Notes under the pieces: model-generated | The model's database searches: none | What the model was told of the DNA's origin: nothing | What the model saw: only the letters and a program-made list of their open reading frames with translations | Shown: piece after piece, positions 1 through 64,000 of the stretch | Layout: each line of letters begins with the position of its first letter | Position numbering within the stretch: position 1 is the stretch's first letter | Assembly (NCBI GenBank): GCA_963815115.1 | Contig: CAWFFN010000005.1 | Coordinates: 1,376,001-1,440,000 of the forward strand | Length of the DNA stretch: 64,000 bases | Reading direction: 5' to 3' | DNA from: an uncultured delta proteobacterium | GTDB taxonomy: Bacteria; Desulfobacterota; Binatia; DP-6 | Made by a program: the position numbers and the translations under genes

Positions 1-330
1 AACGCACGACCATCCGGCGCGACCGGCTGAAGCGGACCGCAACGCCCGCGTAGCGCGGCCGTTGCCCACGCCACTGCGCACCGCACTCGAGGACGAGCAC
101 GTGACCCGGGTCGTCTCCTGAGCCACGAGCTCAGATAGCTGTTTGGGGCCGAGCTCTCCTCAGTGCAACGTGGGCCGCGCCCGCGACCCCGAATGGACGC
201 TTGGTGAGTGCCGGCGCAGCGGACACACGTATCGGGACGATCCCGAGGCGGAGACTCACTCAACCCTCACGACGAGCGGCAGAACGATCAACAGACGGCG
301 ACGTCGATGCCCCCCTGGACAGCCCGTCTT

Positions 331-415
331 CATGGGCGCGATGAACGGGGTTTTGCGAAGGTTTACGGAACGCCCCATCCCGGGCCATCGCCGCATTTTC
401 GCCCGCTCCGTAACA
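331..415 (-). repeat. oriIS-like mini-element copy A (ori end degenerate: CATGG for GATAG)
   Basis: Near-identical to the 85-bp unit at 17809, 21555, 24728, 26434 and 42994; ends ...GCTCCGTAACA. Confidence 0.9.
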
Positions 416-751
416 AGGCCGACGATACGCTTCGGGAGATCACCGCGTTCCTGGAGCAGTATCGCCGCGCCACCGAGGCTCACGATGTCGACGACCTCGC
501 CGCCATGTACACGTCGTTCTCTCCAGCGCAGCACGCGGCGCTCGAACGCTACTTCGCCGGCGTGCGAGACCTCCGGATCGGGATCGATTCACGTGGAGGC
601 CGCCGTGGTCGGCGAGGAAGCCGTGGTCAGCTACACGCGGACGGACGACTTCGTCGACGTCCAGACGGGGCGACCAGGGCACGTGTCGGTGCGGCTGACG
701 AAGACGCTGCGGCAGGTGAACGGGCGGTGGCTGTTCGCGTCGGCACGGTGA
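416..751 (+). pseudogene. C-terminal fragment of an NTF2/SnoaL-like domain protein, 5'-truncated by copy A, one frameshift
   Basis: ...FLEQYRRATEAHDVDDLAAMY... then ...EAVVSYTRTDDF...RLTKTLRQVNGRWLF* in two frames; starts at the repeat end. Confidence 0.5.
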
Positions 752-823
752 GGGTCATTGTTCGCGGACCGGGACCAGGCTGATCGGAGGCACGGCGGCA
801 TCCGTAGAGTCGGGCGTCGGCCC

Positions 824-1129
824 TCAGGAAGCAGGTCCCAGCGGTTTCCGCTTCGTGTGGCGCACCGTCAGGAGGAAGACGGTCTCTTTCTCCACGCTGA
901 ACAGAACGCGGTGCTCACGGCAGAGGAGCTGTCGGACCTCGACCCCGAACGCTTCAGATTCGGCCTCGGCTACCGGACAGCGACGGGGGAGAGTCTCCAA
1001 TCTCTCGATCGCCGCAAGGATGTCTGTGTGCCAGACATCCGCCCCCTGCGGCGAGCGCTTCTTGTACCACGCATACGCTCGGTCAATGTCTCGCTCGGCC
1101 CGTCGTGTGACCTCGACGCCGAACCTCAT
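824..1129 (-). CDS. RelE/ParE family type II toxin
   Basis: 101 aa, VEVTRRAERDI...LETLPRRCP...HRVLFSV...VRH; overlaps the antitoxin stop codon. Confidence 0.85.
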   Translation of the reverse strand: MRFGVEVTRRAERDIDRAYAWYKKRSPQGADVWHTDILAAIERLETLPRRCPVAEAESEAFGVEVRQLLCREHRVLFSVEKETVFLLTVRHTKRKPLGPAS

Positions 1130-1425
1130 GCGCTCCTGGGCAGCTTGTGCTTTCGGCGCATCTGCTCCAGAAAAGCCCGAGCAGGCTTCGTGCGGCCATG
1201 CTTCGCATCCTCAAGACCCTCGGCGACGGCGGAGAGGGTCTCGGCCTGATCAACTATGGCCATGATCCGCTCATAGCTGTCAGCGTCCATGACGACGGCC
1301 TTTGCCCGGCCGTTGAGCGTGAGGACGAGGGGACGCTTTGACCGCTCCAGGCGCTTGAGGTGATCCTTGGTGTTTCGTTGAAAGTCAGTGACGGGGAAGA
1401 TGTCGGAGAGCTGTACCATGTGCAC
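1126..1425 (-). CDS. Phd/YefM family antitoxin
   Basis: DIFPVTDFQRN...RPLVLTLNGRAKAVVMD..YE pattern, upstream of the toxin. Confidence 0.85.
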   Translation of the reverse strand: MHMVQLSDIFPVTDFQRNTKDHLKRLERSKRPLVLTLNGRAKAVVMDADSYERIMAIVDQAETLSAVAEGLEDAKHGRTKPARAFLEQMRRKHKLPRSA

Positions 1426-1617
1426 CTCAGCAGGGAATTATCAGGTTTAAACTCGATACAGCGATCGGCTCTGGGCGTCAAGGCCGATAGATGGGGTGAA
1501 GCGGCTGGCGAGGTATGACCGGAAGTTGTGGATCGTGGAGTCCGTGACCCCGGCGGCGTATCCTCCCGCCTGATCGACCGCCGGCCCGTGGTGCGCGGAG
1601 GGAGGGAGGCGGCACGC

Positions 1618-2891
1618 ATGCTGAAGGTCGTCGGCACCGAGACGGCGTAGGACGAGGGAGACGGGCGATCGCTGCTCGACGAGATCGCCCGTGAGGGAGC
1701 CCGCCGGATGCTCGTGGCGGCGCTGGAGACCGAGGTCACCGCGTATCTGGAGGCGCACCGCGAGGAACACGATGCCGAGGGTCACGCCTTGGTCGTCCGC
1801 AATGGCAAGGGTCGCACCCGGAAGGTGACCGTCGGGGCCGGGACGATCCCGGTGAGCGCGCCCCGCGTGAATGATCGGCGGACCGACCAAGACGGCGAGC
1901 GACGCCGATTCACGAGCCGCATCCTGCCGCCGTACATGCGCCGCTCCCCGAAGGTGGCCGAGGTCTTGCCCGTGCTCTACCTGCGGGGCCTCTCCACCGG
2001 CGACTTCCGCGAGGCACTGGCGGCGCTGCTCGGGGACGATGCGGCCGGGTTGTCCGCCACAACATCGCGCGGCTGACCAACGAGTGGGAGGTCGAGTACC
2101 GCGCGTTCCAGAAGCGGAGCCTCGCGGACCGCGACCACGTCTACGTGTGGGTCGATGGCGTCCACTTCAACGTCCGGCTGGAGGACGACCGCCTCTGCAC
2201 GCTCGTGATGATCGGCGTGCGGCCCGACGGGACGAAAGAGCTGATCACGGTCGAGGACGGCTACCGGGAGAGCGCCGAGAGCTGGAAGACCGTGCTCCGG
2301 GACCTGAAGCGCCGAGGCATGCGCCCGCCCGTTGTCGCCGTGGGCGACGGTGCCCTTGGGTTCTGGGCGGCGGTGCGGGACGTGTGGCCGAAGACCCGTG
2401 AGCAGCGGGACTGGTTTCACAAACTCGGCAACATCCTCGACAAACTCCCGAAGCGGCTCCAGCCGCGCGTGAAGGCCGCGCTCCACGAGATGATGTACGC
2501 CGAGACCCGTGACCAGGCGCGCGAAGCCGCGCAGCGGTTCGCCACCGACTAAGGTCCCAAGTATCCGAAGGCCGTCACGACCCTGGAGAAGGACGCCGAC
2601 GTGCTGCTCACGTTCTTCGACTTCCCCGCCGAGCACTGGAAGCACTTGCGGACGTCGAATGTGATCGAGTCGCCGTTCGCGACGGTGCGGCTGCGCCAGC
2701 GCGTGACGAAGGGCGCCGGCTCGCGCACGAAGGGCCTCTTGATGGCCTACAAGCTCCTGGACATGGCGCGGGCCCGATGGCGGCGGCTCGACGGGGCTCA
2801 CCTCCTGCCGCTCGTCGGAGCCGGCATCGTTTTCGTCGACGGGGAGCAGCAGCCACGCCAGGGCAGCAAGACGCGAGCGAGGGCCGCGTGA
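1618..2891 (+). pseudogene. IS256-family transposase with stops and a frameshift
   Basis: RNGKGRTR, LYLRGLSTGDF, VWVDG, DGALGFW, HLRTSNVIES motifs split over three ORFs. Confidence 0.9.
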
Positions 2892-2965
2892 TGGGCAGGT
2901 CCTCCGGATCAGCCCCCACCTCACCTTTCGCCGTTTCGTTGAAGCGGTAGAGGGGAAGTACTCCC

Positions 2966-3445
2966 ATGGTGACATGGCACGAGTTCGTTGTCGCCGAGCC
3001 CGAACTGGCCGAAGCAGGCCGCTCGCTGCTCTTTCAGTTTGGCGTCGGGCTGGCTTTTCTCGCTACCGTGCGAAAAGACGGCGCCCCACGCCTTCATCCC
3101 CTGTGCCCCGTCGTGTCGAACGACCGCCTGTTTGTTCTGATCACTCCGACGTCCCCCAAGCGCTATGACCTGTTGCGGGATGGCAGGTACGCGCTTCAGA
3201 CGTTCCCCCAACCGAAGCCTGGCAGCGACGAGTTCTACATCGCCGGCAAGGCATTCCGCGTTGACGATCCAGCGGCGCGCGCGGGAATACTTCGAGACGC
3301 GAAGCACATGGCGAACGCGGCGGAAATCCCCTTCGAGCTGTGGATTGATCGCGTCATGTTGACGAGGTGGGAAGACGTGCTGACCCCGCAGATGCGCTCC
3401 GTGCACCGGAAGTGGTGCGCACCGAGTGATCCAAGCGTCGTTTAG
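2966..3445 (+). CDS. Pyridoxamine 5'-phosphate oxidase-like (split-barrel flavin-binding) protein
   Basis: AFLATVRKDGAPRLHP...SPKRYDLLRDGRYAL motif. Confidence 0.75.
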   Translation: MVTWHEFVVAEPELAEAGRSLLFQFGVGLAFLATVRKDGAPRLHPLCPVVSNDRLFVLITPTSPKRYDLLRDGRYALQTFPQPKPGSDEFYIAGKAFRVDDPAARAGILRDAKHMANAAEIPFELWIDRVMLTRWEDVLTPQMRSVHRKWCAPSDPSVV

Positions 3446-3448
3446 TCG

Positions 3449-4105
3449 ATGCCGCTGCCACCACATGCCGCTGGTCTCGGGCTCGAGGTGCATACGGGGC
3501 GGGCCGTCGTGGTCATTCTCGTGGGGACGTTCCAGACGCCGGAGATCGTACTCCGCAACGAGATCGACTTGGCCGACCCGTGGATTCGAGAGTCCATGCA
3601 CCCGTACCACCAGGAGCTCGGAGAGAGCGGCTCCGCAGGTGAACAAGCGCGGCGACGCGGCTGCGAGGCGGCCCGAAGGGTATCCCGCCAAGTCATTCGA
3701 GCGTTGGTGAACGAAATGCGACGTCACGGTCTCGAACCATCCACGGCGACCGTCGTCGCTCGGAGTCTTGCCGACCCCGCACGGATAGGCGGCGCGCACG
3801 CGCGAGCGCATGCAGAAGAGCGTAAGCTCTACCGCGAAGCGGTCGAGGCTGCGCTGCGCGGTTGCGGTCTTGAAGTCGTCACTCTTGTCGAGAACACCCT
3901 GCGCGCAGCGGCCACGAAACGACTCGGACGCTGTACGCGAGACCTCAACGCCGCACTCAAAGCGTTCTCGCATACGGTCGGGACGCCGTGGCGGGCACCC
4001 GAAAAGAACGCCGCTCTGGCCGCGTGGCTGGCGCTATCGAGGTCACACGGCCGCACGCACGACGACGCTCCGCCGCACCAACGTCCAAGACGGAGAGAAT
4101 CTTAG
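3449..4105 (+). CDS. Hypothetical protein (RNase H-like start GLEVHTGRAVVV)
   Basis: 218-aa ORF directly after the PPOX-like gene, inside the IS256 unit. Confidence 0.6.
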   Translation: MPLPPHAAGLGLEVHTGRAVVVILVGTFQTPEIVLRNEIDLADPWIRESMHPYHQELGESGSAGEQARRRGCEAARRVSRQVIRALVNEMRRHGLEPSTATVVARSLADPARIGGAHARAHAEERKLYREAVEAALRGCGLEVVTLVENTLRAAATKRLGRCTRDLNAALKAFSHTVGTPWRAPEKNAALAAWLALSRSHGRTHDDAPPHQRPRRRES

Positions 4106-4293
4106 CTGCAACAGCGTCACCTGTCGCGCTGACGGATTGGCCCCAAGGCTGAGGCTACGCGTGCCGCACCGAGCGACCACGACCCAATCCACACCTTTTG
4201 ACAATTCCTCGCGGCTGGCCTCCACTCGCACGTGGTAGCCTGAGCCCCACAACGCTCAACGCGGTCGATGCCGCAGCGAAGAGGAGGCCAGCC

Positions 4294-5199
4294 GTGGAAC
4301 ATATTGGCATGGACGTGCACAAGCAGGAAACCCAGGTCTGTATCGAGGACGCCACCGGCACCGTCGTGCTCGAGCAACGGATCCGCACGACGCCCGAGCG
4401 GTGCACCGCCCTGCTGGGCGGGCGGCCGCAGGCGCGCATCCTGCTCGAGGCCGCGACCGAGAGTGAGTGGGTGGCCCAGCACCTCGAGACGCTCGGCCAC
4501 GAGGTGATCGTGGCCGCCCCGAACTACGCGGCGATGTACGCGACGCGGTCGCGGCGGGTGAAGACGGACCGCCGGGACGCCCGCACGCTGGCCGACGCGT
4601 GTCGGTTGGGGGCCTATCACCCCGCGCACCGGACGTCGGCCGCGCAGCGCGAGGTCCGCGCGGAGCTCACGGTGCGGGAGGCGCTGGTCCGGACCCGGAC
4701 GCGCTACCTGAGTGTGATCCGGGCGCTGCTGCGGCGCGAGGGGATGCGGGTGCCGAGCGGGGGCGCGGCGGCCTTCGGGCGGCGGCTGGCGGCGGTCACG
4801 CTGCCGCCGGCCCAGCAGGCGCTGATCGCGCCCCTGGTGGCGTTGCTTGAGCCGCTCAACGCCGCGATGGCCGCGGCGGACGCGCGCGGCCTCCGCAAAG
4901 GGGCGCCGGGGCTCAAGCCCGTGCTCATTCAGGGCGCCTGGGCCGCAGTGCGGGGCCGCGAGGGGTACCTGCGCGCCCAGTTCCTCCGCCTCAAGCCGCG
5001 GCGCGGGCCGATGAAGGCCATCGTCGCGGTGGCCGCCTCCATGCTCACCGCCGCCTACTACATCCTGCGCGACGGCCAAGACTATCACGACCTCGGGGCC
5101 GATCACTTCCGGCGCGGCGACCACGCCCGCCTCGTCGCTGGGCTCACCCGCCGCCTGCACCACCTCGGTTATGAGGTTACCCTCCGCCCCGCCGCCTGA
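4294..5199 (+). pseudogene. IS110-family recombinase, internally deleted or chimeric; its left end is interrupted by the IS256 unit
   Basis: HIGMDVH, LEA, KTDRRDA (DEDD domain) joined directly to ...KAIVAVA.. C-terminus; the catalytic-Ser region is missing; non-coding left end is 1487-1509 plus 4220-4293, with the IR CGGCTGGCCTCC/GGAGGCCAGCCG. Confidence 0.85.
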
Positions 5200-5616
5200 G
5201 GTCGCCGGCGGTGCGAGTTACTTGGTAGTCCGGGCGTCGTCGGCCAGCAGCCCACGCTCGCGCGCGGTGAAGCGCATCGCTACACCAGCGGCGCGGTGCT
5301 CGCGACACCTTTCGGCACGATGGAAGGCACCTACGAGATGCACACCGAGGGCGGCCGCGTCTTCCAGGCCCGCATCCCCCGCTTCTCGCTCCAGGTGCCC
5401 GGCATCCTCCAGTAGCTCGCTCGTGCCAGCTCGCGAGTCGGCGACGCTATCGCACCTGCGATGATTCATCCGGCGGAGCCTCCGGCGACCGACGGACCAA
5501 CCGGTTGCGGCTGATCGATGCGTCAGCGAGCCGTCACGAGCGTCCTCTCCCCTTGACCCGACCGACGATGTAGATAACAACCTGACTTGGTCGGGGGCGA
5601 CAAGGAGGGCGTGATC

Positions 5617-5874
5617 ATGAGAACGCTCGTCGTCGCACTCACCTTCGCCGCGGTGTGCCTTGCCATGCCCGGGCGTACCGCGGCGGGAGGGCTTCCCGAG
5701 GGAAGCCCGTGCATGTTCAACCGCGACTGCCTGTCGGGCAAATGCCGGGGCGGCGCGAACAAGCACTGCCAGGGGCCGGCGCTCCTGCCGGGGGGCTCAC
5801 CGTGCAAGTTCAACGCACAGTGCGCCTCGGGCAAGTGCCGCGGCGGCGCCAACAAGCACTGTCAGGGCGACTGA
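5617..5874 (+). CDS. Small secreted Cys-rich protein with two tandem ~32-aa repeats
   Basis: AAGGAGG RBS, signal-like N-terminus, 2x (LPxGSPCxFNxxCxSGKCRGGANKHCQG). Confidence 0.75.
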   Translation: MRTLVVALTFAAVCLAMPGRTAAGGLPEGSPCMFNRDCLSGKCRGGANKHCQGPALLPGGSPCKFNAQCASGKCRGGANKHCQGD

Positions 5875-5946
5875 TCGCCGGGAACCGGAGCCGGGCCGCC
5901 CGGCTCCGGCGATCCGCTTCGCGTGCTTGCACGCGGGATATGCGCG

Positions 5947-7525
5947 TCACTTGCGCTCGACCTTGATGTCGTGGACCTTGATGAGTTCGTGGAGATACCC
6001 TCGGGTGACGTCGAGCAGCCGCGCGGCCTCCGACACGTTCCCGTTCGTGCGCTCGAGCGTATCCCGAATCACCCTGGCCTGGCACTCCTGCATGGCCTCC
6101 TGGTAGGTCGGGGCTCGATCCGGCGTCGGCGCGCTAGCCGGCGTGCTCGGGAAAAGGTGCCTGCGCTCGACCTGCATGGCGCCCTCGTACCTCGCGCGCT
6201 CCACGGCGACCTCGATTCGGTGCTCGAGCTCGCGCACGTTGCCCGGCCACTTCGCGGTCTCGATCGCGCGCAGGGCGTCTCGTGACAGCTGGCGCGGCGC
6301 GAGCCCCTCAGTGCACCACGCCCGGCGCAGAGGCCTTCCGCCAGATGCCGGATGTCCCTCCCCCGCTCTTCCAGCGGTGGCAGGCGAATGGTGACGACGT
6401 CGAGACGGAAGAGCAGATACTGACGGAACTGTCCCTTCTCGACGGCAGCCTGGAGATCGACATGGCTTCCGGCGATGACCCGGATGTCGGCCTGGACCGG
6501 CGTCGTCTGGCCCAGGGGGTAGTAGCGCTTGCACTGCAGGAGCTGCAGCAACGCCGCCTGCCCGGAGAGGCACAGGCTGTCGATGTCGTCCAGGAAAAGG
6601 GTCCCATGCTCGGCGGCTGCCACGAGACCCGACCTGTCGCGATCGGCTCCGGTGAACGCACCCTTCGTGTAGCCAAAGAGCAGGTTCTCGACCAGGGTCT
6701 CCGTGAGGGTCTTGCAGCTGATCTCCACGAACCGATGCTTCGCGCGCGGGCTGTTCTCGTGGATGACGCATGCGATCTGCGTCTTCCCGGTGCCGCTCTG
6801 TCCCGTCAGGAGCACCGTCTTGGCCGACCGCCCGGCGATGGCGACCTCGCGAAAGACCGCTGCCATCGCCTCGCTGCGACCGATGACGTTGTCGAGCTTG
6901 AGCTGCGCCCGCAGCGCACGCGTCGGGTCGTCACCGTCGTCGAGACGCTCCTGCAGCAGCAGACGGTCGACCACCGGCGCCAGGTGACGCGCCACGAGCT
7001 CGACGCACTCCCGATGGTGCAATGCGAAGGACCCAGCCGACATGCGCCCAGCCAGATACAGCACGCCACGTGGCGGATCGCTGCCGATGGGCGCACAGAG
7101 CGCCGCATCGAGGCGCGCGCGACATACGCTCTCGCGCGCGTTGAAGCGCGGGTCGTCGAGCGCGGACTTCGTGCAGACCGTCTCGCCCGTGGCCAGCGCC
7201 TCGGCGATGATGCCGCGAGAGCGGGTGGCGCGCACGTCGGCGACCTGGTCGGGGGAGAGGGCGTGCGCGATGGACCAGCGCGGCTGTCCCGGCATGTCGT
7301 CGTCGTGCTGCAGCTCGAGGTAGCCCCGCGTGCCCCGGTGATCTCGACCACGAGCGCGAGCGCCTCGCGCAGAAACGGCGGCAGGTCATGCTGCTGCCCG
7401 AGCTCGAGGAGTCGGAGATACAGATCGCGCTCGCGCCGGACGATGCCGTCGGCATCGGTGTCGCATCCCGCGCCCGGAAATCCCTCGAGGCCCGACATCC
7501 CGGTCAATGTGCCTGACATAGACAT
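5947..7525 (-). pseudogene. GAF + sigma-54 AAA+ + Fis-HTH transcriptional activator, frameshifted
   Basis: GQSGTGKT, LFGYTKGAFTGA, WPGNVREL, GNVSEAARLL motifs in three frames. Confidence 0.85.
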
Positions 7526-7699
7526 CCTTTCCTCTTGATTGCGCGCATGAGGAGTAGAGCAGAGCCCACACCGGGACGCAAGAATCGGGGCGGCCGAAAA
7601 ACGCCGTGGAGAGGCACTTCCGCGCGTGAAGTGTCTGGTCGTGCGGACACCGCACGCGCGTTCTGTCCGCCGCGGCGGACGGTCAGGGGTCCTGCGTCG

Positions 7700-7996
7700 T
7701 GCCGTTACTCGACGACGATGCAGCGGACGGCGGGCAAGCCGCGCGCCGCCAGCTCCCAGCTGCCGCCGGCATCCTCGGAGCGGAACATGCGCCCGTCCGC
7801 GGTGCCGAAGACCACACGAGCCCCCTGCGCAGCGAGGCAACCCGTGTCGATGTTGCCGTCGAACCACTCCGGCAGGCCACGGCGACAGCGCTCGAAATCG
7901 TCTTGGCCGTCGAGGCGTCGGCGGTAGATCGCGGCACGTGAGCTGCGGGGGCCCGAGTTCGAAGAGACCCTCTGCGGTGCCGACGAGAACGCTCAT
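7700..7996 (-). pseudogene. Internally deleted BNR/Asp-box repeat protein
   Basis: MSVLVGTAEGLF... joined to ...VFGTADGRMFRSEDAGGSWE. Confidence 0.5.
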
Positions 7997-8977
7997 GAGC
8001 GCACGCGATGATGCCCCTGGCCTGAAGCCGAGGGTAGCGAGGTGTCGCCGCAGCGTCCAGCGAGCACCGACTGACTGCGACGCTTCGGTGACTGCCTCGT
8101 CGAGCGGCCGCATCCGGGTCCGGCCGGATCGCGAGCTTCAGGGAAGCAGCTGCTCGACGGGGCTTGCGGCGCGCTTGGAGCAGACGACGAGAGGCAGGTA
8201 GCCCATCGCGAGGTTCCTCGCCCCGAGATCGCTGACGAACGCGAACCCGTGCCCGAACTGAAAGGCGCACTGGGCGATGCCGTATCCCTGATGCAGCCAC
8301 GTGCGAAGGCGAGCGTCTAGAGGTGCGCGTGGCGGAGGTCAACGCGGTCAAGCGGTTGCTCCGCGCGGCCGGGCTGGGGCCGCTCAGCACGAGCCTGAGG
8401 ACGACGGCGGCCTGGGAGCGACTGCTGGCGGCCCTCGTCGCCGAGCCCGTTCTGCACGTCACGCAGCACTACACGCTCTGGCGCTGTGCGCAGAACCAGG
8501 TCCCGGCGCCTCGGAGGTATTCGCAATAGTTGTGGATCGGGCTCCGGGGCGACGGGTCGGGGTGAGCTACGGGCCCCCCCTCTGACGCGCCACGCCATAT
8601 CCCCTTCCGTCCGATTCTCGGTCACGGTGTCCGCTTTTCTCGGCGAGGGCAGCACGCAGCATCTCCAAGGCCACACGGTGCTCGGGATCGTCGTGCGACC
8701 GGAGCCCCCTGCTCAGCGACTCCGCCGGCACTACTCGCGTGATACACTGCAGCCCTTCGCAGGCTAACGCCGCCGCGGAGGTTCGAGGGTTCGTGAGGGA
8801 AGACTGCGGGAACATGCAAATTTCGGCTTCCGAGTCGTCGGTGGCGTCGCGCGTTAACCTGCGAGGCCGGTCAGCGTTCGGCGAATTATACGGAACTGCC
8901 CAAATCAAGTTAGCTGGCATGCGGATCGACCATGGCAGGAGGTCCCATGACCGGAGGTTCGTTGGTGCTATTGGCGC

Positions 8978-10900
8978 ATGGATATATGCCCTGAGCTTGT
9001 CCGTGTCCGTCGGGGGCGGATGTCGATCAACGGCTCAGACGTAGCTTGGTACGGTCCGGGGAGAACGGTGGCGCGGTCGGCGTACCGCGGCATGGCCTAT
9101 TCCTCTCGCTACCTGACCATGCGTGACGGGGTGCGGATCGCGACCGACCTCTACTTGCCCGCGGGCCTCAGCGGCAGCGAGCGCCTACCCACCATTCTTC
9201 ATCAGACCCGGTACCATCGCTCGATGGAGCTGCGCTGGCCGTTGCGGCTCTTCCTGGGCGGCAAGCCGTTCGACCACACCGGCCTCTATCGCCGGCGGCG
9301 GCAGCGCTTCGTCACCAGCGGCTACGCGTGGATGGACGTCGATGTGCGCGGTTCGGGGGCGTCGTACGGAACGCGCGTCTGCGAGTGGTCACCGGACGAG
9401 GTTCGTGACGGTGCTGAGATCGTCGACTGGATTGTCCGCCAGCCGTGGTCCAGCGGCCAGGTGGGCGCGATGGGGATCTCGTACGACGGCACCGCGGCGG
9501 AGTTTTTGCTCGTCAACCGGCATCCTGCGGTGAAGGCCATTGCACCGCGGTTCGCGCTCTTCGACGCGTACACCGATATCGCCTTTCCCGGTGGGGTTCA
9601 TGCTACCTGGCTTACCGAGAACTGGGGCCGGAACAATGACGCACTCGACCGGAATGCCCCGCACGAGGTCGCTGGCTGGTGGGTGAAGCTCGTGGTGACG
9701 GGCGTTCAGCCAGTGCAAGACGACCGCCGCCGCTCGCTCCGCGCCGGGGCAATCGGCGCCCATCGTGACAACTACGACGTGCACGCACAGGCGCTCGCGT
9801 TGAACTACCGCGACGACGTGGCACCGACCGATCCATTCCATCACGACCTGGGAGTACGGATGGAGCTGATCGGGACACCGGCCGACGTGTCGGGAAGCAT
9901 CGACCTCTTCAGCCCGCACAACTACCGGCGTGACATCGAGGCGTCGGGCGCCGCCATCTACAGCTACAGCGGCTGGCTTGACGGCGGGTATCCGCACGCG
10001 GCGACCAAACGCTTCCAGAGCATTCATACGCCGGGTAGCCGGCTGATCGTGGGTCCGTGGAACCACGGCGGCGGCTGGAACATCGACCAGGTCCGGGGAC
10101 CGACGAAATCCACCTTCGACCACGACGGCGAGCTCCTGCGCTTCTTCGATCACCACCTGAAGGTCCGCGACTCCGGCATCGCGGGCGAAGCGCCCGTACG
10201 CTACTTTACGATGGTCGAGGGCCGGTGGAAATCGGCCGACACCTGGCCACCTCGAGCCGCGGCGCTTAGCTACTACCTCGGGGCCAACCGGCTCCTCAGC
10301 CCCGACCCGCCCGGCCGAGAGGACGGCGCAGACGAGTACCGGGTAGATCAGACCGCAGGCACCGGCGAGCATTCACGTTGGCGAACACAAGCCGCCATCG
10401 ATGCCGCCGTTCGCTACCCCGATCGCAACCAACAGGACGAGAAGCTGCTCGTCTTCACGTCGGCGCCCCTCAACCAACCGCTCGAGGTAACGGGCCATCC
10501 CGTGATCACCCTGTTCGTCACGTCGAGCGCGAGCGATGGGACCTTCTTCGCCTACCTCGAGGACGTCGATGCACGGGGGCATGTCTCCTACGTCACCGAG
10601 GGCCAGCTCCGCGCGATCCATCGCCGACTCAGCGGCGAGATGCCTCCGTATCAACAGGCGGTTCCGTACCGAACCTTCAAGCACGGTGATGCGCTACCGC
10701 TCGTGCGTGGTGAGGTCGCCGACCTCGTGTTCGACCTGCTGCCGACGTCGTATCTGTTCCAACCCGGGCACCGCATCCGTGTCGCCATCGCCGGGGCCGA
10801 CGCGAGCCACTTCGGCCTCCTCCCCGGCGGGCCCCCGACGGTGGCCGTACACCGTAGCCGACTGCATGCCTCACGCATCGATCTGCCGGTCGTGCGTTAG
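8978..10900 (+). CDS. CocE/NonD family hydrolase (peptidase S15)
   Basis: [28 protein letters not shown] nucleophile, GPWNHG, C-terminal [10 protein letters not shown]; start may be ~9020. Confidence 0.9.
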
Positions 10901-11124
10901 GTGGCCACCAAATTGTCGTTGGACACTGCTGTGATGCGATGACTCGGAGACGACGATGCACTTCGAGCTGGTCAGCGAGATCACGGCAGTTGTCACGGTA
11001 GAGTACTCGTAAGTCCATGCTCAAGCGCAATATTCTTTGCCCATTTGAGCTGGTTCCCCTCCTGGACTGGACAGGGTACAGGACCCGAGTCTCCCATCGG
11101 AGGTGACGCGAAGGGCCATGGGCC

Positions 11125-11212
11125 GATAGGACGCAAGAAGGGGGCATTCGCCCTTCGCGCCTACCAGCCATCTGCCCCAGGCGCGTCTACTAGCCGCCGC
11201 CCTGCCGTAACG
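11125..11212 (-). repeat. Divergent oriIS-like mini-element copy B
   Basis: GGCC|GATAGGACGCAAGAAGGGG...CCCTGCCGTAAC; same length and ends as the main family, different middle. Confidence 0.6.
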
Positions 11213-11463
11213 ACGCGAATTGACGGATACAAGCGCGAGCGTTGCTCATTGGGCGCCGTCTCGGCTGACCCCGTGGTCCACGCGAACCGTATCGCGGCGG
11301 AGGGCAGCCCGTCTTCATTGCTACGGCTGTCTGCCGTAACCAGGTCGGCACGAGCACGTAGCGGGGCGTTGGTTGATTTTCGACACCGCCCTCGCTGATG
11401 GCATGACGTAACGCGCATCGGCGTAGTCGTCGCGCGAGGGGGTGCCGGCGCGGGTCAGCGCTG

Positions 11464-12831
11464 TCACGGGCAGGGCGGGCGCGGGATGGCGATGTCGCAG
11501 AGCAGGCCGTGATCGAGGAAGCGCAGGGTGGTGACGCTGCCGGCGATCTCGTAGGCGAGCGCCTCTTTGATGAGCCGCATGCCGAAGCCGAGGCGGCCCT
11601 TGGCGCCGATCGGCGGGCCGTCGTGCTCGGCCCAGCAGATGAGCAGGCGCGAGCCGCCGCCGTCGTCGCTCCGCGACGAAATGGCGACCCGCCCCTGCCG
11701 GCTGGAAAGCGCGCCGTACTTGACGGCGTTGGTGGCGAGCTCGTGTAGCGTCATGCCGAGGACACGGACCAGCTCCGGCCAGACGAAGCTGCCGCCGCAG
11801 TCGACCGAGATGCTGCCGGGGTAATGGCGATAGGGGCCAACGACGAGCTCGACCAGCTCGGTGAGCATCATGCCCTCCCAGCGCCTCGCCGCCAGAGCGC
11901 CGTGGATGCGGGCCAGCGCGTGGAGGCGGCCGAAGAAGGCATCGGAGAACGCCGCCATTGAGGTCGTCGAGCGAAGCGTCTGCTCAGCGACCGATTGCAC
12001 GGTGGCGAGCGCGTTCTTGACCCGGTGATCGAGCTCGCGCATGGCGAAGCGCAGCGCCGCCTCAGTCTCGTGATGCTTCTCAATCTCCCGTTCGGCCCGG
12101 CGGTTGGCCTCGCGCAGCGCCACCTCGGTCTTGCGGTGCTGCTCGACGATGCGCTCGAGGTTGGCGTTCACCTGCGCCAGGTGCTCGTGCGCGTCGCGCC
12201 ACTGGGACATGATGTATTGCACGATGCCGAGCAGGGCGAGCGTCGCCGCCACGCTCGCGGCCGTAGCTCCGATCAGGTGGGGCAGCGCGATCCGCCCGTC
12301 GGCGATCGGGGCCGCCGACATCATGGGCGCGTACGGGACCGCTCCGAGCCCGACGGCCACCATGCTCGCGACGACGAGGCAGAGGCCGAAGGCGATTCCG
12401 CCGAGAGCCATCGCCTGCGGCAGGAGCAAGAGCTGGCAGACGACACCGACGATGATCGCGATCCACGCCGGGCTGGTGATCGGGCCGAGCCCATAGGCGA
12501 TCCCTGCGGCGCCGACCCACCACGAGAGAGTCCCGACCAGCGCGTAGAGTGTGTGGGGACCCGGGCGCCGGCGCTCGAGCGAGCCGAGGGCCAGGAACGC
12601 GATCCAGAACGCGACCAGCCCGGCGATCCCGTCGCGCATGACCACCAGCCAGGCGCGCGAGAAGTACGGCTCGATCTCGGGATGCGTGATCAGGTACGCG
12701 GAGCGCAGCGCGTAGCCGACGTAGAAGGGCAGCGTCAGCAGAATCATCACCCGACAGCGCTCGATGACGCTCCACTCGAGAGGATTGCCGACGCCCTGCG
12801 ACGGGCGCCGCTCGCTGGACCGGGGGGGCAC
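11464..12831 (-). CDS. Membrane-bound HWE-type sensor histidine kinase
   Basis: Multiple TM helices; ELDHRVKN, LHELATNAVKYGALS, WAE, GFG motifs. Confidence 0.9.
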   Translation of the reverse strand: MPPRSSERRPSQGVGNPLEWSVIERCRVMILLTLPFYVGYALRSAYLITHPEIEPYFSRAWLVVMRDGIAGLVAFWIAFLALGSLERRRPGPHTLYALVGTLSWWVGAAGIAYGLGPITSPAWIAIIVGVVCQLLLLPQAMALGGIAFGLCLVVASMVAVGLGAVPYAPMMSAAPIADGRIALPHLIGATAASVAATLALLGIVQYIMSQWRDAHEHLAQVNANLERIVEQHRKTEVALREANRRAEREIEKHHETEAALRFAMRELDHRVKNALATVQSVAEQTLRSTTSMAAFSDAFFGRLHALARIHGALAARRWEGMMLTELVELVVGPYRHYPGSISVDCGGSFVWPELVRVLGMTLHELATNAVKYGALSSRQGRVAISSRSDDGGGSRLLICWAEHDGPPIGAKGRLGFGMRLIKEALAYEIAGSVTTLRFLDHGLLCDIAIPRPPCP

Positions 12832-13379
12832 GGCTCGGCTCCTCGGGCAGCAGACTGCGACCCGCGGAGTGGGCTGTCAATCTCTTCCGCGAGCGCCCTC
12901 AGACCCGCGCGAGGGTGTAGCTGAGCGCGCCGAGCAGCGAGCCCCGCTGGCCGACCTGCGCGGCTTCGGGGAAGCTCGCGGCGCGCATCAGAACTCGCCA
13001 GCCCGTCGTCGCCGTTCGCGCGCAGGCTTTCCGCGCGGTGCACGAGCCGGGCAAGCAGCGCGCCGAGGCCATGAAGCAGCAGAAGAAGCTCGATCGTGCT
13101 TTCAAGTGGCAGGCAACCGCCAAGCACGACGATTTCGAACGACTCCGAGCGAAGTGCGCCGACAGGCGCGCGCGTGAGTGACTGCGTGGGCACGGCGGAG
13201 GCTCAGCGTCATTTCTGTCGCTTGTCGTGGGACGCTGCGCATGGCGGTGAGGGAACAGCCCAAGAGTCTCTCCCCGGTGCGTTGTGCCCTGAACACAGCC
13301 GTGTAGTGCTCCCCCCGGTCAAGCCACACGTTGAAGTTGTTGCGCACGATATGGCGCGGCTGAGATGCTGAGATAGCCG

Positions 13380-13548
13380 AGCGCCTGGTGCGGACGGCCG
13401 CTACACCAGATCGAGCGCAGCGACACCTTCGACTCGTCGGTCGGCATCCGCTGGCGGTGCGCGGAGAACGTCGTGCTCTCGGCGAACGCGCTGGTGCCCC
13501 TCAATCGTAAGGGACTCCAGGCCGACTTCATCCCGACCCTGGAGGGCA
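13380..13548 (+). pseudogene. C-terminal fragment of a probable outer-membrane beta-barrel protein, cut by copy C
   Basis: ...DTFDSSVGIRW...LSANALVPLNRKGLQADFIPTLEG| followed by the repeat. Confidence 0.4.
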
Positions 13549-13637
13549 GATAGGCGCGATGAAGGGCCTTTTTCCGCGAAGGCTTAGAGAACGCCCCCTG
13601 CTCCGACGTTCGCTGAGTTTTCGCCTGCTCCGTCACA
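13549..13637 (-). repeat. oriIS-like mini-element copy C (hybrid type)
   Basis: GATAGGCGCGATGAAGGGCCTTTT...TTCGCCTGCTCCGTCACA. Confidence 0.8.
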
Positions 13638-13741
13638 GAGCAGCGGCGGGGGGCAGCGTTTCGGCGTAGGCTACAGATGAGCTACGCTATCATCTGGACG
13701 CAGCGCTGCCGCAGTCGCCAAGTTACTGACGTCGCCGTCAT

Positions 13742-13956
13742 TCATCGCCGCAGATCGGCGTCGGTGTAGTCGGGCTCGTGGTCGCCGTAGGCCCTGGCGA
13801 GCGCCTCGCGGGCGATCACCGGCCAGTCGGCGGCAGCATGGCCGGCATCTCCCGGAGCGAGGGTCACCATGAGCGGGGTGTTCGGAGGATCTCGAACGGC
13901 TCGTCCAGGAGGAGGTGCTGTCCGTCGTAGTGCGCCTTGAGGGTGACCGCCGGCAT
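13742..13956 (-). pseudogene. DUF104-like antitoxin, frameshifted, followed by a truncated downstream ORF start (MNDGDV, PemK-like)
   Basis: MPAVTLKAHYDGQHLLLDEPFE...ALARAYGDHEPDY. Confidence 0.5.
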
Positions 13957-14239
13957 GGTGACGCGAGGGATACGCCGCGTCGGCCGTGAGCAGCGACCCC
14001 TCCGCGCCGGACAGGCCGACACGCCCAAGTGGCGCGAGGGCTTCTCAGCCATGTGCGGCTATTGTGCAGGAGTCGGGCTGACTGGACCGGCACCCAGCCG
14101 GGCGATCGTTTCCCGCTTCACCTTGGCCCCTGCCCCGCATGCCGTATTGCTCCCCGCTCGACGGAGTCGGCACGAGCGACGGTCCAGGGAAGACGGCGCC
14201 TGCAGGAGCGCCGTCCGGTGCTACGGGCGTCAGGCCGAC

Positions 14240-14420
14240 CGGCGCGCCTGCCGGAGGTCGACGACCAGCTCCAGGTCGGGAGCCCCGGCGATCCGACGAA
14301 GGGTATCCAAGCTCGGCGTCACGCCTTCGGCTTCGAGCCGAGCGAGGCGGGCTGAGAGGTGTCGATGCGAGCGGCCAGCTCTGCGTGTGTGACGCCGCGA
14401 CGTTCACGTCGCCGGCCGAA
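14240..14420 (-). pseudogene. XRE-family HTH (HigA-like) fragment
   Basis: RERRGVTHAELAARIDTSQ / ARLEAEGVTPSLDTLRRIA across a frameshift. Confidence 0.55.
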
Positions 14421-14556
14421 CACGCTTGGCGATCTCGAACGCCCCTTGGCCTGTCGATAACCGGCCCGGCGTGGAACCGACTCGCGCCGTTCCTGCTTGA
14501 TCGTTGCCCAGCGGCGCCGCGCCGGCCCCATGGAGCCTCCGGATCGAACGCGAAAG

Positions 14557-14844
14557 TCAGTGGGCAATTGGAGAGTCTGTTGGTGTAGTCTCGATGGGCT
14601 CGCTCCGAGTTGCCAGTCCCAGCACTTGGTCCACGTGCACCTCGAACCGACTGGCCCACACGAGACCCAGGCCATACGAATCGATCGACACCTTCGACCA
14701 CCCCTCGGCGTTGCGCGGGAAGCAGTAGACGCTCGCGAACGACGACAGATCTGCCTCGTACCGCCGGTCGTCGCTGGCCTCAATCAGGACGCGCATGTAG
14801 GCGGGCGTTGTGACCGAGCGAATCAGCGGAGTGGGGGTACCCAT
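14557..14844 (-). CDS. DUF2442 family protein (antitoxin-like)
   Basis: KVSIDSYGLGLVW motif; paired with DUF4160. Confidence 0.6.
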   Translation of the reverse strand: MGTPTPLIRSVTTPAYMRVLIEASDDRRYEADLSSFASVYCFPRNAEGWSKVSIDSYGLGLVWASRFEVHVDQVLGLATRSEPIETTPTDSPIAH

Positions 14845-15088
14845 GGAACCTCCTTGCCAGAGCTCGCAGCTTCCCACGCTGCACGAAGTTCAGGGCCGCG
14901 CTCCTGACACCACTCGGTGACGAGACGATTGGCACGTGAGCCGAGATCTCCCTCGAGGCGGGTGCCCTGGAGATCGAAGACCGCCTCCTCGCCGCCGACC
15001 TGGCGTGAAAATGTGGCCTTCGGTGCTTCTGAACGTCGAGCCAGTACATGTAGATCACGATCCCGAAGAACTCCGAGATGCGCGGCAA
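14823..15088 (-). pseudogene. DUF4160 family protein, frameshifted
   Basis: MPRISEFFGIVIYMY...HRRPHFHA / EAVFDL...RLVTEW. Confidence 0.75.
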
Positions 15089-15109
15089 CCTTCACCTCCA
15101 GTCAGTGCC

Positions 15110-15910
15110 ACCTGGAGACCGCGAACATCAAGCTCGCCAGTGTCGTCACGGACGTGCTCGGGGTGTCGGCGCGGGCGATGCTCAAGGCGCTGATCGCGGG
15201 GGACCGGCAGCGCCCGAGAGCCCTGGCCGAGCTGGCCCAGCGGCGGATGCGCCGGAAGCGCGCGGCCCTCGGGGAGGCCCTCACCGGGTGGGTCTCCGCC
15301 CATCACCGCTTCCTGCTCGAGCAGCTCCTGCGCCACGTCGAGTTCCTCGACGAGGCGATCGCCACCTGCGATCGCCACATCGAGACGCTCACCGTGGCCG
15401 ATGCGGACGCACTCGCTCGGCTCGACACGATTCCCGGCGTCGCGCGCCGGACAGCCGAGGTGATCGCCGCCGAGCTCGGCTGCGACATGACGCGCTTCCC
15501 GACCGCCGGCCATGCCGCCTCATGGGCCGGCCTCTGCCCGGGCAACCACGAAAGCGCCGGGAAGCGCCTGAGCGGCCGCACCCGCTTCGCCAACCGGACG
15601 CTACGCGCGGCGCTCGTCGAGAGCGCCCGCGGCGCTGTCCGCACACGCGACTGCTACCTCGCGCCCCAGTACCGGCGCCTGGCCAAGCGCCGGGGCGACA
15701 AGAAGGCCATCGTCGCCGTCGCCCACAGCATCCTCGTGATCGCGTACCACGTCCTGCGGGACGGCCAGTCGTACCGCGAGCTGGGCGGCGGCTACTTCGA
15801 TCGTCTCAACACGGACCGCCTCACGCGCTATCACTCCAAGCGGCTGGCCGCCCTTGGCTACACGGGGACCCTCGCCAAGGATGCGGCTTGAACCGCACCT
15901 TTTTCGTAGT
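15110..15910 (+). mobile_element. IS110-family transposase, 5'-truncated, with right end
   Basis: LETANIKL, TIPGV, GLCPGNHESAGK, KKAIVAVAHSIL; stop at 15891. Confidence 0.9.
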
Positions 15911-15969
15911 ATCGAAGTCGATTGCGAACGCCCGCCTTTCGCCGTACGATCCATGGGTCGGACGCGAAG

Positions 15970-17454
15970 ATGCGGTTTCAAATCGTCTCTCACGCCGGTC
16001 TGCTGGTCGAAGGCTCCGGAGTCCGGCTGCTGTTCGATCCATGGATCCTGGGCAGCACGTACTGGCGCTCCTGGTGGAACTATCCCCCCGTGACGCGCGC
16101 CCTGATCGAGAGCCTCAAACCGGATTACATCTACCTGACCCATACGCACTGGGACCACTTCCAGGGTCCCTCGCTGCGAAAGTTCGGCAAGGACCAGAAA
16201 ATCCTGGTTCCGCGCTCGCCCAACAGGCGGATGTGCCGGGTATCGAAGCAGATGGGCTTCACTAGCGTCACCGAGATCGACCACGGAACGTCGCTGCAGC
16301 TGGCTCCGGACTTCCGCATCAGCAGCTACCAGTTCAATCTCTTCATGGACAGCGCTCTGGTCGTGGAGACCGAAGGGGTGACGCTGCTCAACGCCAACGA
16401 TTCCAAGTTCATGGGCGAGCCTCTCGGCCAGATCCTGCGCACGCACGGCGGAATCGACTTCGTGTTTCGCAGCCACAGCTCGGCCAACTCGCGGTTGTGC
16501 TACGAGATCATCGATGACCCGACCGAAGTCGTCGATGATATCGAGCGGTACGTGACGGACTTCGCGAACTTCGCGGTCGCCTCCGGCTCCCGCTACGCTA
16601 TTCCTTTCGCCAGCAATCATTGCCATCTGCACAAGGATGTGTTCCGCTTCAACGACCTCGTGATGACCCCGCAACGCGTCGTGGAGTACTTCGAGCGCAA
16701 GGGCATCCGCACCCCCGAAGTCAAGATCATGGTTTCGGGCGACTCCTGGTCGAGCGACGGCGGCTTCGACGTGCCGCCGAACGACTTCTTCGAGAACCGC
16801 GATCGACATCTGGCGCAGTACCTGGAGCAGAAACGCGACGTGCTGGAGAAGTTCTATGCCCAGGAGGCGAGCTCCACGCTGACGGTCAAGCAGGTGGACA
16901 ACTACTTCAAGAAGTTCACCGCGGCGATCCCGTGGGTCGTCCGTCGCCGTTACAAGGACCGCCCGATCTGCTACGTGTTGAGCGCGGGAGAGCGCAAGCT
17001 GCTGTTCGAGGTCGACATCTACCGGCGCACCGTTCGGGAGTTGGAGCGGTTCACCGATGCGTCGCACCCGATGCAGATCCACACGTCGGTTTTCATCCTG
17101 AAGCAGTGCATGGGTCTCGATCTGTTTTCCCATCTGGCGATCAGCAAGCGCGTGCGCTACCGGGTGACCTCGGCTCGCAAGAAGTACATCGTGTTGCTCA
17201 ACCTACTGTTTAACGGCTACGAGTACGAGATGCTCCCGTTGCAACGCATGCTCAGCCGCCGCTTCGTCGGCGTTTGGCTTCGACGCTGGCGCGAGTGGGC
17301 ACTGTACGTGCGGATTGCGTTGAGCTTGACGCTGCGCCGAAAGTTCGACATGGCGGACTATCTCCCCGCGGCCCGTCCCAAGCTCGAACCCTCGGCGACC
17401 CGGGCTCGACGTGCACAAGGCGAGCGTCACGGCGTGTCTCCGCTCGCCCGGTGA
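15970..17454 (+). CDS. MBL-fold metallo-hydrolase (UlaG / CMP-NeuAc hydroxylase-like)
   Basis: SHAGLLVE, LFDPW, THTHWDH, IPFASNH; the 3' end may run into an IS110 remnant. Confidence 0.8.
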   Translation: MRFQIVSHAGLLVEGSGVRLLFDPWILGSTYWRSWWNYPPVTRALIESLKPDYIYLTHTHWDHFQGPSLRKFGKDQKILVPRSPNRRMCRVSKQMGFTSVTEIDHGTSLQLAPDFRISSYQFNLFMDSALVVETEGVTLLNANDSKFMGEPLGQILRTHGGIDFVFRSHSSANSRLCYEIIDDPTEVVDDIERYVTDFANFAVASGSRYAIPFASNHCHLHKDVFRFNDLVMTPQRVVEYFERKGIRTPEVKIMVSGDSWSSDGGFDVPPNDFFENRDRHLAQYLEQKRDVLEKFYAQEASSTLTVKQVDNYFKKFTAAIPWVVRRRYKDRPICYVLSAGERKLLFEVDIYRRTVRELERFTDASHPMQIHTSVFILKQCMGLDLFSHLAISKRVRYRVTSARKKYIVLLNLLFNGYEYEMLPLQRMLSRRFVGVWLRRWREWALYVRIALSLTLRRKFDMADYLPAARPKLEPSATRARRAQGERHGVSPLAR

Positions 17455-17459
17455 CGGGG

Positions 17460-17640
17460 CCCAGCGCCGCGAGGAGGTGCGGATGTTCGGCACCACGACG
17501 CACGAGCGCCGGCTGCACGCACGTCGCGCTGGAGTCGACGGGCGTCTGCTGGCGGCCGGTCTACAACCTCCTCGAGGGGCGCGTCGCGCTGGTGCTGGTG
17601 AACGCCCAGCACGTCAAAATGGTGCCGGGCCGCAAGACGG
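17460..17640 (+). pseudogene. IS110 transposase N-terminal remnant
   Basis: THVALESTGVCWRPVYNLLE...VNAQHVKMVPGRKT. Confidence 0.8.
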
Positions 17641-17808
17641 GCCCCTCGCAGAAGCTGTCCGGACACTCGGCGCTGTGCGTGCATGGATTCCCCGCGTTGG
17701 AGCCGCCGAAGCAGACGAGGCCACCGCAGTCCGGCGGATCGGCGCAGGCCGTCTGGCACCGGCTCTCGAACCTCTTGCGCGCCGTCTCGTAGCAGCCGGA
17801 CGTCGGCC

Positions 17809-17893
17809 GATAGGAGCGATGAACGGGGTTTTGCGAAGGTTTACGGAACGCCCCATCCCGGACCTTCGCCGCATTTTCGCCCGCTCCGTAACA
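17809..17893 (-). repeat. oriIS-like mini-element copy D
   Basis: Full 85-bp consensus unit. Confidence 0.95.
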
Positions 17894-17990
17894 ACGGGAG
17901 TTCGGCTCTCCTCGGCACTTTTTCCGCTTGCCATTGAATGGTGTGGATCGATCGATTCAGCGACTCAACAGTGAGCCAGTGCCAGTAGAG

Positions 17991-18692
17991 TCACTGCGTC
18001 TCTGAGGCCGGCTCGACTGTCACTGGCACCGTGACGACGACCCCGGCGTTCCGCACGAGGACGTTCGCTGCCCCGACCGTCATCGACCTGATATCCCCGG
18101 ACTCGGAAACAGTCACGATGCGGCTGTCGCTCGAGGTGTACGTCGTGGCCTTTGCGGAGTGGACATCGCGATCCACACCGTCGCTGTAGTGCCCGACGAC
18201 ATAGAGGGTCTGCTCGTCGTCAGGCCCGCGAAGCCTGACGCTCGGCGGTGCGATCTTCAACGATTCCAGCGTCGCAGACGGCACCACTTCGAGCGTCCGT
18301 TCGATCGGCATGGCGAGAGCTCCGGAGGCATCCTCGGGCACGATGACGATCCCGAATTTCCCAGCGGCGTCCGCCGGCACCTTGATCCGGACCGTAGCTG
18401 GCAGCGCCGTCACCTCAGCGACCTGCGGGTCACCCAGACTCATCACGCTCACGCTACCGATAGTGGGACCCGGGAGACTCACCAGGCTCACCTCGACGAC
18501 GTCCCCCGGCGCTACGACATGACCGTTCTTTGGACTCTGGACCGCGACGAGCCGACTGGTGGTCTCACCTGGCAGAATTGGAATCATGTGGCGTTGCGCT
18601 GGCGGACTCGCCGCGAACCCGCTCCGAGGAATCGATGCCACGCCCGGTATGGCCGCCAGGCAGACGAGGAGCCGCAGAACCGGCCTAGTCAC
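17991..18692 (-). CDS. Secreted protein with Ig-like (Big_2) domain
   Basis: Signal-like N-terminus; LESLKIAP...GHYSDG...YTSSDSRIVTVS..G; start uncertain. Confidence 0.6.
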   Translation of the reverse strand: MTRPVLRLLVCLAAIPGVASIPRSGFAASPPAQRHMIPILPGETTSRLVAVQSPKNGHVVAPGDVVEVSLVSLPGPTIGSVSVMSLGDPQVAEVTALPATVRIKVPADAAGKFGIVIVPEDASGALAMPIERTLEVVPSATLESLKIAPPSVRLRGPDDEQTLYVVGHYSDGVDRDVHSAKATTYTSSDSRIVTVSESGDIRSMTVGAANVLVRNAGVVVTVPVTVEPASETQ

Positions 18693-19062
18693 ATGACATC
18701 TGCTACGTCTACGTGCTTGCGCTCTCGTACCCACGGTCTCCCCTCGCGTGCGGTGATCCTCGTACTCTGACGACATATCGCTCCCAAGCGTGTCACGAGT
18801 CTCTGGCCTCTGAGGGAGCCGCCTCCACCTCGCCCCGCGCTGGTCCCTGGGGGCCCGACCCGGAGGAACACGAATCACGGCGCTGCTTGCGGACGTACGT
18901 CGTGCCAAGCGGTACGAAACCACGGACGGCGCCCGCCTCCGCCGGGTCGTCTGAACGCCGTGATCTCTGCAACGCGGCTTCTGAGGATGGTCGCGATCTC
19001 CCCGGTGGGGCAGCTGCCGGGGCGCACCTAGATGACCTTTGGCAGATGGGCGACATGAAGCA

Positions 19063-19110
19063 GATAGGCGACCTGAAGGCCCTTTTTCGCAAAAGGTGAC
19101 GGAAAGGGTC
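19063..19110 (-). repeat. Mini-element copy E, ori half (split by IS110)
   Basis: AGCA|GATAGGCGACCTGAAGGCCCTTTTTCGCAAAAGGTGACGGAA; remainder at 20601-20628. Confidence 0.65.
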
Positions 19111-20600
19111 TGGTACGAAACTGATCGGCACACCTCAAGCGGCGGGCCGCAGTTCGACGGCGTAGCCGAGTTGGGTGAGGCGGCGCACGAGGCGGGCGGC
19201 GACGCGGCGCTTGTCGCGGCGGTCGAAGTAGTGAGCGCCGAGGTCGCAGTAGTTGGTCGCGGCGCGCAGCATGTGGTAGGCGGCCACGAGCATCGAGGCG
19301 GCCACCGCGATGATGGCTTGCTTCGGCCCGCGCCGCGCCTTGAGGCGCACGTACTGCGCCTGGACGTAGGAGTCCTTCACCTTGATGGCGGCCCAGGCCG
19401 CTTGGACGAGCGCGGTCTTGAGCCACCGGCCGCCCTTGCGGACGCGGACAGAGCGGCGCTTGCCGGCGCTCTCGTCGAGGCGGGGGCAGAGGCCGGCCCA
19501 CGCCACCAGGTGCCCAGCCGTGGCAAACCGCGTCATGTCGCGGCCGATCTCGGCGCGCAGGCTATGCGCCGTCGTCGGGCTGATCCCGGGGATGGTCGTG
19601 AGCCGCTCGACGACGAGCGCAAAGGGGGCGCGCGCATGGGTGATGCGCTCTTCGACCTCCGCGATGGCGTGATCGAGCTGGGCCCTGCGCTCGAGGTGGA
19701 GGCGCCACTCGAACCGATGGTAGTCGGTGACCGTCCCGTGCAGCGCCGCGGTCAGCGCGGCCCGCGGGGCCTGGACCCGGGTGGGGACCAGCGCGGCCAG
19801 GCGCGCCGGGTCCGTCTCCCCGTCCACCCGTGCCGCCAGGATCGCGCGCCCCGCGCTGCCGAACACGTCCGCCAACACGGTGGCGAGCTTGAGGGTGGCG
19901 TCCTCCAAGACCTTGTGGACGCGCTGCGCGTGCCGGGTATGCTCGCGCACGAGTTGCGTCCGGGTCCGCGTGAGCCCCCGGAGCTCCTGCGTCGCCGCGG
20001 CGGGCACGAAGCTCGGCCGGATCAGGCCATGCGCGAGCAGATCCGCCAACCACGCCGCATCGCGGACGGCGCTCTTGCGCCCAGGCACGTTGCGCACCGC
20101 GGTCGCATGGGCGAGGACGAGTTCGACGGACCCGGCCAGGACGTGCCAGACGGGCTTCCAGTACACCCCGGTCGACTCCATCACGACGTGGGTGACCTCG
20201 TGCGTGCGCAGCCAGTCCCCGAGCGCGAGCAGGTCCCGCGTGCACGTCCCGAACTCCCGGGTCTCCCGGCGCACCGCCTTCCGCGTGGCGCGTCGCACGC
20301 AGGCGACGACCGTCGCTTGATGCACGTCGCGGCCGGCACAGCGGGCAGGCCACACCTCCATCGTGTGGCCCTCCTTCTGCGACGGCGGCGCGGGCCCCGC
20401 GTCATCGAAGCCTGGGACGCGTGCTCTGGCGACAGCGACGTCGCCGTGGCGACAGTCCGGGGTGCTCGCAAGGTCCCTGGCTCAAACTTATCGACGGGCT
20501 CGGAGGCACCACTCCATTTCCCGAGCTCTCCGCCGCCGTGGCGTTCCAGCGTACCACGGTTTCGTGCGCCAGGGTGGGGCCGCAGGGGCCATGAGCAACT
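19110..20600 (-). mobile_element. Complete IS110-family element with ~240-bp non-coding left end
   Basis: CT dinucleotide at both junctions (19110-19111, 20599-20600); removing it rejoins the two halves of copy E. Confidence 0.8.
19135..20361 (-). CDS. IS110-family recombinase, probably inactive
   Basis: GRDVH, MESTG, GRKSAVRDA (usual KTD Asp replaced by Ala), DESAGK. Confidence 0.9.
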   Translation of the reverse strand: MEVWPARCAGRDVHQATVVACVRRATRKAVRRETREFGTCTRDLLALGDWLRTHEVTHVVMESTGVYWKPVWHVLAGSVELVLAHATAVRNVPGRKSAVRDAAWLADLLAHGLIRPSFVPAAATQELRGLTRTRTQLVREHTRHAQRVHKVLEDATLKLATVLADVFGSAGRAILAARVDGETDPARLAALVPTRVQAPRAALTAALHGTVTDYHRFEWRLHLERRAQLDHAIAEVEERITHARAPFALVVERLTTIPGISPTTAHSLRAEIGRDMTRFATAGHLVAWAGLCPRLDESAGKRRSVRVRKGGRWLKTALVQAAWAAIKVKDSYVQAQYVRLKARRGPKQAIIAVAASMLVAAYHMLRAATNYCDLGAHYFDRRDKRRVAARLVRRLTQLGYAVELRPAA

Positions 20601-20628
20601 TATCCGACGCATCTCGGCGCTCCGAAGG
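20601..20628 (-). repeat. Mini-element copy E, inner half
   Basis: ATCCGACGCATCTCGGCGCTCCGAAGGA resembles ATCCC..CGCATTTTCGCCCGCTCCGTAACA. Confidence 0.5.
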
Positions 20629-20845
20629 ATAGGAAGATGTCGCGGCCCGCCGGTGTCTTGAGGTCGAGGGTCATGCTGCGCTTGTTGCGCGCCAGGAACG
20701 GGATGCCCATGCCGAAGGGGTCGCGCGGCGCGGTCAGCACGAGCACGTCCATGCCGAGATCGGCGAGAAGCGTCGAGCAGAACGGCCCCGGCAGCTGCCG
20801 GGACAGGTCGAGCATCTTGAACCGGCCGAGAGGGAGCGTGGGCAT
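20629..20845 (-). pseudogene. CaiB/BaiF CoA-transferase N-terminal fragment, truncated at copy E
   Basis: LDLSRQLPGPFCSTLLADLG...RNKRSMTLDLKTPAGRDIFL. Confidence 0.85.
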
Positions 20846-20936
20846 GCGTGTCCCGCGTCTTAGCAAAGCCCGCTCGGCGAAGGCCAGCAGCGCGCACAGC
20901 GGGGGGCCGGCCTCGTGTGGCCGGCGAGATCCGTCG

Positions 20937-21365
20937 TCAGGGAATGGCGGGCACCGTGTCGCAGTCGAGGATGGTGAACGTGGCCGAGATGCCGGGGGCC
21001 AGCCCGGACCCGGTGTCACCCGGATTCAACTTCCCGCTGTTCGGCCGGAAGACCGCGGTGTAGTGCGACGGAGGAAGGCTGCTGATGGCGGCCCCGCCGA
21101 TCCCCACGCTGACCTCGGGGACGTCGATCGCGATGGCCGCGAACGTGCCCGCCGCGTTCATCACCAAGATGGCGGTGGCCGGGCTCGCCTGACCGAACCG
21201 GTCGATGCGCTGGCCGGGTGAGAAGCTCACGGCGCGCTTCTTGAGCTTCAGCTTCGGCAGCAGGAACTGCGCCGAGCCCGGGCTCACGCCGACGCAGAAC
21301 TCCGCGCGCGCGGGCCAGGGGGAAAGCGCACCCACCAGCAAGGAGGAGAGCAGGCTCGCGGTCAT
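20937..21365 (-). CDS. Secreted hypothetical protein
   Basis: Signal peptide (ARA-EF), terminal Cys pair, GC-biased codon usage. Confidence 0.55.
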   Translation of the reverse strand: MTASLLSSLLVGALSPWPARAEFCVGVSPGSAQFLLPKLKLKKRAVSFSPGQRIDRFGQASPATAILVMNAAGTFAAIAIDVPEVSVGIGGAAISSLPPSHYTAVFRPNSGKLNPGDTGSGLAPGISATFTILDCDTVPAIP

Positions 21366-21554
21366 GGTCGATCGATGTCGCCAGGTCATCTCCGGTTCCT
21401 TTCACGTGCGGCCGTCGCACGGAGCCAAGCACGCGCGTAGCACGGCCGTCACGTCTCTGGCAAGAAAATCACGATCCCAAATGGACGTCTTGACGCCCGC
21501 CCGACACGGTGTGTGCGATCGGTCTCGAATCGGATGGCGGCTCGGCGATGGGCC

Positions 21555-21639
21555 GATAGGAGCGATGAACGGGGTTTTGCGAAGGTTTACGGAACGCCCC
21601 ATCCCAGACCTTCGCCGCATTTTCGCCCGCTCCGTAACA
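21555..21639 (-). repeat. oriIS-like mini-element copy F
   Basis: Full 85-bp unit. Confidence 0.95.
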
Positions 21640-21792
21640 AGTCGCGTCGCTCCTTGGCAGGACCAGCGCAGCGACCACGAGCGCGGTCGCCGTCGCCTCT
21701 TTCCAGGATGGCCATCCCATTCCACTGTTCACAATTGTCATGCCGGCCACGTTGAGGAGGGAACCCGGCGATCGCGACGTGCGGTCGATCCG

Positions 21793-21996
21793 CTACTCGC
21801 TACAGCGCTCGACCCAGCGGTGCCCGCACGGGCAGACGCGGTGGAAGTGATCGCCGCGCGCCTCGGCACAGTCACGATCGAAGTTCACCCGGATCAGGCG
21901 GCGGTTCCCGCAGCGAGCGCAGCGGGCGCGCATGTTGGTGAACGGCGGGAGGTCTGCTTCCTCGACGGGCGCGGTCGTCATGGGCGCGTCTACCAC
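21793..21996 (-). CDS. Small Zn-ribbon protein (phage-like)
   Basis: CARCG...CPCGHRW. Confidence 0.45.
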   Translation of the reverse strand: MVDAPMTTAPVEEADLPPFTNMRARCARCGNRRLIRVNFDRDCAEARGDHFHRVCPCGHRWVERCSE

Positions 21997-22668
21997 GGCG
22001 GGGGCGACGACGAGGGGTGTTCACGCCGGCCGCCTGACACGCGCCATGCTGACGCCCGCGTCGCCCGGCTACCGCGACCGCGCCCTGCTGCGCCTCGCAT
22101 GCTGGGCGGTGCATCGTCTGCGGGCGCGCGCCCGCTGCTCGTCGCCGCCGGCCTGGTGCAGATGATCGACGGCGCCCCGTATCTCGAGACCGCGCCGGGC
22201 ACCAAGATCCGCCTGCCCGGCGTGCTCGATGCCCCGCCGCGCTGCGGCGCTTTGGCGCGCTCCTCCTCCTCGCGGTCGAGGAGGCGGGCCTCGCGCCCCG
22301 ACGCGGCACGGTCGCGCCACCGCCCACGGCGACGCCCTTCGTGCGCGCCCAGGCCCGGCGCCGCGCCGCCGCCCGCGTGCTCGCGCGCCGCTGGCTGCTC
22401 GGGGAGCTCGACGGCGAGGTCGTCGTGCCGATCACGGTGGCGTGCAGTGCGCTGGGCCTGGACCCCGAGGCGCTCGCCGATGCCGTCCGCCTGCGGAGCA
22501 CCCGCCCGCTGCGGCAGCCACGCGCCAGCGCGCCCCCCTGCGGCCCCTGGCGGAGCGGCGGCGGGCCGCGTGCGCGCCCGCGCTCCGCCGGCCGGCCGGG
22601 GCGCAGGCCGCCGCCCGGTGAGGGGCGGCGCGCGGGGGAGCACGACGATGCAGAAACAGGCCCGCGGG

Positions 22669-22986
22669 TCAGTGTCCGAGTGCCACGAAGTTCTCGCAGT
22701 CGGCGATTGAGATTATGGTCCCGTCGGCTGCGTAGCCGAGGGGGACCGCGCAATACACTCCCCCAACGTCGGTGAAGACGAAGCCCGGTTGGTCGTACAC
22801 CCCGAGCTCGTGGCACACACACGCGACCTTCATCTTGGCGGGAGTCTTCTGCCCGGGGGTAAATTGGGGAGCGACCTTCCCGATCAGCCTGTTGAACGTG
22901 TCCTGGTCGGTGGCGGCAGCAGGCCTCGCGGTGACCCCCCCCGCCAGCACGGCCAGCAGCCCGAGTGTCCAATACCGATGTGTCAT
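22669..22986 (-). CDS. Small secreted Cys-containing protein
   Basis: AGGAGG RBS, signal peptide, CVC...C...C. Confidence 0.6.
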   Translation of the reverse strand: MTHRYWTLGLLAVLAGGVTARPAAATDQDTFNRLIGKVAPQFTPGQKTPAKMKVACVCHELGVYDQPGFVFTDVGGVYCAVPLGYAADGTIISIADCENFVALGH

Positions 22987-23244
22987 TGGCGCATCCTCCT
23001 TACTGTCTCCGGCCGGCGACCTGTTCGTCGGCGTTCACTCCGGGGGCGTTCAAACCGATCGAACAATGTACGGTCCGGGGTCGCGGGCCGGCGCCGCGAC
23101 GGCGGCGACGTGACTGCGGCGCGTCGACGCGGGTCCTTCCCGGTGGCGCCTGGTCGGCGAGGCGACGCCCTGCCAGGGGCGCCTAGCGATAGGCTCGTTG
23201 AATCCTTGACACCCGACGCGGCGCCGGCACCACCCGCGAGGGGT

Positions 23245-23410
23245 CGCGTGGCGCTCGTCACGCAGGCGAATTACGCGCGCCGTCGGGGCATTAGCCGCGA
23301 GGCGGTGCGGCAACGGGCTGTCACGGCGGGGGGGCCGGTGCCTGTCCACGGGCCACGGAAGTTGCTTGACGTCGCCGAGGCCAACGCCCTGTGGGAAACG
23401 ACCAAGTCGA
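23245..23410 (+). pseudogene. Phage Nu1/terminase-small-like HTH fragment
   Basis: TQANYARRRGISREAVRQ...LDVAEANALW. Confidence 0.4.
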
Positions 23411-23622
23411 CGGCGGGGGCGTTCCACACCAACGGCACCGGTGTGAGACTGCGGACCTCGGGTCACCTGGAAACCGTCGGGCTAGCCACGCACGCGGATT
23501 CCTCCGGGTCTTGTGCGATGCCCTCGGCCTCAATGCCGGCGTGCTCGCGGCGGCGGTGCGATGCCCGCAAGGTGCAATGACCAGCCTCGCGGTCGTGTGG
23601 TTGCCTGTGAAACAACTACACC

Positions 23623-24267
23623 GTGATGAAGTCACAGCTGACACATCGGTTCATCGGAATTGTGCACACCGACACCAAGTACCAGCTATTCAATCTAATC
23701 AACATGAGCCGAAGCAGGACCCCGGAGCTCAAGTTCACGTTCAAGAACGACGGCGTGTTCCCGGGGCCAGGACCATTGATTCGTCATCGGGGGTTCGAAG
23801 TTACGTATCACGCTGACGCCGCGACCCACTTCAAGGCGGGTGGTAGGTACAATGCGAAGGGTCGCAAGTTACCGGTCGACAGGATTCGCAATCCGTTCGT
23901 CGTGTTTCAGGTCATAGTGCAGAAGTACACGAGTCTGCCGAAATTTGCGGGTGAGATCCGTCGGCCAAACCTTCCAATCCCACTCCAGTTCTTCGACGAC
24001 GGCGTCCAGATTGACGTGTACCTCCATAGTGACGGCGTTCCGGCAACGATGTGGGTAGAGGTGCTGAATTCCGATCCCAGCTTCACGCCAATGTCCGCGA
24101 CCACTTTGAAAGTCCCCTCGTGGAGACTCGGGCTGACGGTCGTGTGCCATTCGATCGATCCCGTGCTTCGCCGCTTGCACGAGCGACACGGACACAACAT
24201 CGTTGGGCTTCCTCGTGGGCTTTCCTCATACGTCCCGAACGGGTCCGGGTTCGGTATCAAGGACTAG
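23623..24267 (+). CDS. Hypothetical protein, lower GC than its surroundings
   Basis: 214-aa ORF with non-repetitive composition. Confidence 0.6.
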   Translation: MMKSQLTHRFIGIVHTDTKYQLFNLINMSRSRTPELKFTFKNDGVFPGPGPLIRHRGFEVTYHADAATHFKAGGRYNAKGRKLPVDRIRNPFVVFQVIVQKYTSLPKFAGEIRRPNLPIPLQFFDDGVQIDVYLHSDGVPATMWVEVLNSDPSFTPMSATTLKVPSWRLGLTVVCHSIDPVLRRLHERHGHNIVGLPRGLSSYVPNGSGFGIKD

Positions 24268-24279
24268 GTGATCGCACGG

Positions 24280-24727
24280 TCACGAGCCACCACGAACAGC
24301 GCGCACGTAGTACTGGTTGAAGGTCTTGTCGAAGGGGTTCATGTAGGCGTCCGTACTGTTCACGCCCCACGCTACACTCGGCGAGAGCTCGTAGGTCGCC
24401 GACGACCAGTAGGCGAACTGCTCCGTGCACGAGCAGGTCAGGACGGTGCAGCCCGGCGCGCAGGCCGTGTCGAACGCGGGCGCGATCGACGGGAACAGCG
24501 CGCCGTACACCGTTAGGGTCACCAGCTCGTTGATGTTGGGCAGCCGCCAGTCGGTGAAGCCGGCGAAGCCGCTGCCCCCGTTCAGCGTCGTGATCTTCCC
24601 GAACGCGCCCGCCCACGCATACGTGTCGTCCTTGTCGTGCACGCTGCCGTCATCCGACAACTTCTCCCACATCAACCCGGTCGTCATGTCGGTGATCGTG
24701 CCGTTGCTGTTGTCGACGTAGACGGCC
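24280..24727 (-). pseudogene. DUF1566 (Lcl C-terminal, C-type-lectin fold) fragment, 5'-truncated by copy G
   Basis: DNSNGTITDMTTGLMWEK...DWRLPNINEL...YWSS...AWGV...VRAVRGG*. Confidence 0.85.
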
Positions 24728-24812
24728 GATAGGAGCGATGAACGGGGTTTTGCGAAGATTTACGGAACGCCCCATCCCAGACCTTCGCCGCATTTTCGCC
24801 CGCTCCGTAACA
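24728..24812 (-). repeat. oriIS-like mini-element copy G
   Basis: Full 85-bp unit. Confidence 0.95.
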
Positions 24813-24877
24813 AGGTGAGCTTCTCCCGGGGCGGCATCACGGCCGTCAGCGGGTTCGGGACCCTCGCCGACCTCGGA

Positions 24878-26143
24878 TCACCGCCCTGCCGCCACCAGCG
24901 CAGCGACCGTGAACCAGTCGTCGGTGATCCCGGCCTTCTCGCCCTGGTGGAAGTACCACCCCTGCTCACCCGGGAACCGCGGGCTCGGCAGCGACGCCTT
25001 GGTCGCGTGCTCGAGCTGCAGATCGACCATGACGATGGCCGGCGCGAAGGGCATCTCGTCCTCGTACACGATCGCGTTGCTCCCGGGAACCGACTTCCGG
25101 AAGCTGAGGTCGTTGATCCAGAGCTTCCACAGCTCTCCGGAGCGGTCGTAGATGTCGCTGAACGGGATGCCCCAGTACTCCTTGTCGATGAAGAGCACCC
25201 GCTTGGAGTACGCATACTGGGGCAGCTTCGACGTGCCCTCGATGACGTACACCTTGCGCTTCTCCCACACGTCGTCGAAGGCCCAGTCGACCTTGGAGTG
25301 CCACTTCACCGGGAAGTGTTCTGCGTGTACCGCACCCAGGACCTCCTTCTCACCGAGGTACTTCCAGTCCATCCAGGAGACTTGCCCGGCGTAGCCGTAG
25401 TAGCTGTCGACGTCGGTGTCCTGGCCGAAGAGCGCGTCGGAGCGCTGCGCCGTCGAGAGCCGCCGCACGCGCCGCAATGACGGCAGGTAGAGCCAGGAGT
25501 CGTCCTGCTTGCCGGTGTCTACGTAGCGGTTGCCGAGCGCGCCCACCCCCTTCAGGTCGAAGGGTTCGAGGATCGGATACAGCCCCTGCTGCACCCGGTA
25601 GCCGTTCGGGTTCGGCTTCTCGGGCTTGGGATCGACGTAGAGTCGGGCGGTCCAGAACAGGCGGCGCAGATGATCGAGCAGGAAGTGACGCTCGACCGTC
25701 ATCGGGCCGTTCTGCGGGATCGTGCCCGTGTCGGCGTCGAAGTTGCGCAGGTCGGTGTCGTCAAGCCCGTTCGCGAACCCGTACTCGTAGTTCCACATGA
25801 TCTTGAGGGCGAACTGCGGGTCCTTGGGATCGAGGTTCGGGAACGGCTGGCCGGCGACATAGTTGCTCACGGTGAGGCCGTCCGCCGACAGCTTCACCTG
25901 CGGCGCGTACTTCTCGGTGGCCTCCTTGTACGCCTTCGGCCACTCGACCCGCTTGGTCTCCCCGACCGTGATCGGGAATCCACGCTTGATGCACCACTCG
26001 AGGCCCGGCGAGATCAGGTCTTTTGCCTTCGCCACGTTCGTCCCGTCGATCTTGTCGCCGGGGACAACGTCGGCATGCACGCTCGCGGCGAGCGCCGACA
26101 GGACCAGTGCGATTGCGGCATACCAGGAACGACCCATGTTCAT
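24878..26143 (-). CDS. DUF1329 family periplasmic protein
   Basis: Signal peptide; GQPFP...KIMWN, DDSWLYLPSLRRVRR, YAYSKRVLFID, YDRSGELWK. Confidence 0.9.
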   Translation of the reverse strand: MNMGRSWYAAIALVLSALAASVHADVVPGDKIDGTNVAKAKDLISPGLEWCIKRGFPITVGETKRVEWPKAYKEATEKYAPQVKLSADGLTVSNYVAGQPFPNLDPKDPQFALKIMWNYEYGFANGLDDTDLRNFDADTGTIPQNGPMTVERHFLLDHLRRLFWTARLYVDPKPEKPNPNGYRVQQGLYPILEPFDLKGVGALGNRYVDTGKQDDSWLYLPSLRRVRRLSTAQRSDALFGQDTDVDSYYGYAGQVSWMDWKYLGEKEVLGAVHAEHFPVKWHSKVDWAFDDVWEKRKVYVIEGTSKLPQYAYSKRVLFIDKEYWGIPFSDIYDRSGELWKLWINDLSFRKSVPGSNAIVYEDEMPFAPAIVMVDLQLEHATKASLPSPRFPGEQGWYFHQGEKAGITDDWFTVAALVAAGR

Positions 26144-26433
26144 CGGCTCTCTCCTTTGGCCTTCCCTCGCCGACGCGGCGATGAGCGGAAGGTCGGCGAT
26201 CGACCCGTGACGTCCTCGACGGTCGCCGCCCGTTTGTCGATTGTCTCGGGCGGAACTTCGCGGAGGCCTCTCTGGGTCATCCTCCATTCATTCGCGCATC
26301 CCACCTCTTCTTCGGGCACTTGCGGAGCAACGATCATGCCCTCCGCCTTCCCCTGGGAGTACACCCGGGAACGCGGCAACCCAGCCGCATCGGTCGGAAT
26401 GAAACGGCCGTCTTTTCCCAACCCCGCGAAGCC

Positions 26434-26518
26434 GATAGGAGCGATGAACGGGGTTTTGCGAAGGTTTACGGAACGCCCCATCCCGGACCTTCGCCGCATT
26501 TTCGCCCGCTCCGTAACA
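26434..26518 (-). repeat. oriIS-like mini-element copy H
   Basis: Full 85-bp unit. Confidence 0.95.
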
Positions 26519-26850
26519 AGTGCAAGTTAAGCATGCGTAAACGTAGGGAATAGACGTAGCATCTTGTAGACCTCACCGCATATCCTGAACGGTCTGGCTT
26601 CTCGCCATGCGGATGATGGGAGTGCCGTTCTGGTCCGGCCAGCGTCAGGTAGATGTTGGTCCCGCTCATCTTCTTGATGCCCTGGGCCTGCAGCTGCTCC
26701 ATGGCCTGTTCACGCTTCGCATAAGTCCAGCCGTTGAGCGGTCGCCGTGCTCCCCGGCGGGAACGTCCTTCGGTGTGGAGCGACCTCCTTGTTTCAGGGC
26801 TCGCCGGTAAAGGACATTATGGTCTTGCCCCGTCCGGGCGAACACCTGAG

Positions 26851-27732
26851 TTAAGCCGCTGCGCGGCGATTCCAGTATCGGTCCTCGTAGTCGACGGGGC
26901 TCATCATGTCGATGGCTGAGTGCCGACGCTGGCGGTTGTAGACGGCTTCGATCCAGTGAACGGTCGCCGTCCGTGTGCGAGCCCGGGTCGGCCATGACCG
27001 GGGCTCGATGAGCTCGAGCTTGTAGGTCGCGAAGAAGGACTCGGCGAGGGCGTTGTCCCAGCAGACGCCGGTCTTTCCCATTGACTGTTTCACGCCGTGC
27101 GCATCGCACAGTGCCCGGAACTCGGCCGAGGTGTATTGGCTTCCCCTGTCCGAGTGGAAGATGACACCCTCAACGTTTCCGCTGCGCGTAGCGACGGCCA
27201 TCATCAACGCATCGCACACGAGCGATGCGCGCAAGTGACCGGCGAGGGAGAATCCGATCACGCGACGCGAGAAGACGTCGATGACCGTCGCCAGGTACAG
27301 CCAGCCCTCCCACGTGCGGATGTAGGTGATGTCGCCGACCCACAGCATGTCGGGGGACGGCGCTTCGAACTTCCCATGCACGAGATCGGGGATCGCCGGC
27401 GGTGTCGGTTCCGGTGTCGTCGTACGGACCCAGCGCGGTGGGCGACGACCTCGCAGGCCCGCTGCCTTCATCAACCGCGCTACGCGCTTGCGGCCGACCT
27501 CGTGGCCCTGGGCCTGCAACTCAGCCAGCACGCGGGGCACGCCGTATTGGCCGTCCGACGCCGCATGGATCGCCTTGATCTTCGCCAGCAGTGCCGCATC
27601 GTCTCGTTCACGCTGCGACGGCGGCCCGTCCTGCCACTCGTAGTAGGCGGTGCGGGAGACCTGGGCGATCCGGCAAAGCTGCGTCACCGAATACCGACGA
27701 CTCTCCGCCTCGACGAACCGGTACCGGCTCAT
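26851..27732 (-). CDS. IS3 OrfB (DDE transposase)
   Basis: WVGDITYI, FHSDRGSQY, CWDNALAESFF; ATGA overlap with orfA. Confidence 0.95.
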   Translation of the reverse strand: MSRYRFVEAESRRYSVTQLCRIAQVSRTAYYEWQDGPPSQRERDDAALLAKIKAIHAASDGQYGVPRVLAELQAQGHEVGRKRVARLMKAAGLRGRRPPRWVRTTTPEPTPPAIPDLVHGKFEAPSPDMLWVGDITYIRTWEGWLYLATVIDVFSRRVIGFSLAGHLRASLVCDALMMAVATRSGNVEGVIFHSDRGSQYTSAEFRALCDAHGVKQSMGKTGVCWDNALAESFFATYKLELIEPRSWPTRARTRTATVHWIEAVYNRQRRHSAIDMMSPVDYEDRYWNRRAAA

Positions 27733-28046
27733 CGGGTCTCCATCGCGAAGAAAGCCGCCGCCCGCTTCAAGATGTCCCGCTCGTCGCGGAGCACCCGCAC
27801 CTCGCGCCGCAACCGCCGCAGCTCCTCGCGCTCCTCGGTCGTCAGCCCCTCCCGTTCGCCCGCGTCGACCGCCACCTGCTCGACCCAGCGGCGCACCGCC
27901 GTCTCGCTCAGGTCCATCTCCCGACAAATCGTCGGGATCGTCCGGTCACCCTGTCGCACCAAGGCGACGACCTCGGCCTTGAACGAACTCGTGAACGATC
28001 GCCGTGGGCGGCGACTCGCTCCCTTGCCCTCCACCTTCTTCCGCAT
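27729..28046 (-). CDS. IS3 OrfA
   Basis: RRSFTSSFKAEVV...ELRRLRRE...ERDILKRAAAFF. Confidence 0.9.
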   Translation of the reverse strand: MRKKVEGKGASRRPRRSFTSSFKAEVVALVRQGDRTIPTICREMDLSETAVRRWVEQVAVDAGEREGLTTEEREELRRLRREVRVLRDERDILKRAAAFFAMETR

Positions 28047-28161
28047 CCGAACACCCTCCTCGTGGGCTCACGCCCACATCTGGGGTGTTCGCCGGTCGGG
28101 GGCAAGTCCATTATCATGCATGAAAGAGACGGGTTTTTGTGGAAGGGGGGTCGGAAGTTTT

Positions 28162-28491
28162 ATGGTGGATCAGGGAACGCTAATGGACGGCGGCGGCGGG
28201 CGCGCGGTGTGGGAAGTTGCGGTTGTCGAGAGGCCGCGCAGCCGCGCGGCGGAAGTTCTGGCCAGTGTGCCGGCGATCATTGCCGGCGCCGGCGAGAAAG
28301 CGGCGTGGCGGTTCCTGGAGTTCTTCACGGCGAACATCCGGAACAAGAATACCCGCCGGGCCTATGCGCACGCCGTACGGCTGTTCTGCGCCTGGCTTGG
28401 CGAGCGCGGCATCAGCGACCTGGCTGCCGTCAACCCGGTGCTGGTGGCGGCCTATGTCGAGCATCTCGGCCGCGAGCTCTCCAAGCCCTCT
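28162..28491 (+). pseudogene. Tyrosine recombinase N-terminal (SAM-like) fragment, truncated by copy I
   Basis: AGEKAAWRFLEFFTANIRNKNTRRAY...VAAYVEHL...KPS| followed by the repeat. Confidence 0.8.
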
Positions 28492-28579
28492 TGTTACGGA
28501 GCGTGCGAAAATGCGGCGAAGGTCCGGGATGGGGCGTTCTGTAAGCCTCCGCGGCAAAAGGCCCTTCGTCGTGCCTATC
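28492..28579 (+). repeat. oriIS-like mini-element copy I (88-bp subtype, opposite orientation)
   Basis: TGTTACGGAGCGTGCGAAAATG...TTCGTCGTGCCTATC|AGCT. Confidence 0.95.
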
Positions 28580-28888
28580 AGCTCCATCGCATGCCCAGGC
28601 CTTCGCCGGCCTGAGCGACACGGAGCGCTGGCAGGTCGTCGGTCACGTCCGCGCCATCAGCCTGGGCGGGGCGGGAACGCCCCCAGGCCCCCGCCGGCCC
28701 TAGGCCGCGGACGGCAGTGCTCGATCCGGGCTGCCCGGGGGCCGTCCCGGCGTCGAGCCCCGTTGATCTTTGGGAAAGAGCTACCAGCAGAGGACTATCT
28801 GCCTTGACAGCAGGAGCTCACGGACGGTAGCACCCCATCAGCTACCTTCAGTTTGCTAAGAATCTCAACAATCACCAGGGGGTGGTCA

Positions 28889-31637
<2,749 letters not shown>

Positions 31638-31659
31638 GCCGCTAGCGCGAGGAGGAGAG

Positions 31660-34600
31660 ATGCAGGGGCGTGCGACTCGCGGGATGCTCCTGGCGACGGC
31701 GATCGCCGTCACCCTGTCCGCGAGCGCTCATGCTGCTCCCTGCGACACGCCGGCGAACCCCATCGTGGCGGAGAACTGCCTCCCGGGCGACTCGCCGGAT
31801 ACCTGGGACGTGAGCGGCGCGGGCGATCCGAGCATCCAGGGATTCGCCACCGACATCAGCGTCAACCGCGGTCAGACCGTGCTCTTCAAGATCGACACGG
31901 ACTCGACCAGCTACCGCCTGGACATCTATCGCATTGGCTACTACGGCGGCATGGGCGCCCGCAGGGTTGCCACCGTCCAGCCCACCGCCTCTCTGCCCCA
32001 GAACCAACCCGCCTGCCTGACGGACCCGTCCACCGGCCTGGTCGACTGCGGCAATTGGGCGGTCTCGGCGTCGTGGAACGTGCCGACGAACGCGACGTCG
32101 GGCATCTACTTCGCGTTGCTCGTGCGCGAGGACGCCACGCCGGGGGCGAGCCACGTCGTCTTCGTCGTGCGCGACGACAACGGCGGTTCGGATCTGTTCT
32201 TCCAGACCTCCGACACCACCTGGCAGGCCTACAACCAGTACGGCGGGAACAGCCTCTACGTCGGCTCGCCCGCGGGGCGCGCCTTCAAGGTGAGCTACAA
32301 TCGCCCGTTCACCACACGCGGGCCGACGCCGGAAGACTGGGTGTTCAACGCCGAGTACCCCATGGTCCGCTGGCTCGAGGCCAACGGCTACGACGTGAGC
32401 TACACCACCGGAGTGGACACGGCGCGGAGAGGTGCGGAGCTCCTCGAGCACCGCGTGTTCCTGTCGGTCGGCCACGACGAGTACTGGTCCGGCGATCAAC
32501 GGGCCAACGTCGAGGCGGCGCGTGATGCTGGCCTCCATCTCGCCTTCTTCAGCGGCAACGAGGTGTTCTGGAAGACGCGGTGGGAGAACAGCGTCGACGG
32601 CTCGTCCACGCCGTATCGCACGCTGGTCACCTACAAGGAGACGCACGCCAACGCGAAGATCGATCCGCTCCCGAACGTGTGGACGGGCACGTGGCGCGAT
32701 CCGCGCTTCAGCCCGCCGGCCGACGGCGGGCGGCCCGAGAACGGCCTCACCGGCACGATCTTCACCGTCAACTGCTGCTCGGACGCGATCACGGTTCCGT
32801 CGGCCGACGGCCGCATGCGGTTCTGGCGCAACACCACCGTGGCGTCGCTCGGCCCCGGGCAGACCGCTACGCTCCCTCCCGAGACGCTCGGCTACGAGTG
32901 GGACGAGGATCTCGACAACGGCGTGCGTCCCCCGGGCCTGGTGCGTCTCTCGACCACCACCCTCACGGAGCCGCAGCGCCTGCTCGACTTCGGCTCGAAC
33001 TACGGCACCGGGACGGCGACCCATCGTCTGGTTTTGCACAGGCAGCCGAACGGCGCGCTCGTGTTCGGCGCCGGCACCGTGCAGTGGTCCTGGGGGCTCG
33101 ATGACAATCACGACCGCGGCAGTGCACCGCCCGACGTCCGCATGCAGCAGGCGACGGTCAATCTCCTGGCCGACATGGGCGTGCAGCCCGCCACGCGACA
33201 GCCTGGCCTGGTCGCGGCCACCGCGTCGACCGACGGTTCCCCCCCGTCTGCGGCGATAACGTCTCCGGCCGACGGCGCGGTGGTCGCGAGTGGCGGCACG
33301 GTCGCGATCAGCGGCACTGCCGCCGACGGGGGCGGCGGCGTGGTGGGCGGCGTCGAGGTCTCCGTCGACGGCGGTACGACCTGGCATCCCGCCAGCGGGC
33401 GGGCGGCGTGGAGCTACTCGTGGACGGTGCCGGTACAATCGGGCTCCATCACGCTCCTGGCGCGCGCCGTGGACGACAGCGGCAACCTGGGTGCGCCCGG
33501 CGCGCCGGTCACGGTGACGACGGGCGGCTTCCAGGACCCGAACCAGGGTCCGGGCGGACCGATCCTGGTCATCACGCGACCCGCCGATCCCTTCGGTCGG
33601 TACTACGCCGAGATCCTGCGCGCCGAGGGCCTGCAGGCGTTCGCCGTGGCGGACATCGCGAGCGTGTCGGCATCGACGCTCGCGGGCTACGACGTCGTCG
33701 TGCTGGCCTCGATGCCGCTCAACGCGGCTCAGGTGTCCATGCTGACCAGCTGGGTGACGGCGGGCGGGAACCTCATCGCGATGCGCCCTGACGCCCAGCT
33801 CGCTTCGCTGCTCGGCCTCACTGCGGCCGGCAGTCCGCTGTCCAATGCGTATCTCCTGGTCAACACGGCCGCAGGTCCGGGAGCCGGCATCGTCGGTCAG
33901 ACGATCCAGTTCCACGGCGCCGCCGACCGCTACACGACGAGCGGTGCCACCGCCGTCGCCACGCTGTACGCGAACGCGTCCAGCGCCACCGCCAACCCGG
34001 CCGTGACGCTCCGGAGCGTCGGGACGATGGGTGGTCAGGCGGCGGCGTTCACGTATGATCTCGCGCGCTCCGTCGTCTACACGCGGCAGGGCAATCCGGC
34101 ATGGGCGGGTCAGGAGCGGGACGGCACGCCGCCGCGCCGGTCCGACGACCTGTTCTTCGGGAATGCCGCGGGCGATCCGCAGCCCGACTGGGTCGACCTC
34201 GGCAAGGTCGCCATCCCGCAGGCCGACGAACAGCAACGGCTGCTCGCGAACCTGATCCTCCAGATGAACCTGGACCGCAAACCCTTGCCACGCTTCTGGT
34301 ACCTCCCGCGCGGGCTCCAGGCGGCCGTCCTGATGAGCGGTGACGACCACGGCAACGGCGGGACCGCCGGGCGGTTCGACGGCTACATCGCCGACAGCCC
34401 GCCGGGGTGCTCCGTGCCCGACTGGGAATGCGTCCGCAGCACCTCGTACGTCTATCCCGGCACGCCGAACCTGGACAACGCGGTGGGCTACAGCGCGGAG
34501 GGATTCGAGATCAGCATCCACGTGCTCACCAATTGCGAGGACTGGACCCCGGCGTCGCTGGACGCCTTCTTCGACAACCAGCTCGACGCGCTGGAGTCAC

Positions 34601-37077
34601 AGCTCGAGGGCCTCCCCCCGCCCGCGAGCGAGCGCAATCACTGCATCGCGTGGAGCGACTGGGCGACGCAGCCCAAGGTCGAGAACGCGCACGGCATGCG
34701 GCTCGACACCAACTACTACTACTGGCCGCCGGACTGGGTGCAGGATCGGCCGGGGCTGTTCACCGGGTCCGGCATGCCCATGCGCTTTGCCGACGTCGAC
34801 GGCACGATGATCGATGTCTACCAGGCCGTCACCCAGATGACCGACGAATCGGGGCAGACGTTCCCGTTCACGATCGACACCCTGCTCGACCGTGCCCTCG
34901 GCCCGGAGGGCTACTACGGCGTCTTCACGGCCAACATGCACACCGACAGCGAGGCGTCGGACGGCTCCGACGCCATCGTCGCCTCCGCGCAGGCGCGCGG
35001 CGTGCCGATCGTGTCGGGACGCCAGATGCTCGAATGGCTCGACGGGCGCAACGGCGCCGCCTTCGGCTCGATCTCGTGGAGCGTCGACACCCTGCGGTTC
35101 ACGGTCGGCGTGGCGGCGGGCGTGAACGGCCTGCAGGCGATGCTGCCGACGCACTCCGCGCGCGGCGTGCTCGGCACGATCACGCTCGGCGGGAGTCCCG
35201 TCGCCTTCACCCCGCGCACGATCAAAGGCATCGAGTACGCGTTCTTCCCCGCCGCCGCCGGCCAGTACGTCGCCCGCTACCCCGTGCCCGGCGACACCGA
35301 CGGCGACGGATGGGCGCCGCCCGCGGACTGCAACGATCACAACGCAGCGATGTTCCCCGGCGCGCCGGAGCTGTGCGACGGCCTCGACAACGACTGCAAC
35401 GGCACGGCCGACGATCCCTTCCCCGACGTCGGCGCCGCCTGCACGGTGGGTGTCGGAGCGTGCGCGGCCACCGGCCTCCGCGTCTGTACCGGCGAGGGGA
35501 CGAGCACCGTCTGCAACGCGATCCCGGGCACGCCCACGACCGAGCGTTGCGACGGGATCGACAACGACTGCGACGGGCAGGTGGACGAGGCGTTCACCGA
35601 TCTGAACACCGCGTGCACGGTGGGGGTGGGCGACTGCTCCAGGACCGGCGTGAAGGTCTGTCTCGGCAACGGATCGGGCACCACGTGCAGCGTGACGCCG
35701 GGAACGCCCACGACCGAGGTCTGCGACGGACACGACAACGACTGCGACGGTCAGATCGACGACTCGCCATCCGATGCCGGCCAGCCCTGTAACACCGGCC
35801 AGCTCGGCACCTGCGCGGCCGGCACCCGCCAGTGCCAGGGCGGCGCGTTGCAGTGCGTGCGCAACACGGGTCCTTCGGGGGAACGCTGCAACGGCCTGGA
35901 CGATGACTGCGACGGCAGCGTCGACGAGACCTTCGCCGACCTCGGTGGCACGTGCAGCGTCGGTATCGGCGACTGCGCGCGAACCGGCGTGAAGGTGTGT
36001 CTCGGCGACGGCTCGGGCACCACCTGCGGTGCGACCCCGGGAGCACCCGCAACCGAGATCTGCGACGGGCACGACAACGACTGCGACGGTCAGATCGACG
36101 ATGGGAATCCGGGGGGCGGCGGGAGCTGCACCACCGGCCAGCAGGGCGTGTGCTCGGCGGGCACGATGCAGTGCCAGAGCGGTGGGCTGGTGTGCGTCCG
36201 CAACGTCAACCCGACCTCGGAGACCTGCAACGGCGTCGACGACAACTGTAACGGTGCGGTCGACGAGGGAACCGGTGGTGGAAGCTGCACGACGGGACTG
36301 CCCGGCGTGTGTGCGGAGGGAACCCGCCAGTGTCAGGGGGGAACCCTGCTGTGCGTCGCGAATGCGGCAGTCCCCGAGATCTGTGACGGGCAGGACAACG
36401 ACTGCGACGGCGCGATCGACGAAGGCAATCCAGGTGGCGGCGCCGCCTGCACCACCGGTGAATCGGGCGTCTGCGCCGCGGGGACGATGCGCTGCGAGGA
36501 GGGAACGCTGACCTGCGTGCGCGACGTGGAGCCATCGGGCGAGCTCTGCGGCACCGGCCTCGACGAGGACTGCAACGGACAGACCGACGAGCCGGGCTGC
36601 ATCGATTGTCTCCCGGCCGACAGCGTGACGGCGCCCACCCAGACGCTGAAGACGTCGGTCAAGCTGTCGCCCACGGCCGCTCGCGACAGCGCCCAGACCA
36701 AGGGCAGCTTCCGGCTGCCGTCGGGTCTGACGCTGGCGCCGGACGGACAGGACGTGATGCTGCGGCTCACGGACGGCACCGGAACGACCTACTACTCGGG
36801 CACGATCCCCGCCGGCAGCTTCGTCGCGTCCAGCAGCCGGCGCAGCTTCAAGTTCAACGACCGGACCATGGCGCACGCGGGTGTCCGCGCGAGCAAGTTC
36901 ACCGTCGCGGGGGACGGCACGCTCGTCAAGTACAGCTTCAAGATGAAGGGGCTCGACGAGCCGCCGTTCATCGCTGGCACGGGCACGGCACTCATCAAGA
37001 TCGGCCCGCGCTGCTTCGCGGACCCGTCGGATGCGTGCACCCTCTCCGGCTCGGGCCGGGCGGCGCGCTGCAAGTGA
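31660..37077 (+). CDS. Large secreted protein: N,N-dimethylformamidase beta-like domain, Ig-like domain, deacetylase-like domain, PF11617-type repeats
   Basis: GGAGG RBS; TTWQAYNQYGGNSLY, VSYNRP, SVGHDEYWS, FFSGNEVFWK; CDGxDNDCDG repeats. Confidence 0.85.
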   Translation: MQGRATRGMLLATAIAVTLSASAHAAPCDTPANPIVAENCLPGDSPDTWDVSGAGDPSIQGFATDISVNRGQTVLFKIDTDSTSYRLDIYRIGYYGGMGARRVATVQPTASLPQNQPACLTDPSTGLVDCGNWAVSASWNVPTNATSGIYFALLVREDATPGASHVVFVVRDDNGGSDLFFQTSDTTWQAYNQYGGNSLYVGSPAGRAFKVSYNRPFTTRGPTPEDWVFNAEYPMVRWLEANGYDVSYTTGVDTARRGAELLEHRVFLSVGHDEYWSGDQRANVEAARDAGLHLAFFSGNEVFWKTRWENSVDGSSTPYRTLVTYKETHANAKIDPLPNVWTGTWRDPRFSPPADGGRPENGLTGTIFTVNCCSDAITVPSADGRMRFWRNTTVASLGPGQTATLPPETLGYEWDEDLDNGVRPPGLVRLSTTTLTEPQRLLDFGSNYGTGTATHRLVLHRQPNGALVFGAGTVQWSWGLDDNHDRGSAPPDVRMQQATVNLLADMGVQPATRQPGLVAATASTDGSPPSAAITSPADGAVVASGGTVAISGTAADGGGGVVGGVEVSVDGGTTWHPASGRAAWSYSWTVPVQSGSITLLARAVDDSGNLGAPGAPVTVTTGGFQDPNQGPGGPILVITRPADPFGRYYAEILRAEGLQAFAVADIASVSASTLAGYDVVVLASMPLNAAQVSMLTSWVTAGGNLIAMRPDAQLASLLGLTAAGSPLSNAYLLVNTAAGPGAGIVGQTIQFHGAADRYTTSGATAVATLYANASSATANPAVTLRSVGTMGGQAAAFTYDLARSVVYTRQGNPAWAGQERDGTPPRRSDDLFFGNAAGDPQPDWVDLGKVAIPQADEQQRLLANLILQMNLDRKPLPRFWYLPRGLQAAVLMSGDDHGNGGTAGRFDGYIADSPPGCSVPDWECVRSTSYVYPGTPNLDNAVGYSAEGFEISIHVLTNCEDWTPASLDAFFDNQLDALESQLEGLPPPASERNHCIAWSDWATQPKVENAHGMRLDTNYYYWPPDWVQDRPGLFTGSGMPMRFADVDGTMIDVYQAVTQMTDESGQTFPFTIDTLLDRALGPEGYYGVFTANMHTDSEASDGSDAIVASAQARGVPIVSGRQMLEWLDGRNGAAFGSISWSVDTLRFTVGVAAGVNGLQAMLPTHSARGVLGTITLGGSPVAFTPRTIKGIEYAFFPAAAGQYVARYPVPGDTDGDGWAPPADCNDHNAAMFPGAPELCDGLDNDCNGTADDPFPDVGAACTVGVGACAATGLRVCTGEGTSTVCNAIPGTPTTERCDGIDNDCDGQVDEAFTDLNTACTVGVGDCSRTGVKVCLGNGSGTTCSVTPGTPTTEVCDGHDNDCDGQIDDSPSDAGQPCNTGQLGTCAAGTRQCQGGALQCVRNTGPSGERCNGLDDDCDGSVDETFADLGGTCSVGIGDCARTGVKVCLGDGSGTTCGATPGAPATEICDGHDNDCDGQIDDGNPGGGGSCTTGQQGVCSAGTMQCQSGGLVCVRNVNPTSETCNGVDDNCNGAVDEGTGGGSCTTGLPGVCAEGTRQCQGGTLLCVANAAVPEICDGQDNDCDGAIDEGNPGGGAACTTGESGVCAAGTMRCEEGTLTCVRDVEPSGELCGTGLDEDCNGQTDEPGCIDCLPADSVTAPTQTLKTSVKLSPTAARDSAQTKGSFRLPSGLTLAPDGQDVMLRLTDGTGTTYYSGTIPAGSFVASSSRRSFKFNDRTMAHAGVRASKFTVAGDGTLVKYSFKMKGLDEPPFIAGTGTALIKIGPRCFADPSDACTLSGSGRAARCK

Positions 37078-37096
37078 TCTAGCCGGCGCGACGGCG

Positions 37097-37860
37097 CTAC
37101 AGCTCCCACTCGACGGGGAACATCGGATCGGGCCGGTAGGCACAGAAGAGTCCGGTCTGCACGGCGCGGTCGAGGTGACGGCCGAGGACGGGGCACCCGG
37201 CCTCGATCCTGCGCACGACCTTGCGCACTGCCCGGGTGACGTTCAGCCGTGCCCGCTCGGCGTCCGAACCTGCCTTGCGGGCGCGTCCGCCCAGGCCGGT
37301 CGCGCGATTGAGCTCGTCGGCGAGCATCTCCATCTCCTCGCGCAGCCGGGCGGCACGTCCGATGTCGTTGAACTCCTGCGCCTCCTGCAGCTCGCCCTGG
37401 AGCTCGCCGAGCCGCGCCTTGTAGGCGCGGCGGGCGTCGGCGTCGAGCATCTCGCCGGAATCGCCGGCGTGCAGGTCCTCGGCGCCTCCGAGGTCGAGGG
37501 CATGAAATTCGTGGCCCGGGTTGCGGAAGGAACTCGAGGAGGTACGCGACGCCCTTCATGTCCTTGAGGCGCGTGAGCTCGTCGTCGCAGGTGACCCTCC
37601 ACACGTCGCCTTCGTGACGCAGGCTGGCGATGCGTGGCGCACCGACGGCTGGGGCGAGCGCCACCGCGACGGCCGCCGGTGTCCGCGACGCCGCCTCGTC
37701 TGCCGCCAGCCGCTCCTGCAGGGCGACGAGCTCGAGCCGCGCCGCCGTGGCGGCCGCTTCCGCGCTCAGCGTGGCGGCGCGCTCCCGATCGCCGCGCTTC
37801 CCGCGCGCGCGCAAGCTGCGCGCCAGCTCGTGCTGGGTGTAGTGAGCGGGTCCGGATCGG
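37097..37860 (-). pseudogene. C-terminal fragment of an ATPase/TPR-type regulator, frameshifted
   Basis: LRHEGDVW...KGVAYL / LDADARRAYKARL...ERARLNVTRA...HLDRAVQTGLFCAY. Confidence 0.65.
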
Positions 37861-37947
37861 GTCAAGCGCACGGCGCCCGCACCCGACGTCCTTTTCCACT
37901 TCACGCGCGCAATGGATCCGTGGTAGGCGGGAGCGGGGGGAACGCCA

Positions 37948-40785
37948 GTGTTGCGATTCGCAGCTCTTGGCTCGCTCGTCGTCGCCCTCACTGGGTCGCC
38001 GGTCCGTGCCACCACCGCTCAGGATCTCTGCGGCAACCCCGTTCCCGATCCCTGCCGGATCACGACGTACCGCGCGGTGGCGCCCGGATCTGTTCTCGAC
38101 TTTCGCCCCGGCGCTCTCATCCTCGCGGCGAATGGAATCCTCGACGCCGGCGCTGGTCAGATGGGGATCGTCGCCCGCGCCGTGACGCTCGGGTCCGGAT
38201 CCCGGCTGCTCGCGGCCGGCGGCCGGGTCAGCGTCCTCGCGGAAGATCGCATCACGGTCGACGCTGCGGCCAGGATCGACGTCTCGGCCACGGGCGGCGG
38301 CGGGGCGATCGTGCTGTTCGCGCTCGCCGACGTCCTGATCGACGGCGCGCTGCGCGCGAGGGGGGTCGGGATACCCGCGTTCGGCGGATCGATCTTCGTC
38401 GCGGCCGACGCCGCGGTCCGCCTCGACGACGTGGACGCCAGCGGTGGCTCCCAGGCGTATCCGATCACAGATCGGGCGAGCGTCCGCGTCGTGGCCGGCG
38501 GCCGTGTGGATCTGAACGGCCTCGTCGACGCCTCGCACGGCGAGTGCCTGACCTGCTCGATCGACGTCAAGGCGGGCGGCGACCTCACCGCGCAGAAGCT
38601 GGACGTGCACGCGACGGGCCCGTCGGGCAACGGCGGCTCGATCACGGTCGAGAGCGAGGGCTCGATCAGGCTGAACGGTGATCTCGCTGCGCCCGGGGGC
38701 GGCGGCGACCCGGATTTCGGCGGTGGCGGCGGTGAGGTCGAGGTGACCGCGCACGACGACCTCGCGGTGAACGGCTCGATCCTCCTCGGGGGCACGGCGC
38801 CCGACGGCGATGGCGGCACGTTCGACCTGCAGGCGGGCGGTGACCTCCGGATCGCCACCTCGTCCGTGCTCGACACGGAAGGCGGTGGTGAAGGCTGCGG
38901 TGGCTCCCCCAGCTCGCTCGACGCGGGGCGCGATCTCACCATCGGACGGATCAAGGCGGGCGGCGACTCCTGCGGCGGAGGATCACTCGACGCGTCGGCC
39001 GGGCGCGACGTGACGGTGCTGGGTCGGGTCACCGCGGGCGCCAACGCGGACGGCTCCGGGGGAGACGTGACGATCACCGCGGCGCGCGCGGCGGACATCC
39101 GTGCCGACCTCGACGCCAGTGGGGCGGCGGCCGGGAGCGGGGGCTCGGTCCTGGTCGAGGGTTGTACGGTGAGCATCCTGGCCGGCGTCGTGATCCAGAC
39201 GAACGGCTCCGACGGCGGCAACACGCTGCTCGCCCATGGCCTGATGACGGTCGCGGGGCGTCTCGAAGCGGGCGGCGCGAACGTCCTCGCCTTCGGCAAC
39301 CCCGCCAGCCCGCCGATCATCACCGGAGCGGTCGTCCCCCCGACGACCCCGAGACTCGATCCGACTCTGACCCCCTGCGCCGGACTGGCCGCGTGCGGCG
39401 ATGGGACGCGCGACGCATCCGAGGAATGCGACGACGGCAACACGGAGTCCTGCGACGGATGCTCGGCCAGCTGCCAGGTCGAGCTCTGCGGCAACGGCCG
39501 GCTGGACTGCGGCGAGGTGTGCGATCCACCGGACCTCGAGCACTGCGACGCCGCCTGCCAGGTGCTGCCCCAGGCCATCGTCACGCTTCCCGGCGCGCCT
39601 CGTCGAAACGGCTGCGAGCTCGAGTGGAAGGTGGAGCTCGGCGATCCGACCCTGGACTCGCATGGCCTCCCGAAGACGACCCAGAGCTGCATCGACGGGG
39701 ATACCGCCTGTGACGCCGACGCCGCCAACGATGGCCGCTGCACGATCCGGACACGCGTCTGCCTGCGCGCCCGCGACCCGCGACTTCCCGACTGTGCGCC
39801 GGGCGCGATCGACAGCGTCAAGATGAAGTCCCCGTTGCCTCTGAATTCCGACGACCCGACCGACGTCGCCAACGCGAACGTCCTGCGCGATGCGCTGAGC
39901 GCTCTGGGCGTGACCGTGAAGCAGGGGACCACGGTCCTGCACGCCGGCGTTCCGGATCCCCAGCTCGATCACTGCACCCCGCCGCTCTCGCTGGTCGTGC
40001 CGCATGGCGCGAGGAAGGAGCGCCGCCGCTTCGACCTCGGCGCCCAGGACGTCGACGGCCACGTCATGACCGGCAACCCGCTGAGGCTCGACTGTGCCCC
40101 GAGCACCGCGGTGTGCGGAGACGGCGTCGTCGGCACGGGCGAGAACTGCGACGATGGCAACACGCAGGGGTGCGACGGCTGCTCGCCGACCTGCCATGCG
40201 GAGGCGTGCGGCAACGGCGTCATCGACTGCAACGAGCAGTGCGACGCCGGCATGCCGAACCCGCCGCCCGCGACCGGCTGCACGGCGGCCTGCACGGAGA
40301 CCCCGCCCGCACTGCGCATCCCGGGTGGCGGCGGCCGCCCGGTCGACTGCGCCCAGGAATGGGCGCTGGTCCTCGACGCGAGCGAGACCGCGGTCGACGG
40401 ACGGGGCGTTCCGAAGACCACCCAGGAGTGCGTCGACGACGATCCCCGGTGCGACTTCGACGCGACGTCCGGTACCTGTCGCCTGCACGTCTTCTCGTGC
40501 CTGGGAGGCGCTGATGTCCGGCTGGGATGCCCGGCTGCCACCGTCGCCAGCGTCGACGTGGTGCAGCCGCGCGTTTCGGACGGCGGCACGGTTCGCGATG
40601 CGCTGATCGGTGCCCTGAGCGAGCTGCACCTCCCGGTGGGTCCCGGAGAAGCGTGTACGCGGCGGGTCGACGTCGACGTGCCGGCGGGGAGGAAGGGCGC
40701 CGTGCTCAAGCTGAGCGCCGCCCTGGCCAGCGGGAAACCAGACCGCGACAAGCTGAAGGTCCGCTGCCTTCCCGCCGCCCCGTGA
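37948..40785 (+). CDS. Secreted protein with Gly-rich beta-helix-like region and DUF4215 (myxobacterial Cys-rich) repeats
   Basis: Signal-like start; GxGG-I repeats; CGDG..EECDDGN..DGCS motifs. Confidence 0.8.
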   Translation: MLRFAALGSLVVALTGSPVRATTAQDLCGNPVPDPCRITTYRAVAPGSVLDFRPGALILAANGILDAGAGQMGIVARAVTLGSGSRLLAAGGRVSVLAEDRITVDAAARIDVSATGGGGAIVLFALADVLIDGALRARGVGIPAFGGSIFVAADAAVRLDDVDASGGSQAYPITDRASVRVVAGGRVDLNGLVDASHGECLTCSIDVKAGGDLTAQKLDVHATGPSGNGGSITVESEGSIRLNGDLAAPGGGGDPDFGGGGGEVEVTAHDDLAVNGSILLGGTAPDGDGGTFDLQAGGDLRIATSSVLDTEGGGEGCGGSPSSLDAGRDLTIGRIKAGGDSCGGGSLDASAGRDVTVLGRVTAGANADGSGGDVTITAARAADIRADLDASGAAAGSGGSVLVEGCTVSILAGVVIQTNGSDGGNTLLAHGLMTVAGRLEAGGANVLAFGNPASPPIITGAVVPPTTPRLDPTLTPCAGLAACGDGTRDASEECDDGNTESCDGCSASCQVELCGNGRLDCGEVCDPPDLEHCDAACQVLPQAIVTLPGAPRRNGCELEWKVELGDPTLDSHGLPKTTQSCIDGDTACDADAANDGRCTIRTRVCLRARDPRLPDCAPGAIDSVKMKSPLPLNSDDPTDVANANVLRDALSALGVTVKQGTTVLHAGVPDPQLDHCTPPLSLVVPHGARKERRRFDLGAQDVDGHVMTGNPLRLDCAPSTAVCGDGVVGTGENCDDGNTQGCDGCSPTCHAEACGNGVIDCNEQCDAGMPNPPPATGCTAACTETPPALRIPGGGGRPVDCAQEWALVLDASETAVDGRGVPKTTQECVDDDPRCDFDATSGTCRLHVFSCLGGADVRLGCPAATVASVDVVQPRVSDGGTVRDALIGALSELHLPVGPGEACTRRVDVDVPAGRKGAVLKLSAALASGKPDRDKLKVRCLPAAP

Positions 40786-40794
40786 CGGCGGTGC

Positions 40795-42265
40795 TCAGCC
40801 GCGCGCGGCCGCGGCTTCGCCGCCGACGCCGAGGGCGCGGTGCAGCAGACCAATCAGGTGAGGCCGCATGCGCCCCGCAGGTACGACGGCGTCGAGCGAG
40901 CCGACACGCCGCGCGCGTTCGACCGAGTGGACGGCGTCGAACTCGTCGGCGATCCGTCGCTGCGCCGCCAGGACCGCGTCGTCCATTGCACGCTGCAGCG
41001 CCGCCCGCGCCTCTCCGCTCGGATGCGGGCCGAGCGCACCGCGGAGGCGTTGCACGGTCGGGTCGGCGGCGGCCCGTGCCCGCACCTCGCGCGTGAGCAC
41101 GACGGCCGCGGCCGGCGCTCCTCCGATCACCGAAGCGTAGGAGCCCTCCAGCGCCGAGGCGTCGAGCGCCGGGTTCAGCGCCCTGGAGAATACGACGTAC
41201 GCGTCGCCGTGATAGCGCGAGACCACCAGGAAGCAGATCGGACCCTCGAACTCGACCACCGCGCGGGCGATCTCGGCGCCGTGCTCGAGCTGGAGGTTCC
41301 GCATCGACTCCGGTGAGCCGTCGAAGCCGGAGAGGTTGGCGAGCACGACGGCTGGCCGGTTGCCGCTCGCCGCCCCGAGCGCGCGCGCCACCTTCTTCGA
41401 GGACAGCGGGAAGAGCGTGCCGCCGGTCCACGCCGCCGGGCCATCCGACGGCCGATACCCCTCGCGGAGCACGGGCCGGCTTTCGATGCCGATCAGGCAT
41501 ACCGGGATCCCGCCGACATGCGCATCCCAGACGATGGCAGTCTCGGCGTTCGCCCACCGGCGCCAGCGCTCGAGCCAGTCGCCGTCCTGATCGATGAGGG
41601 CCTGCATGACGGCCCGCATCGCGAACGGTCGCTTGCGGCCGGCATTGGTGCGCTCGTCGAAGATGCTGCCGACGGTGGCGAAGCCGTCGTCGGAGTCGCT
41701 CACATAGGGATAGTCGCGGACGTCGCGGTCGAACGGATCGTCTGTGAGGTGCGAGCGGGGACGACGTTCGCCGGGTGCGACGTAGGTGAAGCGATAGTGT
41801 GCGTACAGGGTACGATAGGCGCCCAGCAGGTCGGGCGCGTCGTACTGCCCTTCGCCGTTGAGCCCCATCACCCGCTCATAGCCGCCGATCGCCACCTCGT
41901 CCTCCGCCGCGACGCTGCCCGAGGCCTCGAGCGCGGCCCGGCCCGTGAGAACCATCGAGGCCCCGGGCGTCATCACGAGCGCGCCGCGCGTGTGCATGAG
42001 CATCGTGGCGAGCGCATTCCAGTAGCTCTGTGCGCCCACGTTCACCCCCGACACCAGCACATGGATGACGCCGCCCCGGCGCGTGAAGGAGACGATTCGC
42101 CGCACGACACGGGCGGTCGCATCGAGATTCTCGGTTCCGCTGTCCATGGCGATGCGGGCGCCGCTCGAGATTGGCACCCACTCCAGCGGCACCCCGCGTG
42201 CCTCGGCGAGATCGATGGCGGCCACGATGCGATCGCATTCGGCACCGCCGAGCGCACCCATCTCC
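40795..42265 (-). pseudogene. C-terminal carboxyltransferase part of a large acyl-CoA carboxylase, 5'-truncated by copy J
   Basis: SSGARIAMDSGTEN, NVGAQSYWNA, LANLSGFDGSPES, ASVIGGAPAAAVV; begins at the repeat end. Confidence 0.85.
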
Positions 42266-42353
42266 TGTTACGGAGCGTGCGAAAATGCGGCGAAGGTCCG
42301 GGATGGGGCGTTCTGTAAGCCTCCGCGGCAAAAGGCCCTTCGTCGTGCCTATC
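42266..42353 (+). repeat. oriIS-like mini-element copy J (identical to copy I)
   Basis: Same 88-bp sequence followed by AGCTCC. Confidence 0.95.
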
Positions 42354-42993
42354 AGCTCCCCGCCGGACACGTCCTGGTGCTCGACGGCATCGCCTGGGGC
42401 GCCAGCGCTGGGATGCCGGGACGCCTGATCGGCATCCTCGTCGACATCAACGGCGATTTCACCAACGCACCCTGGAACGACAGCGCCATCGCCGACTCCG
42501 TCGGAGACGTCGCACACGACGTGTTCATCCCGAACATCCCAATCAAGAGCGGCGTGACACCGTGCCTGCACAGCGGCGGCACGATCACGCGCGGCATCGT
42601 TCACGGCTTCCTCACCAACGACAGATAGCTTCTTCATCCAGCGGGCCGCCCGGCGCACCCGCGTCGGGCGGCGCCATCTCGCCTCTGCACGATCCGCTGG
42701 GAATTGTGAGATAAACCGATCCGGGGCCATCTGCGGAACAGCGGTGTTCGGCTCCGGCTTCAGCGCGACGCAGAATGCCTTTCGCTACGACGGATCGGGG
42801 CTTCCGGTCGACCTCGGCCCTAAGGAAATGGGTTACGACGTGTCCCAGTGCACCGGCCGCGCCGGGTCGGGACGGTAGACGCAGAAGTACCCGCGCCGCA
42901 CCGTCGCCGTCAGATGCCGGCCGAGCTCGGGATGACTCGCCGCGATCCGCTCGAGCGCGCCCTTGAGGCCCTTCGTCACCGCCACCCGAGGCC

Positions 42994-43078
42994 GATAGGA
43001 GCGATGAACGGGGTTTTGCGAAGGTTTACGGAACGCCCCATCTCGGACGTTCGCCGCGTGTTCGCCTGCTCCGTAACA
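42994..43078 (-). repeat. oriIS end of the IS91/ISCR element (copy K)
   Basis: Downstream of the transposase on the same strand; ends CCCGTTCATCGCTCCTATC, similar to IS91/ISCR oriIS. Confidence 0.85.
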
Positions 43079-43229
43079 ACGCAGCGCACAATCGGTGGGC
43101 CGGGGTGGCCGCAGGGGTCCTCCCGTGGGGCCGGGGCCGCCGTCGGGAACCCGACTGGGCGGTGGTCAGTCGCCAGACATCGCCGGGCGGACACACCCCG
43201 GGCGTCGGCGCGGGCACCGGTGGACGGGC

Positions 43230-44912
43230 TCAGCTCCAGTCGAACAGGTCGGACGGCGCCGGCCGGAGCGCTGACGCCTCGGTCGGGAGCCCGAGGTGGG
43301 TGAGAATCCTCCGGATGACGACGGGGTCCTCGATGGTGGCCACGACGCGCATGCGGCCGCCACACCGGAGCACAAGCCAACACGTCCACCCCGAACGTAT
43401 GCCGCATCAGCTCCGGCCACGACCACTTGCGCGACGCCGGCGGTGGGGGCGCCTCCACGCTCACGGTGGTGGCCGGGTCTCGACTCGTCACCGGCGCCGG
43501 AGCCGACAGCGGGTTCGCTCTGGTGTCCGCCGAGCGTCACGACGGGATCGCGGTGCGCCGCAACACTCACCTCCAGTCCGCCGTCGGACGGCGGTGCGTT
43601 CGATGGAACGGGCGGAGTTGCCGACCCGCACGCGACCGCAGCGTTGCGACCGACGGGGGCGAGGGTGTCCCGCCCGTAGGCGACCGCCCGGGCGCGCCAC
43701 CGACTGTGCGGCGCTAACACACCATGGTATAGAACGAGGTTGATCGCGCGGGCGCGGCGTGAGCGCCGCCAGCCGTTCGAGCAACTCGATCGGTTCGAAC
43801 AAGAGGTGCGTGGTGCCGTCGCTCCATTCCGCCTTCAAGGTGAGGAGCACGCGGCCATCGGCGGTGCGGCTCAACCGTTCCTGCGCGATCGGCGGCCGCA
43901 GGACGTAGCGCGCGAGCTGTTCCAGCCCGTCGCGGTTGTTCGCCGCGACGGCGACGTTGGCGTGGAGATCGAAGCCGTCCAGGTGGGCCTGGCGGGTGCC
44001 GGTGGTGGTCACCCAGGGCGCGCCCGGCACGCGGCCGAGCTGCAGCACCCGCGCCCCGGCCCGCGGCCCGAGGGCGCTGCGGCCCTGGACCGCCGCACTC
44101 GTGATGCCGGCGAGCGCGAGGGACGTCTCGGCCAGGGGATCGCGCGCGTCGTCGTCTTCGGCCTCCACGAACACCCCGCGCCGCCGCAGCAGGCGCAGGA
44201 CGCGGGTGCGGATGGTGGCGACGAGCCGGGCGACCTCGGCATCGGTCGGCGCCGGGGCCGGGTGGAAGCGCAGCGTGCCGTCGGCGGCTTCCGTGAACAC
44301 GCCGTCGAGGAACAACGCGTGGCTGTGCACGTTGAGCTGGAGGCCCGAGCCAAAGCGTTGGATCACCGTCACCGAGCCGGAGTCGCCGTCGATCCCCCCG
44401 GCGCGCCGCGCCCGCCGACGATACCAGCCGAGCACGGCCCGCAGGAACACCCCGATGACGGCCCGACAGAGTGCGTGGTCGAAGGCGAGCCGGTAGCGCA
44501 GCCGGTGGGGGACGGTGAGCACCCATTGCCGGACCGGGACCCAGGGCAGGATCGCCTGGACGAGATTCGCCGCCTGCTCCGCCATGCGCCGCCCGCCGCA
44601 ACTGGCGCAGACCGCGCGGCCTTTGCAGGACAGCGGCAGGAGGCGCTCGAACGCACAGTCGTCGCACCGGACCCGCAAAAAGCCATGGACGAGCAGCCCG
44701 CAGCGGAGGAAGCCGCGGAGCTCGCGCTCGATGAAGCGGGGCAGGCCGACCCCGTCGGTGCGGGCGGCGGCCGCGGCGAGGAAGGTCTCCAGATGCTCCT
44801 GGACCACCCCGTGCAGGACCGTGTCGGCGGCGGCGCGCGGAGCGTAGGGAGCCACGGCGCGGGGCCCAGCGGCTTCCGTGCCGTGCGGCAACGCCTCGCT
44901 GCAGGACGCCAA
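43230..44912 (-). pseudogene. IS91/ISCR-family rolling-circle (HUH Y2) transposase with frameshifts
   Basis: Zn-finger CG..HGF..C..C...SCKGRAVCASCG; QWVLTVP; QRFGSGLQLNVHSH; GFDLHA; ARYVLRPP; LYHGVLAP; C-terminal ...IRRILTHLGLP. Confidence 0.9.
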
Positions 44913-45179
44913 GACGAGCTGGCACTGGGCACCGAGGCGGCGGGGTCAACACCCGGCGCAACCGCGCGTTACACTGCCGGCCATCGGTCGGCTCGCTACG
45001 ATCTGCTACGACCGCGTGCGCGGGCCAGGCTCGATGATCAAGTCCTCGGGGAGGTCGTCGTCCTGGGGGTGTGGGTTGCGGAGGGTGACCGCCCAGCGCC
45101 GGATCGGCTTGCATCAGCGCCGCGATGCCCGTCGGAGGCCGAAGCCGGAAGTGCCACTCGTCCCGAGGGAACACCGCGG

Positions 45180-45360
45180 TCCGCGCGACGAGCGCGTCCG
45201 CGACGAGCGTGGCCATATCGTCATGCCCCCCGGGCGCATGGTCGATGCTGTCTCGGTCGCTGCGGCTGGTCCGGCCTTCGAGCCCGATGAGCCGAGTGGC
45301 CAGCCAAGACACCTCGAGCAACTCGGCCCGACCGGCTTTCACGAGCGGGAGAAAGTCGAG
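45180..45360 (-). pseudogene. Phage terminase large subunit C-terminal fragment
   Basis: FLPLVKAGRAELL...LIGLEGRTSRSDRDSIDHAPGGHDDMA. Confidence 0.6.
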
Positions 45361-45709
45361 GTTAGCGGTCGCTCTTCCACCGCTCAGCGATGAACGACGC
45401 CGTGCGCGAGTTACTGCGTGCCCTGGCCCTCCCGGCTCAAGAGCAAATACATTACTGATGAGGCTTGCGAAGTGAGAGGAAGGCATGCTTGAAGGTCGGC
45501 AGGAAGCAGCGATGGATGCGTTTGCGCTGACGGATGGGTGGCCCGGATCACCACGCCGCGCGGGGGCGTCGGCGGATACCTGTGTGATCACGAGGTGAGG
45601 AAGGTAGCCGCGGCAACCCAACCCCGCCCCCTGCGCGCTCCCTCCGGGTCGTTCCCTCCGCCATGGGGCGACAGCTGGTGAGAACACCAGAGCAAACGGA
45701 GGACGCGCC

Positions 45710-46627
45710 ATGTCCACGTCGCACGGCACCGCAGCGCAGCGGGCTCTCTGGAAACTTCCCCTCGGCTCCCTGGTTCTCGTGGCCTCCGCCGGCATCGGCC
45801 TCTTCGCAGGGGATGCCACCGCCGGCCTGAGTCCCGGCCAGACCTGCGCGGCCAAGAAGCTCAAGGAGGCGGTGAAGGTGGTCGGGACGATGCTCAAGTG
45901 CGTCCTGCCACCGGGACCACCTACCGACCAGGGTGTTCCCCCGGGCCCCTGCACCCAGGCTGCCGGCGCGCGCCTCGCCGAAGCCTTCGTCAAGCTCGAG
46001 GCCAAGGGCGGCTGCGTCACCACCGACGATGCCCACTCGATCCAGCTGACGCTCGAGGACCTGGTCGCAAGGCTGTCGGTACTCCTGCCATCCGACCCGC
46101 CGTGCGCCGTTCCGGAGCAGGCGTGCGGGTCGTGCGCCGGCGGCGGCATCTGCGAGCCGGCGCTCCCCAGCAGTCAGAATCGGAATGTGTGCATCGATCA
46201 CGGGGCGATCGTCGGCCACACCTGTTCGCTGACCACGTGCGCCTCCGATGCCGATTGTCCGAAGGGCGAGGCGTGCTTCCAGCCAAGCGGGACGACCACG
46301 GAGGTCCCGCCGGTGTGCTGCTCCGTCTGTCCGGGTTGCAACGACAACGATCCCTGCACGCAGGACCTGGAGGACGGACCCCTGTGCGCGCACAGGCCCG
46401 CCCCTGACGCGATTCTGTGCGACGACGGCAATTTCTGCAACGGGCATGAGACCTGCCACCAGGCCGCCTGTAGGGCCGGGGCTCCCCCGATCTGTATTGA
46501 CGGGAACGATTGCACTGTCGACTTCTGTGACCCCATCACGGGCTGTGGGCACACGAATCTTCCACCCACCACCCCCTGCTCCCTGGGGGCTGGGGTCGGT
46601 CATTGCCAGGACGGCGTGTGCGAGTAG
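45710..46627 (+). CDS. Secreted Cys-rich protein with Dictyostelium-type repeats
   Basis: GGAGG RBS, signal peptide, [10 protein letters not shown] / [13 protein letters not shown] / [12 protein letters not shown]. Confidence 0.75.
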
Positions 46628-46902
46628 CGCGCACGCGCGGGGCCTGAACGGCGCGGGGGTGTGCACGGCGACGTGCTGATCGTCGGCACGTCGCCGGTCG
46701 CCGGCGCGTCACCGTTCGGCGAGCAGGATGAGCTCGACGACGAACGCGGCCGAGCCGGCGCGCTCCGGACGGCGTGCAAGCGACCCCAGCGCATCAGCAG
46801 CGCCCGCCCGCTTCCTCCTCGAGCAAGCACGCGGCGTCGCACGTCGCTGCCGTAGTCTCAATTGAGCCTACCGACAAGCGGGCTGCAGGTGAAGAGACCA
46901 AG

Positions 46903-47129
46903 ATGGCGGACTGGGTGCCGCGGCGGACGGCGTGCGGCATTTGGAGCGCGGGCGCCAGCCCGATGGTCGACTTCCAGGGCCTGGTGGGGCGGCGAGCACG
47001 GACGAACCCCGGTGCGCTGCTGCGCGGCGGCTCGTTCGTCGACGGGACGTTCGCCGGCCCGCTCAGGTCTATGGCCACATCAGCTCGTCGTTCCCGGGCG
47101 GCGGCATCGACTTTCGGTGCGCGTGCTAG
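46903..47129 (+). pseudogene. FGE-sulfatase-like C-terminal fragment
   Basis: ADWV...GALLRGGSF..GTFAGP / IDFRCA. Confidence 0.5.
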
Positions 47130-47270
47130 AAAACTGAAGCCCTGACCCGTCGAGCCGCCATCGACGCCTCGCTCCGGAGCAGCGCGGCTCGGCCATGCGC
47201 AGAACGACGCCGGACCTGGAGCAGCCTGGGGCCGATTGCACTGCGGGAAGCCCGATCGCATACTCGAAGA

Positions 47271-47483
47271 GTGCGGCTCGGCCAACGCTTCGATGTGGCG
47301 GATTGGAACCGTCTCGACCTAGAGGCGCAGCGCGCACGCCTGCACGACGTCCCGATCGAGCAGCGTTTGGAGGAGGTGCTGGCCTGGTCGGCGGTGCTGC
47401 TGGCCGACGAGCTCGAGCGTTCGGGCGGGCGTCCCCTGGCGGAGCGTCCGGTTCCGGCGGGCTTGGGCAGCCACCTGCGGTGA
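47271..47483 (+). CDS. Small protein upstream of a nucleotidyltransferase (antitoxin-like)
   Basis: 70 aa; GTGA overlap with the next gene. Confidence 0.4.
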   Translation: MRLGQRFDVADWNRLDLEAQRARLHDVPIEQRLEEVLAWSAVLLADELERSGGRPLAERPVPAGLGSHLR

Positions 47484-47974
47484 AGTACGACGCCGCGGAG
47501 CTGCAGCGCGTCTTTGCTGAGCAGATCGCCGCGCTCGGCCGAGCGCTGAGCTCGATCGGAGCGGAATACATGCTCATCGGCGGTCTGGCGGTCGGAGTAT
47601 GGGCCGAGCCGCGAGCGACCAAGGACTGCGACGTATCCCTGCGGGTACGTGCGTCTCCCGCTGAGCTCCGGGACGCGCTGACGAACGCCGGGCTCGAGGT
47701 CCTGCGTGGAGACCTCGCTCGCGCGCACGCCAAGGGTGAGGCCGTCCGTCTCAGACGTCCGCGGCGAGACTGACGAACCGATCGTCGTTGATCTCCTGTT
47801 CGCCTTCCGGAGGATCTCTTCGTGTTCAAGCTCATCGCGGGCCGGCCCCAGGACATGGCAGATGCACATCGAATCTTCGCGCTTCATGGAGCCACCTTCG
47901 ATCTCGAGCGAGTCCGCCGCTGGTGCCGGGACTTCGAGGTAGAAGAACGCCTCGACGCGCTCGCCACGACCTGA
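47480..47974 (+). pseudogene. Nucleotidyltransferase (DUF6036/AbiEii-like), frameshifted or deleted
   Basis: YMLIGGLAVGVWAEPRATKDCD; later EDLFVFKLIAGRPQD. Confidence 0.6.
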
Positions 47975-48099
47975 TCTGGCCAGAGCGGAGCTTCGATGCA
48001 GTGGCGGCATGGTTCGTCGCGCCGGGAGCAGTGAAGGCCGACCATGTGCCGGAAGGTGAGGTTCACACGTGGTCCCGGTAGCGGCCGAGCGTGCGCTCG

Positions 48100-48250
48100 T
48101 TTCTCGACTGGCAGGCGTCGCTCGATCGCATCGACCAGGCGGAGGCGGCGCTCGCCGCCTCCCGGGTCCAGTTCGACCTGGCCGAGAAGCGCTACGAGAC
48201 CGGACTCGGCTCGATCATCGAGCTGACCGACGCGCAGCGGCGCTTTCGGT
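48100..48250 (+). pseudogene. TolC-family fragment
   Basis: QAEAAL...FDLAEKRYETGLGSIIELTDAQ. Confidence 0.6.
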
Positions 48251-48277
48251 CCGCGCGACTTTTGTCCAGCGGCCGGC

Positions 48278-49960
48278 TCACGCCGCGGGCGACGCATCTC
48301 CGCCGGGGCCGACCAGGCCTGCAGCGCGCAGAGCGCGATAGGTCGTGTAGCCGCCCGAGAGGTTCGCCGCGTCGTGGTCGTGCTGGCGCAGCAGGCGCAC
48401 GGCATAGTAGCCGCGCTGCCCCACCTGGCAGTACACGGCCAGCGGCCGATCACGCGGCAGGTCCGCATGGCGCCGACGGAGCTGGGACAGCGGGACGTTG
48501 ACCGCGCCCTCGATATGTCCGGCGGCAAACTCCTCCGCCTCGCGCACGTCGATGACGTGTCGCTCGCCGAGGCGCTGCCAGTCCGCGAGCGGCATGTCCC
48601 CGTCCAAGTGATTGGTGGCGATCATGCCGGCAAGGTTCACGGGATCTTTCGCGGCCCCGAACTGCGGCGCGTAGCACAGCTCCGCTTCCGCGAGGTCGCG
48701 CACCGTGCCGCCCATCTGGATCATCGTGGCGATCACGTCGATACGCTTCTCGACGCCCTCGAGTCCGATGGCCTGGGCGCCGAGCACCCGGCCCTCCGGG
48801 ACGGAGAACAGCAGCTTCAGATGGATCGGGCGTGCGCCGGGATAGTAGCCGGCGTGATGGCCGGGATGCAGGTAGACGCGCTCGAAGGCGGTCACGCCCG
48901 CCCGCCGTAGTCCCTTCTCGCTGGCGCCGGTGGAGGCGACGGTCAGTCCAAAGACGCCCACCACCGCCGTGGCCTGCACGCCCCGGAACTCGCGATGGCG
49001 CCCGCAGATCGCGTCCGCGGCGACGCGGCCCTGGCGGTTCGCGGGGCCGGCCAGCGGCACGATCACGTCCTGGCCCGTGACGACGTCGCACACCTCCACC
49101 GCGTCGCCCACCGCCCAGATGGCCGGGTCGGCGGTCCGCATCTGGGCATCCACGAGGATCCCGCCGCGCGGGCCGAGCGGCAGTCCGGCGGCCGCCGCGA
49201 GGCCGGTCTCCGGCCGCACGCCGATGGCCAGGATCACGAGGTCGGCCGCGAGGCGCGCGCCGGATTCGGTGATGGCCACGATGCCCGAGCCGTCGGGCTC
49301 GAAGCGCGCCAGGCCGTCGCCCAGGCGCACCGTCACGCCCTGCTCGGCCAGGTGTGCGCGCACCGGTTCCGCCATCTCGGGGTCGAGCGGCGGCATCACC
49401 TGCGGCAGCTTCTCGAGCACGGACACCGCGAGGCCGCGGCGCGCCAGGTTCTCGGCCATCTCGAGGCCGATGAACCCGCCCCCGACGACGAGCGCCCGGG
49501 CCGGCTGGCGCTGCTCGATCCACGAGCGGATGCCGACGCTGTCGGGAATGGTGCGGACGGCGAAGATACCCGGGAGGTCGATGCCCGGCATCGCGGGACG
49601 GATGGGCGCCGCACCCGGGGACAGCACGAGCGCGTCATAGGGCTCCCGGCGCACGCGGCGGTTGGCGAGGTCGAGCACCGTGATCGTCTGCGCTTCCCGG
49701 TCGATCGCGGTCACCTCGTGCCGCGTGTGGACCGCGATGGCGAAGCGCTCGCGGAAGAGGTCGCTGGTGGCGACGAGCAGCTGGCGCTGATCCGCGATGA
49801 CGTTGCCGACGAAGTACGGCAATCCACAGTTGGCAAACGACACGTGTGGCCCGCGGTCGAAGATCACGATCTCCGCCGACTCGTCGAGACGGCGCAGCCG
49901 CGCGGCGCATGATGCGCCGCCGGCGACCCCTCCGACGATGAGGACGCGCCGCCTGGCCAC
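48278..49960 (-). CDS. CoA-disulfide/persulfide reductase with C-terminal rhodanese domain
   Basis: GGVAGGAS, SFANCGLPY, GGGFIGLE, ELCYAP, DVRE...YCQVGQRGY. Confidence 0.92.
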   Translation of the reverse strand: MARRRVLIVGGVAGGASCAARLRRLDESAEIVIFDRGPHVSFANCGLPYFVGNVIADQRQLLVATSDLFRERFAIAVHTRHEVTAIDREAQTITVLDLANRRVRREPYDALVLSPGAAPIRPAMPGIDLPGIFAVRTIPDSVGIRSWIEQRQPARALVVGGGFIGLEMAENLARRGLAVSVLEKLPQVMPPLDPEMAEPVRAHLAEQGVTVRLGDGLARFEPDGSGIVAITESGARLAADLVILAIGVRPETGLAAAAGLPLGPRGGILVDAQMRTADPAIWAVGDAVEVCDVVTGQDVIVPLAGPANRQGRVAADAICGRHREFRGVQATAVVGVFGLTVASTGASEKGLRRAGVTAFERVYLHPGHHAGYYPGARPIHLKLLFSVPEGRVLGAQAIGLEGVEKRIDVIATMIQMGGTVRDLAEAELCYAPQFGAAKDPVNLAGMIATNHLDGDMPLADWQRLGERHVIDVREAEEFAAGHIEGAVNVPLSQLRRRHADLPRDRPLAVYCQVGQRGYYAVRLLRQHDHDAANLSGGYTTYRALRAAGLVGPGGDASPAA

Positions 49961-50475
49961 GCCCCTCACCTCGCCGCCGTGCGGCAATGCCCGGCTCCGC
50001 CGAGACCGCCTCGGTGGGCGCGCCGGTGGCCAGCTCGGGCCCGCTCCGTCTTGCGGTCCAGCGTGACAGGGCCACGCGCGCTCCGGACCGCTGCCACGTC
50101 GCGGATCGTCACCGTGGCCCCAGCGACAGAATCCGGGCGGCGCAGCGGTCTTGGAGGCATTCGTACTCATAGCACTCGGCGTGCCAACGATGCACCGCGC
50201 ATCCTCCGGGCGGCATTCCCCTCCGTGCGACGCGCGGGCGCTTCGAACTGGCGCCGGCGAGAAACTCCGGCCGAGACGAGGTCCCGGGCCGGTCTGCCAG
50301 TCCGGCGTGACCTTCAGCCGGGTTGGCAGCGAGGGTATCTGCGCGCGCAGCACCAGCGGCTCGCCCTTGCTCCTCGGTGGTGATCTTCGCTCCGTGGTGC
50401 CAGAACGTCGCGACCTATTGGGTTCTGGTATGCTGTCGAGCGGGATCGGGCGGCTCGTGGCACAGGGAGTTCACG

Positions 50476-51177
50476 ATGGACATCCATCCATTCTTCGACG
50501 CAGCCACCTCGACGCTGACATACGTCGTGCACGACGGCGGCCACGCGGTGGTGATCGACCCGGTGCGAGACTTCGATCCGCGCAACGCCGGCACCTCGTG
50601 GGCGTTCGCACAGGCGGTCGCGGACCATCTCGACGAGCGGCGTCTGGTGGTCGACTACGCGATCGATACCCATGCGCACGCCGACCACATGACGGGCCTG
50701 CCGTTCTTCGTCGAGCGCTACGGTGCGCGCACGGTCACCGGGAGCAAAATCGGCGCCATCCAGCGCATCTTCCGCGACGTGTACGATCTCGGGCCCCACT
50801 TCCCCGTCGATGGCCGGCAGTTCGACGTGCTGCTGGACGAAGGCGATCGACTCGAGTTCGGGTCGCTCACCGTCCGGGCTCTGCACACCCCGGGCCATAC
50901 CCCGGCGCACATGTCGTGGCAGATCGGCGACGCGGTGTTTCTTGGCGATACCCTCTTCGCGCCCGACTACGGTACGGCGCGGTGCGACTTTCCGGGCGGC
51001 TCCGCGGAACAGCTCTGGGACTCGATCCAGCGGCTCTACGCCATGCCGGACGGCACCCGGCTGCAGGTGAACATCCGCGCCGGCGCGCTGCCCGAACCAG
51101 CGCCGAACGGCGTGTCCTACCTGCGCATCCCCCTCGACTACCTCGGCCGGCGGCGGACGCCCGAGGTGGCTCCGTGA
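50476..51177 (+). CDS. Persulfide dioxygenase-like MBL protein (appears internally shortened)
   Basis: [35 protein letters not shown]-terminal QVNIRAG..P..NGVSYL. Confidence 0.85.
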
Positions 51178-51602
51178 CCGAGTTCACGCCCGTCTCCTCG
51201 CTCGCCGGCGGCGCGCTCATCGGCGCCGCGGCGACGCTGCTGCTCTGGCTCGATGGCCGCATCGCCGGCATCAGCGGCATCGTCGGCGGTCTGCTGCGCC
51301 GCCGACCCGGCGACATGGCATGGCGCGCCGCCTTCGTCGTCGGTCTCCTCGCGGGTGGCCTCGTGCTGCGGCTCGTCGCCCCGGCCACGGTCGCCTTCGC
51401 GCTCCAACGTTCCCCGGCAACGCTGATCATTGCCGGCCTCCTGGTGGGGTACGGCACCCAGCTCGGCAACGGCTGTACGAGCGGTCACGGGGTGTGCGGT
51501 CTCAGTCGTGGGTCGCGGCGCTCGCTGGCGGCGACGGTCGCCTTCATGACGACGGGAGTCCTGACCGCGCTCGCGGCGCGCCTGCTCGGAGGCGCCCCGT
51601 GA
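51174..51602 (+). CDS. YeeE/YedE sulfur transporter subunit
   Basis: [30 protein letters not shown]. Confidence 0.9.
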
Positions 51603-52051
51603 TCGCTCTGGCGGCGCTGGTGGCCGGTCTGGTGTTTGCCCTCGGCCTCGGGCTCGGTGGCATGACGCAGCCGGCAAAGGTGATCGGCTTCCTCGATGTC
51701 GGCGGCGATTGGGATCCGAGCCTCGCCTGCGTGATGGCGGGGGCGCTCGTGGTGCATGGGCTCCTCGTTCGGCTCGTCCTGCGCCGGTCGGCGCCTGTCC
51801 TGGCATCCCGCTTCGTTCTCCCCGCCCGCACCGATCTCGACGCATCCCTGATATCGGGAGGCGTGCTCTTCGGCGTCGGGTGGGGGCTCGTCGGCTTCTG
51901 CCCAGGTCCGGCGGTGACCGCACTCGGCGGCGGCATGCCCGAGGCCGTGGTGTTCGTGTCGGCCATGTTGGCCGGGATGGCGGTCGAGCACCTGGTCGCG
52001 CGCCGCCGCGCCAGCATCGGCGGAGCGGCCTCGGCTCCGGCCGTCAGGTAG
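51599..52051 (+). CDS. YeeE/YedE (DUF6691) sulfur transporter subunit
   Basis: [32 protein letters not shown]. Confidence 0.9.
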
Positions 52052-52068
52052 ACCCAAGCAGCTCGCCG

Positions 52069-52455
52069 ATGCGACGCCCCGCGCTCAACCTCGTGGTCGA
52101 TGCGATCGCGTTCGCGGGTTTCGTGTTCATGACCGCGAGTGGTGTCCTGCTGCGCTTCGTCCTGCCGCCGGGGAGCGGTCACCGCACGAGCATCTGGGGG
52201 CTCAATCGGCACGAGTGGGGGGGGATTCACTACTGGACGGCCGTCGCCCTCCTGACCGCGCTCTCGGTGCACGTCGTGCTGCACGGGAAGTGGATCGTGC
52301 ACATGGTTCGTGGCCAGCAACGCGAAGGCTCCGGCATCCGGGTCGCGCTGGGTCTCGTCGCCCTGGTGGCGATCCTGGCGCTGGCCGCCGCACCGCTCTT
52401 CAGCCCGGTTGAGCGGGTCGCACCCGCACGACGGCGGGGAGGGCACGACTTCTAG
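52069..52455 (+). CDS. DUF4405 family membrane protein
   Basis: GLNRHEWGGIHYW...HVVLHGKW. Confidence 0.75.
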   Translation: MRRPALNLVVDAIAFAGFVFMTASGVLLRFVLPPGSGHRTSIWGLNRHEWGGIHYWTAVALLTALSVHVVLHGKWIVHMVRGQQREGSGIRVALGLVALVAILALAAAPLFSPVERVAPARRRGGHDF

Positions 52456-52630
52456 CGCGGCTCGATGTGTCCGCACGGGACGTGTGGAACCGCATCGTCC
52501 AGTTCGACACGAAAGACGGCATGTGCCGGTCGAAGACGTGGTGCGCCAGCCGTATGCCATGCCTGGATGTCGAAAATCCGTGAGGCGACTTGAAAGGTGC
52601 ACATTCAGATGAGACGATCGTGCGACAACG

Positions 52631-53038
52631 ATGAGCCCGACCCTACGAGGTGGCTTGCTCGTGCTGCTTCTCGCGACGACGGTGGGCGCTGCCGATCCGG
52701 CCGGTCGGACGCTGTATCTGCGCTACTGTGCCTCCTGCCACGGTCGTGACGGACGCGGTGACGGTCCCGTCGCTCCCGCGCTGGGTGAGAAGCCCACGGA
52801 CCTGACCAAGCTCGCTGCGGCGAACGGGGGCGTCTACAACCTGGACGCTGTCGTCGAGGCGATCGATGGAACACGCACGCTGCGCGCCCACGGGGTCTCC
52901 GAGATGCCGATCTGGGGCGAGGTCCTCCAGGCCGACCCCGCCGCGCCGCTCGAGCAACAGATCGTGGCGGGCGGGAGAGTCATTGCCATTGCCCGGTACT
53001 TGCGCTTCCTGCAAGGCGGCGGGCAGCCGTCTCACTGA
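52631..53038 (+). CDS. Monoheme cytochrome c
   Basis: Signal peptide, CASCHG, HG..MPIWG. Confidence 0.85.
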
Positions 53039-53230
53039 CCGTCGATCGCATCTGCGTGGCTGCCCACCGCGGCGAGCGCATCGCCGCCCCGCAGCGACGG
53101 CGCGACTCGCTCCGGTGATGCTCACGAATCTGCCGCCACGACGTCGAGCGGGACACGCACATGGCTGTCACCATCGCGAGTGTTCTTCCATTGTTGAGCC
53201 GGGTCGCCTCTGGCCAGAGGGGAGTGAGAG

Positions 53231-53737
53231 ATGCATCTGGACGAAGTGAGCGACCGACTCATCGTTGGAGGCGCTCCATTGGCGGAGGACCTTCCGCGGC
53301 TCGTGAGTGTCGGTGTGCGCAGCATCATCGACCTACGCGGAGACGGAGAGCCCCGCCCGCAAGGGCTGCCACCGTGGGAAGAAGCGGAGCTCGCCCGGCG
53401 CGCAGGCCTCGCCTATCGCCAGGAGCCGGTGGAGCCACCGTCGCTCAGTGACGGGCTCGGGCACGCGGTTCGCCGGCTGGTTGCCGAAGGCACGCCCCGC
53501 GTCCTGCTCCATTGCACGACCGGCCGGCGGGCCACCGTTTTTGGCCTCCTCGTGCTTGCGTGCGAGCATGCGCTCACGGTGGATGAGTGCTTGCAGCGAG
53601 GCCGTTCCCTCGGCCTCGAGTTCAACACGATGCCCCGCCTCACGACCTTCCTTCGCCAGTACGTCGAACGGCACGGACGATGGTATCAGAACGCGGCGCG
53701 GGCGCTCACCCGACCCCCGAGCGACTACCAGGTATGA
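53231..53737 (+). CDS. DUF442/phosphatase-like sulfurtransferase
   Basis: GVRSIIDLR...LLHCTTGRRA. Confidence 0.7.
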   Translation: MHLDEVSDRLIVGGAPLAEDLPRLVSVGVRSIIDLRGDGEPRPQGLPPWEEAELARRAGLAYRQEPVEPPSLSDGLGHAVRRLVAEGTPRVLLHCTTGRRATVFGLLVLACEHALTVDECLQRGRSLGLEFNTMPRLTTFLRQYVERHGRWYQNAARALTRPPSDYQV

Positions 53738-53967
53738 TGGTGCCACCGTGTAGGCGAGTTTCAGGAGGCCAAGGCAGTTCTCCGCCATCCATGGCCCAAT
53801 CGAACGACGCCTCGACTCCGGGCTGAGTTCTCCGGTCACGATCTGAGAGTGCGCGGTCCGGTATGACGTCCCTCGGGGACGACGTGGTGGGTAGGGACGG
53901 GAGATGTCGGCAACCTGGACATCTTCAAGGTCCCGCCGATGCTACCTTCTTCTCCTTCCTCGTCCTC

Positions 53968-53997
53968 GACCGGCGGTTCGATTCCCCCCGCCTCCAC
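53968..53997 (+). other. tmRNA/tRNA 3'-end fragment (possible att scar)
   Basis: GACCGGCGGTTCGATTCCCCCCGCCTCCAC: T-loop plus ...CTCCAC acceptor end, with no 5' half. Confidence 0.55.
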
Positions 53998-54068
53998 TGT
54001 CGCAATGAATTCGAACCGCCGTCCGGGTCATCCAGGAGCTCAAGGAACGCGGTAGAAGACGCGCCCGG

Positions 54069-55349
54069 TCAGCGCCGGCTACGGAAGTACCTCTTGTAGC
54101 CCTCGGCCAGGGCGAGCAGGTCGGGATCGGCGTCGAACTTCGGCTGGAACTTCCGCCACGCCGCTTCACGCTTGGCCGGGATGTACTCGCTCGGCCAGTA
54201 GCCCTCGTGGGGCCGGTAGCCCTTCAGGACGTTGCGCGCCACCGTGGCCTTGTGGACCTCGTCGACGCCGTCGGCAATCCCCATGGTGGGTGCCGCCGCG
54301 TACATCGCCTGGATCGGCGTGAGGTCGGTGGTGCCCAGCGAGCCGAGGATGTGCAGGGCGTTGTAGGATACCTCACGAAGCACCTTGGCCATCGTGTACT
54401 TCACGGCGGCGATGTCGGTTCGGGCCTCCCGGGTGCTGCTGTTGTCGATCTTCCAGGCCGTCTCGAGCACGAAGAGGCGTAGCATGCGGATGGCGGCGTA
54501 GGAGTCCGCGATCGTCTCCTGCACCATCTGGTGCTCCGCGATGGTCTTGCCGTGCGACTCGCGGCTGAGCGCCCGCTCGCACATCATGTCGAAGGCGAGC
54601 TTGCACTGCGCGATGGTGCGCATCGCGTGGTGGATGCGACCGCCGCCGAGCCGCCGCTGGGCGAGCACCTTGGCACCGTCCTGCGGACCGAGCAGGTGGT
54701 CGAGAGGCACCCGGACGTCCTTGTAGATGATGTGGTTGTGGGTGCGCGGCTCCGGCTGGATCTCGACACCCGGCGTCTCGCGGGGAACCACGAACATGCC
54801 GTTCGTGCACATGACGAAGAGGATGTCGGCGACCCGACCGCCGGAGGTGAACCACTTCTCGCCGTTGATGACCCACTGGTCGCCGTCGCGCACCGCATGG
54901 GTCCTGAACAGGTTCGGGTCCGAGCCGCCCTGCGGCTCGGTCATCGAGTACGCCGAGAAGATCTCCTGGTTCAGGAGCGGCTTGAGCCAGCGCTCCTTCT
55001 GCGCCTCGGTGCCGTAGGCGGCCAGCATCTCCATGTTCCCGGTGTCGGGCGCGGCGGCGCCGAACAAGGCCGGGGCGGAGCCGTAGCGACCGAGAATCTC
55101 GTTGAGGAGGCCGAGCTTGAGCTGGCCGTAGCCGGGACCGCCGAGCTCCCCGTCGAGGAAGATGGCCCAGAGGCCCTGGTCCTTGATCTGGTCCTGGAGG
55201 CCCTTCACGAGCGCCTTGATCTTCGGGTCCTTGGAGCGGACCGCATAGGGAAACACGTAGTCGAGCGGTTCCACCTCCTCGCGGCAGAAGTGCTCCACCC
55301 AGTCGAGCTTTTTCTGGAATTCGGGTTCGGTCGAGAAGTCCCAGGCCAC
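54069..55349 (-). CDS. Acyl-CoA dehydrogenase
   Basis: APDTGNME, SMTEPQGGSDP, INGEKWF, RLGGGRIHH, IADGVDEVH. Confidence 0.92.
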   Translation of the reverse strand: MAWDFSTEPEFQKKLDWVEHFCREEVEPLDYVFPYAVRSKDPKIKALVKGLQDQIKDQGLWAIFLDGELGGPGYGQLKLGLLNEILGRYGSAPALFGAAAPDTGNMEMLAAYGTEAQKERWLKPLLNQEIFSAYSMTEPQGGSDPNLFRTHAVRDGDQWVINGEKWFTSGGRVADILFVMCTNGMFVVPRETPGVEIQPEPRTHNHIIYKDVRVPLDHLLGPQDGAKVLAQRRLGGGRIHHAMRTIAQCKLAFDMMCERALSRESHGKTIAEHQMVQETIADSYAAIRMLRLFVLETAWKIDNSSTREARTDIAAVKYTMAKVLREVSYNALHILGSLGTTDLTPIQAMYAAAPTMGIADGVDEVHKATVARNVLKGYRPHEGYWPSEYIPAKREAAWRKFQPKFDADPDLLALAEGYKRYFRSRR

Positions 55350-55448
55350 GGCGTCTCCTTTGTCTCTGGTGGGCCCGATCTTCGGGACCCACGGCCTCAC
55401 GCACTCGACCCGCATGGGCCAATCCGTCATTGCGTGTATTTCGAATTA

Positions 55449-55511
55449 CCCTTCGCCCCTACCAGCCCGCTGCCCGGCGCGTCTACCAGCCTGCCGCCCT
55501 TCCGTAAGACG
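55449..55511 (-). repeat. Partial relative of copy B (copy L)
   Basis: CCCTTCGCCCCTACCAGCC...GGCGCGTCTACCAGCC...CCGTAAGACGC aligns with 11151-11217. Confidence 0.6.
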
Positions 55512-55622
55512 CAGGAAACGGGCATGAACAGCGTCGACGCGCGATACGACTCTTGCCGTTGCGGTGCGGGACGTCTTGTCGGTTCGCACGCAGTCGCTTC
55601 GACGTTTCGCGGGGAGGTCGCG

Positions 55623-56615
55623 ATGGGTCGGATCATCGTCATGCTCGTGGTGCTTGCCGGATGCGCGACGCGGGGAGGCCACGCGCCGAGCGCGCCGTCG
55701 CTGCCGGCGTCGGCGATCGTCGCGACCATTCCCGTCGGGACGCCACCCACGCTGCTCGCGATGAGCCCCGACGGCTCGCGGGTCTTCGCGGCGTCGAGCG
55801 GCCAGCTGTCGATCATCCGGGCGAGCGATGCGCAGGTTGCGGCAACCGTGCCGATCCCGCCGTACACGAGCGGCGTGGCTGTCACGCCCGACGGCGCGCG
55901 GGTGCTCATCAACAGCGTGTCGGGCGTGTCGCTCACCGTCGTCGATGCGGCCAGCGGCGTCGTGCGGCGGCCGATCCCGCTCATCATGGATATCCATCCT
56001 GGCGGCTTCGAGCGAATCGTCGTCTCGCCGGACGGCCGGCGGGCCTACGTGGCGAACCAGGTGAAGGAGTACCTGGCGATCGCCGACCTCCGCGGCGGAC
56101 CGGCGAACGAATCGCTGCTCGACCTGCGGCCGAGCGACGTGACGCTCACGCCAGATGGTCGAACCCTCTACGTCACCGGCTGCCGGGAGTTCTGCACGAC
56201 GGGAACGGTCGAGGCGCTCGACACGGCGACGATGTCGACCGTGCGGTCGTTTGCGGTCGGCCCCTCCCCATATCGTTTCGCGCTCTCGCCCGCGGGCACG
56301 CGCGCCTACACGACGAACCTCGCCGCGCCGAGTGTATCCATCGTCGACGTCGCGGCGGGGACCGTCGTCGGAACGATTCCGGTCGGCGTCGAGCCCTCGG
56401 GGCTCGCGGTGTCACCCGACGGGACGCGCGTCTATGTCGCGAGCCAGATGGCGCGTGCGCTCACCGTCATCGATGCGCAGCATGGCGCAGTAGTCGCGAC
56501 GATGGCGACGCCGACGCAGCCGCGCGAGGTCGTCGTCAGCCCCGATGGCCGGCGCCTGTACCTGTCGACGCAGACCGCGGTGCTCGTGCTCGATACGACG
56601 CGTCTGGGAGGGTGA
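55623..56615 (+). CDS. YVTN/YncE beta-propeller lipoprotein
   Basis: LAGC lipobox; repeated IPVG..P...SPDG.R.YV. Confidence 0.85.
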   Translation: MGRIIVMLVVLAGCATRGGHAPSAPSLPASAIVATIPVGTPPTLLAMSPDGSRVFAASSGQLSIIRASDAQVAATVPIPPYTSGVAVTPDGARVLINSVSGVSLTVVDAASGVVRRPIPLIMDIHPGGFERIVVSPDGRRAYVANQVKEYLAIADLRGGPANESLLDLRPSDVTLTPDGRTLYVTGCREFCTTGTVEALDTATMSTVRSFAVGPSPYRFALSPAGTRAYTTNLAAPSVSIVDVAAGTVVGTIPVGVEPSGLAVSPDGTRVYVASQMARALTVIDAQHGAVVATMATPTQPREVVVSPDGRRLYLSTQTAVLVLDTTRLGG

Positions 56616-56710
56616 CATCCAGACCGGGAGACGACCGCGCAAGAACTCGATCCAGAAGACGGCCGAGCTTCCAGGTGTGGAGGGCCGCTCCGGGTCATCC
56701 CCCGTTCCGC

Positions 56711-58747
56711 CTATCCTGGCCGGCGGGCGGTACGGAAGGTGAGGAGGCCAAGCACCACGATCGCGATCAGGAGGACGATCCACACCGCACCTTGCTCGAG
56801 CCATCGACGGGAACCGCCGCCGGCGGCGAGCCGCGCCGCCTGGCTGAACACGGGATTCGGCTCCGCGGCGCCGGCGGTCGCGTCGATGGCAGGCACGGCG
56901 AGGATGACGTCACGGGCGCGCGCGACATCGTACCGGGGCGCGCCGGCGTCGGGATCGCCGAGAAGCAGCGTGTACGCCCCCGCGGGCGCGGCGACGAAGA
57001 GGGCCGGCACGGTGACGCGCGCCGCGGCGCCGCGGAGAGCCAGGGGTGCCTCGTCGCCGTCCTCGACCTCCAGCTCGAGCGCGTCGACACGCGCCGCGGG
57101 CAGCGGGATGACGATCGCCCGGGAATCCCGCGTGTCACGTGCCAGCGGATCGGACGCGAGCACGCGCTCGCTGCCGTCGCGATCGCGAGCGGCAATGCGG
57201 GCCGTCCGGTGGAAGAACGGCGTGCCGATGTCGAGGCGCAGCGCGTTGGCAGCGAGCGGCGTGCTGGCCGGAACGAGCCGCCAGCGCGTCCGGCCGTCGC
57301 GCGTCGTCGGCGCGCCGACGGCGAGCGTCACCCAGTCGTCCGCGGCGGCCGGCTCCAGGAGGTACGGCCACTGGCGGTTCTCGGCGTCGACGATCCGCAG
57401 GTCGCCGAGGTCGGGCCGCAGGCGCGGGCCGTCGTCCGGACCGAGTCGAACGCGCACCAGACCTTCGGGCGCGGAGGGGATGGGCAGCGGACGGCGCCAG
57501 GCGAACGTGCGCGCGTCGACCACGGCGCCCGGACGCATCGCGAAGGCGAGCGCCGGAGCGTCGTCGAAGGCGGGGTTGGGGCGAATCGGACCGAGACGTG
57601 CCTCGCCGACCTCGGCGGGATCGTAGAGCCGGCCCGCCACGCCGGCCCCGGGCCCGTCGTGCAGGAGGGCCGCGAGATCATACTGCGGCGCCGCGGCGCG
57701 TCCGCCGCCGAAGCGGAGCGTCCCCGCGGGCGCGTCGCCGTTCGGGGGCAGGGCGATGAGGAGCGACCGCTGTCGCAGCAGGGCGCTCAGGCGCACCCCG
57801 CCGAGCGGCGGGCTGTCACCGTCGACGATCTCGACCCGGAGGCGGGTACCGCGGGCCGGGGCGAGATCGACGTCGGTCTGGACGAGTGGCGTTCGCGTGC
57901 CGACGCGCAGGATGCGGCCACCACCGAGACGGACGTCGGGGCTACCCGGACGCACGTCCCAGACGGTCACGCGACGGTCGAACGACGGGGTGTCGGTGTC
58001 GATGCGCAGCACCTCCGGGACCAGACCCGCAGGACGCTCGACCGCCAGCACCGTGGTGCCCGGATTCGACGTCGCGGTCACTGGCGCGAGCCCCACGACC
58101 GACGGCTCGGCACCGGGCCCGAGCGTGCGCTGGCTCTCGAGCGTGAAGCGCGGCTCCAGGAAGTCGGCCTCGTCACCGGCGATGACGACCGTGATCGTGC
58201 CACGGACGCCGCCCGGCAGCGGCACGCGCGTGTGCTCGCTACCCGCGATGCGCACCAGCGGGGCATCCTCGACCAGCAGGCGCGGATGCTGGTCCTCTCC
58301 CGCACCCGACACCGTCACGCGCCGGGTGAACTCGGTGCGCGGCGTGGCGATCACGAGCTCCCAGGCGGTGGCGGGGGCGGAATCATCCGGCAGGGCGAGC
58401 TGGTACTCCTCGCGAACCCGCGGCGGCTCGTCGGCGCGCGTCTCGTGCCAGCGCCGCACGTCGGTCACGTGCGGCTCGACGGTGCGCGTCTCCGCCATGG
58501 CGACGCCGGCGGCGCGCCCGGTGTCGACCACATAAGGTGCTTCGTTCCCATCGCGATCGAACAGGCGCACGTCGGAGAGGTCTGCCCGGCACGCGGCGAG
58601 CACCGCGGGCGGCAGGGGCAGGCGCGCGAGGCGGGCGTCGGCGACGTAGACGTCAGCCTCCTCTGGGAACAGGCGGACCAGCGCGCTGGGGTCCCCGGCG
58701 CCCGCCCTCGTCGCCAGGAGCAGCAGGACGGCGAGCAGGCCCTTCAC
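56711..58747 (-). CDS. DUF3999-like exported membrane-anchored protein
   Basis: Signal; duplicated DLSDVRLFD..PY / DGDSPPL / APQYD motifs; C-terminal TM helix. Confidence 0.7.
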   Translation of the reverse strand: MKGLLAVLLLLATRAGAGDPSALVRLFPEEADVYVADARLARLPLPPAVLAACRADLSDVRLFDRDGNEAPYVVDTGRAAGVAMAETRTVEPHVTDVRRWHETRADEPPRVREEYQLALPDDSAPATAWELVIATPRTEFTRRVTVSGAGEDQHPRLLVEDAPLVRIAGSEHTRVPLPGGVRGTITVVIAGDEADFLEPRFTLESQRTLGPGAEPSVVGLAPVTATSNPGTTVLAVERPAGLVPEVLRIDTDTPSFDRRVTVWDVRPGSPDVRLGGGRILRVGTRTPLVQTDVDLAPARGTRLRVEIVDGDSPPLGGVRLSALLRQRSLLIALPPNGDAPAGTLRFGGGRAAAPQYDLAALLHDGPGAGVAGRLYDPAEVGEARLGPIRPNPAFDDAPALAFAMRPGAVVDARTFAWRRPLPIPSAPEGLVRVRLGPDDGPRLRPDLGDLRIVDAENRQWPYLLEPAAADDWVTLAVGAPTTRDGRTRWRLVPASTPLAANALRLDIGTPFFHRTARIAARDRDGSERVLASDPLARDTRDSRAIVIPLPAARVDALELEVEDGDEAPLALRGAAARVTVPALFVAAPAGAYTLLLGDPDAGAPRYDVARARDVILAVPAIDATAGAAEPNPVFSQAARLAAGGGSRRWLEQGAVWIVLLIAIVVLGLLTFRTARRPG

Positions 58748-61614
58748 GGCGCCTGATCCGGCGCCGGCTCGCGGCGCAGTACGAAGCGCTGGTACGCCAG
58801 CGAGACGAGGATCAGCGACACCGCCAGTCCGAGCAGCGATGCGACGCGGTAGAGGTCCTGGAGCTCGCCCAGGTCGTACAGGAACACCTTCGCGATGGTC
58901 ACCATCATGACGCCGAGGCTCACCCAGCGCAGGCCGACGCTGCGGCGTCGCACGCCGAGCGCGAGCAGGAGGAGCGCGTAGAGCGCCCACGCGATCGAGG
59001 TCACGAGGTCGCGCGCCGGCAGGCGCTCGAGGTCGAGGCGCAGGACATCGCCGGTCGCGAACCAGTCGGCGATGGTGAGGTTCAGCCACACGAACACGAC
59101 CGCCAGCCCGGCCAGCCCGGTCGCCTCGGCTGCGAGCGGCCGGTCGGCATAGATCTGTCGCTCGGACGGACGCAGGCGCGGCACCTCGAGCGGCTCGAGG
59201 ATGCGCGCCGCGCCGAACAGCGCCGCCGCTGGTACGAGGTACGAGTAGGTGATCCAGTTGAGCACGCGCCAGCCGGAGCGCGGCCAGTACGCCAGCACCT
59301 CCGGGTTCGCGACCAGGCGCACGGTGACTGCGGCGAGGAGCGCGAGGCCGAACCACTTGAGACCTGGATGGTCGAGCCGCTGCCACAGCATCATCACCGC
59401 GACGCCTTCGAGCGCCCAGCCGATGGTGAGCCAGGAACGATCCAGCTGGATCGGCACCGCCGCCGTGATGAAGCCGAGCGCCACCGCCAGCAGCCAGACG
59501 AGCGCGCTGAGGCGCACCGGATGGTCTTCGCTCCACAGCGCCCGCGCTCGCTGCGCGACGCCGACCATCACCACTGCCAGCAGGATCGGCACCAGGCCGA
59601 TGGCATGGCGGTCCCACAGGTGGTTCCAGGTGGCGAGCAGCGAGGGCATCCAGGGCGGCGCCGCGAGCGCGGCCGCTCGCCAGGCCCAGCGGTCGTCGCG
59701 CAGGCGCGACGGGACCAGCGTGGGCCACGCCGTGAAGACGACCACGCCGGCGAGCGTGAGCAGGAGCTGGCGCACGGTATCGTCGGCGGTCGTCGCCTGT
59801 ACCCCGGGGAGTACCAGCACCGTGGCGAACAGCCAGCGTCCGTCGCCGAGGCGCGTGGCCGCGAGCGCCGCGAGCAGGCCGAGCAGCAGGGTACCGCCGA
59901 GGCGCGGCAGCACGGCCGCGTGCGCGCCGAGCGCCCACACCAGCGGGCAGCTCGCGAGCGCGACCAGCGCCGCGGCGCGCAGGTGCCACCGCTGCCCGTC
60001 CTCGCCACGACGCAGGAGCGCGCTCACCTGGAAGCCCACCGCCACCGCGATCACGATCGCGAGCCAGGCGGCGGACGACGGCGCCGCCTCGTCGCCTGCG
60101 TGCGACAGATGGAGCACGAACATGCCGAGCGCGACACCGACCGCCCCCACGGGCTGGAGCGGCCCCGTGTCGGCGCGCGTGCCCTGGCGCAGCAGCATCG
60201 CCGCCAGCGCGAGCAACCCGAGCAGCATCGGCCACGGTTCGGGATTGACGGCCCTGAGGCCGACGAAGATCAGCAAGCCCATCTGGGCGAGCGCCGCCAG
60301 CGCGGCCGCCGGCGCGACGCCGCGCCAGCCCGCCGCCTCGTCCTCGCGGATGGAGGCAACGTGGAACGGCAGGGCGAGCGCCACCGCGACCAGGGCCAGC
60401 AGCCAGTCGGTGCCACGCAGGATCGGATGCTCTCCGATCCACACCACGAGGACACCGAGTGCGGCGGCCGCGGCGGCAAGCCCGATGCCCGGCACCGATT
60501 GCACGCGCGACAGCCACGCGGCTGCGGTCGAGAGCAGAATCAGAAGGACCCCGAGCGGCAGCAAGCCCGGCAGGTCGCCGCGCCCGGCGATCTGGAGCGC
60601 GAACGCGAACGGAAGCAGGACCCCGCCCGCCTGGGCAGCGAGCCACCGAGGATCGCGCGTGCGGCCGCGCGGGCTGCTCAGGACGAAGGTGAACGCGAAC
60701 GTCGCCAGCACGGCGAGGCCGAGCACGAGCTGGCCAGGGCCCATGCGGCTGCCGATCCACAGGCCCTGGTAGATCGTGGTGCCGGCGAGAGCGAGCACCC
60801 CCAACCATGGCCAGTTCTGCTGCCGCGCCAGGAGCAGGAGCCCGAGATCGAGCAGGAGAAGGTAGCCGAACAGTCCAATCGGGTTGTCGGCACCGCTCGA
60901 GGCGAACAGCGGCGTGAGGAAGCCGCCGACCAGGCCCAGGACCGCGATCACCTGCGAGCCGTGCCGGCGTGCCAGCACGGCGCCCGCGGCGGTCACCACG
61001 GCCAGCAGCGCGAAGGTGGGAAGGTTGCCGACCAGCTCGTAGCGTGGGCCCGCCGCCCAGAAGGAGACATAGAGGATGACGACGCCGGCGCCGGCGAGCG
61101 CGTCGGCGGTCCGGCCGTAGTCGCGCCGCAGGCCACGCTCGGCGGCCAGCACGCAGCCGAGACCGACGAGGGTGCCAATCACGACCCGTAGCCAGGGCGG
61201 GATCAGGCCATGCTCGATCGAGTAGCGGAAGAAGAACAGCCCGGCGAGCGCGAGTACGACACCGCCCAGCACCGCGGCGCCCCGCACGCCGATCCAGCGC
61301 TCCCAGTCGACTTGCCCGCGCGGGGGTGGCGGCGGGGGCGCGGGTGGCCGCACGGCGTCGAAGGGAGGCGCCACGTCCGAAGGCGCTGGTTCGGACGCGA
61401 CGTCCTCCGAGGACTCGGGAGTGCCGGTCGGCTCGGCCGGCTCCGCGAGGATCTCCGCGGGCGCGGGGGTCGTCGCCGGGACCGCGCCCGCTGCCCGGAG
61501 CACCGTCATCTGGGCCTCGAGCGCGTCGACCCGCTGGCGCAGGCGCTCGTGATCGTGGACGCGCCGCAGGGCCCACAAGGCGACCGCCAAGGCGATGAGG
61601 GGCAGGAACTCCAC
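58744..61614 (-). CDS. DUF2339 family membrane protein
   Basis: WERWIG...FFFRYSIEHG; C-terminal KVFLYDL..LYRVASLLGL. Confidence 0.88.
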   Translation of the reverse strand: MEFLPLIALAVALWALRRVHDHERLRQRVDALEAQMTVLRAAGAVPATTPAPAEILAEPAEPTGTPESSEDVASEPAPSDVAPPFDAVRPPAPPPPPPRGQVDWERWIGVRGAAVLGGVVLALAGLFFFRYSIEHGLIPPWLRVVIGTLVGLGCVLAAERGLRRDYGRTADALAGAGVVILYVSFWAAGPRYELVGNLPTFALLAVVTAAGAVLARRHGSQVIAVLGLVGGFLTPLFASSGADNPIGLFGYLLLLDLGLLLLARQQNWPWLGVLALAGTTIYQGLWIGSRMGPGQLVLGLAVLATFAFTFVLSSPRGRTRDPRWLAAQAGGVLLPFAFALQIAGRGDLPGLLPLGVLLILLSTAAAWLSRVQSVPGIGLAAAAAALGVLVVWIGEHPILRGTDWLLALVAVALALPFHVASIREDEAAGWRGVAPAAALAALAQMGLLIFVGLRAVNPEPWPMLLGLLALAAMLLRQGTRADTGPLQPVGAVGVALGMFVLHLSHAGDEAAPSSAAWLAIVIAVAVGFQVSALLRRGEDGQRWHLRAAALVALASCPLVWALGAHAAVLPRLGGTLLLGLLAALAATRLGDGRWLFATVLVLPGVQATTADDTVRQLLLTLAGVVVFTAWPTLVPSRLRDDRWAWRAAALAAPPWMPSLLATWNHLWDRHAIGLVPILLAVVMVGVAQRARALWSEDHPVRLSALVWLLAVALGFITAAVPIQLDRSWLTIGWALEGVAVMMLWQRLDHPGLKWFGLALLAAVTVRLVANPEVLAYWPRSGWRVLNWITYSYLVPAAALFGAARILEPLEVPRLRPSERQIYADRPLAAEATGLAGLAVVFVWLNLTIADWFATGDVLRLDLERLPARDLVTSIAWALYALLLLALGVRRRSVGLRWVSLGVMMVTIAKVFLYDLGELQDLYRVASLLGLAVSLILVSLAYQRFVLRREPAPDQAP

Positions 61615-61767
61615 CCGGGCGGGATATCGACTCATCCGGGTCCGCCTGCAAGCCGAATGCTTTCTCGCTGCGCGGAACGGAAGGGCTCCCGGTTTCCGGA
61701 TCGTGAGACGGTTGCGGAGCGCCAGCGGGAGATCGCGCTGGCCGGCGGGTTGCAGGTGAGACGCGAG

Positions 61768-62433
61768 GTGACGTGGCTGCTCGTGCCCTTCGTCGGCGGA
61801 CTCGCCGGGTCCCTGCACTGCGTCGGCATGTGTGGCGCGTTCCCGATGGCGATCCGGCGCGAGGATCGTCCCGTGCTCCGGCAGGTCCTCTACAATCTCG
61901 GCCGCCTGAGCACCCTGGCGCTGATCGGATCGGCGTCGGGCATGCTGGGCGCCGCCGTGATCGGCTACGCGCCGCTGCGGATCGGGGCGCGGGCGCTCGC
62001 CGTGATCGCGGGCGCGGTGATGGTCGTGGTGGGGCTCGAGATTCTCGGCTTCCTCGGGCGCGTGACGGCGGGCGGTGCGACGCTCGTGCAGGCCACCTTG
62101 ACCCGCGCGCTGGCAGGCGTCCTGCGCTCGCCGTCGCTCGCGGCGCCGCTCGCCCTGGGTGTGTTCAACGCCTTCCTGCCGTGCCAGCTGATCTACGCCT
62201 TCGCCGCGCAGGCCGCCGCGACCGGGTCGCCCGCGTCCGGCCTGCTCGTGATGGTCACGTTCGGTCTCGGGACGGTCCCGGCGATGTTCGTCCTGGGTCT
62301 CGCGGGGACGCTGGCGCGTCCACCGGTCCGGCTATGGCTCCAGCGCACCGCCGCGGTCCTGGTGGTGGCCGTCGGACTCGTGACGATGCTGCGCGGCACC
62401 GCGCTGCTGGAGACGCTGCACCTGCATCATTGA
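61768..62433 (+). CDS. DsbD_2/TauE-like membrane protein (cytochrome oxidase assembly type)
   Basis: GSLHCVGMCG, YNLGR, FLPCQLIY, FGLGTVP. Confidence 0.8.
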   Translation: MTWLLVPFVGGLAGSLHCVGMCGAFPMAIRREDRPVLRQVLYNLGRLSTLALIGSASGMLGAAVIGYAPLRIGARALAVIAGAVMVVVGLEILGFLGRVTAGGATLVQATLTRALAGVLRSPSLAAPLALGVFNAFLPCQLIYAFAAQAAATGSPASGLLVMVTFGLGTVPAMFVLGLAGTLARPPVRLWLQRTAAVLVVAVGLVTMLRGTALLETLHLHH

Positions 62434-62849
62434 GCCGCGAGCGCGACGAGCACCATCAGACCGGCCGTCAGCACCAGCTTCAGCAGCGCGAGCACCCCGC
62501 TGGCGACGAGCACCCGCGCGGCCTGGAGCCCTCCGTTCCGATGCAGGGCCCAGGCCACCGCCGGCGGGATCGCCGCGTAGCTCACCCCGAGACGCCAGAA
62601 GTGACCGTCGTGAAGGTGGCTCCAGACCGGCCCTCCCCACACGACGAAGAGGCCGAAGGAGAGGGCGAGGATGCCCAGGAACTGCCCGCGCGTGAGCCCG
62701 AGCGCGGTCCACGGGCCAGCGAGTGGAAGCGGGCCGAAGAGCGGCGGCATGCCGAGCCCTCGATGCAATCGGCTTGCCAGCGCCCGTTTCTCGCGCCTGC
62801 GAAACTGGGCTCCCGGTGCAGCCATGGGAATGACCCTAGGTGTTTTCAT
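62427..62849 (-). CDS. Hypothetical membrane protein
   Basis: Three hydrophobic segments. Confidence 0.5.
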   Translation of the reverse strand: MKTPRVIPMAAPGAQFRRREKRALASRLHRGLGMPPLFGPLPLAGPWTALGLTRGQFLGILALSFGLFVVWGGPVWSHLHDGHFWRLGVSYAAIPPAVAWALHRNGGLQAARVLVASGVLALLKLVLTAGLMVLVALAAQ

Positions 62850-62899
62850 AGTCACCGATCTGGTATGGGGCTTGCGTTGCAGGCCCCGTGGTGGCGGTG

Positions 62900-63512
62900 G
62901 TGAACGACCGCGAACAGATCCTCGCGCAGATCGAGGAGCATCGGACCGCGCTCGCAACGCTGGAAAGCCGGCTGCGCGCCGCCGAGCCGCCCGCCGCACC
63001 ATGGCCACCCCGGGGGTTCTACCTCACGTTCTACGTCGTGGCCGGCTTGCTGCTCGGGATCCTCGGCAGCCTCACCAGCTTCCTGTTCAACGTCTTCGGC
63101 TCGCTGCTCGTGAACCAGGATCCGCTGCACATCCTGCGCGTGTACGGCACGGTCTTCCTGGGCGCCAAGGCGCTCACCACCGACGATCTCAACTTCTTCA
63201 TGCTCGTGGCCGTGGTGCATTTCTCGCTCGGCGCGGTGGCGGGTGCGGTGTTCCACGTGCTGGTCAACCGCTTCGTTCCCGACCGGCCTGCCTTCCAGAT
63301 CGTTCTCGGCGGGCTCTACGGGCTCCTGATCTGGGTGGTCAACTTCTACTGCATCCTCGATCTGGCTGCAGCCGCGTCTGGTCGGCGAGCCCTACGTGCT
63401 GGAGCTCATGCCAGCCTGGATCGCCGCGCTCACCCACCTCGTCTACGGGCTGACCCTCGGTCTGCTGCAGCCCCTCGGACGATTCGTGCCGTACCGTCCG
63501 GCGGAGGTGTGA
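62900..63512 (+). CDS. Membrane protein, frameshift ~63360
   Basis: VHFSLG...YGLLIWVVNFY / LTHLVYG. Confidence 0.6.
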
Positions 63513-64000
63513 TGCGGGCCGCGACGATCCTGCTGGTCGGTGCCGCGCTCGCGGCTCCCGTCCGAGCGGCGGACCCCGGCGACGGCGCCGTGGTCTACGG
63601 ACGGTACTGCGTCGGCTGCCACGGTGCGTCCGGCGACGGCAACGGGCCGCGGCCGCGCCGATGCTGATCACCAAGCCGCGCGACTTCACCAAGGGCGTCT
63701 TCAAGTTCCGCTCGACGCCGGCGGGGACGCTGCCCGACGGACGCGGATCTCTTCCGCACGATCACAGCGCGGCGTCTACCGCACCTCGATGCCCGAGTGG
63801 TCGCTGCTCCCCGAGCGCGAGCGCTGGGCGCTGGTCTCAGTACGTGAAGCACTTCTATCCCGGCTGGAACGAGCGCGGCGCCGGCGCGCCGATCTTCATC
63901 CCGCAGCCCTCCGAGCGACCTCGCCAGCCCCGCACGCATCGCCCGCGGCCGCGAGCTCTACGTCATGCTCGAGTGCACCACCTGCCACGGCGAGCAGGGC
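63512..64000 (+). CDS. Multi-heme cytochrome c, frameshifted, partial
   Basis: CVGCHG, PRDFT.G.FKFRST, CTTCHG. Confidence 0.75.

Follow-up and report, generated by a model that had tools for sequence, protein, structure and literature searches.

The right-end 82 bp of IS91 itself is described as sufficient for transposition (PMC13181058), and the published origin ends (oriIS) of ISCR1 and ISCR27 carry CCTAT-type tips (PMC8894482, PMC13023784). For IS801, right-end fragments of 229, 360, and 679 nt are reported to transpose alone, and the element itself to carry adjacent DNA (PMC3189936). We present here a 64,000-nucleotide stretch of the genome of an uncultured delta proteobacterium (the window; contig CAWFFN010000005.1), in which orphan copies of an origin end of this type, about 90 bp long, persist without the rest of the element.

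In the transposase-sense orientation, the 90- to 93-bp unit reads CTTGTTACGG...CCTATCNGC. It represents the right end (oriIS) of a rolling-circle insertion sequence of the IS91/ISCR family, now dead in this genome. An initial annotation of the window had recognized an IS91/ISCR-type oriIS, and rightly so: a Y2 transposase ORF sits 5′ of the unit, on the same strand, in the window and at three related loci in other genomes, and the origin tip CCTATCNGC ends in a CCTAT motif resembling those published for ISCR1 and ISCR27. The terminus, which had been placed after CCTATC, is instead CCTATCNGC; an NGC triplet travels with the unit. Both ends are fixed, as had been claimed, and every subfamily shows flank divergence at the same two positions. 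Target site duplication (TSD) is likewise absent: among 22 copies examined, the longest direct repeat flanking the unit was at most 1 nt in all 15 full-pattern copies. The claim that terminal inverted repeats are lacking was roughly right, but the tips pair as an imperfect 9-bp inverted repeat (68% of cells paired, with no compensatory change). Candidate hairpins of the unit folded no better than shuffled sequence and also showed no compensatory change. Beyond the origin tip, no conserved target tetranucleotide was found in the 15 full-pattern copies; the sole target signal is the first flanking base, which is G in none of them. CTTG opens 9 of 15 mini-units, whereas the full insertion sequence begins with GGTC, so the expected likeness between left end and target was not seen.

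The window contains 10 full-length units and two or three partial ones. Two core motifs of the unit were found 10 and 9 times where 0.65 and 0.95 matches would be expected, and neither count was reached in 100 shuffles; one match from each motif list (40403 and 14808) is not a unit. A repeat search of the window returned one family of six copies (85 to 100% identity) and one pair at 99%, and a unit profile search gave 11 matches at E<0.01. The repeat reported in the initial annotation, about 12 copies at 13 positions, is real. Nine of its entries (331, 13549, 17809, 21555, 24728, 26434, 28492, 42266, and 42994) correspond to units that are full or nearly so, and a tenth (11125) to a full-length member of a diverged subfamily (E 1.6e-10). 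The entry at 55449 belongs to the same diverged subfamily and is only partial, as had been said; at 19063 lies the right half of a unit that an IS110-family element has split. The entry at 20601 is not a copy: TTCCTATCC arises there where a CoA-transferase fragment joins an 18-nt unit remnant.

On the minus strand lie the A-type units U1 (332..417, with ~9 nt at the end of the origin tip replaced), U4 (17806..17895), U6 (21552..21641), U7 (24725..24815), U8 (26431..26520), and U11 (42991..43080), together with U3 of the C subfamily (13546..13639) and U2 of the diverged D subfamily (11122..11215, full length). U5, also on the minus strand, consists of a C-like right half (19060..19109) and an 18-nt left remnant (20611..20628) joined to the truncated CoA-transferase gene. 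A partial D-type unit, also minus, retains only the inner two thirds (55444..55508). The B-type units U9 (28490..28582) and U10 (42264..42356), 99% identical to each other, lie on the plus strand, opposite to the other listed units. The window also contains further insertion sequences: three IS110-type elements, a pseudogene of the IS256 type, and an IS3-type element for which copies of 100% identity exist elsewhere.

U11 is the oriIS end of a degenerate 2.1-kb IS91-family insertion sequence (42991..45090, minus strand), whose left end lies at 45090 and begins with GGTC. Its Y2 transposase gene begins at 44891 and carries at least three frameshifts, in its last third; the ORF at 43488-44891 (minus strand) has Y2_Tnp and Zn_Tnp_IS91 domains, and the unit follows 3′ of this ORF on that strand. 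This frameshifted copy is the only long one in the genome, which has no intact IS91 transposase; four further transposase matches are fragmentary, with an identity of only 33% in one. Among related IS91 loci, 21 had a match reaching the end of the catalytic region and 19 of these had at least 800 nt downstream. Three of the 19 (L003, L018, and L009) have a recognizable unit on the transposase strand, ending 703 to 741 nt past residue 382, compared with 754 nt in the window. On a metagenome contig (L076), the unit is preceded by sequence homologous to the interior of the window element. In five independent sequences, then, an IS91-type element has the unit as its 3′ end, and in this genome the transposase has decayed and the family is dead.

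The 6.9-Mb genome (12 contigs, five of them 0.85 to 1.9 Mb long) contains 35 profile matches, 22 of which fall within 180 kb. There are two clusters, in each of which 9 of 11 matches share one orientation, and the older D subfamily is dispersed, with 26 copies across six contigs. Orphan origins are far more numerous than transposase genes. Sharply bounded units are also present in four other genomes and one metagenome contig. Fifteen of 16 unit loci from relatives have only about 90 bp in common with this genome; at the 16th, the match extends through an adjoining IS110-like stretch. Synteny with four genomes of the same genus is absent from position 1 to about 55000 of the window. No clean insertion of the kind the initial annotation envisaged, a unit whose two flanks rejoin elsewhere, was found in this genome or in five relatives.

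The segments between units are 0.6 to 13.7 kb long and comprise truncated genes, insertion sequences, and intergenic DNA. Carriage of neighboring DNA had been proposed. Segments beside the units are indeed duplicates of DNA found elsewhere in this genome and break off at unit ends; donor loci, which the initial annotation had asked for, were identified for three passengers only, two on contig C12 and one on contig C7, with homology beginning or ending 0 to 2 nt from a unit end. The clearest case is the passenger at 24816..26430 (plus strand), a copy of C7:228686-230300 (94.4%, 1617 aligned) that fills the entire gap from the U7 inner end to the U8 origin tip and contains a complete DUF1329 gene. 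The passenger at 418..1484 (plus strand), a copy of C12:573442-574507 (96%), begins at the U1 inner end and carries a 5′-truncated gene and a PhdYefM antitoxin; the truncated gene keeps its last 121 aa, whereas the C12 paralogue has at least 341 aa. At the tip of U9, 28583-28676 matches C12:805681-805775 at 94%. Homology to relatives ends at the origin tips of U3 (13544, also for C12), U4 (17805), U7, and U11 and at the U10 inner end.

Four genes are cut 0 to 4 nt from a unit end, all four as initially described. They are the gene at 418; the Lcl_C/DUF1566 gene, whose homology to relatives ends at 24724 at the U7 origin tip; the carboxyltransferase gene, whose homology ends at 42261 by the U10 inner end and which lacks about 70 N-terminal profile positions; and a tyrosine-recombinase gene (28162-28490), cut by the U9 inner end so that a 110-aa N-terminal domain remains. 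The CoA-transferase gene had been listed with them; its truncation is real but lies at the junction of the IS110 element and the unit remnant. Pfam returned no match for the pieces named NTF2-like and beta-barrel, and these names are therefore unconfirmed. Passenger copies with breakpoints at unit ends are the signature expected of one-ended capture.

We consider these features to be probably the product of a minimal origin-end element and one-ended rolling-circle capture, with the units as surviving oriIS ends. A Y2 HUH transposase supplied in trans would nick at the CCTATCNGC tip and peel off one strand. Transfer stopping just past the inner palindrome would move the ~90-bp mini-element alone, and transfer running on would carry the DNA beside the inner end as a passenger. 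Unit-passenger circles could then re-enter at or through resident units, either at the nick site or by homologous recombination within the 90 bp. Such re-entry would generate same-orientation unit-passenger modules in which the far end of a passenger is joined directly to the next origin tip. After the death of the family, IS110-family elements would have used the unit as a landing site. The mobile mini-element proposed in the initial annotation is partly borne out: the capture signature fits, and mobility is inferred, neither an intact transposase nor a clean insertion having been found.

Rearrangement without any such movement is an unlikely explanation. On that account the units are leftovers of complete IS91 copies, no 90-bp element moved, no passenger was carried by a transposase, and the mosaic came from homologous recombination between units and other insertion sequence copies plus adjacent deletions. 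The window is crowded with other insertion sequences, clean insertions were not found, and Bardaji et al. attribute most natural IS801 fragments to reorganization rather than to one-ended transposition (PMC3189936). Random deletions, however, do not give an inner end that agrees to within 1 to 2 nt across three subfamilies (15 copies). Also left unexplained are the sharply delimited ~90-bp units at unrelated positions in relatives, the 26 scattered D-type copies, and the 1.6-kb C7 copy with homology ending exactly at two unit ends.

A different enzyme could have set the inner boundary, as the inner end falls on exactly the base at which an IS110-family element is inserted. Two such elements, overlooked in the initial annotation, use the unit as an insertion site, and their insertion may have shaped this boundary. 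The one in the middle of U5 (19110..20610, minus strand, core limits approximate) has DEDD and Transposase_20 domains and a second copy at C8:220336-221900, 98.5% identical over the whole match; the last few tens of nucleotides at both ends differ much more, with 7 of 33 nt differing in the right flank. Under this alternative, a bridge-RNA type recombinase inserted at the inner end; IS110 copies then underwent deletion or exchange with one another and were excised, so that the IS91 elements were stripped, flanks were swapped, and orphans were left. Half-site recognition is reported for a bridge recombinase (10.64898/2026.08.31.748434). On C9, four identical 1572-bp composites each consist of a B unit whose inner end adjoins an IS110 element. 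This junction recurs with a D unit on C8, and orthologous IS110 copies in two relatives keep just 12 to 22 nt of the unit end. C9:428.6-430.9 kb carries, in order, an IS91 transposase remnant, IS110, and a unit; some 550 nt that homologues would predict, comprising the C-terminal zinc-ribbon region and the spacer, do not appear. Against these observations, D-type orphans end a few bases further in (GTCGTTACGG), off the IS110 junction sequence, and one A-type orphan (U4) retains parental bases at the boundary. Passengers neither start nor end with IS110-like ends, and the origin-tip junctions are unexplained, so that we regard an IS110 origin of the boundary as quite improbable.

An integron-like array, with units as attC-like sites and the segments between them as cassettes moved by a tyrosine recombinase, is very hard to sustain. 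Genes do lie between units of one orientation, the two tips do form an imperfect inverted repeat, and a tyrosine-recombinase fragment is present; this is, however, the stump cut by a unit, and it has no paralogue in the genome. The end-motif polarity of the unit is the opposite of the attC consensus, the segments include truncated genes, insertion sequences, and intergenic DNA at lengths up to 13.7 kb, and IS91-type elements carry the unit as their 3′ end. Mis-joining of the contig at a short repeat, with chimeric flanks, can be given almost no weight: public runs show the region only as short, shallow contigs, none bridging units, but a 90-bp repeat would be unlikely to mis-join or break a 12-contig genome, the same units recur in the other genomes and the metagenome contig, and the junctions are base-exact against paralogues.

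The closest described counterparts of the one-ended capture favored here are the IS801 miniatures of Pseudomonas syringae, which are reported, like the units, as contiguous, transposase-free origin-end pieces of an IS91-family element, with an intact right tip, a defined left end, no TSD, and one-ended capture alongside (PMC3189936). Relative to those described, the units are only 90 to 93 bp long and occur in several subfamilies and dozens of copies, the young subfamilies packed in two regions as unit-passenger runs; mobility of the miniatures was trapped experimentally, and that of the units is deduced from sequence. IS91 one-ended transposition and the ISCR elements (ISCR1, ISCR27) share the Y2 HUH transposase, the 3′ oriIS with CCTAT, the absence of a TSD, and mobilization of DNA past the other end. 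They differ in that identity between the window transposase and plasmid-borne IS91-family genes does not exceed 43.6%, the passengers here are not resistance genes but ordinary genes from the chromosome of a soil bacterium, and orphan origins greatly outnumber transposase genes.

Eukaryotic Helitrons, most of them nonautonomous, likewise move by a rolling circle, have asymmetric ends, make no TSD, and pick up host-gene fragments. The likeness is one of mechanism only; a Rep-helicase fusion is absent here, and captured DNA lies beside the unit, not inside an element with two defined ends. The initial idea is largely supported, but its label of a bacterial Helitron-like shuffling system names a known mechanism, since IS91 one-ended transposition, ISCR capture, and IS801 miniatures were already known; overall, the underlying observation was partly confirmed and its interpretation partly supported. 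Orphan units at the borders of duplicated or truncated segments fit a known, rarely documented form of bacterial gene shuffling.

Integron cassette arrays similarly alternate genes with short, imperfectly palindromic sites in one orientation, whereas here there is no integrase, the site is part of an IS91-type element with an end-motif polarity unlike attC, and the segments are fragments and multigene pieces. Finally, a non-exhaustive literature search found no report of IS110-family elements targeting the origin end of another insertion sequence. IS110/IS1111 elements that target REP sequences, attC sites, and transposon ends resemble the two IS110 elements here, which sit at fixed points of a short palindromic repeat, except that the target in this genome is such an origin end.

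The 90- to 93-bp repeat unit present in the window (C5:1376001-1440000) as copies U1 to U11 is an IS91/ISCR-type origin end, as indicated by its linkage to a Y2 transposase gene, its occurrence at homologous loci, the likeness of its tip to published oriIS sequences, and the 82-bp right end of IS91. On the transposase-sense strand, it starts with (C/G)TTGTTACGG at the inner end and finishes with CCTATCNGC at the origin tip. A repeat search of the window returned six copies with 85 to 100% identity and a further pair at 99%. Core motifs of the unit matched 10 and 9 times (each list including one non-unit match), versus 0.65 and 0.95 expected, and either count was reached in 0 of 100 shuffles. 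Type A units (tip ...CCTATCGGC) lie at 332-417, where the tip is lost, and at 17806, 21552, 24725, 26431, and 42991. Type B units (tip ...CCTATCAGC) lie on the opposite strand at 28490 and 42264, type C is found at 13546 with a half copy at 19060, and the more diverged type D is found at 11122 with a partial copy at 55444. The initial annotation, which listed about 12 solo oriIS copies, was largely right in this observation, except that position 20601 holds no copy.

Of the 22 best copies, 15 show the full pattern. In none of these 15 are the two flanks related, and direct repeats at the flanks span at most 1 nt, bearing out the earlier claim that there is no target-site duplication. Of 16 unit loci from relatives, 15 have only ~90 bp in common with this genome; at the exception, locus L062, the match extends into IS110-like sequence alongside. 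At four junctions for which homologues are known, the NGC following CCTATC falls within the unit; this triplet is subfamily specific and travels with the unit. Two junctions likewise place AAG at the other end within the unit. The first flanking base after CCTATCNGC is G in none of the 15 full copies, and no flank consensus beyond this absence was seen among them. The unit opens with CTTG in 9 of the 15 copies; the others open with GTTG, CCTG, or TCTG. Imperfect palindromes occur at the origin end (68 to 79% of cells paired). Folding of six unit strands was no better than that of shuffles (z-scores, −0.36 to +0.82), RNAalifold gave −2.15 kcal/mol on 10 diverse units, and three hand-drawn helices of the unit contained no compensatory pairs. 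Searches of the whole window found no Rfam match at gathering thresholds and no tRNA, and thus no tRNA-linked island border.

The transposase linkage comes from a minus-strand open reading frame (ORF) at 43488-44891 with Y2_Tnp (E value, 7.6e-21) and Zn_Tnp_IS91 (E value, 6.6e-16) domains. No other long IS91-type match was found in the genome; the same search gave four more, all fragments, one of which shares only 33% identity. On the same strand and 3′ of this gene, U11 forms the right end of a 2.1-kb IS91-family element (42991-45090), the left end of which, beginning GGTC at 45090, was set by aligning a relative's copy that is 90% identical. A zinc-ribbon motif found at the C terminus of homologues is split in the window, together with the stretch preceding it, among three frames, so that the gene contains at least 3 frameshifts and is a pseudogene. 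Among 51 related IS91 loci, several of which have long open frames, 21 match to about residue 380, 19 of these with at least 800 nt downstream. A recognizable unit is present on the transposase strand at three of these loci (L003, L018, and L009), where it ends 703 to 741 nt after residue 382, compared with 754 nt in the window. A metagenome scan with the strict unit pattern returned a single contig (L076), in which IS91-internal sequence homologous to that of the window precedes the unit. The expected co-occurrence of unit and IS91-type transposase thus holds at the resident element, although its gene is decayed, and at these three related loci.

Published oriIS sequences comparable to the unit tip are those of ISCR1 and of ISCR27, the latter lying 236 bp past the stop codon (PMC8894482, PMC13023784). 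For IS91, it is reported that the last 82 bp of the right end suffice, that the family makes no target duplication, that one-ended transposition occurs at 1 to 10%, and that CTTG is a target (PMC13181058). Most units here start with this tetranucleotide, yet the full element in the window starts with GGTC.

Searching the window against the rest of the genome identified captured segments, or passengers, adjoining the units. Positions 418-1484, starting one base after U1, are 96% identical to C12:573442-574507 (contig C12 of the same genome); 24816-26430, filling the whole space between the U7 inner end and the U8 tip, are 94.4% identical to C7:228686-230300; and 28583-28676, starting right after the U9 tip, are 94% identical to C12:805681-805775. 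More C12-like pieces occur at 37097-40792. The C12 and C7 loci both continue past the breakpoints, and no units were found on C12 or near the C7 locus. A C12 gene of at least 341 codons keeps only its last 121 in the window. Homology to same-genus genomes ends at the origin tips at 13544, 17805, 24724, and about 42990 and at an inner end at 42261, and same-genus relatives have longer versions of the Lcl_C, carboxyltransferase, and CoA-transferase genes. No synteny with same-genus genomes was found from position 1 to about 55000. One-ended capture would leave a passenger contiguous with the inner end, with its far end cut arbitrarily and joined to an origin tip, and the junctions, as read from the sequence, follow the pattern it predicts.

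The donor loci that the initial annotation proposed to seek were thus located for three segments, and the clean insertions it also anticipated were not: no flank pair rejoins in comparisons of 35 units from this genome and 16 loci from relatives against this genome. A comparison of the unit cluster on contig C9 with the genome at ≥80% identity gave no further passenger-donor pair ending at a unit, IS110 composites aside. The captured C12-like segment includes a PhdYefM-type antitoxin gene (1126-1425). The block between the two type B units (28583-42263) is partly a 90 to 94% identical copy of C12:805681-812783. The unit-free region C12:566-578 kb has pieces in common with window positions 418-1484 and 13406-13544 and with C9:358079, 363514, and 364940, and it may be a common passenger source or a related island.

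A narrow unit profile detected 18 strong copies in the genome (6.9 Mb, 70% G+C, 12 contigs), divided equally between the window and C9:318-429 kb (9 each). A broader profile (E < 0.01) gave 35 matches, of which the window and the C9 region account for 11 each and the other 13 lie outside both; 9 of the 11 matches within either cluster are on the same strand. The type D profile gave 26 matches over 6 contigs, many with decayed tips. These counts indicate young A, B, and C types packed in two regions and an older, dispersed D type. BLAST with the type A unit matched 4 of 41 genomes (this one and 40 relatives), with 1 to 4 matches in each of three relatives. The strict pattern matched 14 times in this genome and gave 4 single, non-unit-like matches in 400 other genomes of the phylum, versus about 13 for a reversed control; types A and B were accordingly not found outside the close relatives searched. 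Among public sequencing runs examined for support of the junctions, the best contained 0.23 of the sampled words; in these runs, the region is represented by short, shallow contigs, none of which spans a unit.

Elements of the IS110 family occur within and beside the units. The element at about 19110-20610 contains DEDD and Transposase_20 domains (Pfam) and has a second copy at C8:220336-221900, 98.5% identical over the whole match. The two copies diverge much more over the last few tens of nucleotides at either end (in the right flank, at 7 of 33 nt), and these ends resemble two unit halves, placing this IS110 type in the middle of a unit both in the window, where element and unit remnants span 19060-20628, and on C8. 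A second type forms four nearly identical 1,572-bp composites (C9:341963-343534, 352679-354250, 366037-367600, and 428602-430173), joined exactly to the inner end of a type B unit; an identical junction with a type D unit is present on C8 (54100-54410). Orthologues in two relatives retain 12 to 22 nt of the unit end, so that the site-specific junction is seen in four composites, one fragment, and two relatives. At C9:428.6-430.9 kb, an IS91 transposase remnant, the second-type IS110, and a unit stand in line. Given its four nearly identical copies, the second type was probably active recently. Since its insertion point equals the inner boundary of the orphan units, a real rival explanation is that this boundary was produced by IS110-linked deletion and excision rather than by IS91-type termination; however, type D orphans end a few bases further in than the IS110 junction.

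Other features were noted in the window. A stretch of ~85 bp beside U2 (11251-11335) is 88 to 93% identical to sites in two same-genus genomes and 93 to 97% identical to four other sites in this genome; it is neither a tRNA nor a match to any Rfam family. An IS256/Mutator-type transposase gene at 1510-2892 is split among three ORFs. The sequence immediately ahead of it (1485-1508) resembles the start of a unit origin tip, but the rest of such a unit had no match on the far side of the element. An IS3-family element at 26820-28110 (HTH_Tnp_1 and rve ORFs) was probably active recently, as it has two 100% identical copies on C8; others are 94 to 96% identical. The region 29900-37100 contains two very large ORFs (497 and 1,805 amino acids) and internal repeats spaced about 165 to 340 bp; the 497-amino-acid ORF, the one scanned, has MopE-like metal-binding motifs. 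The stretch from the IS91 element to the last partial unit includes a gene group resembling sulfur handling (48278-53038), which encodes a pyridine-nucleotide disulfide oxidoreductase with a rhodanese domain, a metallo-beta-lactamase-fold protein, two sulfur-transport-like membrane proteins, a DUF4405 protein, and a cytochrome c.

Under one-ended capture from IS91-type origin ends, cleavage would be expected at the CCTATCNGC tip, with a second cleavage or joining behind ...GTAACAAG. That passenger ends are joined directly to the following tip suggests either of two routes: circles of unit plus passenger could insert where a resident unit is nicked, or they could recombine with a resident unit through the common 90 bp. 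No intact IS91 transposase was found in the genome. More tentatively, and in our view rather improbably, orphan IS91 origin ends may act as docking sites to which circles of unit and neighboring DNA return precisely at resident nick sites; a transposon relic would thereby become an integron-like, transposase-driven gene-capture array, reshaped by a bridge-RNA-type IS110 specialized on the identical origin end.

The mobilization of resistance and virulence genes is attributed to IS91 and ISCR elements. To our knowledge, few natural records of one-ended capture show both the donor locus and the captured copy. The window provides base-exact junctions for three captured segments, along with several subfamilies of a minimal origin unit of ~90 bp, and the two combined make a defined substrate on which to test the nicking and termination sites of Y2 transposases. 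A short orphan origin end can flag a hot spot of gene shuffling that escapes annotation pipelines, and IS110-type recombinases can specialize on the end of another insertion sequence.

Among known systems, an integron array was the first to be considered, given the imperfect repeats at the unit ends and the run of copies in one orientation, and it was rejected. IntI-type integrase is absent, the only candidate being a 110-amino-acid N-terminal tyrosine-recombinase fragment cut by U9; a genome search for its missing part gave no further match, and an ORF beyond U10 was rejected as its C terminus. On the gene-sense strand, the unit reads GTTAC... at the 5′ end and ...CTATC at the 3′ end, contrary to canonical attC polarity. 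REP/BIME-type intergenic repeats, which are dispersed genome-wide without gene disruption, were also rejected, as types A, B, and C are limited to two regions and abut truncated genes.

The features agree instead with the IS91/ISCR group: a Y2 HUH transposase with an N-terminal zinc-binding domain, a 3′ oriIS with a CCTAT-type motif, and no target duplication. In this group, the target tetranucleotide beside the origin end resembles the first four bases of the element; no clear target tetranucleotide emerged from the flanks here. When aligned with the IS-linked copy, the orphans are contiguous right-end fragments with an intact origin tip, as in IS801-type miniatures. For IS801, 229-, 360-, and 679-nt pieces of the right end were each trapped as insertions in their own right, and 290 to 1,431 nt of neighboring DNA traveled with full copies (PMC3189936). 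IS801 is the closest precedent; the unit here is shorter, and by analogy we infer IS801-like transposition for it. Movement of the unit is indicated indirectly by the 26 dispersed type D matches and by the sharply delimited units at unrelated sites in relatives. The initial annotation had proposed Helitron-like gene shuffling; its identification of the unit and its mosaic pattern are largely supported, while the mechanism is one already known from IS91, ISCR, and IS801. What is new here is its very compact, amplified form.

Follow-up and report, generated by a model that had tools for sequence, protein, structure and literature searches.

The locus described here bears on how ISCR elements acquire and stack neighbouring genes. 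The window, that is, the whole stretch of 64,000 nucleotides that was analysed, is part of contig C5 of a 6.9-Mb assembly of 12 contigs, and carries a rolling-circle transposase gene together with dispersed copies of a short repeat. A sequence-only reading had proposed that the copy downstream of the gene, here called copy K, is the ori end of this transposase, and that the repeat is thereby tied to a specific enzyme. The question is how the copies relate to the gene, and how unrelated DNA came to lie between them.

An ISCR-Type Transposase Gene with Three Frameshifts

The gene at 43230–44855 (minus strand) encodes an ISCR-type (IS91-family) HUH rolling-circle transposase of about 540 amino acids (with X at the breaks). 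The open reading frame 43488–44912 (minus strand) matched the Pfam families Y2_Tnp (7.9e-21) and Zn_Tnp_IS91 (6.7e-16), both above cut-off. When its 372-aa N-terminal part was scanned, the best NCBIfam model was ISCR_clade_Ia (7e-85), with a score under the cut-offs of both ISCR_clade_Ia and transpos_IS91. The protein contains a zinc finger, an H-x-H motif, and a single tyrosine in an RY..RP motif at the same position as in ISCR1; residues H177, H179, and Y317 are conserved without exception in 7 sequences, one of them an annotated IS91-family protein. A single catalytic tyrosine is the criterion of the ISCR subgroup. Identity is 37% to ISCR1 (522 columns) and 42% to ISVsa3 (397 columns). The start codon is probably the GTG at 44855 rather than position 44912, because homologs align only from about residue 20–23.

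The C-terminal piece of the transposase runs through two further frames to the stop at 43230. One extra base each was found near 43745, 43511, and 43369, present as such in the assembly, so that the "two to three" frameshifts first reported are three +1 shifts. The contigs of relatives were free of the extra base at each of these sites (3 of 4 runs per site), and five homologs have open frames of 473–516 codons, the one at L002 being 516 codons long. Among 101 core orthologs (36,622 aa), 5 contain a frameshift, a density far below three in 380 bp of the transposase. Indels cluster in this assembly, one IS110 copy having 8 one-base gaps relative to three identical siblings. None of the sequencing runs located proved to be the source of the assembly (best share 0.28). 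The frameshifts may be real or may be long-read errors; we lean slightly towards real decay, given the many broken mobile genes around the transposase. The gene is the sole Y2_Tnp match in the genome (1 of 10 candidates), the others being short fragments, and no second intact transposase was found among these 10 candidates. The proposal that activity is supplied by a copy elsewhere is thus unsupported in the assembly. Since the sole near-complete transposase is frameshifted, either the arrays are fossils or the indels are read errors. Across the class, a Y2_Tnp match was found in 84 of the 201 genomes searched.

Upstream of the transposase lies the 3' tail of an unrelated gene (45000–45090, minus strand), which also stands upstream of the homolog at locus L001, with homology ending at 45084–45090. 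No terIS was found upstream of the transposase gene, and the 18 homologs inspected by eye had no common boundary there. The L001 homolog, 89% identical, is interrupted near the end of its catalytic domain by a 2.6-kb insertion (L001:11139–13735), is truncated thereafter, and has no comparable end. At 45180–45470, the window contains broken frames that resemble the C-terminus of a phage terminase by eye, with no family match.

Copy K as the oriIS End of the Transposase

Copy K is an 89-bp end module at 42991–43079 (minus strand), composed of a left motif, a dif-like core, and an ISCR ori end. It closes an oriIS region of 239 bp, from stop codon to element end (42991–43229, minus strand), and its ori end cuts a host gene, whose 3' end remains at 42833–42990 (minus strand) and of which a related genome has intact copies at 93% identity. 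As first described, K lies about 236 bp past the stop and on the transposase strand: the motif CCTATC ends at 42994, 236 bp past the stop, and the true end is at 42991, 239 bp past it. CCTAT ends 228 bp past the stop in ISCR1, 231 bp in ISVsa3, and 235 bp in K, so the likeness to the IS91/ISCR oriIS motif pointed out in the earlier reading holds against the actual ISCR1 and ISVsa3 records. Two ISCR1 records were identical for 232 bases after the stop and diverged beyond; the available part of PMC6218425 gives 232 bp for the oriIS region of ISCR1 and describes variable DNA beyond oriIS in ISCR elements, as is seen here. ISCR1, ISCR2/ISVsa3, and the present element are alike in zinc finger, H-x-H motif, single tyrosine, an oriIS region of 232–239 bp, and the same end.

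To this comparison the homologs could be added. From 51 distinct homologous C-terminal tails, 5 with fewer than 300 bases downstream were dropped. Among the remaining 46, CCTAY or GCTAT occurred 185–275 bases past the stop in 23, compared with 6 of 45 control windows further down, and many of the tails lacking the motif are visibly interrupted. The whole 85-mer of the earlier reading is restricted to close relatives (3 of 60 other genomes; 3 of 52 loci scored strongly). A different conserved end, which had been named as the outcome that would speak against K, did not appear among the homologs. K's own upstream sequence precedes the module in 3 of 5 metagenome contigs matching the module pattern, and the independent metagenome contig L125 opens on the final bases of this stop region and carries the same kind of module.

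At six junctions with an identifiable donor or homolog (one donor being 98.9% identical), the match starts at the second base past CCTATCNG; therefore, the C that follows CCTATCNG is part of the element. A pyrimidine stands next to the element end in 16 of the 18 strong copies described below. According to the part of PMC13181058 that was available, the last 82 bp of the right end of IS91 are enough for transposition, which may be set beside the 89 bp of K, and CTTG/GTTC are the targets. For K and the solo modules, no target duplication was seen, and the right flank shares a first pyrimidine rather than CTTG/GTTC. Position, strand, and motif agree with ISCR1 and ISVsa3, the homologs share the end, and L125 concurs. 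Judged from these sequences, we are nearly certain that K is the oriIS end of the adjoining transposase.

The end of ISCR1 carries outward promoters, whereas no outward sigma-70 promoter or terminator was found in 42800–45300, and Rfam gave no match in window positions 1–48000. No attC-like or other hairpin was found in the module, with folding z-scores of -0.7 to +1.0 and no significant fold in 6 of 6 strands. In the fold of K, the left motif is complementary to the XerD-like arm; as a conserved trait this was dropped, being absent by eye from other module families.

Solo Copies of the Module

A profile built from nine window copies gave 27 genome matches, of which 9 strong ones lie in the window and 9 strong ones within a span of 110 kb on C9, the other 9 being weaker; an iterated profile added further weak relatives in the genome. 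All 18 strong copies have a fixed left start, and a fixed right end where they are intact. Seventeen of them are solo copies of 89–93 bp without a transposase, 15 with the usual end. The left ends of the solo modules start with T or C followed by TGT, and the right flanks share only a first pyrimidine. By type, there are 7 copies of type A (including K), 9 of type B, and 1 of type D.

The solo copies of the window on the minus strand are at 333–416 (type A, in which the end of a third IS110-like element takes the place of the ori tip), 13546–13638 (divergent type C), 17806–17894 (type A, its ori end cutting an IS110 fragment), 21552–21640 (type A), 24725–24813 (type A, its ori end cutting an Lcl_C-domain gene), and 26431–26519 (type A). 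On the plus strand are 28491–28582 (type B), whose left end cuts an integrase gene and whose ori end abuts DNA duplicated from C12, and 42265–42356 (type B), which is inverted relative to K and whose left end cuts a carboxyl-transferase gene. In addition, a left half of another family at 20599–20631 (minus strand) ends one base into the spacer past the XerC-like arm, and a right half at 19060–19109 (minus strand) consists of the XerD-like arm and the ori end. The eleven repeat copies counted earlier would correspond to the nine strong copies plus this split copy in two halves. The two type B copies of the window are both oriented opposite to the other copies and bracket 13.7 kb within 26520–42990, with left ends facing at 26519/28491 and ori ends at 42356/42991; this opposite orientation may reflect an inversion.

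The gene-linked end also recurs near the transposase at other loci as solo or partial copies, which are mostly 50–110 bp long, co-oriented, and downstream of the gene; such copies were found at L004, L074, L109, L172, L174, L175, L176, L180, L183, L184, and L188. Since they occur at these 11 other loci, the layout is general in the class. Fixed left boundaries with different left motifs were found in other families at L074, L172, L176, L180, L183, and L184. The module pattern had 0 matches in viral contigs. Further ISCR end-module families, with dif-like cores and left motifs of their own, were seen at C8:220300–234100, C9:1121000–1123600, C9:1783800–1789800, C5:235480, and C5:373231, and no transposase matching the families at these sites was found in the assembly. 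At L126 and L127, a longer mini extends about 57 bp beyond the module into K's upstream sequence before unrelated DNA begins, and there may accordingly be a second internal left end. At L109 (about +2770 and +4280 from the stop) and at L092 in a related genome, another insertion sequence apparently splits or truncates modules before or within the left part.

Every solo type A copy differs from K at the same five positions, all within the first 37 bases, with 0 or 1 difference in the right half. Because the five left-half differences are shared by all of them, the solo copies are, on their sequences, derived from a sister element and not from K as it stands. The proposed tie between repeat and enzyme consequently stands at the level of the family, while descent of the solo copies from K itself does not.

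A precedent for such copies exists in IS801, whose right-end minis of 229, 360, and 679 nt arise by one-ended transposition with upstream DNA carried along (PMC3189936, in the part available). The likeness extends to transposase-less right-end fragments, fixed left ends, mobilisation in trans, and upstream capture (same part of PMC3189936). In contrast to the IS801 minis, the modules here are shorter, number at least 18 in rows in two islands, contain a dif-like core, and have chimeric halves, and no tetranucleotide is common to left end and target. They also differ from ISCR1 and ISVsa3 in that most ends are solo modules with a dif-like core. We consider it quite probable that the solo copies are minis mobilised in trans by the transposase family.

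Host DNA between the Modules

Several stretches between modules are duplicates of chromosomal DNA from the same genome. Flanked by modules on both sides, the 1.6-kb passenger at 24816–26430 (minus strand) is 94% identical to C7:228686–230300, of which it is a duplicate, and contains a whole DUF1329 gene (24878–26143). From the left end of the last module onward, the segment 418–1484 duplicates C12:573442–574507 at 96% identity and carries a ParE/Phd toxin-antitoxin pair. In the block 28583–40792, the pieces 28583–28676, 37097–37840, and 37838–40792 are about 90% identical to C12:805681–812783, interrupted by 8.4 kb of other DNA; within this interruption, 31684–37077 and 30144–31637 encode a large secreted-type protein with DMFA2_C, Big_7, and MopE repeats, probably as frameshifted pieces. 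Of the 18 window junctions, 4 fall where a duplicated chromosomal segment ends, a count reached in 10 of 20,000 random sets. The donor regions checked contained no modules.

The passengers are arbitrary stretches, often cut genes, and the genes cut at junctions include the integrase, carboxyl-transferase, and Lcl_C genes, an IS110, and the gene after K. Their sequence divergence of 4–10% suggests either a sister population as donor or an old capture. When left and right flanks were searched for side by side in one donor, as a simple insertion would leave them, none of the 18 copies gave such a case; flanks that are never side by side are expected if the copies are recombinants, and simple insertion is likewise unproven. 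No circle or empty target site was seen in the assembly or in contigs of other samples. Other mobile DNA of the window includes an IS3-family element at 26820–28110, 100% identical to two C8 copies and thus recently active, and a Mutator-family (IS256-like) transposase in three pieces at 1708–2891. A small cysteine-rich ORF at 5587–5874 has a 93-bp tandem duplication and weak Pfam matches only.

A dif Look-Alike in the Module and Chimeric Halves

The core of K is a dif-like 11-6-11 site at 43023–43050 (minus strand), in which 15 of 22 arm positions are identical to the host dif on C7. The host dif is the only good match to the XerD-arm motif with a XerC-like partner, and it is located where both the GC skew and the KOPS orientation of C7 invert. 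The next-best score, 15/22, occurred at 8 of 13.8 million positions, namely 6 clear modules (including K), 1 probable module, and 1 unrelated site. With a spacer of 6 or 7 allowed, scores of at least 14/22 (maximum 18) were found downstream of 20 of 46 homologs compared with 6 of 831 random control windows, which makes the look-alike a trait of the clade. The ends of ISCR1, ISVsa3, and L073 scored 11–13/22 against this host's dif and have no core at the corresponding place. No module was found near the chromosomal dif on C7. The genome encodes full-length XerC-like and XerD-like proteins (C5:993552–994403 and C7:761649–762515), with scores slightly below the curated cut-offs.

Xer recombinases cut at the borders of arm and spacer. 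In types A, B, and D, the left halves are 92–100% identical and the right halves 52–75%, with the switch at the 11-6-11 site. Comparison of 20 distinct module sequences gave 32 pairs with a significant single switch, located in the spacer or the XerD arm in 23 of them; the pairs are not independent, and the parents were chosen by eye. Triplet comparisons placed the switches of K (with L128 as parent), type B, and type D within 9–14-bp intervals over the core. Since the left half of K differs at five fixed sites and its right half matches solo type A, K itself is probably a recombinant, with a left half of its own type and a right half identical to that of solo type A.

These switches could be read in two ways. 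Our preferred reading is that the host recombinases XerC and XerD cross modules over at the dif look-alike; for a catalytic role of Xer in this crossover, the sequence evidence leaves us evenly divided. The strongest rival, which we regard as rather unlikely, though less so than any other, holds that one-ended rolling-circle transposition scatters right-end minis, that RecA-type recombination shuffles the DNA between them, and that the look-alike is an uncut Xer-binding site or a relic. It accords with the proposal that IS801 minis serve mainly as recombination homology (PMC3189936, in the part available). It is also favoured by the four-gamete test, which proved unspecific, with incompatibility in 112 of 260 left-right pairs and, at nearly as high a rate, in 16 of 45 left-left pairs. 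Only 3 of 5 chimeras tested map to the core, L125 switching to the right of it and L074 fitting poorly; the switch point of K shifts left when L126 is taken as parent. The core of K, moreover, is degenerate at 15/22, and the TTAT with which the host XerD arm starts is missing from it. Against RecA stands L176, where 2 of 6 copies combine an identical right half with an unrelated left half, the join lying inside the XerC arm; one further copy there keeps the XerC arm and differs from the spacer onward. The retention of the look-alike in 20 of 46 homologs despite diverged surroundings also argues against it, as does the shortness of the substrate, since 89 bp with halves up to 48% different are poorly suited to homologous recombination.

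IS110 Elements at the Modules

Besides the IS110-like element at the ori tip of the copy at 333–416, two IS110 elements occupy defined places in the module. A 1481-bp IS110 stands at the left boundary in 4 of the 9 C9 copies and at like motifs on C8 and in L106. IS110 elements follow a bridge-RNA guide logic; in the leader of this element, 7 bases match the target side (13 of 5000 shuffles) and 8 bases match the element's own end. Units of IS110 plus module, nearly identical but differently flanked, occur four times, at C9:341963–343534, 352679–354250, 366037–367600, and 428602–430173, and these units may move as one composite. One C9 module is directly followed by such a unit, which is the junction that a circle would give. 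The second element, 1489 bp long (19110–20598, minus strand), is inserted at the border of XerC arm and spacer, one base into the spacer, and a 99% copy is found at the same module position on C8. Its guide match is weak (6 bases, 92 of 5000 shuffles), and its donor match is not significant. LT/RD junctions are treated in bioRxiv 10.64898/2026.08.14.744561, in the part available.

Such precise targeting raises the alternative that IS110 recombinases, and not the HUH transposase, make the fixed left boundary and move the units, with imprecise excision joining the boundary to new DNA. The element that targets exactly the left boundary and its two leader matches speak for it, but fixed left boundaries also occur in families with other left motifs, 14 of the 18 copies have no IS110 at the left boundary, and the right boundary is the ISCR end in every intact copy, which makes this alternative very improbable. 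That the repeat is an unrelated miniature element with K behind the transposase by chance could appeal to the confinement of the 85-mer to close relatives, but this idea is largely refuted and hardly credible, given the same position and end motif in homologs and ISCR1/ISVsa3 and the three metagenome contigs with K's upstream sequence before the module.

A Working Model and Its Relation to Known Systems

We therefore return to the reading in which the module is an ISCR-type oriIS end with a dif look-alike, its solo copies being spread by the transposase family and arrayed through crossover by host XerC/XerD; as a whole, it seems to us somewhat better supported than not. The HUH transposase would nick at the ori end, copy toward the gene, and usually stop at the internal left end 89–92 bases away, and the released mini-circle would insert elsewhere with little target preference. 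Reading through past the left end would take adjoining host DNA along and yield a circle of passenger plus one module. Crossover in the dif-like core could then insert such a circle into a module already in place, leaving rows of module, passenger, and module as well as copies with halves of different parents, K included. From its sequence, the left end of the module may be a terIS, for which it is a candidate only.

Integron cassette arrays are comparable in that unrelated DNA lies between co-oriented repeats downstream of a recombinase gene. Unlike in integrons, no integrase adjoins the array and the passengers are often gene fragments; none of the 18 tyrosine-recombinase matches of the genome lies in the window, where only a cut N-terminal fragment was found. 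CR-tron, YR-tron, Tng, and tagmoth are names for integron-like IS91 arrays. They did not occur in the literature searched, which may miss such a paper. As far as the available parts of the sources go, Acinetobacter pdif modules and CTX/TLC-type phages likewise have a dif look-alike on mobile DNA and modules between sites. The present site differs from both in that it is embedded in a rolling-circle origin, the copies are mostly co-oriented, none is at the chromosomal dif, and it is the module ends, not the dif-like site, that cut the passengers.

Related features have been reported earlier, each cited here from the part available: insertion sequences that home next to Xer-type sites (PMC10132070), paired oriIS flanking a gene for ISCR28 (PMC12772301), IS91-mediated circles (PMC5737581), and integrase-driven movement of an ISCR2 unit (PMC9376610). 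Transposition has not been demonstrated experimentally for any ISCR element, according to the available parts of PMC6218425 and PMC9376610. Right-end minis and upstream capture were already known from IS801; new are the tie to the one transposase of this genome, the mapping of ends against donors, and the evidence on breakpoints. No publication linking ISCR ends to dif mimics was found at the level of titles and the beginnings of abstracts, in a search that leaves many journals uncovered.

The widest form of the model, which we put forward tentatively and with rather more doubt than belief, is a two-enzyme capture system. An ISCR-type HUH transposase would cut arbitrary DNA into module-tagged circles, and XerC/XerD would stack these at a dif mimic in a growing array with the transposase gene at its head. 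Such a system would handle cassettes with neither integrase nor attC, would be widespread within a single uncultured class, and would be hit by RNA-guided IS110 elements at three places of the module.

As loose copies flank duplicated host DNA, the bacterium likely collected this DNA by means of the transposase together with the host Xer recombinases. For the acquisition and stacking of genes by ISCR elements, the locus offers an 89-bp minimal substrate whose two ends are placed to within a base or two, donor segments identifiable elsewhere in its own genome, and chimeras suggestive of a crossover site. Without the Xer step, the locus would be an ordinary ISCR end with minis; if Xer does complete the process, rolling-circle transposition would be linked to chromosome-dimer resolution.
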